From positions 215,925 through 247,924 of the forward strand of contig NW_008806291.1 in the NCBI RefSeq assembly GCF_000400465.1: a stretch of DNA of 32,000 nucleotides. The letters run 5' to 3'. The number at the start of each line of letters is the position of its first letter. Position 1 is the stretch's first letter. The DNA comes from Wallemia ichthyophaga EXF-994. Taxonomy: Eukaryota > Fungi > Basidiomycota. Under the pieces are notes generated by a model. The model did no database searches. It was not told the origin of the DNA and was given only the letters and a program-made list of their open reading frames with translations. A program made the translations under genes and the position numbers. This document shows, piece after piece, positions 1 to 32,000 of the stretch.

Positions 1-635
1 CACCATGACGCGCGAGACGGCTGCAATTGGGGCTTTTGAGGAGGTGAGAGTTTAGCAGATGAGCGGGTGGGCTAGAAACGCGGTCTATGCATCCAGGGAC
101 TATCTTTGGCGGGCCACCATCCACCACTATAAGCAGGCTGTTTGGTTCGAGGAGGATCGGCGTGGCTGAGACATCTGTTTGAGCTACGAGATGAGTACCC
201 AGTGTGAATGTGGCTGTCGTCGATTTGACACCCTGCGCGCACCCCTGGCCCGACTGGATAGCGTAGAGTTCTGCGTAGTTGGGATGCACTGCTGTGCACT
301 CCTCTATGCGCTGGTAGAGCGTATCCATCCAAGCCGGGGTGCTGCTTTGTATCAGTTTGCCGGTTCGGGTGAGTTGACCACCTGTTTGATTAGAAATTGA
401 GCAAATTTCGCAAATAAAGGAGAATAAACGGGAACACACCTATAAAGAGGTGCCTGTATCACTTTTTAATGTAATTTGGGCTTGGAAGTAGCGCTACCCA
501 CTTGTAACCGTCGTTGTACCGCCAGGATCGCTCAGTGATTGCTGAAATAGCCTCGAGAAGACCATCTAAATCGTGTCTGCTGAGCAAGTCCGGGATGTAA
601 ATCAGCCGATCAGAAACGAAATTGGCGGTGTTCAT
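1..635 (-). CDS. ALKBH6-like 2OG-Fe(II) dioxygenase-fold protein, apparently catalytically dead; 3' end runs off the window
   Basis: Not in the ORF track. Exons 635-502, 453-440 (14-nt micro-exon) and 381-<1, joined by GT-AG introns of 48 and 58 nt. Product: MNTANFVSDRLIYIPDLLSRHDLDGLLEAI...SWRYNDGYKHLFIGGQL...TPAWMDTLY...HPNYAELYAIQSGQGCAQGVKSTTATFTLGTH...ILLEPNSLLIV. It is colinear with ALKBH6 motifs as I recall them (YxPDFI, WGG, PxW, NHVLVNxYxPGxGI, TISLGSH, LLLEPRSLL). Confidence 0.75.
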
Positions 636-660
636 CGATGTTGGTGTACAAAACTTGGCT

Positions 661-696
661 GCGGCTGAGAGTGGCTGAGAGTGGCTGAGAGTGGCT
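661..696. repeat. 10-bp tandem repeat (GTGGCTGAGA, about 3.6 copies)
   Basis: gcggctgaga gtggctgaga gtggctgaga gtggct, inside the 65-nt gap between the prefoldin-3 stop and the ALKBH6-like ATG. Confidence 0.9.
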
Positions 697-700
697 ACTC

Positions 701-1357
701 TTACTCCTTCTCCTGCTGCTGCTCGACCTCCCTCTTCTCTCTCCTCCTCTTGACATCAAAGTTCCAGATCCTGGCTGTATTGACGTCGGTGATAGTTGTT
801 TGTTCCCTGATGAATTCCAAATCTTCATTGCACTGCTCGTACGAAACACCAGCCAGCTTCTCCTTCTTCTCGAGGAGCGCTATAGCCTCTGGTATTGTAT
901 AGCTGAGCATTGTATTTGCCTGTGTTTGCATATCAGTAGACGCATAAGGCTAACACACCACCCACACCCAACCACAGGTACACCACGTCGCTCTTGTCCA
1001 GCTCAGCCTCCGCGTAAAGCGTGTCGTGCAGCTCAAACAGCGTTTTTGTCTTTGTGCCGTCCTCATTCGCGCCGTGCAAATGCCTAACCATGGACAGCGT
1101 CTTGGAGATGTCCGGTATCTTGACATCGAGGGATTTCTTCTTTTGTAGAAGTGATATTTCCATGTATCTGTACTTGGATGCCATCTCCTGGAACTGCTTC
1201 AACGCGCTGTCCACCTCTGCGCCCTCTCCACCGATATATTCCACTACGTCGGCCTGTTTTCCATTTTTGATGAGATATCCACAGCGTATACGCTCTAACC
1301 CACCACAAACGGCGCTGCCGGAATGTTCCGCGGATTCGTTGAGACTGATTCGCTCAT
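701..1357 (-). CDS. PAC10: Prefoldin subunit 3 (alpha-type; VBP1/Pac10)
   Basis: Exons 1357-1304, 1253-966 and 919-701; introns of 50 and 46 nt; 186 aa. Motifs NPRNIPAAPFV, FQEMASKYRYME, FELHDTLYAEA, VYLWLGANTMLSY and LEFIREQTTITDVNTARIWNFDV. Confidence 0.96.
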
Positions 1358-1401
1358 TTCAGTTGGTCGTTCTTGTCGTTGACCCAAACCACCAAACCAC
1401 C

Positions 1402-2337
1402 ATGCCGATCAATTTTCTCTTTTTTCCTCCGCTCTACTGCCCAGTCGGCATCTATCGCTTGCTCAGTGATTCCCATGTTCGATCACCCATCTACTCGCTC
1501 TGTCGTAAGGGTTTGGCCACTGGGCTCATCACAGCGAGCGTCTACGTCCTTGTTACTTATCCGATACAGAATCGCCTGCTCAGCATTTACCTCAGCTTGT
1601 TCTACAGCACTCCCTCCTCACACCGCTTCTCTACGCTGATGCTTGTCAGCACCCAATTCACCGCCATTCTCCAGTTCTTCATCAACAAGCGCATCGCTCA
1701 GTCCCGGCGTCTCGCGTACTCCCTCACCATCCAATCCCGGGCTAAAGAAAACGCTTTCTGGGGCAAATATGTCGAGGAATTCAATCTTAACACTCCAGCT
1801 GGTCGATCGCTGCAAAATGAGGCGCTTAAGCAGGCAAAAACCAGAAAATCGGGCTGGAGCGGTTTGGTTGAGGGTAGAAAGCGCTCTAAAGCCCTCGCTT
1901 TGCTAATCAAACTCCTCCTCCTCCCCGTCGACGTCATCCCTCTTGTCGGCATCGTTATAGGTGCGACTCTCCGCTCTGTCGCCCTCACCAGACGCCTCCT
2001 CAAGCCATATTTCGCCGCGAAGAATATGTCCAAGTATCAGCGAGAAGTCTTCATCCAGCAGCGCTCTTTTGAGTTGAGGTGTGAGTCAGGCTGAATACGT
2101 TTTAACCGCCCAGTAACACCCCCTCCTCTCACAGCTTTCGGCTTTGCGGCTGCCTTACTCGAACGCACACCTTTCGTTGGCCTCCTCTTCTCCATATCTA
2201 CACCCATTGCTGCCGCTATGATGGCTGTCGACTTTGAAAAACGCCAAAACTCGCTTCGTTGCGTTCATGACGCTGATAAACCTCCTTGGGGGAGTGTACA
2301 CGTCGGTCACGCTATACCTCAGAAGAAAACGACATGA
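1402..2337 (+). CDS. EI24-domain membrane protein (Lds1/Rrt8-like)
   Basis: Exons 1402-2080 and 2135-2337, 54-nt GTGAGT..CAG intron, 293 aa. Motifs YCPVGIYRLL, FWGKYVEE, IPLVGIVIGATL, LKPYFAAKNM and FGFAAALLERTPFVGLLFSI...DFEKRQ. Confidence 0.8.
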
Positions 2338-2421
2338 ATGACTAGATGAACAAGAGTGGAAATGGGTGTGTAAATGAGAGATATTAATGATATCAAGGAG
2401 TCGCCTGGAATTTGCGCACAC

Positions 2422-3480
2422 CTACTTCCTAAACAGCTTCTTCCATCCTGAGACATGTTTCGTCGCTTTGTTATCAGGCACACTAATGCCATCACTAAAA
2501 GCCATAGACATCATTGGTTCAGGAATAGGGTATGCTTTCATTTTGTCCTGTTGTTGAGCCGGTGATGATTTGGATTTATGGAGCTGCTGGTGTTGCTGTT
2601 GCTTAAATGGATCGCTCATCAAACTCTGGCTTCGATAGCGGGGTTGATCCGACTGGACCACCTCAATTGCATCGATATCACCATTACCATCCACTCCCCT
2701 CTCCCTCCTATCTTTCTCCCGCTTCTCCCTCATGGCACTCTCGCTCGCAGTCATCTCCAGCCTAGCCAGAGCATCCGAGTCGCTCTTCTCCCTCGTCTCA
2801 GCACTCCTCTTAAACTGCTCCTGCAGCGCTACCTCGCGTTCTTTCTCCTGCGCCCTCTTCGCCGCCTCTTCCTTCTCTCTGCGTATGCGCTCGCTGCGCG
2901 GTGGCTTCGCCTTGGGTTTGCGCGGGTAAACGAGCTGACCATCGGCTGTTAAAATTGGGAGCTGAGACGGTGCGTCGAACCCCCACATACCGCCGCCCGT
3001 ATCCACAGGCGCTTTTGAGTGCACCTGCTGGATGATAATTTGTGGTTGTTGGTGTGTTTTTGTGTTGCTGTTGGTCGTGTTGCTAGTCACACCGCTGAAT
3101 ATCCCACTAGACATAGCCTTGCTCGACCGCCCACTGCTACCACTGCTGATACTGCGATTCGAGCTCATCTTTGCCGCTATCTCATCCTCCCTTCTCTGTA
3201 GCTCCGCTTTGGCTCGCGCGATGCTGTAACGTGTTAGCATCCCTTTGGCCCAGATCTCAAATCACCCAACTCACTCGGCCCATTCTTTTTCTGCACTTTT
3301 TGCTTCTTCTAACTCTTGCACATCTTGTGCTTCTTCCCAGTCAGTTGTAAACTCCCTCTGATATTGTGGGCTAATAAATCCATTTCGATTCTGGTTCATC
3401 TCCCTCACTTTCTCGGTGTGATGTTGACAATTACAGATAGCGGGGTGGTAGTACGCCTTGCAGCATGACATGGCTGTCAT
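2422..3480 (-). CDS. Hypothetical 335-aa coiled-coil/low-complexity protein
   Basis: The track ORFs 3271-3480 and 2422-3240 join in frame through a 51-nt intron at 3274-3224 (GTGAGT...GCTAAC...CAG). Charged helical segments and S/Q-rich tracts; no family recognised. Confidence 0.8.
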
Positions 3481-3822
3481 TCAACTGTCAGTTCATTCTG
3501 TTTTCAGGAACCACCCTTATCTGATGCTTGACAGGTCCAAGTAAATTTTTCATTTTAGTACATTTATTCATTAAATCAGTGTATTTTAATTGCGCCTGTA
3601 TATTTGTTCTTTCTGTCAACCACCCCTCTCATTTTCTGGTGACCAGCTTTTTGGTGTTCCGACACCATGCATTACTTTGCAGTGCATTACATAGATATAT
3701 GGCAAAATCAAAGTAACGTAAAAACTTATGATAATCTAAAGATGTGATACTTTCAAGGCTACACTCAAGTTGAAAGGAAACGAAATATAATCAAAATCAG
3801 TCAATACATCAAGACATGCCAG

Positions 3823-6157
3823 CTACTTCTTCTCAATCGCCCTATCGACGTTGAAGCAGGCTGAGATAAGAGAAACCGCACTAAAGCCCTGCGGATAATT
3901 ACCCAGGGCCTGTCCGCCCTTGCCAATCTCCTCACTCAACAACCCCAGATTGCTAGTATACCCCAGAAAGTCCTCGAGCATAACGACAGACTGAGACAGC
4001 AGCTTTTTGTCGTATGCACCAGCGCGACATAGTGCCTCACACGCCCACAACGTGCATAGCCCAAACGCTCCTTCCTCACCCCCAATTCCGTCATTCGCTT
4101 TCGTTACGTCGTAGCGCGATACGAGGTTGTTTGAAGTAAGCCCACCCTTTTCAGGTGATAATAAAACGTGCTTGAGTGTGGATAGCAGACGCGGGTCGGT
4201 GGGCGCGATGAAGAAGGTGAGGGGCATGATCAAGATGGAGCTGTCTAGCACATCTCTATTCTCGTAGCTCTGCGTAGTGAATTATTGAGAGGGCTTTCTA
4301 ATCCAATCTTTAAACATACCTGCGAAAAGAAACCTAACTGCTTATTGTACCCCTTCTCTTGGATTTCCTCATAAATGTTGTCTCTATTTTCGAGCCACTT
4401 GAGGCGATTGGGGCAAGGTAGGCATCTCTTGTCTGCAAGGCGCAGTCCGCGGTCGATAGCCACCCAGCACATGACCTGTGAGAGTAGTGAATTGTGTGAG
4501 TATGTTAAAATGTTCTGCAGTTTGCAAAATAACGCTTTTTCGCAAGTCGCATTTTGCAACTCAAACATTTGTAACATAACATACCTTGGAATACTAGTCT
4601 ATGTCAGCCAAATAATTCTGAAACACCCCACTCACCAAGAAATTCTGCTTCTGAGATCTAACCTCCCAAATAGAAAGATCTGGCTGATTCCATGCGTCGC
4701 AAACATAATCAACAAGCTTGCGCATGCCTACCCAGCAATCGTACGATAGCGGGTTAGCGTGTTTCTGAGCAAGATAGACGGCATCAAGGACAGCGCCGTA
4801 GACGTCGAGCTGGAGGTGGTCTGCTGCACCATTTCCAATTCTCACCGGCTTCTGTCCCCTGTGACCAGCTAGGTGGGGCAGCTCAATCTCTGGCATCTCA
4901 CGCTGACCATGGATGGTGTAGACGATCTGCAGACTACCGTCGCTATTTGGGTGCTCGAGCAGGGAAGCTATCCAGTCAACATACGCATTTGCCTCTTCTT
5001 TGAAACCGAGCCTGACGAGGGCGTAGACGGTGAAGGACGAATCTCTAAGCCAAGCATAGCGATAGTCCCAGTTCCGTCCCGCTCCGTGTAAGTCTTCAGG
5101 CAGGGAGAATGTCGGTGCGGCAATCACGGCACCTGTAGGTGCAAAAGTGAGCAATTTGAGCGAGAGTGCTGAGCGCAGCACTTGCTCGCGCCACCGCCCC
5201 TTGTACTGCATCTTGGCCGACCACTGGAGCCAGTACTGCGTTGTGGATTCGAGGAGGTGTTCTGTAGAAGCGAAGGTGGGGGATGTACTATTATCCTCTC
5301 TTTCCGACAAGACTAAAGTAACCACTTGGCCTTCGGAGAGTGAAAATTTTATACATACTGCATCGCCGAGGAAGCCGCGCTCAGCTGCATTGTGCGATGT
5401 TAATGATACCGCTGGATCTGATACCGCATCTGGTGCGCCGACAGTACAGCGCAAATCGAGATTGATGTGGTCAGGGCAGTCGAAGTAGGCCGTGTTGCTA
5501 CCGCTATCGACGCGCACGCTGTGCCCCGAACGTGCATAGTTGAATGCAGGAGCACATTCGCTGACAAACGACATTGTCCCGCGGAGACACTCGACGCGTC
5601 GAACGAGATGTGTGGGGCTGCTGAGGGGCATGAAATCTACCAGTGTGTGAGTATGTGAGTGTACACCTCTGTTCCTATCTCAGGCACGCACCGTCTACGT
5701 TAGCAACGGCTGTACCTGAATCAGATTGACATGCTTGATACGCTCCAACTCACCGTCGTCAGCCAGGAACTTTGTATTGAGGATGTTGGTCGATGGGAGA
5801 TACATCTGCTTGTTTACAGTGGCTGTTTGTGGGTCAATACTCCAATGACCGCCCCTGCAGTGAAAATTTTAGCCCAAATTATCAGCGTGAGAAGACCCGT
5901 CTGTTCACAAGACTTACTTCTTCACATCAACAATGCGCGCAAAGATACTGTGGTGTGTTAACGCTGCTTTTATTTATCAGATATTCACCTGAGCCAACTC
6001 ACCTAGGGGAATCGAAATAAGGCATCGAGAGCTGAGCAGTGGTACAGTTCGACGACACTAAAGCCGCAGTCATGCAATTACCTATCACGCCATGTTCTTC
6101 AATATCCGTTTCACGCTCGTGGAAGCTTAGTTTGCTATTGGATGTTTGAAGAACCAT
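3823..6157 (-). CDS. Glycoside hydrolase family 15 protein (trehalase/glucoamylase-like, with trehalase-type N-terminal domain)
   Basis: Exons 6157-6003, 5947-5918, 5854-5754, 5715-5692 (or 5694-5692), 5636-4636, 4593-4585, 4475-4320 and 4269-3823; about 640 aa. Motifs IEEHGVIGNCMTAALV, PYFDSPSIFARI, AAPTFSLPE, RNWDYRYAWLRDSSFT, HLQLDVYG, IWEVR, YSKVMCWVAIDRG, EGAFGLCTLW, LLSEEI and GNYPQGFS. Confidence 0.94.
4500..4584 (-). other. Imperfect inverted repeat (long hairpin) inside GH15 intron 4476-4584
   Basis: Complementary blocks: 4500-4507 with 4577-4584 (8 bp), 4508-4514 with 4564-4570 (7 bp) and 4522-4530 with 4551-4559 (9 bp); 20-nt loop at 4531-4550. Confidence 0.8.
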
Positions 6158-6339
6158 CGCAGTTGAAATCAAGTCAAGTAAAGTGATTAAGAGTACTATT
6201 AAATCGACTAGGTAATACAAAGAACATGAAATGCTTACAAGAAACGTACAAGATCTGCTGTTTGCAATGGAGATTATTTTCTTTACATGGGAGTGCAAAG
6301 GTCGTGAGGTGAGGATCCAATTCTATACTACATTGAGGG

Positions 6340-7509
6340 CTATAAAGAATGCGGCGAGTGAGCACTAGGACGTCGTTCGCTGCTAGTAGAGGGGCTCAAA
6401 ATACCCAGACCGACGCTGTCGCTAGGGCTAGGATTAGACCCCAAGAGGCTGAAGTTGGTGTCGACGGAGAGATTCATTGGCCTTTGGCTGTGTGCCTGCG
6501 GGGTGTAGTGCGATGAGCCCAGCGATAGCGGCGATAGTGGCTGTTCCATTCTAAACCCGCCACCATACTCGGACGCATACGGCGACGAATGCGTGCTGTA
6601 GAGATCGGGTATGGGCGAGCCTGCGCTGGATGGACTTGGCGAGTAGGGATACGGAGGGATAGTGGAGTTAGCCGCGTTTGTAGCGTGTGTTGAGGTGTCT
6701 GGCGAAGTGACGAATATCGGTGGCTGGGCGGGTGGTGTGGGTTTAAGGGGAAAATGGCTATTGGTGTTACCTCCGGTGGTGGCGTTGGTGTGAGCACCAC
6801 TGCCAGTGTCCATACCATCACCACCTCCACCACTGCCACTCCAGGGGTAGTCAAACGGCAAGCCACCATGCGTACCGTAGAGAAAGGCGTAAAGCTGCTT
6901 AACGACATCCTTCAGACACTGCGTCTCGCCCCGCGAATGCTCCAGCTGCTGCTCTAGAAAGAGTACACGCTGGTTGAGGGTGGCTATGGACTGGTTGGAC
7001 TGCGACTGGCTAAGCTGGAGGAGGGCGACGGAGGAAGGGAGGTCTGTGCTACGTGCTGCGGTGCTTGTAGACGTACTGGCCTCTGCGCCGTCGAGTACCT
7101 TTCTTTTGATGTCTTCGAGCAGGTCCTTGCGCCCTCTGAGGAAGTTGGGGTGGGAGAACTCCCACACTTGGTGCTCTGGGTGTGCCTTTTGCCCGCGTGG
7201 CGTCTTGTTGCACTTATGGAAGCCATACATATTCAGCTGCCTGACAAAGGAACTGAAATTGGAGTGCTTGAAATGGGTAGGCAAGATTTCCGAAGAGAAG
7301 AGAGAGAGATTGGCAACTATAAAACTATCGCCAGCCAGATTCCACGAGATTAGATTGTTGGTGTTGGCGTCGACCATCTCGTACAGCTTCGGGACGAAAG
7401 ACGAGCTAGCGCCCTGCTTTGATTTCTTGGAAGCGTGCGGCGACTCATCATCGGATAGCACCGAATTATCCCTTTTTATCTCATTTTTGTTCGGCTGCAG
7501 GAGGTCCAT
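6340..7509 (-). CDS. HSF-type DNA-binding transcription factor (no receiver domain; Sfl1/Hms2-like rather than Skn7)
   Basis: First in-frame ATG at 7509; 389 aa. HSF domain FVPKLYEMV...ISW...F...LPTHFKHSNFSSFVRQLNMYGFHK...WEFSHPNFLRGRKDLLEDIKRK, then a coiled coil and an S/P-rich tail. Confidence 0.93.
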   Translation of the reverse strand: MDLLQPNKNEIKRDNSVLSDDESPHASKKSKQGASSSFVPKLYEMVDANTNNLISWNLAGDSFIVANLSLFSSEILPTHFKHSNFSSFVRQLNMYGFHKCNKTPRGQKAHPEHQVWEFSHPNFLRGRKDLLEDIKRKVLDGAEASTSTSTAARSTDLPSSVALLQLSQSQSNQSIATLNQRVLFLEQQLEHSRGETQCLKDVVKQLYAFLYGTHGGLPFDYPWSGSGGGGDGMDTGSGAHTNATTGGNTNSHFPLKPTPPAQPPIFVTSPDTSTHATNAANSTIPPYPYSPSPSSAGSPIPDLYSTHSSPYASEYGGGFRMEQPLSPLSLGSSHYTPQAHSQRPMNLSVDTNFSLLGSNPSPSDSVGLGILSPSTSSERRPSAHSPHSL

Positions 7510-7549
7510 GGTGGTTGGAGTAGCGAGAGTAACGCGAATAACTCGATTA

Positions 7550-7945
7550 ATGGATTTGCGGACGTGAGCGGGAGTTGAAGCGCGGGTCACACGATAACAA
7601 ACGTAACACAGCCTAGATGAGCATGTCCTAAATTATCTCAATAGGCGGGGATACTCGCAGACCGTTGAACTGCTAAAGTTGGAGGCGGGGCTCGTGGTAA
7701 ATGCCGACGATAATTTTCTATCAGAGTGGTTCCAGGTGCTAAACGAGTGCAAGCAGAGCGAGGACTTTTCAAACCACTCCACCCAAGCCAAAACCAACCA
7801 ACTCCAAGATTCGTATCAGTTGCTCGCCATCGAGCAGAGGAAATTGCACAAAACACAGTCAATTGAGCAGGATAAACTCAAGACAATAGCCAGCAGATCA
7901 TCATCCACTAATATCCCCAACCCGCACAATTTTTCAAGCGAGTGA
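7550..7945 (+). CDS. Small LisH/LUFS-like protein (~115 aa)
   Basis: Exon 7550-7563, 48-nt intron (GTGAGC...GTAAC..CAG), exon 7612-7945. Product: MDLRTLDEHVLNYLNRRGYSQTVELLKLEAGLVVNADDNFLSEWFQVL... A LisH motif is followed by FLxEW, as in Flo8/SSDP LUFS domains. Confidence 0.7.
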
Positions 7946-8399
7946 GTTGCTATTATGAGGTTTCACGGTGCGCATGTATTCTATACACTTTTGTTCTTTG
8001 TGCTTGTACTCTATGCATGGTATTTGGCCCGTATGTGATGCTCTCACGATGAAGACAATTTCTCGTGCGCCGTTCCATGCCGTCCAACGAACGTGCATCC
8101 CCCCATTGAACGTGCGCTATTAGACACTCAATTAATGCACATGATTATGGCATCAACTGAAATTCTACGCCAACTAGTGAAAGTAAATAAGTGTACTCTG
8201 CCCTCTACGTTCCTCCATTGCCAAATGCGATTCGATGGCTAGTCTGTCTTTGTTTCTCAGACAGAAAAGCTTAAAGTTCAGCTTAGTATTTGACTTATTA
8301 TTCAAACGTGTTTAAATGTTGATTTTCAACACTTGTAGATTTTGAGCAGAAATTGTGACATTCGAGGGCTTGTTTGGGTATACTCTTGCGGCTCAAGTA

Positions 8400-9901
8400 T
8401 TCTTTGAGATGGTACAAATTTCCTTAAGTTGAGCACTGCATCTCATTCGGTATTTTCACAGCTGTTCAGATTTGCAGATCGAAAATCCATTCGGTGCTGC
8501 TCTAAACAATCAGATTATCTCACAATATCAATCACGCATATTCCCACGCGTAATATCATATCCCATACAATAAGAATTGTTTCAATCAAGCAAGCATTAT
8601 TATTGAGACATTCAGAAGCACTACTCTCCCTCTTCGTCTCGAAAAGTCTCGAGCTTCCTCGAAGCTTTTTCAAGAGTGTCAAAGAAGTTAAAGAAAGACA
8701 TTCATGCATTCGATCTTGTTGGCAGCTATTTTTTGGAGCATTGGGTGGGTTTGAATAAACCTAGACAAAGCAATATCATCGACAAGATTATCTTCATTAG
8801 CCAAATTCAGCTCTTCAAGCTTGGTCATTATAAATTAAAGCAGCCTTCTTTAAAATTTTTGTAGAATTCAGAGGTGATTTGGTTTTTGACACTGAGAATT
8901 TTCACGTTTGAAAGCTTCGCATCTCTCGTGAGATTCATCATCTCATTACCTGCAGTGAGCAATGGCTCTCTCATGTCAATCTTGTGGAATTTCACTGACA
9001 GTCTCGCCCATCCTGAAATTTCACCTCCAGAAATGCAATTTAACTGCGTCAAATCTGGCAAAGAACGGTTATTGAGAGCTTTTCCAATCTTATTTGTTTT
9101 GATAGAATATAAATTAAGCATCTCGCAAGGCAAATAAAGCTTCGGACGGTTTGTTTCAGTTCCTGAGACCAGTGAATCGTCGTAAGTAACTTCAAGCGCA
9201 GTGAGATTAGGCATTAGCTTGAGTAGAAGCTGAGCGCTTCCTAACGAATGAAAATTTCTATTGCTGTGTTTTGAGCAGGGTCTTTTTAGTCTGATGAATT
9301 GGGAATTTTGGTTTCTGAATGTTTCAAGAGACTTCGCAAGTATACTCATGTCCATCAGAGTATCGCGTAGGTCTTCGCTGTAAGTTTCTGGCATGATTTG
9401 CTGCGATTCAGCTAATAAGATAAGTTTCCTGCATTTGAGATTTCTTGATATCTTGAGGTTCGAAGTCTTCCCTGATGCATCTGTATCTTCCAGAGTAAAG
9501 CGAAAATTGTAGACAAACAAAGTGGACAAACCATCTTCGTCTTCGCATAGCATTCCATAACAGTTTTTTCTAGCCATGAGTGCCAAATGACCGACTATCA
9601 GGGCATTCCTCTCAGGTGCCGACAGCGAAGCCTTGAGCTTTCTTACCTCAAAACTCCTGTCAATGAACCAGGAAGACGACGAGTAGACTTATCCAGATAC
9701 TTAGCATCTACATTGAAAGATTTTAATGTAATACTTGCCGTGATAATGAAGCATGGCTGCCCTCCAGCGCCGGTTAATCAATGACAGATACTAGATAGTC
9801 ATGACAGAGAATGTTTCAGGGCTATCCTGGACAATGAGATCGGATATTGATTGAATTAGCTCTGAGAAAAAATTGGAAGCGTTCAATTTGATAGTTGACA
9901 T
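8400..9901 (-). pseudogene. Decayed F-box/leucine-rich-repeat-like gene
   Basis: ATG at 9901: MSTIKLNASNFFSELIQSISDLIV...*YLSLINRRWRAAM (F-box-like end, in-frame TAG). Frameshifted pieces follow, including the 252-aa ORF 8828-9586 (LLLKLMPNLTALEV, SLPDLTQLNC) and MTKLEELNLANEDNLVDDIALSRFIQTHPMLQKI (RNI/LRR-like). The 3' end is approximate. Confidence 0.65.
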
Positions 9902-10055
9902 AAGATTGAATTGGTGCGAGAGTGTGAGAGTGTGAGAACGTGGAAGTACGTAAGTAGAAGTGCGAGTAAATGAGATTATCAACCGGTAAATATGGTCTGC
10001 TATACTTTAAATGACATACTTGTAATAATCACGCGTGCGCAAAATTCACCTCCAA

Positions 10056-12273
10056 TTATTGAAACATACCAGGCAATGAAGCAATCAATCCAATTACAGT
10101 ATGATGATACCTATCAAAAAATAACTGCGATCTGAGATTACCATCGTAATAAAGTGGTAGAGGACAGAGTTCATGATGCGTTGATTGTTTTTCACTTGGA
10201 TATTTTGTCATTTTCAAGATTTTCCGTTGGCCTACGATATCTCGCCAATGGTTGGCGGGCTTGGTTGAATCTGGTAAGCTGTCAATAGAATTCACTGAGT
10301 CTTTGTCGATCTAGTTGTGAGACGACTGAATGATTTGTCAAAGGTCCTTTCAAGGGGAACATGTGAAATTGACTTTGATGCGGTTCATTGCCTAAGAAAT
10401 GGATGAAGTCTGGTTGAAATTTGTAGAAAAAGAAAGATGCCCATGTCCCTGATTTGCAAATTACTATCGTAGTCAAATCATTTTCATGGCGAATACATTC
10501 TGATGAACTTCTTATAAAAATATTTTGCTTTAAACCGTTTCCCCGATTTATTATTCTCTTTTGCATAATCAACCTCTTTGATATGTGTGTTGATGAGGTG
10601 TAGATATTTAGAAAGGAGTCTACCAAAAGCTCCCTTCAAAGTTCCTTTATATGTTTTGATACGACGTTCAAAAGGAGAGAAAAGAAGTCGTCAAAGAAGC
10701 ATATTTCATTCTTTTTGATGAATTTAGATAGCCTGAAATCTCTAATTCTGAGTGACAGCAGATTCTGAAGCTTACGTAGCCTGCCGGGAACGTCATGGCC
10801 AACATATAGAACTGATTGGACACTCCTAAGCCATAGGCTTATAAAGGAAACTTATCGATAGCGTAGGATTTTTTTCCCCAGCTATAATTAAAGTTGTCTT
10901 GATCCTTGATTTGTGGCTTTGTAGTGATCTGCTTCGTGAACCGTCCAAATTAATCTTTGTTTTATCAGCGCTCAAATCCTTGAGGTTGCTTGTTCCACCT
11001 AGTGATTCTAACACGCCTGAATAAGAGCATATCAAGCCAGCTGGACTAAGAAGAGACGAGTGTTTTGTAGGTGGCGTCTCAAAATCCGCTTGTTATTTTC
11101 GGCCTTGAAAGTCTACGGTAAATACGAGATTTTCAAGCTTCTTTAATAGGGCTGGATTTGGTATGTTGATGTGCCTAATGTCATGAGGAGATGCATAAAT
11201 GTTCATAACATTAGAAAATGTGAGATAAAATGTGCTAAATAATGAAAGGGGCAGCTATTCGGTCTTTGGGTGTGGTTGAATCGGTGGCATATCATGATTG
11301 AAATCCTTGAATTATGGTAATCGGCTGATGGAAAGTTGAGACATCGAAGCAAGCAACAATATCACTTCATCTCGCTCAGCTACTTGGTAATTACAGATAT
11401 TTCAAACGACAATATCTCGCGAATGATTGACCATTCCAGTCAGTGGCACATTGTGCACGTCGTTAAAATTTGGCCAACTGAATACACCAATAAATGATTT
11501 CTGTGCATTGTTGAGCTCGATTATCATTGCTCTAATATCTGCTTCATTAAATGTTGGCTCCAACCATTTCCTGAGTCTAATGCAATCTCTTCCATTTTTG
11601 CAGACTGGTCCTTAGCTATAGATAATGTGCTTAATTCCTCTAAACCTAAGTACTTTATTATCGCGTATTTATTTGTTGATTCCATGGATGGAAATAAAAC
11701 CTCCCGGTCATCAAATCTTGTAGATATCCTGGAAACATCGAGATTAACCAGGTTCTTAAATTCCTTGACTTTTTCACGTAGCCCACCTTCTTCAACATTA
11801 ACAACAGAGGATGAATGATACTCTATAAGAAAACTCGGCGTAAATGATCTCTTTTAAAAACCTGTTTGTTAAGCAGGGCTTGAACCATCTCAGACAGTTG
11901 CTCTAAAATCTCAACGTGCTGGAATATTGACATAGTCGCCTTCTAGTCCCTAATTCTCAAGTGAATCAGTAACGATGGCAGCTTCACACTCCCTCCTATG
12001 TATCCAAATTGAGTTTTCACAATCCTCTTCAGTACGCTCGTGGTCAGTAAGATCACCTTTGAACGCTCCCGTTCCTTCTTTCTCTAAGATTCCCTAAGTA
12101 AGACTCCTAATCTGAGTCTTCCTCAAACTGAATATGTGGCTCGTACTCTGATTTAGAGTTATGGTCAGACTCATTGTTAATACAGGCTATTGCTCCAAAT
12201 CTTCTGGCTCTGTATCTGATTCCAGACTTTAAGTCTTGTTTTCAGGTGTCATCTCAATGATTTTGCGTTTCAT
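10056..12273 (-). pseudogene. Second decayed gene: acidic N-terminus, then possible F-box-like and LRR-like fragments
   Basis: ATG at 12273 gives MKRKIIEMTPENKT*SLESDTEPEDLEQ* (stops at 12231 and 12189). Protein-like fragments in shifting frames: SIFQHVEILEQLSEMVQALL, KEFKNLVNLDVSRI, ALLKKLENLVF and LRKLQNLLSLRIRDF. The 3' boundary is approximate. Confidence 0.55.
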
Positions 12274-13218
12274 AGTGGTCTGCAATTTAGCTTATAGGCG
12301 TGCCGGAAAAAAGCCAAAGAGTAGGAAAAGGATGAGAAAAGAAAAAGGAAATTGGGCTTGGTCGCATTGGTCGCAAATAATGGCTGCCTGTCACATGAAC
12401 GCAATATCTAAAACCCACTTAACGCGCACCTACACGAACTTTAGAGAATGCTCTCACCGATGACACGGCTAGGTCAAATTCCACGCAAGATACTGGTCAG
12501 ATATATCCGCGGCTGTACGAAAACGTCCAGTAGAATCGCGGCCAAAGTGCGTAGTATGCGATTGATATAGACGAATACGGAACATAATAAGAGTGGCGAC
12601 TACATATACACTCTTACGCCAGCAGGTTGAAACATGATAAGCCGATTTTTGGCAAATTTTCAACTGATTTCTGCTGCTACGCTCCTCCTACCAAGTACTT
12701 TGCCTCAATCGATGATCAAATGGCAAATAATTATAGAAGCAGACTGACTATACACAACGACTGGTCATTTCCTACATGTTCAATCACAAACATTAACCGT
12801 ACTTGTGGATCCAAGGCGTCAATTGAGCAGTAACGTCAATTTACAAACTAGCGAATCAACATTAGTCAAACACTTCAGAAGCAGTGACTTTACACGATTC
12901 TGACTTTCCCAGTCGACGTTGTGATGGCGAATTTAGGCACTTTCATCTTTTGCAGAGACTTAATATTGGTCCAGGTGTTGACGCTGTTTTTAGTGCTGAT
13001 TTATTTACTTTGACTTAATCTCTCAAATTCATTACTCAAAGTGATTATCATCGTTCATTTATGTTTAATAGGTATGATGCATATCTACTAATCCTTTTGT
13101 ATGCTGTCTTCATTAAGCTTAATACATGACAATTTACTTACACCAGTATATTTAGAAAAAACTGTAAATCATTCATAAGAAACTAACAAGAAATCCAGTG
13201 ATAAGACCACTCGTGCAT

Positions 13219-13654
13219 CTATTGAGAGAGTTCAGCAGCCTTCTTGACGAATCCTTGAAGCTGTGAGTGTTGTGAGAAAGGAACGAGAAAGAAATGAGAA
13301 GAAAAGGTCACCGACCATTGGAGGAGCAGCACCGCTAAACGAGTCCTTCTTTTCACCGTCTTTGAACAGGTAGAAAGTAGGCATAGATCTGATGGACAAG
13401 TGTTCGGCTATGTCGCCAGCTTCATCAACATCAAAAGATGCAAACTGGACCCCAGGTGTGGACTCAGCGAGTTTCTTAAATACAGGAGCAACGAGCTTGC
13501 ATGGCGCGCACCCGCATTCGCGTTTTAGCTCAATTCGGTGTGATTTTGGGCCAACTTACCAATCTGCCTCCGCTTTGATGACCGTTGGCTGGTTTGAGCC
13601 AACAAACTCCATGAATTGGTTTAATGAGCCAAGGTGGACTACTGGATCGGACAT
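13219..13654 (-). CDS. Thioredoxin (WCAPC active site); intron 1 acceptor is non-canonical
   Basis: Exons 13654-13560, 13511-13316 and 13260-13219; 110 aa. Product: ...VIKAEADWCAPCKLVAPVFKKLAE...FDVDEAGDIAEHLSIRSMPTFYLFKDGEK... Intron 1 ends in CGG instead of CAG. Confidence 0.88.
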
Positions 13655-14235
13655 GGTTGATTAATCTGCGATGGTTTGGGTTCAAGCCGTGATAAAAGAG
13701 TCAGATCACGTAATCGCAGGATAAAAAATAGACTTAAAGTGAGTGTGAGCTTTTAATTTCTACAAATCTGCTAATATAGATAAGATGGATTGATTGAAAG
13801 CGTGGTTTCATCGTCATCTGCAGTTTCGAGAGAGTTGGAGTGATGATGCAGTTGCAAGTACATCGCATAATGCAGGCGGTTGAGGTGAGATGAGAGCGAT
13901 AAATAAGAGTGCATCTTTCACGGCTCAAGCAGGGCTATGCGTCGAACGTTTTACTTTGACATTACCAGAAGTATTGCATGTCATCCGAGAAGCTGACACA
14001 AAGCGGCGGATATTGAGTGGGTCAATGATTTAGAAGTGTAGTTGGAGCGATTACATGACTTCGAAAGTAAGGGCGCTGTTGTTTTGCCGTTGATCGCGCT
14101 ATGACGTAGATGTGCATCAATAACAGAAATGGATGAGATATTCTCGCTCAAGAGAATTTGTCAAAGATCTGCATAACATGAAGCAAATTTGTATCAATCA
14201 TTAATACTCGTACATTAAATACACTGCGCTTAAAC

Positions 14236-15411
14236 TTAGAGCTTGTTCTCTGAAAGCAAGTCTGTGCAGGCCACCTTGACACGCTCGACGATTGCCTTTT
14301 CACCCTCGCGGACCCCTGCAGAAAAGTTAGATAGGCTCTAAACGGTAATGATATAAACTTGCAAACTCTTGGGTCGAAAACCTTTTTGTTTGGTTTGTCA
14401 GCTTTGTGATGGTTAGTACTTTCGTCTGAAGGGCTATGACCGTGACTAACCTCCTTCTGGGTTACCAACTTGTGTCATAAGGTAGTCCTTCTTGTTGAGA
14501 ATGTAGTCACGGTGACCACAGAGGTAAGCCCATTGGACATCAGTGTCGACGTTCATCTTGACGACACCGTTGACGACAGCAGTCTTAATTTCCTCCTTGC
14601 TGGAGCCGGAGCCACCGTGGAAGACGAGGAAGAGTGGCTTCTCGTGCTTGCTGGAGGATTGCTCACGAGCGTACTTTTGGTGGTCTCCGAGGATCTCAGG
14701 GGTGAGCTTGACGTTGCCTGGCTTGTAAACACCGTGGACATTACCGAAGGCCGCGGCGATAGAGAAGGATGGGGAGATGGCGGAGAGGGCCTGGTGGACC
14801 TTGTAGACCTGCTCTGGCTTGGTCATAAGGCTGGAGGCGTCGGCGGACTCGTTGTTGACACCGTCTTCTTCACCACCGGTGATACCGATCTCCATTTCGA
14901 GCCATTGGCCCATCTTGGCCATGCGGGAGAAGTACTTGACGCAGGTGCTGATGTTCTCCTCGTCAGACTCCTCACTCAAGTCAAGCATGTGGGAGGAGAA
15001 GAGAGGAACGCCGTTGACCTTGTAGTAAGCCTCGTCGGCATCGAGCATGCCGTCGAACCAAGGGAGGAGCTTCTTGGCGCAGTGGTCAGAGTGGAGGATA
15101 ACTGGGACACCGTAGAGAGGGGCGACGGTGCGTACGTGGTGGGCGAGAGCGACCGAGCCGGCGACAGAGGCCTGCTGCTTGTCGTTTGGAAGACCCTTAC
15201 CAGCGAGGAAGGCACCACCGCCGTTGGAAATTTGGAGAATGATTGGGGATTTGATGTCGCGTGCAGCCTCGAGGACAGCGTTGGCGACGGAGGAAGAGGT
15301 AATGTTGACGGCTGGCATGGCGTACTTGTTGGCGCGGGCGTGTTCAAACAACTTGAGGGCATCGACGCCGCTCAAGACGCCTGGTTGTACAACTGAGAGT
15401 GCTCCTGACAT
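14236..15411 (-). CDS. FBA1: Fructose-bisphosphate aldolase class II
   Basis: Exons 15411-14451, 14401-14363 and 14315-14236; 359 aa. Motifs HSDHC, SSHMLDLSEE, EMEIGITGGEEDG, AAFGNVHGVY, VFHGGSGS, KMNVDTD and DPRVWVREGE. Intron 2 is GC-AG. Confidence 0.98.
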
Positions 15412-15457
15412 AATATTTAGATGATGATGGTTTGGGAGAGAGGGGCGATGCGCTGGC

Positions 15458-15463
15458 TTTATA
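15458..15463 (-). promoter_or_regulatory. Probable TATA box of FBA1
   Basis: TATAAA on the minus strand, 46 nt upstream of the FBA1 ATG, followed by a pyrimidine-rich leader. Confidence 0.5.
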
Positions 15464-15526
15464 CTCCAAATGAAAAATAGTTGACATCAATTGGGTGAGT
15501 GGGATAATCCAATGACTTAAGAATTG

Positions 15527-15651
15527 GCGTGGGTTGGGCGTGGGTACAGCGTGGATCTGAGTGGTTGGATTGCGGTGAATATGCATACCTCATTATCGCT
15601 GCTCGCATCTGCGGTATTGAGTCTTGTTGGGGATCCACGGTGGATCCACGG
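15527..15651. repeat. 11-bp-phased CCACG-core motif arrays upstream of FBA1
   Basis: GCGTGG at 15527, 15538 and 15549; GGATCCACGG at 15631 and 15642, which also form the palindrome GGATCCAC-G-GTGGATCC. Confidence 0.7.
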
Positions 15652-15881
15652 GGATTCTTGGGATTGGTGGAGTGCGTCGATGAAATAGCCATACATACGA
15701 CCCAATTCGACCACTCAATCCGCTCATTTTAATGTCTTCCTTTTGTGAATTTGGTATTACGTCATATCCAGATAATTTCTATGACTTTCGTTGGGTTACG
15801 GGAGGTGGAAAGTAGCTTGAAGGGGAATTGCGTTGAGATTTCCATTTCGTTTGTTGTTTGACTCTTTCACATCCAATCAAA

Positions 15882-16345
15882 TGTTTAAACGGTTTGAATT
15901 GGTTGTCGTCGGTATTTCTAGCTACCCGCACGAACTGATGATGCAATATTTGAATCACAGGATTTAATCGGGAAAATATCTAATGAATGCATTCAATGTG
16001 CTCCAAACGTGCAATTAAACGTGGGTGATAATCGCTCGAACTGCCCTGAGAAAGATGAAAGAATACTTGTACATGATCACATTGAGTATGTTTATATTGG
16101 CTGTTCATGGCCGTTGATCTATGTGCTGTATTTTACCCCTTCAAATCCCCATTATACAGCATCTCAACCGTCTCAACGCGTTTCACTTTCTGTAACGCGT
16201 AGAAAGTGGTCTATAAGCAGTAAATAGGCTAACAACGTCTACATATGCAGCAGAAATAGTTTTATTGTTTAAATAAGCTGAATTGGATCCATCCAATAAA
16301 TGCAGTAAACGCGATTTTGTTGTCGGTATTTCTAGCTATCCGCGC
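15882..16345. repeat. Duplicated ~50-bp non-coding element in the FBA1/Sds3-like divergent spacer
   Basis: Identical 17-mer GTCGGTATTTCTAGCTA at 15908-15924 and 16322-16338. Each copy is preceded by TGTTTAAA-N5-TGAATTGG (15882-15902 and 16266-16286). Confidence 0.8.
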
Positions 16346-16754
16346 AAACCAACTGAATACACGGAAAGCTTTGAGGATGAGTAGCTGAGCAGATGTATTC
16401 ACGCTGTTAGCCGCGTGAACAGGAACGAGGATTGCGGATTCGTGAAACACAACAAATTCAAGGCACTAGCCACGTGCTTGTCGGCCGCTACTGTGTTATT
16501 TAAGCAGCCCACATTTCTTCCCTCATTCCCCTACGGTTCGCCGTCTTGGGAGCCTAGTAAAGCGGGTATAACCCTTTCACCGTAAATAGTCTGCGCTGCT
16601 CCCAGTAAGCTTGATTTTAACTCGTTCAACTATCTCAACCCTTCAATAAGACCTGGTATTCCGTTTAAAGTCCCCTTTGAGCGATAATCCTAGAACATTT
16701 GCTATCATCACTTGGTCTCTCTAACCTCAACCACCAAGACGAGGCAGTCCGCAG

Positions 16755-18097
16755 ATGAGCACATCAAGCCTCAGTTCACCAGAATCATCGCGCGGGAGCG
16801 ATAAGATAGTTGTAAATTTCCACGATAAGGGCGCTACCAAGGGATTTAGCGATAGCGGTTCAGAAGCCTCGACTCAACCGCTCAGCAAATCCAGCAGCGA
16901 GCTGTCGGAGCCACCCGAGGATAGAATAAAGGCGGAGGAGGCTGTGCATCCTGCCATCGCCCACGAACCCACTCTCGCTTCCGCTCTCGATCCAATCCCT
17001 TCAAACATTCCGCACGAGCTGGCTATGGATCCCCCGCCTGAAGCTGTCGCAGCGCCTACAACTGAGAAAGAGGTCGGTGCTGGTGAGGCGCTGATTGACA
17101 TGGCGGTGGATGGCGAGGCTGAGGAGGCTGAGCCGGGCGAGAAGGTTGAGGAGCAACTCGAAAAGCAGCAGCTGGACGAGGAGCAAGACCAAGACGAGGA
17201 GCAGCACCCCGCAACAAACCCGCCACCAACCGAACATGAAACACCTCAACCCCCCTCGCCCTCACCCTCACATTCACACTCACATTCGGACGAAAACACA
17301 CATGCACACACTGCCACAACGACGGGCACATCCACAGCATACCACGTCGACGACGAGCGCGAAGATGCCCTCGCCCACCTCACCAAGCTAGAGATAGAAT
17401 TTGCGATGCTGCGCAATAAGCTTTATGTGGAGCGTATGGAAGACGTAGGGCGGGAGAGTGCGATGATCGCAGATGGCACACACCCCGAATTACAGCATCT
17501 ACACACTATACTCGCTCAAAGACGCGATACACGACTCTCTCTCGCCAGCATAAGGTTGAGGAAGCTCGAGGAATCGCACAAAACCACTTTTCGCGCTGAG
17601 CAGACCGCTGCCTGGACTAACTGGGTTGAGGGCGTGAAGCAACTCCACTATGGGCAGGGTGACAAGGTCGAGAGTGGCAGCTATGGTTGGGGTGGTGGGT
17701 TGCAGGGCAACGATAGGAAGAGGAGGAGACTCGAGAGAGAAAAGGAGGCGCTCGAGGTGCCTAAAATCCTTCAACGGCCGCCCATTGCTCACCTCGCCAT
17801 CAAGGCTACTCAACAGCTCGCTTCACTCCCACCCCCTCAATCCACGGCAAGTAAAAACAAAAAACGCGGCAGATACCCGAGGAAAGACCACATCAACCAC
17901 GATAAACAGAAGGTGTCGATGAATAATTGGCACGATCTCAATTCCATGTTCGGTGAGCCGTTGAGTAGTATTGAGGATGTCCAGCTGGCGAGGCAGGCTG
18001 TGGACGAGGATATGATGGCGATGAATGTGGGTGGTGTGCGTGTGGTCGGTGCGCAACTAACCCACAGACAGGATCGACAGCAGGAACTCCACGTTGA
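16755..18097 (+). CDS. Sds3/Dep1-like Sin3-HDAC complex subunit
   Basis: LAHLTKLEIEFAMLRNKLYVERM...IADGTHPEL coiled coil typical of the Sds3 family, after an acidic N-terminus. A probable 41-nt intron at 18027-18067 (GTGGGT...CTAAC..CAG) gives a stop at 18097; unspliced, the stop is at 18152. Confidence 0.85.
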
Positions 18098-18196
18098 AAC
18101 GGAAACAGACCACAGCAGACTAATGCAATCCAGCCATCCGTCGCCGTTGTAATGTAACGAAATATATGTGATATTAGTACCCCTTGCACCTCGACA

Positions 18197-19058
18197 ATGA
18201 CGTCACGGATCAATATAAACACACACAACCAGTACAAGAGCCCGGGAGTGGTGCGCGGAATGCTATCCGGTGATGCACTGGTGCAGTTGCGGGAGGTGAG
18301 TGGCGTGTGTGTATGAGCAAACAGCGCTCACGCTCGCAGTGGTTTGACCACGCAGTGCAAAACGGCGTGGAAGAACCCGAGGCGGTGAATGTGTCTACGG
18401 TGGACAAGGCGGGCATCCCCAACGCCCGCATCGTGCTATCCAAGAGCATTAGCAGGTTAGGCGTGTCCTTCTACACCAACTACCGTTCCGCCAAGGGAAA
18501 TGAGCTAGCGAGTGTGCCGTATTGCGCCATGACGTACCACTGGCGCTATCCACACACAGACGCACACACGCACACACAACGCCAGGTCAGACTCAGAGGC
18601 AGGGTGGTTCAGGCGCCAGTGCACGAGTCGCACGCCTACTTCAATGGCAGGAGTGAGGAGTCGCGGCTGGGCGCATATGCCAGTAGACAGAGCAGCGTGC
18701 TTCCCCCGCTTAACCACGCAGATGACGGGAAACAAACGCTTTTGCAGCAGTTGAAGGCGGAAAAGGATAAATCATCCCCAATCAGTCACTCCTCGCCTGA
18801 TTTCTGGGGTGGATATATTCTAGTCCCGTTGTGAGGGCGTAATGCGTACAAAAGTATCCATCTAACGACACACACAGCCACGTCGAATTTTGGTCTGGCC
18901 AGCCGAGCAGACTGCACGACAGATTCTTGTATTCGCGTGATCCGCAAGACGTGGAGAAGGCATTGCCAGCTGATGCAGCCACGCCGATCGAGAGTGTGGA
19001 CAAGGTCGCAGACGCGGTAGAAAAGGTCCCATGGACGATAGACAGGCTTTCTCCGTAG
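18197..19058 (+). CDS. PDX3: Pyridoxamine 5'-phosphate oxidase
   Basis: Exons 18197-18295, 18340-18830 and 18878-19058; 256 aa. Motifs EPEAVNVST, PNARIVLSK, FYTNY, RQVRLRG, YFNGR..SRLGAYASRQS, FWGGY, EFWSGQPSRLHDRF and W..DRLSP. Confidence 0.95.
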
Positions 19059-19081
19059 CCTTTTTTGTGACTTTAAATGCA

Positions 19082-19516
19082 CTACATTCTTGCCAGGTAT
19101 CGCGCGCCGAATCCAATCACAGCGCCCACACACGCGCACCCGCCCAGCAACTGGTATAGCGGCAGCCACGTCAGACTGAGACTGGCCGTTGAGATAGATA
19201 CACGCGGTACGAGCAGCAGCGGGATAGCGAGCGGAGAGACGAGTGCGAGAATGACGTCAGCCAATTTAACGACGATGAGTATCAGTGTTTTGAAGAGAGC
19301 GTCAAGGAGTAGCGGGAGGCGTAGTCTGTGCACCGCTCGCACCAGCAAATACACTACACCACCCAATCCCGTGCTGTCGCCCGCGCTATCACCCGCGCTA
19401 TCACCCGCCTCTACCGCCTCGCTCACGCTGTCAGATTCCCCCGGCAGCGTCTCGAGCAGAACGCCGAGCATGCCCGTCAGGAGTGTTATTTTCAATATGC
19501 TCTTTGTTATCGTCAT
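19082..19516 (-). CDS. Hypothetical small membrane protein (~144 aa)
   Basis: Intact ORF with a hydrophobic N-terminus, an acidic GDSA-repeat linker and a long hydrophobic C-terminal half. An alternative ATG at 19567 would overlap CRIPT. Confidence 0.7.
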   Translation of the reverse strand: MTITKSILKITLLTGMLGVLLETLPGESDSVSEAVEAGDSAGDSAGDSTGLGGVVYLLVRAVHRLRLPLLLDALFKTLILIVVKLADVILALVSPLAIPLLLVPRVSISTASLSLTWLPLYQLLGGCACVGAVIGFGARYLARM

Positions 19517-19554
19517 CCGCTCCTGCTTCTCGCCGGCTGGCTTCAAGAAGCACC

Positions 19555-19881
19555 ATGGTGTGTGCAAAATGTGAAAAGAAACAGACCAAAGTGGCAGCGC
19601 CCGACCCCTTCCGCAATAAGGCCCTCGGTGCGTCAGCGTCGACGAGCAAAGCCGGCAAGACTGAAGAACGCGACGACCTCGGGAAGAACAAACTGCTGTC
19701 CAAGAACAGATACCTCCCCTACGCAGCTAAAGACGGTGGCTCTAAATGCAAGGTCTGTAAACAGGCAACTGCCAGACCAGACGCGCGATACTGCCAGAAT
19801 TGCGCTTATAAGAGGGGCAAGTGTAGTGTGTGTGGGGTGAAGCAGATGGACACTACGTATCAGAAGATGTCAGCCAAGTGA
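19555..19881 (+). CDS. CRIPT: CRIPT-family cysteine-rich protein
   Basis: MVCAKCEKK..K...PDP...NKLLSK.RY.PY...CKVCK...YCQNCAYKRGKCSVCG...DTTYQKMS; 108 aa, intronless. Confidence 0.93.
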   Translation: MVCAKCEKKQTKVAAPDPFRNKALGASASTSKAGKTEERDDLGKNKLLSKNRYLPYAAKDGGSKCKVCKQATARPDARYCQNCAYKRGKCSVCGVKQMDTTYQKMSAK

Positions 19882-19934
19882 TGTTATGTTGTGTACTTGA
19901 TATATTTATTTGAATACGGGATATGTTTTATATG

Positions 19935-21160
19935 CTATGTGCCATGTGTGATATGCCCACCTAATAACCCCCCAAACACACTCTCACCGTCCTTGTCATT
20001 CCTCTCCGCCTCCGCCTGCCTCTTCTTGCGCTTGTCCAAATCCACCTTGTCCCCCTCTTCCTGCTTGAGTCTGTGCATCGCCGTACCTTCCACCTTGCTT
20101 GGATCCTGCCACGCCTTGAGCCTCCTGTCGATATCCTGCACGCTCTCCTTATTGAGCGTGTTGCTGCTTTTGTACGTGTTGATGAGATGGACAACCCCTT
20201 CAATTGCCGTGTGTGGTGGCGGTTGTGCGTTGAAAGCGTTTCTTTTCCATTCTATGTATGCGTCTGTTAGTGTCCTGTTGGCCATAATGAAGCATCCCAA
20301 TGCGATTTGACTAGGCGAGTAAACCAACTCGGCGCAAGTGAGCCTAGACATTCTAACCAGCTGTCTAACCTCGCCAAACAACCCATCCAGCTCCTGCTGC
20401 GGGGTAGTCTGCATGCTTTGCATATCTAAATACACCCCCCACGCCGCGCGGTGTGCTGGATGTGTGGCATACTCGAACCGCAGATTCTGCGAGAGGAGAA
20501 ATTCGATATCGAGGATGCTCGAAGTGCTTATCTTGCCTTTACCAATATGCTTGGCGAAATCTGCGACGCTTACGGGTGCATTGACTGTTTTAGTAGCGAT
20601 GAAGAGGCATGTTAGCCTGCGCAGTGTGTGAGGAACGCGTATGAGCTAACTGCACAACACTCCACCCACATTACTCGCTTCGGATGTAGATCCATCACGC
20701 TGTTGAACAGGTAGACGCGCTTAATGTACGTGATGGCACTTGCTTCGACCACCTCGGGAAACTGGAAGAGGTTGCAAATAGGTTTTACCTGGCTGAGGTA
20801 GTACACGATCAGCCTATCTTCCTCGTCTGTCGAGGGTGGTGTGGTTTTTGCGGTACTTGCACTTGCGCTTGTGCTTGATTGCGAAGCTGCATTCAGCGCC
20901 TCCTCCTTCTCCCAACCCGCACGCGCTAGTGCGATAGCCTTGGCGTTGGCGCTCTCCCGGTGCTCCCGCAGCGCCGTCTCGCTAAATCGCCAGTGGCGGT
21001 ACTGCGAGCTGTCGTGGTAGAGTGGGTGTTGATGTGGTGGATGTGGATGCTCTGTGTGCGTGTCGTCGCCCGCGTCCACGCTGCCCGCCCCTTCTGCGCT
21101 ATCAAGAAGAATCATGTCATTCTTCCTATCGCCCGTGTCATTCTCGCGCATGCTATCCAT
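19935..21160 (-). CDS. CCL1: Cyclin H (TFIIH/CAK cyclin, Ccl1/Mcs2)
   Basis: Exons 21160-20670 and 20616-19935 (53-nt intron); 390 aa. Motifs LYHDSSQYRHWRFS, EASAITYIKRVYLFNSVMDLHPKRVMLTCLFIATK, EFLLSQNLRF and LVYSPSQIALGC. The exact start Met is uncertain (21160, 21151 or later). Confidence 0.92.
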
Positions 21161-21198
21161 AATGACGGTTTTGCACAACCACCGCGACGACGACCTCA

Positions 21199-22467
21199 AT
21201 GACGACGATAACGATACAAAACAAACACTTGGCTCTCGGCGCAGCCTCGCTACTGCTCTCCTTCCACCTTTACAGGCTGGTAGGTGGTCTATTTGCAAAC
21301 ACGCCGCCGCCAGCCCCGAGTCACGGCTACAGCGTGCGCGTGGAGCGTGGTCTGGGCGGTATTGAACGCGACAGCGACACCGCTCGCGCAGTTGATGAGG
21401 TTTATCCGCCCGATGCCTTCCCCGGCGGCGGCGATGTTCGTCTGCCACACGGCCGCATCAAGTACTATATACTCGGACCTCAAGAGGGGGAGAAGGTAGG
21501 TGTGGATGGCGGAGAGAGCGCCCGATATCCCCCTCTCACACCCCACCGCAGATCGTCCTCGTTCACGGCTTCAGCTCGCCCTGTATCATCTGGCGCGAAC
21601 TCGCAGTCAGTCTCGCAGGAGCTGGCTATAGAGTGCTCATGTATGATCACTACGGGAGAGGCTATAGTGACCATCCCATCGTCGAGTACTCAGGTGCCCT
21701 CTACACTTGCACCCTCGCACTCCTCATGCACCACGTCGGCTTTGCAAGAGCCACGCTGTGTGGTTTATCGATGGGCGGGCCAATTGTCGTTAACTTTGCG
21801 GATGTGTTCCCGGATATGGTCAATAGCATCATCCTTCTCGCCCCCGCTGGCCTTATGGACGACGCACCATTCACAACAGCCCGCTCGATCGATCCTAAGA
21901 GCTTCATTGAGGCGCCACATTGGCTCAGACGTATCTTGAAACCTTCTGGGCCTGCCAATTACAACGCAAGTGAGATGCCAGATAATCTCAGAATGCTCGC
22001 CAAGGTGAGTGAGACATTTACGCAAATCACTCAGCACTCACCGCACACCACCTACACACCAGATGTCAGCTATACAGGGCCAGCGCACGCCTTTCGTTCA
22101 CGCCCTGCTGTCCACCCTGCGCGAAGGGATACTGTTTAACCAAGACGAGGTGTTCAAGGCGGTGGGCAGGCGCGGAAGGAGGGTGCATATAGTATGGGTG
22201 GGTTGTGTATGATATGGCGGCCGACACTCTCACCCAAAATTTCGCAGGGCACCGCCGACAATATTGTCCCCTACTCGCTCAGCAAGCGTATGCTAGAGTG
22301 AGTGGGCTTTTACTCTCGCCACTCTCGCCACTCACACCGCTCACTCACGCAGGTACATGCCGCAAGCCTCGCTCGACACCATTGTGGATGGCGGACATGA
22401 CCTCGCCATCACCAATGCCGACCACGTCCACCGCTCCATCGTTGCGTTTATGAAGGAGCAATCGTAG
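21199..22467 (+). CDS. Alpha/beta-hydrolase with N-terminal membrane anchor
   Basis: Exons 21199-21495, 21552-22004, 22063-22197, 22248-22297 and 22353-22467; 349 aa. Motifs VLVHGF, YDHYGRGYSD, GLSMGG (nucleophile), WGTADNIVP (Asp) and GGHDL (His). Confidence 0.92.
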
Positions 22468-22580
22468 TATTGAAAAGATCATGTACAAGGCTGTAGTGGG
22501 TATTTAATGTTATGTTATTAGAAAGAATGTTTAGTTTTGAGTGGGAATATGCAAATGCATTTGTGAATTTGTTCATTTTC

Positions 22581-23224
22581 TTACAACACACCCCTAATAC
22601 GCCTGCATAGAGTAAGATAAGCAACTCACCACACACTAAACTCACATGCATACACAAATAATCAGCAGGCAGTGGCGGTACTGGAGGAGCATTTTCCTCC
22701 ACTGTATAAGCGCGTTTGCGCGTTTTAGAAGGCACGCTCTTACGTGGTGAGCGAACGTCGGAGGATGGTGGGGGAGAGTAGGTGTGCGCGCCGCTTGTGT
22801 TAGTTTGGTTGAGTGGGTGTGAGGGGGTGTGAGATTCCTCTGCCTCAGCGTCTGTCTCACAACGCACAGCGCCCCCGCCAAACATACTCTTGGTACGCAT
22901 TCTCGGTGGACTAGATGGACTGTCGAGGGTGAGTGAGTTGCGGATCTTTCTTCCACCACGGCCAAGGCTATTAACACTACTGACGCTACTGCGGCTACCT
23001 TTTCTCTCCCACCTCCCGTTTTTCACCCTTTTCAACCCTTTTTCACCATTCTCTTTGGACATTGCAGTTGCAGCTCCAGAGACATCGACAATATCCAAGT
23101 CTTTGAGCCACTTGTTGGAATGGTGGAGTAGCTCCGGACGTGATATGCGCTCGTTATCCTCCCACTCACCTTCCTTGCTGCGGAATCTCGTCTTGAGTGC
23201 ACGGGCGAATTTCCTAAAGGGCAT
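22581..23224 (-). CDS. Hypothetical basic S/R/P-rich protein
   Basis: ORF from ATG 23224. Probably spliced near its 3' end (acceptor CAG at 22605-22603; donor at 22645 or 22655), giving a stop at 22594 or 22581 rather than 22448. Confidence 0.65.
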
Positions 23225-23573
23225 CTTACGTTGGAGTTGTAAGTTGTAAGTTGCTATACAAGAGTTCGAGAACGTATCTGCTTGTTTGACCCCTCCGCAA
23301 GATTGATTCTTTGAAAGGTGTTGCCCTGGAAAATTTGAACGCTTTGTTTGGACAGTGGGGGGAGGGAATTGTTGAGCGGTGTATTCATGTTGTTACGGGC
23401 TCTATGAGCAGCTAGAAATCAACAAACACAAGTAAACCACATCAGCCAAAAAGAAAGACAATTAAAAACAAAAGGTTATATCGAAATAAATAACAAGAAG
23501 GGGTAAAATGGGTCAAAAACCTTATAAGAAGCATGTAAGAAGCGGGTAAAATAATACTATCAACTGGGAATAT

Positions 23574-24521
23574 CTAAGTAGTGCGTCGTGGCACAGTAGA
23601 TTGCGTTGGCTTGAGCGAGGTGGGTAATCTAGTAGAAACATTGGTAGTCCTCGGAGCTCTCAATTTCAACTCTTTCGGCAGAAAGGGTACTGGGGGTATG
23701 TTGTAGGTAGGATTAGGAGATGTAAAAATTGGTTTATGTGGTCGGGGAGTGTCTTGAGGGATGCTGCTGCTGCTGCTTTTGCGAGGGATGGAGGTCTTTA
23801 TAGTGGGAGTGGTGTTCGAAGTGGGAGGGGTATATTTGGTGTTGGGAGTGGTGATGTTAGTGGTTGTGCTAGATCTGCTACTCCTACTACTCCTGTTACT
23901 GGTGCAACTTGAATTGCTTGAAGGAGTACGATTGCTTGCAGAAACATCGACACCCAAACCAACGCTAATGGTTGAGTCACCGAGAGCAGACCTCGACGAA
24001 ATTGTAGATTTTGGAGAGGAGGAAGAGTGAGAATAGGAATATGGGGATAGAGAGACAGCACTACCCCTTCTACTATCCTTTAAAGCCCTTTTACTGGCTT
24101 TAAGTTTGAGTCTATTGGAAGGTGGAGGTGGAGGACCTAGACAGTGTCTGTCGTCATCATCGCTCCAGCCTTGAGAGGGAGAGTGAGTAGAGGAATAACC
24201 ATACTTTCTAGCTACGTATGTTAAATCAGATGAGATATCGATATCGCTTTCCTCAGAGACATTTCCATCGGATGTATTGTTTGGATTCTTCTGAGGCCTC
24301 GGAGTTGACTTTAATAGGCTTTTTAGCTTGGGTGAGGATGGCCGGGTATTCTTTGGCGTCATTGGCAGTGGGATCCTTGGTGGTGTCTTTGGGTTGAACG
24401 GTGTGTCTGCCACTACTGTAAATGGCTCTTTCTCAACTCTCACAGGTGGAATAGGGAATAAAAGCCTGTTTTCTGTTTAAATTCCATACTTTAATTTACT
24501 TCAAACTAACAATTCATTCAT
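23574..24521 (-). CDS. Hypothetical S/T/P-rich disordered protein
   Basis: An 11-nt first exon (24521-24511, ATG AAT GAA TT) and a 45-nt GTTAGT..CAG intron join in frame to the 289-aa ORF, giving MNELLLFPIPPVRVEK... Confidence 0.7.
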
Positions 24522-24963
24522 TTCATCGTCGACGTGCGTATTAAAGGAATGTAGTCCCTTCACTCCGAGTTTCTCCGGATGAAATGAAAATCTTCATTAA
24601 ATCTAATAAATACAAATTATTTTCTATACTTAATGTTTGTTAGTTTGTGTAACGAACCAAACACCCCCTCAACACTCCCACAATTAAAATCAGAAACGAG
24701 CGAATTCCGTGATATGCAATTTGACTTCATGGATCTCAGTGGAAAGATGAAACATCATTTGGTATTTTGTGTAGTGTTGAGTGGGTGCATATATCATTCA
24801 ACTCACCTCATCGACGTACGAATTTAAGAAGGAAGTCACCCACCAAAAATTATTTATGCCAATCCAGAAAATAAAATCATCTTAATTAAATTTTATTTAA
24901 ATTTACTTATTTATTTATTTCTTCATCTCATTTCCTCACCCATCTCCCCTCTCTCCCCCCACC

Positions 24964-26653
24964 ATGCTCTCCGTCGACGACGTTGCCCATTATCTCCACC
25001 AGCTCCCTGGTTCTTCAATTTTCCTCCGCTACGTGCGCTCATCCTATCAAAATGATCCTTGGCGCTCTCTTCTCGAACTTCTACTCTTCCTATTCGCTTT
25101 ACGCGTCTGGCTATCGAAGCGGACCAGAGGTGATTCTGAGAAAGGCTTTATAAGGCTATCTGAGGGTGTATGTTTCTTCTTCCTCTCATTTCACCTCTCA
25201 TTTATCTCAAATTCCACAGGAAATTGACGAGCTTATCGACGATTGGCAGCCAGAGCCTCTGGTACCTACAAATCAACCACACAAGCCACCTCCAACCATT
25301 CTAGGTCCTCCTTCTATAAAACCTCGCGTTTTACTCCCTCAACAACCCATCGAACGCGCTAAACAAGTCACTAACCTCGTTTCATACAACTTTCTCGGTT
25401 TGCTAGGTGACCAACGTATTAAAGACGCTGCCACTAATGCTCTCCGTGTCTATGGCGTTGGTAGTTGCGGTCCTCCCGGTTTCTATGGCAACATGGATGC
25501 ACACATCGCCCTCGAGAAGAGTATAGCTCAGACTCTTGGCGCTGAATCTGCTATTATCTACAGTCAGGGTTTCGCCACCATTGTCTCCGTTATTCCCACT
25601 TTCGCCAAGCGCGGTGATATCATCGTCGCTGATGAGGGCTGCTCTTTCGCCATCAGGAAGGGTCTCCAGATCAGCAGGAGCACCGTGCGCTGGTACAAGC
25701 ACAACGACATGAATAGCCTTGAAGCTGTCCTCGATGGTGTCAATAGAGAAGCCAAGCGCAGGAAGTCCCCTCTTACCAGACGTTTCATCTGCTCAGAGGG
25801 TATCTTCCAAAACGATGGCACGCTCGCTAACCTTAAGAGGATGTGTGAGCTGAAACGCAAGTACAAATACAGGTTGATCCTCGACGAGAGTTATAGCTTT
25901 GGTGTGGTGGGTAGTACAGGACGCGGTTTGACTGAGTTGTTTGATGTGCCGGCGAGAGATGTTGACATACTCGTTGGCTCGATGGCCAATACTCTCGGCG
26001 GAGCAGGTGGATTCTGTGCTGGCGAGTCTGTAGTAGTTGAGCACCAGCGAATAAACTCTGCCGCCTTCATTTTTGTGAGTGTCGAGTGTACAAATTAACA
26101 GCCAATCTAACGCCTCTCCTAATAGTCTGCATCCCTCCCGCCAATCATGGCCGTCAGCGCCAATAAGACTCTATCTATCCTTAACTCCTCCAGTGGTCCC
26201 TCTCTCGTGCAAGCACTGCAAAGCAATATTGCTACTTTTCGAAGTGCGCTGACTGGGCTCGATAGCTTACAGTGCGCATCCCACCCCCTCGCACCTATCC
26301 AACATGTTTTTTTTACCCCCAGTAAAGAATACCAGGTGATGAATATGTCGAGTGCAGTAGAGAACACAGATGAAGAAAAAATAGAGTCAATATGGGAGGA
26401 TATAGCTGAAGACGCACTTTCTAATGGTGTATTCGTCACCGTCGCTCGCCATCTCAGAGGCCAGGAGGGAGATATTGGCGCTCTATCAGCTGGTCCTAAC
26501 ATGCGCGTCCCCCCAGGCGGCGCTACTCCCCCTTCCGAACCACGTCCTAGTATTAAAGTGGCTATCTCCGCCGCTCTCTCCAAAAAGGAGACCGAGAAAG
26601 CTGCACTCACTCTCAAAAACTCTGTCAATAGGGTACTTAAAAGGCGTTCGTGA
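24964..26653 (+). CDS. LCB1: Serine palmitoyltransferase subunit 1
   Basis: Exons 24964-25167, 25220-26074 and 26126-26653; 528 aa. Motifs IDELIDDWQPEPL, YGVGSCGPPGFYG, IIYSQGF, ISRSTVRWYKHNDM, ILDESYSFG and GSMANTLG (no PLP lysine, as expected for LCB1), then FSASLP. Confidence 0.97.
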
Positions 26654-26739
26654 GTGCTTGCTTGTCGGTGTGGCTTCAAGTGCTTATTTAATAACGTTTT
26701 GTGGATACACTACACTACTTAATTGATTATTTCATACCT

Positions 26740-27109
26740 TTAAGCGGGTACGAGCGTGTGAATAGCAGCTCTGCTACATTCATTCTTTACGTGCGAATCC
26801 TCGATGACTTAAGAATGCAGTATCACCACACTGGCGAAGCAAATTTTCAGCATATTTGATCCATATGCTGGCAGAAAATGTACAACAATACTGACAAACT
26901 TGGCGTAGTCATTGTTAGCGCTTGCGAGTTTCTGCGTGTGTTAGATGTGTAAGTGGTGTATCTCGCCTGACTCACCTTTATGTGCGATCGAGAGGACCAC
27001 AATAGTCCACCCAATTTTCAAACGCGTAGCATAAAACACCTTTGTGTGAGCTCAGCACCCTTTCGAAATCTTCACGGGAGTTCACGTGCGTTTTCGCTTC
27101 AAAAGTCAA
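26740..27109 (-). pseudogene. Decayed thioredoxin-fold gene
   Basis: Clean 44-nt intron at 26975-26932 (GTGAGT...CTAAC...CAG). The flanking frames read HVNSREDFERVLSSHKGVLCYAFENWVDYCGPLDRT/KKLASANNDYAKFVSIVV and align almost gap-free with the thioredoxin at 13.2-13.7 kb. Needs a 1-nt frameshift correction, has an in-frame TAA at 26811 and has TTG at the presumed start. Confidence 0.45.
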
Positions 27110-27141
27110 TAGAAAACTTTGACGTGTTAATTGTGAACGCT

Positions 27142-27502
27142 ATGTTTAGGTATGAATTTCGGATCAAATGCCCCATATATAGATTTCTTGAAAGCTGCCA
27201 GACTGATCGAATTATTGAAAAGCGATGATTTTTTCACTTCCCCGCGTGACGTCCTTAGCGCTAACAAAGAAGTTACATCCGAATTCAGTTATGAGAGCGA
27301 TTATGTGCTTCCAGTCACACAATCTCTCTTTATGTGTCTTGACTTTGAGCTTCGCAAGCTCGTTCCTAATTCTTGTATTGGAAATAAGCATTCTTTTGTG
27401 TGCAATATTCTTGCTTTTTTTTATTCCCGATGGTCTGCAATTCTACTTGGATCAGTAAGACAGCAATGCGATGCAGCTCAAAACAACAGTAAGACATTTT
27501 GA
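27142..27502 (+). CDS. Possible small hypothetical gene or remnant
   Basis: 116-aa ORF from ATG 27152. Alternatively ATG 27142 plus a 51-nt GTATGA..CAG intron (27150-27200) rejoins the same frame. No recognisable family. Confidence 0.3.
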
Positions 27503-27940
27503 TCCATCCAACTGAGATCACAGTATTACATCATAAAACCCAATTTGGAAGGTGCGCAGCGGTATGCGCAGTCGCTTAGCACGCATGGCTGGATTCAATG
27601 CTTGATTCTCTTGTTTCTTACGCTCAATAAACTTATGAAATTACACAATTAACTTAAATCACAGTTCATCGTGCATAAGATCCACATGCACCAGCACAAG
27701 CTCACGCTCAATATCCAGTTCAATGTCTGAGATATGACTGAATGCATCATTCTTCGCGCTTATCATTCTTATCATTATGCAAAACGACACACACAGCAAC
27801 TTCAGATCATTCTAGGCCGCCCAAGCCTCATGTCCATTCATATTTGACCACTTGACCGAACGCCTTCATTCCAAAGGCTAGATAGATAATGAGCGAAACA
27901 AGTCCAGTTGCATCTCTTCAACTTCTCTATCATACACAAA

Positions 27941-29435
27941 ATGTCTACAAAGGAGTATGAAATTAAAGAGATGGAACAAATCTCGCAATCCCCAGAGTCA
28001 GTCTACTCGGATGCGGATTTTCACAAGAAACAGAAGAAAGTGTTGAGGAAAATCGATATCAGGATACTCAGCTTGACTGCCATTGCATACATGCTCAACC
28101 ACATTGACAGAACGAATCTTGCTAATGTAAGAATCATGAATACAGATGTAGAGGGTTCGTCCATGGTCGATCAACTTGACCTCCACGATGGCAGATTCGG
28201 ACATATAATCACAGCCTTCTACGCAGCCTACATTGTTTTTGAGATACCTTCCAACCTACTCCTCAAGCGATTCGGCCCATCGAAGCACATTTCGAGAATT
28301 GTTATTGGTTGGGGAATCGTTACCGTCTGCTCAGCAGCAGTGCAAACTTACGAAGGCATGATTGTAAACAGAATCGCTCTCGCTGTGGCTGAATCGGGGT
28401 TTTTTCCAGGCATTCTTTATTATTTTACGTTTTGGTATAATGACGATGAAAGAGCGTCTCGTTTTGCTTTCTTCGTCGCATCTTCCAGTTTATCAGGCGC
28501 TTTTTCAGGACTATTGGCTACAGGATGCTCTTATTTGAACGGCTTAGGTCATCCCGCTCTGTCCGGCTGGCGGTGGCTCAATATAATTGAAGGTGAGTCT
28601 GCTACTGAAAGTTTTGACACACTCTTATAACACACGCTCAGGTGTACCAACCGTTATCGTTGGGATATTGATATACTTCCTCCTCCCAGACTACCCAGAA
28701 ACTGCAAAGTTTCTCACAGAAGAGGAGCGCCAGATTGCAGTTCAGCGCTTAGGTGAATCTGCGACCAAGAAAGACGAGGGGAAAATCAATATGTCTTCCA
28801 TCGTGGGTGTTTTAAAGCAATGGGATTTCTGGTTTTTTGCCTTAATGTGGCTGCTTTTGGCCAATGGCACCGCTGCATTCTCATTCTTCGCTCCTTCCAT
28901 AATCAACGATCTCGATCCAGATTTTCAGGGTGTCAAAGCACAGCTGATCAGTATCCCACCATCAGTACTGGCATTTGTACTCACCATCACCTGCGGATAT
29001 CTCTCCGATCGTACTCGCAATAGACCAGGGTTTATCATATTGGGCGTGGTGCTGGTAAGCTGTGGATACTTGATTCTTGCAGTGGATAAGAAGGTCGTTG
29101 GACCACGTTTACTGGCTGTTTTCCTCCTCGCGCTCGCAAACATTGCCATCATACCACTAGCGGCTTTTAGACAATCCCTTCAAAGACTACAGTCAAGTAA
29201 CTCAGACAGCACTGCTGTGGGTTTTAGCGGTAGTGCTACGGTGGCCATCGCCAATGCGTCTGGGTTGATTGCCCCAGCTATCCTCGATAGCTCACTCCGG
29301 CTCGACTACAAATGTTACATTCTCCTTGCACTCTTTATAGTCGCTGGAATCCAAGCTATCTTCTGTTGGTGGTGGTTTGGCGCAGGTGTCGAACTCAAGA
29401 AATCCAACAATGAGAAGGAGGAGTCTTCCTCTTAG
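27941..29435 (+). CDS. MFS transporter, allantoate/anion:cation symporter family (Dal5/Tna1-like)
   Basis: Exons 27941-28592 and 28642-29435; 481 aa. Motifs LRKIDIRIL, LNHIDRTNLAN, FEIPSNLLLKRFGP, AESGFFPGILYYFTFWY, WRWLNIIEGVPT, LPDYPETAKFLTEEER and YLSDRTRNR. Confidence 0.95.
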
Positions 29436-29804
29436 TGATGAGCAACTTTCTAAAATTGTCAGGATATTCTTCTTCGGGTCTTATTTTTATGTTGCGCTAT
29501 CCTCACATAATGTATGGATGCGCAGTTTTAGTTTGTACTAGTCTTTAACAATTGAATATTTATTTCTTTTATTTCTTCAATTTATTTATGTTAAAAAATT
29601 TAGGTTTGTGTAAGAACTTGCAACGGCACACGACAATATAGTCCGGTTTCGTCACTAATGTCTTAGGCGGAATGTGGCTGTGATAGTTTTGTGTCGGTGT
29701 TGTTTTGTTTCGCAGCCAAAATTTGCAACAAAGGCTGTCAAAATACGAGATATCTTGATGTAAGATGCTTTTGAAGTACTCGATACTTATTGTGCCAGAA
29801 CCGT

Positions 29805-30785
29805 TTCTGCCGTGACGATAAATCCCGAGAGAAAGACGTAAGTGAGCACACCCACTCCGACCGCAATGTAGATAAAGTCAATATTTGATACTGACGGAAT
29901 ATTTTCCTCAAAGTCGTCACAACAGGTTGGAGTGTTCTTGCACTCGTCTGCGGTGTGTCAGAGAGGAAGAACACCGTGAATATCACTCACCTTCGATAGC
30001 AACTCCCAGCTCGAGCTCAATCGTCACTCCAACGCCGGATCCGTGCCTTGGTGCAAAGGTTCAAGTGGGAGAAATTTGGCCAAGTTGGCAGCGGAAAGAG
30101 GTGGGGAAGCCGAAGCAGGGGAAAGTTATCACAGACAAAGATATATTCAAAGATATGGCGACAGTATAAAGTCAGGCATCTTGTACACCTCACATGATGT
30201 ATTATATCTGCACCCGCTTTGCGCATATCGCGCCGTGCATTCAATCTCCTTCTTCATCCCTTACCATCATCAACCATGCCATCAGGAAGCGGGCTTTCTA
30301 ACAGATTATCCAGAGGCTCTTAGGCTGCGCGCGCGGATATCGAGCTGGAGATGCTAGAAGCCGAGGCAGATACGGACATAGATCACACCTACTTTGCAGA
30401 GGATCTTCAAAAAATGGATAGCTGCAGACGCGATTTTATTACCTATTGGGAAACCTTGTACGAGTCTAATGAGACCTGGGAGTCGTTGTTCGATAACATC
30501 GCCCTTGACCGCTCGTCAATTTCCAAGCTGTTTCAAGTCGTCGCCAAGTTTCTGGTCAGCAGAGTATTACTGAATGTTGGCAAGCAAGGTAATATCCATC
30601 ATGAGAACAACCGAATTATTTATGGCACTTTCATAAAATGGACGGCGGTATCTCTGCTATGGGTTAAGCAAAAGGTCAGCAAAAGAAGACTAGACGGCTG
30701 TGTCATTTTAGATGGCTTCAACAAAGACGAAAAGGACGGCTTAAAGTTCAGGCTTGCTGAATATTGCAAAGCTCGTGGAATTTAG
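29805..30785 (+). pseudogene. 144-aa ORF (30351-30785) that may be the intact tail of a longer disrupted gene
   Basis: The same frame upstream reads protein-like (QRRIRALVQRFKWEKFGQVGSGKRWG...) but is broken by stops at 29886, 29892, 29997, 30195 and 30321. No family recognised; the upstream frame assignment is uncertain. Confidence 0.4.
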
Positions 30786-31322
30786 ATGAATCCAGTCCGT
30801 TTACCCACGCAGCGCCAGTATTACAGCTAGTTACAATTCATACAGATCTCCGAACAAATATGGAAGGAAACATATAGCAGAACTCAACACAGTCATAAGC
30901 TGATGGCTACTTCTGGCAACCTACCCCAACAACCCATCCCATCACTTTGTTTAATGCTTCGAGGACGTGCGTCTCGATCACAATGAGACCAATTGTCTTA
31001 CTGTCTTGCATGTCAAGAAAAACTCCGTAAAAGTTAGTTTGATGTGGAATAAATGTCTGTCAGTGCAAGAAAGAGCGAACTCCACATGCTTGGGTAGTTT
31101 TATCGCGTTTTGTCTTTGCCTTGCCAGTCGCTGTAACGGTATCACAAATCATTCAATTCAGCGTTAGTATAATATTAGACTTCGAGTGCTCACGAATTGT
31201 TCCAGTTAAACATGCTTCCTCGTACAGACTCTCTGGTTTATCACAATAAAATGACCCCGAAGTGTTTATAAGAGGATGCAGAGTTTGCTTTCTATTTCAC
31301 TACACTCTCATCAAACCAAATA

Positions 31323-31757
31323 ATGAAGCTTTCACTCTCTTTGATCGCCGTTCTTATTGGGCTCCCTGTAATATTTAGAACTTGCTGCACAAAGCCAGTT
31401 TCAACAAGCATATCTCTTAAGCTCTTCTCAATACTATGTATATTACGATGCGAAATAGTACGCTTTTAAATCTTTAGGGGCAAAATCAACACAATGCAAA
31501 TTTCAGAATGGGAGATCAATCATTACATGGAGTTTATCGCGAGGAACACAAGTAACACCTCAGATAAGTGGTATTGGAGTGCAGTTGATACCAAAATGCC
31601 CATAATCATTCACATTCTTACAACAGGCAGGGTTGTTCTTGCACTCATTTTTGGGCTGTCAGTTGCGACGTGAAGCTAAGATATTCCTCCCGGTGCAATC
31701 ACTCAGAATGGTGAGGAAACTCTTGAGCAGAACGGCCAGAACGATGAAGAAGTGTAA
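31323..31757 (+). pseudogene. Possible decayed secreted-protein gene
   Basis: Signal-peptide-like start MKLSLSLIAVLIGLP, then protein-like pieces in shifting frames (QISEWEINHYMEFIARN..DKWYWSAVD; DIPPGAITQNGEETLEQNGQNDEEV) separated by stops. Confidence 0.3.
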
Positions 31758-32000
31758 GGTCATTCACAGCAATAGCGCTACTTCCAGCTGCTATGTTGAC
31801 GGATCTCCAAAAATCGTATGATGTCGAAGATCGTATGATTCTAGCAACGGCCTTATTAAACACGCAAATCAAACACTGTCGAAACCATCCGTGATCATCA
31901 ACGATTCAAATGCTAGAGAAGATGCCAGAATACACCTCACTCAATCCTCAAACGAAACAATATAGTTTCTATGGCCCACTCTGTTAGGTGACGAGACCAC

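What the first reader, a model, noticed from the sequence alone, without database searches (positions are those of the whole stretch)
1358..21198. Recurring ~40-nt head-to-head gene pairs with no room for a promoter
Seen: four of the six divergent pairs between intact genes have almost identical ATG-to-ATG spacers. They are prefoldin-3/EI24 (44 nt, 1358-1401), HSF/LisH (40 nt, 7510-7549), membrane protein/CRIPT (38 nt, 19517-19554) and cyclin H/hydrolase (38 nt, 21161-21198). A decayed fifth candidate at 27109/27142-27152 has 32-42 nt. The other two divergent spacers are 442 and 1343 nt, so the distribution is bimodal. The spacers show loose dyad symmetry (e.g. GGTTTTGCACAACC; GAGT-AACGCGAATA-ACTC; CTTCT...AGAAG). 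In the first pair the left half is T/G-rich and the right half A/C-rich, as if two ~20-nt leaders sit back to back. Inference: both transcripts start at about the same point, or their 5' UTRs overlap, so the core promoters lie inside the partner's coding sequence. This could be a distinct minimal bidirectional-initiation architecture with a fixed footprint. The starts of prefoldin-3, EI24, HSF and CRIPT are well constrained by conserved N-termini or absence of other Met codons; the cyclin H start is less so.
Basis: partly seen in the sequence, partly recalled or inferred. Interest (0 to 1): 0.8.

Follow-up and report, generated by a model that had tools for sequence, protein, structure and literature searches.

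The report
Ultra-short head-to-head gene spacers in Wallemia
In the very compact genome of the salt-loving fungus Wallemia ichthyophaga, most back-to-back gene pairs have start codons only 1-70 bases apart, so their promoters must overlap the neighbouring gene; the spacing is not a fixed 40-base module but the end state of genome compaction.

Summary
The window is the last 32 kb of Wallemia ichthyophaga EXF-994 scaffold KE007241.1, from a 9.6-Mb basidiomycete genome. Seven of the eight start codons are backed by N-terminal conservation in other Wallemia species. The two long divergent spacers (442 and 1343 nt) are real too.

A fixed ~40-nt footprint does not hold up. The same pairs in W. hederae and W. 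mellicola measure 48, 39, 1, 40 and 23 nt. Three further pairs in related loci measure 10-25, 35-67 and 22-67 nt. A distant relative has 141 nt between HSF and LisH.

Spacer sequences are not conserved. Dyad symmetry is at chance level in 13 of 15 spacers, and no motif is shared. Tandem and convergent spacers in the same region are just as short (18-130 nt).

Best reading: compaction has collapsed most intergenic DNA. Core promoters then overlap the partner's first exon or 5' intron, and leaders are short. No transcript data could be reached, so start sites are inferred. I rate it a new variant of a known kind, of moderate interest.

The parts
1358..1401 (.). 44-nt spacer between the prefoldin ATG (minus strand, 1357) and the EI24 ATG (1402)
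   Evidence: Sequence; GenBank models. Both N-termini are conserved in W. mellicola, where the spacer is 48 nt.
701..1357 (-). Prefoldin alpha-type subunit gene. Exon 1 is 1357-1304 (54 nt); intron 1 is about 1303-1254.
   Evidence: PF02996 on the annotated product. The start MS....NPRNIPAAPFV|GT is conserved between Wi and Wm. Intron bounds were read from the sequence and are inferred.
1402..2337 (+). EI24-like gene
   Evidence: PF07264 weak in Wi and unmarked in Wm. The start MP......PLY..VG.YRL is conserved.
7510..7549 (.). 40-nt spacer between the HSF ATG (minus strand, 7509) and the LisH ATG (7550)
   Evidence: Orthologous spacers: W. hederae 39, W. mellicola 1, AT-rich relative L008 141.
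6340..7509 (-). HSF-type transcription factor gene, single exon
   Evidence: PF00447, 2.5e-35. The N-terminal Met is conserved in three taxa.
7550..7945 (+). LisH-motif gene. Exon 1 is 7550-7563 (14 nt), intron 7564-7611 (48 nt), exon 2 7612-7945.
   Evidence: The spliced CDS gives 115 aa, as annotated. The same 14-nt exon 1 occurs in Wh, Wm and L008. PF08513 is weak on the Wh orthologue.
19517..19554 (.). 38-nt spacer between the small membrane protein ATG (minus strand, 19516) and the CRIPT ATG (19555)
   Evidence: The W. mellicola spacer is 40 nt with unrelated sequence. The spacer is identical in a second Wi strain.
19082..19516 (-). Small predicted membrane protein, 144 aa from Met 19516. 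GenBank starts it at 19471.
   Evidence: The N-terminal 30 residues are conserved in W. mellicola. No Pfam family.
19555..19881 (+). CRIPT gene, single exon
   Evidence: PF10235, 9.8e-25, with the domain starting at residue 11. There is no upstream in-frame ATG. The MVCAKC start is conserved in W. mellicola.
21161..21198 (.). 38-nt spacer between the cyclin H-like ATG (minus strand, 21160) and the alpha/beta-hydrolase ATG (21199)
   Evidence: The W. mellicola spacer is 23 nt. Identical in a second Wi strain.
19935..21160 (-). Cyclin H-like gene (Cyclin_N + Cyclin_C_2). Its start codon is the least certain of the eight.
   Evidence: The N-terminus is not conserved (Wi MDSMRENDTG, Wm MMTVEEVNGD). 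In-frame Met codons 4 and 16 would give spacers of 47 or 83 nt.
21199..22467 (+). Alpha/beta-hydrolase gene
   Evidence: PF00561/PF12146/PF12697. The start MT.IT..NKHLALGAASLL is conserved.
15412..16754 (.). Long divergent spacer (1343 nt), aldolase / Sds3
   Evidence: It is 1957 nt in W. mellicola.
24522..24963 (.). Long divergent spacer (442 nt), unknown 300-aa gene / aminotransferase
   Evidence: It is 394 nt in W. mellicola.
18153..18196 (.). 44-nt tandem spacer (Sds3 stop to PNPOx ATG). Shows that ~40-nt gaps are not specific to head-to-head pairs.
19059..19081 (.). 23-nt convergent spacer (PNPOx stop / membrane protein stop)
19882..19934 (.). 53-nt convergent spacer (CRIPT stop / cyclin stop)
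636..700 (.). 65-nt tandem spacer (prefoldin stop to the next gene's ATG), made mostly of 3.4 copies of GGCTGAGAGT

Best explanation
These spacers are the collapsed remains of divergent intergenic regions in a genome under strong compaction. Wallemia has 9.6-9.8 Mb, about 514-538 genes per Mb and about three quarters coding sequence.

Most head-to-head pairs have lost nearly all DNA between their start codons, leaving 1-67 nt in the Wallemia genomes sampled. What remains is little more than the two translation-start contexts and short leaders.

Initiation must therefore be directed by DNA that overlaps the partner's transcribed 5' end: its first exon and, in many of these genes, a ~50-nt intron that follows a 14-54-nt first exon. 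Transcripts most likely start in or at the edges of the spacer, giving leaders of a few tens of nt or less. Only in the tightest pairs (1-25 nt) would they start inside the partner's first exon or intron.

Because the two promoters interpenetrate, the pairs cannot be separated by rearrangement, and they persist across the genus. About 40 nt is a common but not obligatory end point.

Shown: coordinates, start codons, conservation of pairing, variable length, lack of sequence conservation, and equal shortness of other spacer types. Inferred: where transcription starts and where promoter elements lie.
For: - Identity and compactness.
- Starts validated by cross-species N-termini.
- Short spacers for the same pairs in other species (nt):
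  - prefoldin/EI24: 44, 48
  - HSF/LisH: 40, 39, 1
  - membrane protein/CRIPT: 38, 40
  - cyclin H/hydrolase: 38, 23
  - 636aa/YEATS: 11, 25, 25, 10, 21
  - UCH/59aa: 60, 67, 35
  - UAA/CCDC90: 40, 67, and 22 or 61

- Stepwise shrinkage of HSF/LisH from 141 nt in a distant relative to 40/39 and then 1 nt.
- Seven of nine distinct divergent pairs are 67 nt or less. The two long ones stay long in both species.
- Tandem and convergent spacers are 18-130 nt in the same regions. Six genes at 16755-22467 are separated by 44, 23, 38, 53 and 38 nt.
- Spacers show small tandem duplications, which points to neutral turnover.
- Upstream ATGs are not depleted. The median distance to the nearest one is 55 nt against 42-51 nt expected, and 12 of 24 genes with spacers of 30 nt or more have an ATG inside the spacer or at the partner's CATG. 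This fits short leaders confined to the spacer. The 10-25-nt YEATS pair has ATG-free runs of 63-250 nt, which fits leaders reaching into the partner.
- HSF/LisH stays paired where flanking synteny breaks.
- A similarly gene-dense Malassezia locus has divergent spacers of 188-444 nt. The fungal mean is 1343 nt (PMC2871058).
Against: - No transcript 5' ends were available, so the initiation geometry is inference.
- The sample is only three or four ~20-kb loci per genome, not genome-wide.
- Values do cluster somewhat around 35-48 nt (10 of 20 short-spacer values). Two pairs keep their length (38/40 and 44/48) while their sequence is unrelated or not detectably similar, which pure neutral collapse does not predict.
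- Upstream ATGs are only a weak proxy for leader length.
- Spacer G+C is near the genome average, not A+T-rich as in typical fungal nucleosome-free promoters, so the promoter logic is unknown.
Confidence: 0.6

Rival explanations
1. One reading: a dedicated minimal bidirectional initiation module with a fixed footprint of about 40 nt, in which two ~20-nt leaders sit back to back around a single shared initiation point.
For: - All four window pairs lie within 38-44 nt.
- W. hederae HSF/LisH is 39 nt; W. mellicola membrane protein/CRIPT and UAA/CCDC90 are 40 nt; EI24/prefoldin is 48 nt.
- Length is kept at 38/40 although the sequences are unrelated.
- Nominal enrichment of the 38-44-nt bin among divergent spacers in the window, P about 0.02, post hoc.
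Against: - Orthologous or additional pairs measure 1, 10, 11, 21, 23, 25, 25, 35, 60, 67 and 141 nt.
- Only 3 of 16 values outside the window fall in 38-44 nt.
- There is no shared motif. CCACC occurs in 4 of 12 Wi, 2 of 8 Wh and 0 of 14 Wm leaders.
- Dyads are at chance.
- Tandem and convergent spacers of 23-53 nt sit in the same cluster.
Confidence: 0.12
2. Ordinary promoters lie deep inside the partner gene. Each gene starts 100 nt or more upstream of its ATG, within the partner's body, so the two mRNAs have long, antisense-overlapping 5' leaders. The spacer length then has no meaning for initiation.
For: - Transcripts that initiate in upstream genes are documented in compacted microsporidian genomes (PMC3629993).
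- The 636aa/YEATS pair lacks upstream ATGs for 63-250 nt on both strands in three species.
- With spacers of 1-11 nt, at least some overlap or near-leaderless initiation is unavoidable.
Against: - Across 34 genes, upstream ATGs are not depleted relative to random positions.
- Half of the genes with spacers of 30 nt or more have an ATG within the spacer or at the partner's CATG. Long leaders would carry these as upstream start codons.
- This evidence is indirect.
Confidence: 0.2
3. Annotation artefact: the start codons are called too far upstream, so the true spacers are much longer.
For: - The models come from an ab initio predictor, GeneMark-ES.
- GenBank itself puts the membrane protein start 45 nt further in.
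- The cyclin H N-terminus is not conserved.
- The W. mellicola CRIPT model is wrongly extended.
Against: - Initiator Met and the adjacent residues are conserved between species whose DNA in the aligned coding stretches is only about 64-79% identical, for 7 of the 8 window genes and for YEATS, 636aa, 59aa and UAA.
- The CRIPT and HSF domains begin 10 and 37 residues after the Met.
- LisH has no alternative in-frame ATG and keeps a 14-nt exon 1 in four taxa.
Confidence: 0.04

Closest known systems
Bidirectional (head-to-head) promoters of divergent gene pairs in mammals and fungi
   Same: Divergent orientation and a short shared upstream region. Pairs are conserved in evolution, plausibly because overlapping promoter elements prevent separation (PMC2871058).
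   Different: The classical definition allows up to 1000 bp between genes, and the human peak lies at 100-1000 nt. The mean fungal divergent spacer is 1343 nt. Here the start codons themselves are 1-67 nt apart, so two separate pre-initiation complexes cannot sit side by side between the genes. That last step is inference from general knowledge of complex footprints.
Overlapping transcription and ultra-short leaders in compacted eukaryotic genomes (microsporidia such as Encephalitozoon cuniculi; nucleomorphs)
   Same: Intergenic DNA is reduced to tens of nt in all orientations. Signals for one gene necessarily lie in its neighbour. E. cuniculi has 5' UTRs under 7 nt and transcripts that start in upstream genes (PMC2803860; PMC3629993).
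   Different: Wallemia is a free-living basidiomycete with a normal intron load of 2.41 per gene. Its spacer distribution is mixed: hyper-compact clusters sit next to gaps of 0.4-5 kb. The microsporidian CCC-like motif before the ATG is not general here. Transcript overlap has not been shown for Wallemia.
Giardia lamblia minimal, inherently bidirectional promoters
   Same: Very short promoter regions that can fire in both directions from degenerate elements (PMC1885649).
   Different: Giardia elements are A+T-rich, and the antisense product is usually sterile. Wallemia spacers have average G+C, and both directions encode conserved proteins.
Paramecium macronuclear genome (highly compact)
   Same: Very short intergenic regions, with start-start gene pairs treated as bidirectional promoters (PMC8997361).
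   Different: In Paramecium, bidirectional pairs tend to have longer intergenic distances than other configurations. In the Wallemia sample, divergent spacers are among the shortest.

Membership tests
Bidirectional promoter / head-to-head gene pair | Two adjacent protein-coding genes on opposite strands, transcribed away from each other | tested here: met
   Gene tables and sequences.
Bidirectional promoter / head-to-head gene pair | Less than 1000 bp between the two genes (strictly, between their transcription start sites) | tested here: met
   ATG-ATG distances are 1-67 nt. Start sites themselves are unmapped.
Bidirectional promoter / head-to-head gene pair | Pairing conserved across species | tested here: met
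   All seven short pairs were found head to head in every genome where their locus could be read, 2 to 5 taxa per pair.
Bidirectional promoter / head-to-head gene pair | Shared cis-elements and co-regulated expression of the partners | not testable with these tools
   No expression or start-site data could be reached. No shared motif was seen in the spacers.
Compacted-genome overlapping transcription (microsporidian / nucleomorph type) | Intergenic spacers of tens of nt in all gene orientations | tested here: met
   Tandem spacers 18-134 nt, convergent 23-132 nt and divergent 1-67 nt in the dense clusters. Gaps of 0.3-5 kb occur elsewhere.
Compacted-genome overlapping transcription (microsporidian / nucleomorph type) | Transcripts that start in the upstream gene or end in the downstream gene | not testable with these tools
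   No RNA-derived contigs were found for these genes.
Compacted-genome overlapping transcription (microsporidian / nucleomorph type) | Strongly reduced 5' UTRs | tested here: inconclusive
   Upstream ATG positions fit leaders confined to the spacers in about half of the genes, but this is indirect.
Compacted-genome overlapping transcription (microsporidian / nucleomorph type) | Conserved C-rich (CCC-like) signal immediately upstream of the start codon | tested here: not met
   CCC or CCACC occurs within 20 nt of the ATG in 4 of 12 Wi, 4 of 8 Wh, 0 of 14 Wm and 0 of 4 distant-relative genes.
   Observed values are 1, 10, 11, 21, 23, 25, 25, 35, 38, 38, 39, 40, 40, 40, 44, 48, 60, 67, 67 and 141 nt.
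   13 of 15 spacers do not exceed shuffled controls, and the exceptions are not conserved.

The most novel reading that the evidence does not exclude
Wallemiomycetes may have a genome-wide class, perhaps the majority, of head-to-head genes whose start codons lie 1-70 nt apart. Both would be expressed from one shared initiation region too small for two separate pre-initiation complexes. That would be a true minimal bidirectional core promoter, embedded in first exons and 5' introns, with a soft preferred spacing near 40 nt that selection maintains even as the sequence turns over.
Probability: 0.25. Interest if true: 0.65.

Novelty: new variant of a known kind. Interest (0 to 1): 0.45.

Why it matters
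If the pattern holds genome-wide, Wallemia would be a free-living, culturable fungus in which most divergent promoters are squeezed into less DNA than one pre-initiation complex covers. That would make it a natural system for three questions: how little DNA RNA polymerase II needs to start in two directions, how coding sequence and 5' introns double as promoter, and how promoter interpenetration locks gene order.

There is also a practical point. Start-codon calls in Wallemia annotations are inconsistent: one is wrong in W. ichthyophaga, and one model is wrong and two genes are missing in W. mellicola at these loci alone. Any genome-wide statistic needs curated starts first.

Tried and rejected
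- **Transcript evidence.** Exact-protein look-ups for CRIPT, HSF and the orthologues returned only genomic contigs.
- **Genome-wide histogram.** This was not possible. Only loci reachable through three homologue searches could be read, and the first of these was wasted on an E-value cut-off that was too strict.
- **Dyad symmetry, shared motif, strand composition.** No general signal.
- **Conservation footprint around the 636aa/YEATS spacer.** In four species the first exons are conserved and the spacer is not. The data are too thin to separate promoter constraint from protein constraint.
- **Within-species variation.** The spacers are identical in a strain that differs by 1.5% overall, which is uninformative.
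- **The 'fifth pair'.** No Pfam hit for the 116-codon ORF and no tblastx similarity of the region to W. mellicola.
- **RNA genes.** No tRNA or Rfam family anywhere in the window.
- **Literature.** Searches on Wallemia with bidirectional promoters or intergenic compaction found nothing specific.
- **Annotation artefact.** Rejected as the explanation, because the initiator Met and N-termini are conserved across species.


Full report
**Source of the window.** The CRIPT protein encoded at 19555-19881 is found exactly on NCBI assembly GCA_000400465.1, scaffold KE007241.1 (247,924 bp). A paper identifies that assembly as Wallemia ichthyophaga EXF-994. From the coordinates, the window is the last 32 kb of the scaffold.

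The published genome is 9.6 Mb with 4884 GeneMark-ES gene models. It has 514 genes per Mb, about three quarters coding sequence, and 2.41 introns per gene averaging 61 bp (PMC3849046). Two look-ups supplied the GenBank gene table for the whole window.

**Check of the observation.** GenBank agrees on both starts for three pairs.

For the small membrane protein GenBank uses Met 19471, which would give an 83-nt spacer. In W. mellicola the unannotated orthologue begins MSFTRTTVKIVLITCMVGVLIETLPGDSDS, against MTITKSILKITLLTGMLGVLLETLPGESDS in the window.

Cross-species conservation of the initiator Met and the following residues also supports these starts:
- prefoldin (MS....NPRNIPAAPFV)
- EI24 (MP......PLY..VG.YRL)
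- HSF (MD..LL.P in three taxa)
- CRIPT (MVCAKC)
- the hydrolase (MT.IT..NKHLALGAASLL)
- LisH

LisH is a special case. Its ATG lies in a 14-nt first exon followed by a 48-nt intron. The same 14-nt exon 1 recurs in W. hederae, W. mellicola and a distant metagenomic relative. Only the cyclin H N-terminus is not conserved. The other two divergent spacers, 1343 and 442 nt, are correct.

**Sub-claims that fail.** Dyad symmetry is no better than shuffled sequence in 13 of 15 spacers, and the two exceptions are not shared by orthologues. The T/G versus A/C asymmetry is strong only in pair 1. Pooled over all leaders, the sense strand is A 30, C 26, G 19, T 24 %, with A at -3 in 16 of 30, which is an ordinary start-codon context.

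The 'decayed fifth pair' consists of a 43-codon thioredoxin-like remnant starting with TTG and a 116-codon ORF. That ORF has no family match, and the region has no tblastx counterpart in the W. mellicola stretch compared. It cannot be counted.

**Related genomes.** Orthologous loci were read from:
- W. mellicola (L004; L005-L007)
- W. hederae (L010)
- a second W. ichthyophaga strain (L009)
- an unnamed Wallemia from a Logan assembly (L012)
- an A+T-rich metagenomic relative (L008, L013)

W. mellicola DNA is only about 64-79% identical to the window in the coding stretches that align.

ATG-ATG distances in nt (Wi = W. ichthyophaga, Wh = W. hederae, Wx = unnamed Wallemia, Wm = W. mellicola):

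| Pair | Distances |
|---|---|
| prefoldin/EI24 | Wi 44, Wm 48 |
| HSF/LisH | Wi 40, Wh 39, Wm 1, distant relative 141 |
| membrane protein/CRIPT | Wi 38, Wm 40 (unrelated sequence; in Wm three copies of a 10-mer) |
| cyclin H/hydrolase | Wi 38, Wm 23 |
| 636aa/YEATS | Wi 11, Wh 25, Wx 25, Wm 10, distant relative 21 |
| UCH/59aa | Wi 60, Wh 67, Wm 35 |
| UAA/CCDC90 | Wm 40, Wh 67 (tentative), Wx 22 or 61 |
| aldolase/Sds3 (long) | Wi 1343, Wm 1957 |
| unknown/aminotransferase (long) | Wi 442, Wm 394 |

For HSF/LisH in W. mellicola the sequence reads CATCATG, and a second in-frame ATG would make the two coding sequences overlap by 2 nt.

Seven of nine distinct divergent pairs belong to a short class of 67 nt or less, so the bimodality is real and conserved. 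Within the short class, however, length runs continuously from 1 to 67 nt and drifts between orthologues. In data not used to form the hypothesis, 3 of 16 short-class values fall in 38-44 nt. A fixed footprint is not supported.

**Other orientations.** Short spacers are not special to head-to-head pairs. In the window, six genes between 16755 and 22467 are separated by 44 (tandem), 23 (convergent), 38 (divergent), 53 (convergent) and 38 nt (divergent). In W. mellicola a tandem pair is 18 nt apart, and convergent pairs are 29-38 nt apart.

The mean of the 18 spacers in and beside the window is about 550 nt. This matches what genome size, gene number and coding fraction predict, so the window looks representative in the mean (inference).

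A Malassezia locus of similar gene density shows divergent spacers of 208, 188 and 444 nt. The mean fungal divergent spacer in a 64-species survey is 1343 nt (PMC2871058). The Wallemia values are therefore about ten-fold tighter than those of another compact basidiomycete, although that comparison rests on only three Malassezia pairs.

**Where transcription might start.** No transcript data could be reached, so I used indirect tests.

Upstream ATGs on the sense strand are not depleted. The median distance to the nearest one is 55 nt, against 42-51 nt for random positions. In 12 of 24 genes with spacers of 30 nt or more, an ATG lies inside the spacer or at the partner's palindromic CATG. This argues against leaders that routinely run far into the partner, and for short leaders that fit the spacer.

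The 10-25-nt 636aa/YEATS pair is the exception. It has ATG-free runs of 63-250 nt on both strands in three species, as expected if its leaders extend into the partner's first exon and intron.

Many of these genes have a very short first exon followed by a ~50-nt intron. First-exon lengths are:
- LisH: 14 nt
- 59aa: 18-21 nt
- YEATS: 24-36 nt
- 636aa: about 48-51 nt
- prefoldin: 54 nt
- W. mellicola CRIPT: 16 nt

Unconstrained DNA therefore lies within about 100 nt of the partner's ATG and could carry promoter elements. This is an idea, not a result.

Spacer G+C is near the genome average, and no motif is shared. CCACC precedes the ATG in some W. ichthyophaga and W. hederae genes but in none of 14 W. 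mellicola genes.

**Best explanation (confidence 0.6).** Compaction has collapsed most intergenic DNA in all orientations. In head-to-head pairs, what remains is the two start contexts with short leaders. Core promoter function overlaps the partner's 5' exon or intron, and the resulting interpenetration keeps the pairs together. HSF/LisH, for example, stays paired where flanking synteny breaks. The HSF/LisH series of 141, then 40/39, then 1 nt shows the direction of change.

Rivals:
It is kept alive by the mild clustering at 35-48 nt and by length retention without sequence retention in two pairs.
- Long antisense-overlapping leaders from promoters deep in the partner (0.2).
- Annotation artefact (0.04).

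**Comparison with known systems.** The arrangement works like a bidirectional promoter taken to the extreme. It also resembles the overlapping, short-leader transcription of microsporidia and nucleomorphs (PMC2803860, PMC3629993; nucleomorphs from my own knowledge of the literature). Giardia's minimal bidirectional promoters are a further parallel (PMC1885649). In Paramecium, by contrast, bidirectional pairs have the longer spacers (PMC8997361).

Membership in the 'head-to-head pair' class is met on orientation, distance and conservation. Shared regulation and transcript overlap could not be tested. The microsporidian C-rich signal is not met. Literature searches found no description of this feature in Wallemia.

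**Verdict.** The core observation is real. The inference that there is no room for a promoter is sound. The fixed-footprint architecture is not supported. I rate this a new variant of a known kind, with interest 0.45. Interest would rise if a genome-wide histogram and start-site mapping showed a true shared initiation region.

Noticed in passing
window 7946-13218: A 5.3-kb stretch with no annotated gene and low G+C (38-41% against about 50% in the flanks). It lies exactly where synteny with W. mellicola and W. hederae breaks: there LisH is followed by a 211-codon ORF and UCH. The longest ORF is 252 codons, and there is no Pfam, tRNA or Rfam hit. It could be decayed sequence at a rearrangement breakpoint.
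   Followed up: partly
window 19471-19516: The GenBank model of the small membrane protein probably starts 15 codons too late. The upstream Met 19516 and the residues after it are conserved in W. mellicola.
   Followed up: yes
L004 10001-10087 (W. mellicola JH668230.1): The JGI/NCBI CRIPT model (P0001, 125 aa) has a spurious 29-codon N-terminal extension. It reads through the spacer into the antisense of the neighbouring gene. The membrane protein gene and the LisH gene are not annotated in the W. mellicola assemblies examined.
   Followed up: partly
window 663-696; L004 10058-10087; window 1382-1401: Spacers contain small tandem duplications. The 65-nt prefoldin-downstream spacer has 3.4 copies of GGCTGAGAGT. 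The W. mellicola CRIPT spacer is built of three copies of gactatcaRc. The EI24 leader has CCAAACCA twice. This suggests spacer length turns over by replication slippage.
   Followed up: no
window 7550-7611; L010 15574-15516; L007 9999-9938; L008 2285-2222: The LisH gene keeps a 14-nt first exon and a 45-50-nt first intron in four taxa, while the upstream spacer varies from 1 to 141 nt.
   Followed up: partly
L007 9997-10003: In W. mellicola the LisH and HSF start codons are arranged as CATCATG. They are 1 nt apart, or overlap by 2 nt if the first of LisH's two in-frame ATGs is used.
   Followed up: partly
window 14180-14387; L004 2586-2812, 2973-3129, 3167-3398, 3649 onward: A ~200-nt segment at the 3' side of the aldolase gene is present four times in W. 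mellicola. The W. ichthyophaga aldolase model (446 aa) also carries a thioredoxin domain hit, which suggests a fused or mis-joined model.
   Followed up: no
window 26978-27109 (minus strand): A 43-codon thioredoxin-like remnant (…VLCYAFENWVDYCGPLDRT) that starts with TTG and has no ATG. Intact thioredoxin genes lie downstream of the aminotransferase in W. mellicola.
   Followed up: partly
window 19368-19408: A 12-nt repeat (CCCGCGCTATCA, 3.4 copies) lies inside the membrane protein coding region. A second W. ichthyophaga strain encodes a product 4 residues shorter (140 against 144 aa).
   Followed up: no
L010 15575-15582; L007 2109-2116: Two-codon upstream ORFs (ATGGAATAA, ATGATATGA) abut or overlap the main ATG of W. 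hederae LisH and W. mellicola UAA. They would matter only if the leaders span the whole spacer.
   Followed up: no

Follow-up and report, generated by a model that had tools for sequence, protein, structure and literature searches.

The window analysed here is a stretch of 32,000 nucleotides (32 kb) from Wallemia ichthyophaga, an obligate halophile and the most halophilic fungus known. Its minus strand carries a GH15 gene (Table 1) whose spliced product, including a micro-exon of three codons, is an open protein of 640 residues that combines a trehalase-like N-terminal domain (TREH_N, PF19291; E=3e-12, 46.7 bits) with a glucoamylase-type catalytic domain (PF00723; E=2e-73, 248 bits, residues 253-629 of the spliced protein), both matches lying above the cut-off. 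The top named homologue was a glycosyl hydrolase of Wallemia mellicola (70% identity), and an isomaltose glucohydrolase was found in the PDB as a distant match. The micro-exon encodes Tyr-Ser-Lys (YSK), 13 residues past the WE motif of exon 4, which we take to be the GH15 general acid (catalytic-acid motif). As an earlier note on this DNA had claimed, it lies directly upstream of intron 5, it falls within the PF00723 region and its skipping would keep the frame; retention of intron 5 leads to a stop after 7 codons. The gene has a second micro-exon, and at the place matching it W. mellicola reads IAVANVE. Existing gene models are wrong at this locus: the gene is annotated as part of a fusion of 1308 aa in W. 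ichthyophaga strains and of 1192 aa in W. hederae, and its model is split in W. mellicola.

Intron 5 is 109 nt long, twice the usual length as the earlier note had it: the remaining six introns of the gene measure 38, 42, 50, 55, 55 and 63 nt, and the mean intron length of the species is 61-68 nt. Its likely branch point was assigned by analogy with the six other introns, where CTNAC/TTCAC motifs precede the acceptor by 7-13 nt. The TTCAC motif sits inside AATTCACTAC, a 10-mer that occurs again in intron 6 (4274-4283), and an alternative candidate, CTCAC at 4496-4500, adjoins the hairpin described below.

Table 1. Features of the GH15 gene and of the intron-5 palindrome. Coordinates are those of the window; a window coordinate equals 4585 minus the intron-5 position.
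Feature	Coordinates	Strand	Description
GH15 gene	3823-6157	-	Splicing model with 8 exons, 640 aa
Second micro-exon	5692-5715	-	24 nt, TAVANVD; between introns of 38 and 55 nt
Exon 4	4636-5636	-	1001 nt, ends ...SIWEVRSQKQNFL; holds the WE motif
Intron 4	4594-4635	-	42 nt, GTGAGT...CTGAC...TAG; precedes the micro-exon
Micro-exon	4585-4593	-	9 nt, TATTCCAAG, Tyr-Ser-Lys; phase 0 at both ends
Intron 5	4476-4584	-	109 nt, GT..AG, GTATGT...CAG
Imperfect palindrome/hairpin	4500-4584	-	Intron-5 positions 1-85
Basal stem, 5' arm, register A	4577-4584	-	Donor GTATGTTA, positions 1-8; partner 4500-4507 (TAACATAC), perfect 8 bp
Tandem duplication TGTTA-TGTTA	4572-4581	-	Positions 4-13
Middle stem, 5' arm AAATGTT	4564-4570	-	Positions 15-21; partner 4508-4514, perfect 7 bp
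Apical stem, 5' arm TTGCAAAAT	4551-4559	-	Positions 26-34; partner 4522-4530, perfect 9 bp; 20-nt loop at 4531-4550
Likely branch point TTCAC	4487-4491	-	Branch A at 4488, intron position 97, 12 nt before the 3' end
Exon 6	4320-4475	-	Starts VMCWVAIDRGLRLADKR...

The three perfect inverted repeats of the palindrome (8, 7 and 9 bp) account for the 24 Watson-Crick pairs in three stacked stems that had been read from the sequence, and all 24 are indeed Watson-Crick; the full MFE hairpin contains 37 pairs, among them 2 G-U. Outside the apical loop the arms match across 28 positions and are separated by four indels (6, 1, 1 and 1 nt) and by no substitution. The antisense strand folds nearly as stably as the sense strand (-25.2 kcal/mol). 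Arms that differ by indels only, together with perfect stems built of Watson-Crick pairs alone, point to an origin of the hairpin at the DNA level.

The base of the hairpin can adopt two registers. In the donor register (register A, G1-C85) the first eight intron nucleotides are paired, and in register B the second copy of the tandem duplication (within positions 7-13) pairs with 4501-4507 and leaves GUAUGU outside the main helix. The two are nearly isoenergetic (-27.5 and -26.5 kcal/mol), and the predicted pair probabilities were 0.58-0.92 for register B and 0.08-0.21 for the donor register. The TGTTA duplication thus lets the stem slip by one register, freeing the donor. The earlier note had placed the donor in the outermost stem and had proposed folding as a check: the perfect 8-bp pairing exists and a stable hairpin is predicted, but the donor register is the minor one and the favoured register keeps the donor out of the main helix.

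The hairpin (MFE of -27.5 kcal/mol, z=-3.75; z from -3.4 to -3.75 across analyses) was equalled by 14 of 5000 dinucleotide shuffles, or by 16 of 5000 when G-U pairs were forbidden, and with p of about 0.003 against shuffles it moderately exceeds chance. In a Watson-Crick-only scan of 85-nt segments of the 32 kb it ranked first by a narrow margin (z=-3.75, the next two reaching -3.67 and -3.59), and in an MFE scan permitting G-U pairs it was only 6th. The higher-ranked hairpin at 2501-2585, refolded on both strands, proved to be strand-specific and G-U-dependent. Searches for structured RNA gave nothing: Rfam returned no match in 4476-4593 at E up to 10, and ARAGORN found no tRNA in intron 5. 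On these empty searches, an identity as snoRNA, miRNA or tRNA was rejected.

The accessibility of the donor was compared with that of the six sibling introns by its predicted opening cost at 24 C. Exposing the intron-5 donor was predicted to cost 4.2 kcal/mol for positions -2..+6 and 11.5 kcal/mol for -2..+10, and the siblings covered 3.9-15.6 and 4.0-19.9 kcal/mol, respectively; by these predictions the intron-5 donor is not unusually occluded, and it appears neither paired in the dominant structure nor harder to expose. The mean P(paired) of donor positions 1-6 was matched or exceeded by 53-55% of shuffles and most sibling introns were equal in this respect, so this measure was dropped as non-discriminating and perfect-stem length and opening cost were used instead. 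The predicted free energy of the hairpin was -49.3 kcal/mol at 10 C, -37.1 kcal/mol at 25 C and -20.9 kcal/mol at 45 C, with melting not approached anywhere between 10 and 45 C. Over the same interval the probability of the donor register went from 0.00 to 0.13 only, the balance of registers barely shifting. The marginal stability within the physiological temperature range that characterizes a regulatory thermosensor was therefore not seen in the predicted fold. The temperature- or salt-sensitive splicing switch that the earlier note had suggested finds no support in this analysis, and the ordinary opening cost, the lack of melting, the absence of the hairpin from four orthologues, the loss of introns 4-6 in a relative and the rapid change between lineages (see below) count against it. 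The GH15 peptides were also absent from the published genes differentially expressed at 10% versus 30% NaCl, a comparison that bears weakly on the question and concerns expression level, not splicing. A single exon-skipping event was reported genome-wide in the 2013 transcriptome study of W. ichthyophaga (PMC3849046).

All four orthologues examined have an intron at the position of intron 5 (phase 0, following YSK), with lengths of 57 nt in W. hederae, 49 nt in W. mellicola, 52 nt in Lentinula edodes and 55 nt in R. toruloides. The position of intron 4 is occupied in W. mellicola (46 nt), W. hederae (51 nt) and L. edodes (61 nt), with no intron there in R. toruloides. Equivalents of the 9-nt exon were found in W. 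mellicola (TACTCAAAG), W. hederae (TACTCTAAG) and L. edodes (TACTCGAAG), and YSK occurs in homologous proteins across fungi. The micro-exon and the intron-5 position are ancient. In a metagenomic Wallemia-like relative introns 4-6 are gone and the exon is fused, which indicates that the micro-exon architecture is dispensable. This intron-less genomic sequence was the only match to a short query spanning the micro-exon, which recovered no W. ichthyophaga cDNA; a metagenome scan guided by the GH15 protein yielded relatives at no more than 49% identity, mostly bacterial.

None of the four intron-5 orthologues examined contained the big hairpin, and the excess in length of the W. ichthyophaga intron over them coincides exactly with the palindrome. 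A second W. ichthyophaga lineage, represented by a contig 98.64% identical to the window (1.4% diverged), has kept the hairpin. Intron 5 showed 4 differences in 109 nt between the two lineages, all of them within the hairpin, and the corresponding values were 3 differences in 303 nt (about 1%) for the other GH15 introns and about 0.6% for exons and flanking non-coding and intergenic DNA. The variant of the second lineage folds less well (z -2.17), and in this comparison the hairpin shows no sign of purifying selection.

Orthologous introns, in which the earlier note had proposed to look for covariation, gave a divided answer. Although the big hairpin is missing in all four, the 57-nt intron of W. 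hederae has a perfect 9-bp stem of its own, which covers donor positions +2 to +10 (U2-A10 with U25-A33, -13.8 kcal/mol). In the stem, it has no alignable sequence in common with the W. ichthyophaga intron; of 7 pairs set side by side, 5 differ on both sides. Stems of this type were found in 57 of 20000 self-shuffles (0.3%) and in 1 of 2579 GT-started genomic 57-mers (0.04%, the single case being probably the intron itself), values that need an about fourfold correction, W. hederae being one of four orthologues inspected. For the W. ichthyophaga donor stem the frequencies were 0.5% of GT-started genomic segments (in a 109-nt frame) and 1.1% of self-shuffles. No donor-covering perfect stem was present in the intron-5 orthologues of W. 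mellicola, L. edodes and R. toruloides.

We consider it somewhat probable, on balance, that the hairpin is a palindromic insertion that folds on itself and is tolerated, roughly neutral in its effect and not a dedicated salt or temperature switch. The W. hederae stem could mean, however, that donor pairing is selected in the clade of W. ichthyophaga and W. hederae, the partner of the donor being the stretch immediately before the branch point. Such pairing might slow or modulate the binding of U1, which takes place 9 nt from the acceptor upstream, and might determine which of the two flanking introns is removed first or render inclusion or retention sensitive to temperature or ionic strength. 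In its favour, the sister species each have a perfect donor stem of at least 8 bp with differing sequences (GTATGTTA/TAACATAC versus TGGGAGTGA/TCACTCCCA), such stems are rare by the frequencies given above, none longer than 7 bp covers the donor in about 80 heuristic candidate introns, and opening the W. hederae donor is predicted to be expensive (14.4-17.9 kcal/mol). The potato invertase gene, as cited in PMC8483784, offers a precedent for a glycosidase mini-exon whose skipping depends on conditions. Nevertheless, the donor stem is missing in three of the orthologues, the register favoured in W. ichthyophaga leaves the donor nearly free at an ordinary opening cost, the interior of the hairpin changes fast between lineages and the Wallemia-like relative does without both introns. 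Within the gene itself, the intron flanking the 24-nt micro-exon downstream has no donor-covering stem (S=0), and intron 3b is also predicted to be strongly donor-paired (15.6 kcal/mol). With the rarity of the W. hederae stem subject to its fourfold correction as well, we judge selected occlusion of the donor unlikely. The stronger proposal, that clade-selected pairing enforces the order or rate of intron removal and perhaps makes GH15 output salt- or temperature-dependent, with the TGTTA shift as its release, appears to us distinctly unlikely.

The alternative already raised in the earlier note, the footprint of an inverted-repeat element, lies closer to the sequence, with its Watson-Crick stems and indel-only arms, but no second copy was found in the 32-kb window. 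More specifically, a multi-copy MITE, or an introner-like or symmetrical proliferating intron, may have landed in intron 5 or replaced it. The imperfect terminal inverted repeats TGTTAC-AAATGTT / AACATTT-TAACA are each bordered by TA (GTATGT-TA-...-TA-CTCAC), a dinucleotide that is trivially frequent, and the over-long, self-complementary intron (109 versus 38-63 nt, with a stable symmetrical structure) resembles fungal introner-like elements (PMC3609843) and the 93-nt symmetrical sister introns of Hypoxylaceae (PMC8469720); about 85 kb of DNA transposons have been reported in the W. ichthyophaga genome (PMC3849046). Against this, a second copy was found neither in the window nor in 544 kb of fetched loci, and the exact terminal-repeat pattern had 0 matches in JGI metagenome contigs. 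The intron position is ancient, hence no intron was gained, and a new intron (introner) was rejected on its orthology in four other species. A simple TA-duplication MITE was set aside, since it implies an empty-site intron of only 33 nt, below any intron in the gene. We therefore regard a proliferating element as rather unlikely. Chance alone, under which intron 5 would be long but ordinary and its self-complementarity would need no special origin, gains from the number of introns in the genome: at p of about 0.003 per intron, the roughly 11,800 introns (PMC3849046) should include a few dozen comparable hairpins by chance, and within the window the palindrome outranks its competitors only marginally. 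Chance is nonetheless improbable in our view, because the extra length over the four orthologues is exactly the palindrome and arms matching over 28 positions with indels only are unlike random complementarity. Finally, the excised intron might serve as a small RNA precursor (a mirtron-like or milRNA hairpin, or an RNase III substrate). Its stem of about 31-37 bp and 20-nt apical region do resemble a pre-miRNA-like hairpin, but this origin is highly improbable, as Rfam offers no match and the hairpin is not conserved outside the species and is quick to change in its interior.

Under the preferred reading of a tolerated palindromic insertion, intron 5 would be an ancient phase-0 intron, normally of about 50 nt, in which the W. 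ichthyophaga lineage gained an imperfect DNA palindrome of about 60-75 bp. The palindrome may have arisen when a sequence was duplicated in inverted orientation, when a hairpin templated a repair event or when a small inverted-repeat element inserted. Once transcribed, it would fold back on itself as a hairpin of about 31-37 bp, taking roughly 70 nt out of the path, so that the distance from the donor to the branch region would be about that of a normal short intron; the insertion would be tolerated because it folds out of the way. The AU-rich basal stem would have to breathe for the spliceosome to assemble, and its opening should be cheap because the TGTTA duplication permits the one-register slip that releases the donor. 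We assume that the intron is spliced out constitutively, with the hairpin as a passenger. The basal and middle stems breach the spacing rules known from yeast (see below), and the predicted cost of releasing both linkers, 13.6-17.3 kcal/mol, makes some inhibition of splicing plausible. At most, the hairpin might slightly raise intron-5 retention and with it the premature stop.

If this reading is true, the locus is a tidy, ordinary case of a short-intron fungus tolerating an intronic palindrome. It would also provide a dated snapshot of such a palindrome, present in two lineages 1.4% apart, missing from the sister species and decaying by indels. The 9-nt catalytic micro-exon of fungal GH15 genes has its own interest, being common to Wallemia and an agaric and lost elsewhere. 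Should the minority reading of selected donor pairing be true instead, the gene would be a natural system for the coordination of splice sites 9 nt apart.

Hairpins that sequester the donor inhibit splicing, as in the autoregulation of yeast RPL30 and in MAPT exon 10, and the same was reportedly observed by Goguel, Wang and Rosbash in 1993 with artificial hairpins. One register of the intron-5 hairpin likewise pairs all eight donor nucleotides, but GUAUGU stays clear of the main helix in the favoured register and the predicted opening cost is ordinary. The zipper stems of Saccharomyces cerevisiae introns such as those of RPS17B and RPL7B (Rangan et al. 2025, PMC12350175; PMC12311795) also form a helix between donor and branch point that shortens the effective distance, they are poorly conserved in sequence and, like the intron-5 hairpin, they come and go between related species. 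They sit in introns of 400-500 nt, however, whereas intron 5 has 109 nt and its helix, unlike theirs, abuts or covers the donor at one end and stops 12-13 nt short of the likely branch A at the other. The hairpin does lie where a zipper stem would, spanning positions 1/7 to 84/85 between the donor and the likely branch A (97). Under the spacing rules for S. cerevisiae (at least 10 nt, at least 20 nt and a linker of 42-85 nt; PMC12350175), which come from yeast modelling and are applied here to an inferred branch point, only the apical 9-bp stem fits: it starts at +26 and ends (position 63) 34 nt before the likely branch A, with linkers of about 25 + 33 = about 58 nt. Neither the basal stem (+1 or +7 to 84/85) nor the middle stem (+15 to 77) has the required spacing. 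The apical stem would thus be in zipper-stem geometry and may behave in a zipper-like way.

The introner-like elements of Capnodiales and the sister introns of Hypoxylaceae (PMC3609843; PMC8469720) are similarly over-long, with imperfect terminal inverted repeats and a stable hairpin. As in intron 5, their repeats reach from the donor to the branch or acceptor region, and their symmetry decays by indels and substitutions with splicing retained. They are multi-copy and found at new positions, whereas intron 5 occupies an ancient position and had no second copy in the sequence searched, and they come from ascomycetes, intron 5 from a basidiomycete. The micro-exon has its closest counterpart in plants, where the mini-exon of invertases is 9 nt long and encodes part of a catalytic motif. 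In potato acid invertase, cold induces skipping of the mini-exon (Bournay et al. 1996, as cited in PMC8483784). Both exons consist of three codons in the catalytic region of a glycoside hydrolase, both are long conserved and both can be skipped in frame, the invertase being a GH32 enzyme of a plant and the YSK exon belonging to a GH15 enzyme of a fungus.

The 109-nt intron and adjacent 9-nt YSK exon claimed for the GH15 gene in the earlier note were both recovered: intron 5 is a GT...CAG intron, and the spliced gene model encodes an uninterrupted 640-aa protein. Translation confirmed that the micro-exon can be skipped in frame; retention of intron 5 leads to a stop after 7 codons. The product matched Pfam Glyco_hydro_15 (E=2e-73, residues 253-629) and TREH_N (E=3e-12), and its closest named homologue is that of Wallemia mellicola (70% identity). 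The other introns of the gene measure 38-63 nt, and the ~11,800 introns of W. ichthyophaga (PMC3849046) have a mean length of 61-68 nt (PMC3849046; PMC6738226). A second micro-exon of 24 nt lies between 38-nt and 55-nt introns and is supported by IAVANVE at its site in W. mellicola. Public gene models mis-handle this locus: the W. ichthyophaga strain annotations give a single 1308-aa product merging HSF, GH15 and a downstream gene (the third part being inferred from model length), that of W. hederae has one 1192-aa model (L090 3623-8350), longer than GH15 alone allows, and that of W. mellicola divides GH15 between two models of 116 and 591 aa (L001 2463-5092).

Coordinates of the features in the window
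Feature	Position	Strand	Detail
GH15 gene	6157-3823	minus	
GH15 exons (gene model)	6157-6003, 5947-5918, 5854-5754, 5715-5692, 5636-4636, 4593-4585, 4475-4320, 4269-3823	minus	
YSK micro-exon	4593-4585	minus	TATTCCAAG
Second micro-exon	5692-5715	minus	TAVANVD
Intron 5	4584-4476	minus	GTATGT...CAG
Perfect stem, 8 bp	4500-4507/4577-4584		inverted-repeat search
Perfect stem, 7 bp	4508-4514/4564-4570		inverted-repeat search
Perfect stem, 9 bp	4522-4530/4551-4559		inverted-repeat search; 20-nt loop
Merged strain annotation	~2422-7509	minus	
Strongest hairpin, G-U allowed	2501-2585	plus	antisense to coding ORF 2422-3240
AT-rich island	8000-14000		6 kb
Sole long ORF of island	8828-9586	minus	
Candidate introns with donor complement (examples)	22005-22062; 22271-22348; 24781-24867	plus; minus; plus	

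The three perfect stems described previously were all found by the inverted-repeat search. The hairpin that they form, in the first 85 nt of intron 5, had a minimum free energy of −27.5 kcal/mol (z=−3.75) and was equalled by 14 of 5000 dinucleotide shuffles, or by 16/5000 with G-U pairs forbidden (p ~0.003). Among the 85-nt segments of a sliding scan over the entire window, it ranked sixth with G-U pairs allowed and, narrowly, first with Watson-Crick pairs only (z −3.75, vs −3.67 and −3.59 for the next). Because the antisense strand folds almost equally stably, and because the two arms match at 28 aligned positions and differ by four indels and zero substitutions, the hairpin is a genuine palindrome at the DNA level, although the statistics are moderate rather than overwhelming. 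The strongest hairpin with G-U pairs (z −3.8, −33.6 kcal/mol) is strand-specific.

Orthologous introns were read directly from the fetched loci, species by species, including W. hederae (GCA_004918325.1), whose locus is syntenic with the window (prefoldin, EI24, GH15, HSF, LisH), and W. mellicola (GCA_004918075.1).

Micro-exon and flanking introns in GH15 orthologues
Source	Micro-exon	Intron 4	Intron 5
W. ichthyophaga (window)	TATTCCAAG	42 nt	109 nt
W. mellicola (L001)	TACTCAAAG	46 nt	49 nt
W. hederae (L090)	TACTCTAAG	51 nt	57 nt
Lentinula edodes (L089)	TACTCGAAG	61 nt	52 nt
Rhodotorula toruloides (L088)	none (fused)	absent	55 nt
Cryptococcus neoformans, Ceratobasidium, Basidiobolus	none	absent	absent
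Wallemia-like metagenome contigs (L094-L097)	none, NFLYSKVMCW contiguous	absent	absent

On this distribution, the micro-exon and the intron 5 position are both old. The large hairpin is specific to W. ichthyophaga, being absent from W. mellicola, W. hederae, L. edodes and R. toruloides. The metagenome contigs (ENA KERN20-1 scaffolds; Logan ERR3209915) carry the genomic GH15 gene of an uncultured Wallemia-like fungus, 86% identical in protein around the micro-exon site, in which loss of introns 4, 5 and 6 joins YSK to its neighbours and other short introns are kept. In L. edodes (L089 3100-3320) a 12-nt micro-exon, GTTATGCTATGG (VMLW), comes after the YSK one, so that two stand in succession in the catalytic domain. 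A population study deposited 21 W. ichthyophaga genomes and W. hederae (PRJNA527765; PMC6738226), and nine NCBI assemblies, GCA_004917895.1 and its siblings, carry an exact copy of the window ORF 16755-18152. The accessions of these nine neighbour those of the W. hederae and W. mellicola assemblies, which, with a compatible GC of 47%, makes W. ichthyophaga almost certainly the source of the window.

Change within the lineage was assessed with Logan contig L091 (SRR25394091), which matches window 1-16591 at 98.64% identity. It retains the hairpin with four changes: A8G, by which G-U replaces a Watson-Crick pair; C68T and A69T, both located in the middle stem/internal loop; and a 1-base deletion in the apical part. 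Its variant folds more weakly (z −2.17). Intron 5 thus differed at 4/109 nt (3.7%), vs 3/303 nt (1.0%) in the other GH15 introns, 12/1923 nt (0.6%) in the exons, and 1/182 nt and 3/439 nt (0.55% and 0.68%) in adjacent intergenic DNA. Few as they are, these differences speak rather against the hairpin being under purifying selection. The AT-rich island (GC 37-42%, vs ~50% in its flanks; 47% for the window) showed 10-22 differences per 500 bp from this contig, 2-5 times the rate elsewhere; NCBI strain annotations call no gene there, and at the equivalent position in W. hederae a 912-aa UCH gene comes after LisH.

Regarding the donor, described earlier as perfectly paired in the outermost stem, the 8-bp stem exists, but the pairing is predicted to be the minority state. 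The 5' end reads GTA-TGTTA-TGTTA-C and either TGTTA copy can be used by the helix; the register pairing the donor had a predicted energy of −26.5 kcal/mol and an ensemble probability of 0.08-0.21, vs −27.5 kcal/mol and 0.58-0.92 for the register using the second copy, with little shift over 10 to 45 °C. In the latter register the donor would form just four weak pairs, with CACAC farther downstream. A "donor predicted paired" score did not discriminate, as a value equally high was reached by ~55% of the shuffles and by most of the sibling introns. At 24 °C, the predicted cost of opening the donor was 4.2 kcal/mol (−2..+6) or 11.5 kcal/mol (−2..+10), inside the ranges of the six other introns (3.9-15.6 and 4.0-19.9 kcal/mol); freeing the donor linker together with the 20 nt that precede the likely branch A, with the upper hairpin intact, would cost 13.6-17.3 kcal/mol.

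The 57-nt intron 5 of W. hederae, GTGGGAGTGAACCAAGAACGTATGTCACTCCCAATTTACACTACTACCCCCTTCTAG, has its own perfect 9-bp donor stem (positions 2-10 with 25-33; −13.8 kcal/mol, z −2.56), just upstream of a CAATT..CACTACT stretch that W. ichthyophaga also has, and a high predicted opening cost (14.4-17.9 kcal/mol). Of the 2579 57-mers starting with GT in that locus, one, probably intron 5 itself, had a perfect donor-covering stem of at least 9 bp, as had 57/20000 self-shuffles, W. hederae being one of four orthologues inspected; the 8-bp stem of W. ichthyophaga had frequencies of 0.5% among GT-started 109-mers and 1.1% among self-shuffles, and no donor-covering stem in ~80 heuristic candidate introns exceeded 7 bp. 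Wallemia has many stems of 5-7 bp, since the branch-like motif ACTCAC has GTGAGT as its reverse complement, and intron 3b of the window gene has a donor as costly to open as that of W. hederae intron 5. Given these points and the four orthologues inspected, we take the recurrence of donor pairing in both sister species as suggestive. Candidate introns often carry a 6-7-bp donor complement near the branch region (GTGAGTG/CACTCAC, GTGGGTG/CACCCAC); at least 6 bp was seen in 9 of 42, vs 3-5% of random GT-started segments, in a selection biased towards such pairing. In W. hederae intron 5 (L090 minus), the stem over the weak authentic donor GTGGGA carries in its loop, at positions 20-25, a GTATGT resembling the consensus; splicing from this GTATGT would shift the reading frame.

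Collectively, the results most favour a reading of the hairpin as a palindromic insertion, specific to W. ichthyophaga, in an ancient intron; it would be tolerated since it loops itself out and since a shift of register releases the donor. The splicing switch proposed in the earlier note is kept alive in one version by the W. hederae stem, but conservation, evolutionary rate and in-silico accessibility do not support it, given the species-specific hairpin, the faster change of intron 5 and an opening cost like that of its siblings. A MITE is a possible but less likely source of the insertion: TA/TA flanks would imply an implausibly short empty intron of 33 nt, and no second copy was found in the window, in 544 kb of fetched loci or, by exact terminal-repeat pattern, in JGI metagenomes. 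Neither Rfam (E up to 10) nor ARAGORN matched intron 5 to a curated RNA family or tRNA-like fold. In length and symmetry intron 5 is like introner-like elements (PMC3609843) and the symmetrical sister introns of Hypoxylaceae (PMC8469720); however, we rejected this assignment, because a newly gained position is their defining feature, whereas that of intron 5 is old.

Follow-up and report, generated by a model that had tools for sequence, protein, structure and literature searches.

Within a 32,000-nucleotide stretch of Wallemia ichthyophaga EXF-994 DNA (the window), a small spliced gene and the gene for an HSF-family transcription factor lie head to head (Table 1), and the question that this locus raises is whether the small gene is real and, if so, what its product does and whether its position beside the HSF gene has regulatory meaning. 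The original prediction had placed a spliced gene of about 115 codons 40 nt from the ATG of the HSF gene, and this gene model was confirmed, since orthologues share its structure. The two coding exons join into a product of 115 aa that reads MDLRTLDEHVLNYLNRRGYSQTVELLKLEAGL...FLSEWFQV...SSE-stop. An identical span is annotated as a 115-aa hypothetical gene in the NCBI annotation of GCA_000400465.1, so that the gene is hidden, as had been stated, from a naive list of open reading frames, but not from the public record. The NCBI gene models for W. ichthyophaga are ab initio GeneMark-ES models (PMC3849046). The W. hederae annotation calls the orthologue independently of the NCBI annotation of W. 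ichthyophaga, and the W. mellicola orthologue is unannotated in all three assemblies examined (L004-L006).

Table 1. Features of the divergent gene pair, in coordinates of the window.
Feature	Position	Strand	Remarks
Single-exon gene for HSF-family transcription factor, 389 aa	6340..7509	-	Pfam HSF_DNA-bind E=2.5e-35
C-terminal RRxS[A/T]HS motif of HSF protein	6355..6375	-	R379, R380 and S382 invariant in three orthologues
Helical/coiled-coil-like stretch after DNA-binding domain, LPSSVALLQL...KDVVKQLYAFLY	6877..7041	-	conserved in three orthologues
HSF-type DNA-binding domain, residues 38-137	7099..7398	-	Pfam
Spacer separating the divergent start codons	7510..7549		40 nt
Exon 1 of small gene	7550..7563	+	ATG plus 11 nt; codes MDLR and two bases of T5
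Intron of small gene	7564..7611	+	48 nt, GTGAGC...ACAG, GT..AG, phase 2
Exon 2 of small gene	7612..7945	+	TGA stop at 7943-7945
LisH motif, residues 6-30, LDEHVLNYLNRRGYSQTVELLKLEA	7613..7687	+	Pfam PF08513, hhalign; two short predicted helices
LUFS alpha3-like segment FLSEWFQVLNE, residues 40-50	7715..7747	+	register match to GFLxxWWxVFWD of SSBP/LEUNIG
Predicted continuous 64-residue helix, residues 40-103	7715..7906	+	AlphaFold2; second half is the best conserved part of the protein
C-terminal tail ASxxSSxN[IV]PNP[H/N]x[F/Y]	7889..7933	+	conserved across four orthologues

Orthologues of 114-138 aa were found in W. hederae, in W. mellicola and on a Wallemia-like metagenome scaffold (L007). 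Exon 1 contributes 14 coding nt in all four genes, the intron is kept in phase and position (42 nt in W. hederae, 48 nt in W. mellicola and 50 nt in L007, the mean intron length in the W. ichthyophaga genome being 61 bp; PMC3849046), and the stop falls 1-5 residues past an NP[H/N]x[F/Y] motif in every species. Between orthologues, pS was 0.73-0.99 and pN 0.31-0.42; five of the six pairs are saturated at synonymous sites, so that only the raw pN and pS values are meaningful, and the sole computable dN/dS was 0.18. Because the exon-intron structure and the stop are shared, pS exceeds pN and LisH matches recur, the gene model goes beyond chance, and on comparative grounds the small gene is a real protein-coding gene, spliced and subject to purifying selection. 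An exhaustive HMMER search over 1.84 billion representatives returned no relatives outside the Wallemia lineage; by this measure, the gene is detectable only there.

The short length of the product, which had been claimed from the W. ichthyophaga sequence, was borne out: all four species share the position of the stop, and no conservation extends beyond it. Extension into a TAF5-, LIS1- or WD40-type protein was rejected on this ground, and the other species have nothing that corresponds to the donor-like GTGAGT at 7942. On the 3′ side of the gene, the window holds 5.3 kb of AT-rich DNA without a Pfam match, and the downstream genes differ among the Wallemia relatives. A long C-terminal region, either a disordered activation tail or WD40 repeats, is absent from all four species, whose products end at 114-138 aa. 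Neither a WD40 propeller nor a further exon was found for the small gene, which sets it apart from the LIS1/PAC1 architecture, and Pfam shows neither NTD2 nor WD40 in the small protein, which sets it apart from TAF5; the alignment with Komagataella phaffii TAF5 is a 28-residue LisH match only (E=0.29).

The predicted LisH motif was recovered. Pfam LisH (PF08513) matches three of the four orthologues, with a best E of 5.6e-6, and the W. ichthyophaga copy scores 19.5 bits (E=9e-4), just below the 21.6-bit cut-off. The AlphaFold model is helical at residues 3-12 and 15-25 (exon-2 numbering), and all 42 of its Foldseek matches are LisH proteins. The LIS1 N-domain comes top (probability 0.8) and ranks above SSBP2, none of the structural matches being significant; SSBP2/SSDP align over roughly 50 residues with a TM of about 0.5 normalised to target length.

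Whether LisH and the following FLxEW together form a LUFS module, as also predicted, was examined by profile-profile comparison, using a LUFS profile made only of SSBP and LEUNIG sequences that were verified in a database or in the PDB, with no fungal LUFS. The four orthologues matched this profile by hhalign over 62 columns with 95.3% probability and P=2.4e-8, the score of 41.6 standing against a column-shuffle null of 9.9+/-2.1 with a maximum of 17.4. Taken separately, LisH and alpha3 still score, and the FLxEW helix by itself falls into register (P=6.8e-5). By contrast, the match to a LIS1/PAC1 profile (75% probability, P=2.5e-5) spans 33 columns and LisH alone, so that the LUFS match is about a thousand-fold better in P and the predicted LUFS-like character was supported; as a control, the LIS1/PAC1 profile matched the LUFS profile with a probability of only 11.5%. 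Plain HMMER and Pfam gave no link from the family to LUFS proteins, and single-sequence hhalign of the small protein to SSBP2 was weak (5% probability).

Residue by residue, F40, L41, E43, W44 and F45 are invariant among the orthologues. The FLxEW[F]x[V/I] half of the alpha3 signature GFLxEWWxVFWDx[FY] is kept, and L-N-E-[C/Y]-K stands in the place of FWD[IL][FY]. When fly SSDP is mapped onto the family, F58 corresponds to the invariant F40, V65 to V/I47 and F66 to L/Y48 (PMC6800368). Fly Y70, which is required for tetramers together with F66 and L69 (PMC6800368), is lost in the small protein, where K, N or R stands in its place, as is human W69, replaced by N or E. We regard the reading of the N-terminal half as a divergent LUFS-like module as supported by these comparisons.

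It could also be that the small protein is a generic, non-transcriptional LisH-coiled-coil dimer, such as a cytoskeletal adaptor of the LIS1-N or FOP/TON1 type, and that its LUFS likeness reflects convergence in the helix packing under any LisH bundle. The top structural rank of the LIS1 N-domain, weak Pfam LisH_PAC1 matches in two of the four members and the 75% hhalign probability all point that way. However, the LIS1 match is confined to LisH, the LUFS match is far better and has alpha3 in register, and neither WD40 nor any other downstream domain is present, which makes a generic dimer of this kind very unlikely. Two further similarities were set aside. Ankyrin-type hits (1N0R, DARPins, P0125, P0127) from the PDB and the representatives are chance matches of 'GY..(V)ELL.LEAG..VNA.D' to the ankyrin consensus, with no significant domain E-values. 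The segment EWFxVLNE...SYxLLAxEQR gave bMERB-like alignments with EHBP1 (E=0.036) and MICAL3 (E=0.58-5.5); since no orthologue has a Pfam bMERB match and no bMERB structure is among the Foldseek matches, a bMERB identity was rejected and the similarity is treated as an effect of helix composition.

The stretch that follows FLSEWFQV had been described as a short helix and a stop. In fact it comprises 65 residues, among them the region where conservation is highest. The AlphaFold2 model has a mean pLDDT of 85, rising to 93-97 over residues 61-90 (exon-2 numbering), and conservation over the C-terminal 50 residues exceeds that of LisH. In the tail, A98, S99, S102, N105, P107, N108 and P109 are invariant in all four orthologues, and no match to this tail was found in Pfam or PDB. 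The product would accordingly be composed, in the predicted structure, of three parts: a divergent LUFS-type module, a continuation of alpha3 that makes it one helix of about 64 residues without a break, and an invariant SSxN[IV]PNPxx[F/Y] tail. The strong conservation of the C-terminal helix and tail argues for something more than a bare dimerisation cap.

The neighbouring HSF gene is present in the NCBI annotation with exactly the same 389-aa protein, and its orthologues are P0003 and P0004. Pfam detects HSF_DNA-bind and no other domain in it. The helical stretch behind the DNA-binding domain is probably a coiled coil, judging from its residues. The C-terminal RRxS[A/T]HS motif fits a protein kinase A-type consensus, from which alone we infer the kinase. 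Yeast Sfl1 is known to be controlled by protein kinase A. The 'Sfl1-type' label that the gene had been given was not supported: the HSF domain is generic, its nearest relatives in the PDB are chains of HSF4 and HSF1 (95-99 bits; Chaetomium Skn7, 92 bits) and none of the matches is named Sfl1. The best matches outside Wallemia are generic Mucoromycota 'HSF-type DNA-binding' proteins, some of them named Hsf1p or HSF4-related, and the possession of an HSF-type domain without a receiver domain is common to Hsf1, Mga1 and many others and does not discriminate between them.

The head-to-head orientation is kept in all four Wallemia-lineage genomes, with the start codons 1-141 nt apart (39 nt in W. 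hederae, 1 nt in W. mellicola and 141 nt in L007). This answers the earlier query about conservation of the pair in the affirmative within Wallemia, where the position is evidently old. Where the start codons are 1-40 nt apart, the 5′ ends or promoters must overlap, and some co-regulation of, or interference between, the small gene and the HSF gene is therefore plausible. The two genes are divergent, and hence not co-transcribed as had been proposed. Nor is the spacing that had been called 'locked' special: the ATGs of an unrelated pair in the same window, EI24/prefoldin, are 44 nt apart, and those of a UCH/60-aa gene pair in W. mellicola 35 nt. The W. ichthyophaga genome is 73.6% coding (PMC3849046). 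With unrelated pairs equally tight in so compact a genome, we attribute the arrangement chiefly to compaction of the genome together with conserved synteny. In W. ichthyophaga, W. hederae and W. mellicola, the region of +/-500 nt contains no heat-shock element of the form GAAnnTTC or TTCnnGAA, and autoregulation through such elements was rejected on these three of the four species. Beside the nearest HSF homologues in Ceratobasidium and Basidiobolus, no LisH-like gene was found.

The adjacency might also be explained if the small protein paired its long helix with the short coiled coil of the HSF factor and so modulated its oligomerisation, with linkage keeping the two co-expressed. There is a parallel in HSBP1, a 76-aa protein unrelated to the small protein that modulates HSF1 oligomerisation. 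Such a role would fit an adjacency with overlapping 5′ regions kept in four lineages, and a conserved helical segment in each of the two proteins, but the sequence, Pfam and PDB matches reveal no sequence likeness to HSBP1 or any other partner known for HSF proteins, and compaction and general synteny already explain the adjacency. We consider direct modulation of the HSF factor very unlikely.

The original prediction had instead made the small protein a dominant-negative microProtein, which would form non-productive hetero-oligomers with a Flo8/Som1-type activator and constitute, together with an Sfl1-like HSF repressor, an adhesion/morphology switch. Several of the results are in keeping with this idea: the LUFS-like module supported by hhalign; a protein that is short in four species and lacks a long low-complexity activation tail; a pair that was kept despite saturated synonymous sites while its outer neighbours changed on both sides; and, in the HSF protein, a conserved RRxS compatible with protein kinase A control. 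Other results speak against it. The 120 matches listed of the 480 from a mixed-profile LUFS search comprise only plant LEUNIG, animal SSBP fragments and the W. hederae orthologue, so that a full-length Wallemia LUFS protein appears neither among them nor in the HMMER search, which in its exhaustive form also returned no Wallemia paralogue of the small protein at E<=1e-3. The family is not recognisable as a truncated copy of a larger protein. At 115 aa its size is that of a microProtein, yet about half of it is the additional, better-conserved helix and tail, and a pure titrator needs no C-terminal part that outdoes LisH in conservation. On the side of the HSF gene, the assignment to Sfl1 is unsupported, unrelated gene pairs nearby are equally tight, the shared region lacks a heat-shock element, and the nearest non-Wallemia HSF homologues have no LisH-like neighbour. 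A dominant-negative switch is thus unlikely.

The explanation that we favour, tentatively and with a rough probability of 0.4, is that the product of this real gene is a LUFS-like LisH-dimer cofactor and that the position of the gene beside its neighbour is mainly a matter of compaction and synteny. The small protein would be an obligate dimer, because to our knowledge all structurally characterised LisH modules dimerise, and its long helices would probably pair in the fashion of the LIS1 N-domain. It could then serve as a stand-alone cofactor of the LUFS family, its alpha3 surface docking onto a partner and its distal helix and tail recruiting or binding something else. Precedents for such docking are the alpha3 of SSDP, which binds the LCCD helix of LDB/Chip, and fungal Flo8/Som1, which works with Mfg1/PtaB. 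The choice of 'cofactor' over 'inhibitor' has a sole ground, the conservation of the C-terminal half, and a role as a mere cap is less likely than one as a cofactor. A more elaborate proposal, which we rate as quite unlikely, is that a lineage-specific LUFS mini-subunit plugs into the Flo8/Som1-Mfg1/PtaB co-regulator through its LisH/alpha3, that its tail rewires or blocks the complex, and that the promoter overlapping with that of the HSF factor makes the two genes one stress/morphology switch in an extreme halophile. The Flo8/Som1-Mfg1/PtaB co-regulator is the fungal counterpart of animal ChiLS, and the N[IV]PNPxx[F/Y] tail loosely recalls the NPFxD ligands of ChiLS without matching them.

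LUFS modules form the oligomerising core of large co-regulators, among them SSDP of the Wnt enhanceosome, plant LEUNIG, and Flo8/Som1, which acts in fungal adhesion, development and virulence. A LUFS-like protein that is conserved and stands alone at 115 residues would be a compact natural tool for studying the isolated module, and could reveal how LUFS complexes are tuned. The locus also illustrates the start-to-start packing of regulators in an extremely reduced genome, where promoters must overlap coding sequence. If the small protein is merely lineage-specific and unconnected to the HSF gene, its interest is local, that of one more annotated gene.

Compared with known systems, the small protein is predicted to be a short, stripped-down version of the known LisH/LUFS pairing module. 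Like the LUFS of SSDP/SSBP2-4 (PDB 6S9R, 6IWV, 6TYD and 8HIB), it has LisH, a loop and a predicted alpha3-like helix whose F-L-x-x-W-[W/F]-x-[V/I] falls into register with theirs, and it retains the equivalents of SSDP F58 and V65. Unlike the SSDPs, which are about 360-390 aa long and carry a long disordered tail, it has only 115 aa, lacks the FWD[IL][FY] of alpha3, runs its alpha3 on into a long helix and has a conserved tail of its own. With Flo8/Som1/SomA/Mss11 it shares the fungal origin and an N-terminal LisH/LUFS-like module, and the glutamate of the Flo8 segment, which we take to be FLYEWW, presumably corresponds to that of its FLxEW. It differs in its 115 aa from these regulators, which have several hundred residues, an NLS and activation regions (PMC4631450, PMC3228794).

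Among the matches listed from the mixed-profile search, LEUNIG and LEUNIG_HOMOLOG were the best-scoring real sequences. The small protein shares with them the ...[VI]x[ILV]Dxxxx-FLFEW... signature, FLFEW being exact in W. mellicola, whereas the Q-rich regions and WD40 repeats of LUG/LUH are absent from it. Short plant 'LUFS-only' database entries are truncated gene models with intron read-through rather than true small proteins. The N-domain of LIS1/PAC1/NudF (PDB 1UUJ) likewise has LisH followed by a long helix; the likeness ends after LisH, and the small protein is without the WD40 propeller. MicroProteins, such as plant LITTLE ZIPPER and the animal ID proteins, are a last point of comparison. 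Like them, the Wallemia protein is small and built on an oligomerisation module otherwise found in large regulators; unlike them, it has an extra conserved region, which suggests a function of its own.

The exons and intron of the small LisH gene, listed in the table, reproduce from the window sequence the spliced 115-aa product that had been proposed, and the NCBI annotation (GCA_000400465.1, Wallemia ichthyophaga EXF-994) calls a 115-aa gene over exactly the same span. Since that annotation was made ab initio with GeneMark-ES (PMC3849046), the call is not transcript evidence. Among 5.8 billion proteins searched, the matches were a W. hederae protein of 114 aa with 62% identity and a prokaryote-style fragment of the small gene itself. 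By tblastn, further orthologues, none of them annotated, were located at 4610-4999 (minus strand) of three W. mellicola assemblies (L004-L006) and on L007, a scaffold from a Wallemia-like metagenome. The orthologue was absent from the annotation in all three W. mellicola assemblies examined. Exon 1 contributes 14 coding nt in each of the four lineages, an intron of 42-50 nt splits the same codon in phase 2, and the stop falls 1-5 residues past a conserved NP[H/N]x[F/Y]. Between orthologue pairs, the proportion of synonymous differences was 0.73-0.99 (saturated) and that of non-synonymous differences 0.31-0.42, with a dN/dS of 0.18 in the only pair where it was computable. Judged by these sequence comparisons, the small gene is protein-coding and has long been under selection, and its shortness is ancestral and not due to an overlooked exon; the observation of the gene itself is confirmed. 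A longer product made through the donor-like GTGAGT at 7942 was rejected, as this site has no counterpart in the relatives.

Features of the divergent gene pair (window coordinates)
Feature	Position	Strand	Details
Small gene, exon 1	ATG at 7550	plus	14-nt coding
Small gene, intron	7564-7611	plus	48 nt, GT..AG
Small gene, exon 2	from 7612, TGA at 7943-7945	plus	spliced product 115 aa
HSF-type gene	6340-7509	minus	389 aa; Pfam HSF_DNA-bind only, E=2.5e-35, residues 38-137
RRxS[A/T]HS motif near HSF-type C-terminus	6355-6375	minus	invariant in three orthologues

Pfam LisH matched three of the four orthologues (best E=5.6e-6), the window copy scoring 19.5 bits, just under the threshold of 21.6; neither SSDP nor any other family was matched in the Pfam scan. 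Against all PDB sequences, a profile of the Wallemia family gave weak matches only (EHBP1 bMERB, 0.036; LIS1 N-domain, 0.27; TAF5 LisH, 0.29), and SSBP2 was not among them. When 1.84 billion representative proteins were searched exhaustively with HMMER, the only matches were Wallemia-lineage fragments, besides ankyrin matches, which were discarded as noise, and P0126, a fragment with two LisH-like repeats. AlphaFold2, run on the four-sequence alignment, predicted two short helices corresponding to LisH, a loop and a single continuous helix of 64 residues (mean pLDDT 85). All 42 Foldseek matches of this model in the PDB were LisH proteins, none of them statistically significant; the top match was the LIS1 N-terminal domain (probability 0.8, E=0.18), and the LUFS structures of SSBP2/SSDP ranked lower, with a TM of about 0.5 normalised to the length of those structures. 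Residues about 40-90 (window 7715-7870) showed a weak repeated likeness to the bMERB long helix (EHBP1, E=0.036; MICAL3, E=0.58-5.5), running through EWFxLVN...YELLxxELR-like patterns. This similarity probably reflects helix composition, because Pfam and the fold search give it no support.

To compare the family with the LUFS module (LisH plus the FLxEW-bearing alpha3 helix), we used a profile made of verified sequences only, from four animal SSBPs and five plant LUG/LUH proteins; the human SSBP2 1-94 sequence was identical to PDB 8HIB. Using hhalign, the Wallemia family matched this profile with a probability of 95.3% (P=2.4e-8) over 62 columns comprising LisH, loop and alpha3 helix. The score was 41.6, whereas column shuffles of the Wallemia N-terminal half gave 9.9+/-2.1 (maximum 17.4 of 200). 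Each part also matched alone, LisH with P=4e-4 and the FLxEW helix with P=6.8e-5, the latter on the correct LUFS columns. In controls with a LIS1/PAC1/NudF profile (PAC1 verified from PDB 9MFY, LIS1 partly verified), the Wallemia family reached 75% (P=2.5e-5) over LisH only, and the LIS1 profile itself reached 11.5% against LUFS. Together, the match above the shuffles and the controls support the original prediction that LisH plus FLxEW is LUFS-like, as a distant relationship, and these profiles support describing the N-terminal module as a putative divergent LUFS. Public databases also hold many 'LUFS-only' plant and animal entries of 87-175 aa (P0128-P0246, among the matches listed). Those inspected were truncated LEUNIG or SSBP gene models continuing into intron sequence, so a short LUFS database match is no evidence for a natural microProtein.

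The C-terminal half had been described as no more than a short helix before the stop, yet conservation in the protein is highest there. It carries the pattern QLxxSYxxLAxxQRxxH...KLxxxAS, then SSxN[IV]PNP[H/N]x[F/Y], and matched nothing in Pfam, in the PDB or among the 1.84 billion representative proteins. A conserved half of this kind would be superfluous for a pure dimerisation cap, and it is mainly for its conservation that we prefer a small cofactor that may have its own effector region over a dominant-negative titrator. The hypothesis that the small protein titrates Flo8/Som1 and forms a two-gene switch with an Sfl1-like partner is mildly disfavoured by this C-terminal module, and again by the fact that no parent protein was detected among the matches listed.

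As for the supposed partner, the HSF-type ORF exactly matches a protein of GCA_000400465.1 (scaffold KE007241), and the closest relatives are W. hederae and W. mellicola proteins. Its DNA-binding domain is canonical and uninterrupted, the nearest solved structures being human HSF4 and HSF1 (95-99 bits) and Chaetomium Skn7 (92 bits). A Skn7 identity was ruled out, the protein having no receiver domain. The domain is followed by a short conserved helical stretch and then by a Ser/Pro-rich C-terminus, where the RRxS site is compatible with, though not specific for, control by protein kinase A. The best relatives outside Wallemia were generic small HSF-type proteins of Mucoromycota, none of them named Sfl1, and no LisH gene lay beside the closest non-Wallemia homologues examined.

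The two genes are divergent in all four lineages, with start codons 40 nt apart in W. ichthyophaga, 39 nt in W. hederae, 141 nt in L007 and 1 nt in W. mellicola, where the value uses the ATG giving a 14-nt exon (there the two start codons, on opposite strands, either lie 1 nt apart or share 2 nt). With gaps this short, transcription of each gene must start inside the other gene or at its very border. Co-transcription, as originally proposed, is the wrong term for a divergent pair, which has overlapping divergent promoters or 5' ends instead. No heat-shock element was found within +/-500 nt of the pair in three of the four species. The genes flanking the pair changed on one side in W. ichthyophaga and on the opposite side in W. 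hederae, while the pair itself was kept. Its retention argues weakly for selected linkage, because a spacer of 1-40 nt leaves breakpoints little room, synteny is broad in the surrounding region, coding sequence makes up 73.6% of the genome (PMC3849046), and unrelated divergent pairs are equally tight: EI24-like (plus, ATG 1402) and prefoldin (minus, ATG 1357) genes in the window are separated by 44 nt and, in W. mellicola, UCH is separated from a 60-aa gene by 35 nt. Tight start-to-start spacing is ordinary in the W. ichthyophaga genome, which again argues mildly against a switch.

The region 3' of the small gene differs among species. Ubiquitin hydrolase and YEATS genes lie there in W. hederae and W. 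mellicola, preceded in the latter by the 60-aa gene call. In W. ichthyophaga, 7950-13200 is a 5.3-kb AT-rich stretch (GC 0.37-0.42 versus about 0.50 around it) with no NCBI gene call, no ORF >252 aa and no Pfam match; an insertion, a degraded element or a rearrangement scar could each explain it. Beyond it, an NCBI model of 446 aa (about 13219-15411, minus) with class-II fructose-bisphosphate aldolase and thioredoxin matches represents an unusual fusion or else a merger of two genes, and 16755-18152 encodes an Sds3-like protein. Beside the HSF-type gene, the GH15/trehalase-N gene (3823-5631 region) is a single 638-aa model in W. ichthyophaga and is split in the W. mellicola assemblies (L004 6272-8906) into two models, one of 112 or 128 aa and one of 591 aa, probably an annotation inconsistency.

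Our leading reading, given tentatively at a probability of about 0.4, is that the small protein would be a LUFS-family mini-member specific to Wallemia, obligately oligomeric and serving as a small cofactor or adaptor, and that its position against the HSF-type gene would be mainly a product of genome compaction. We mapped its residues onto the fly SSDP structure, in which F58 lines the NPFxD pocket and V65 sits centrally in the alpha3 interface (PMC6800368). F58 corresponds to the invariant F40 of the Wallemia family, V65 to V/I47, F66 to L/L/L/Y48 and L69 to C/Y/Y/L51, whereas SSDP Y70 is replaced by K/N/R and the tryptophan of FWD by N/E. The small protein would represent a short form of the known LUFS module.
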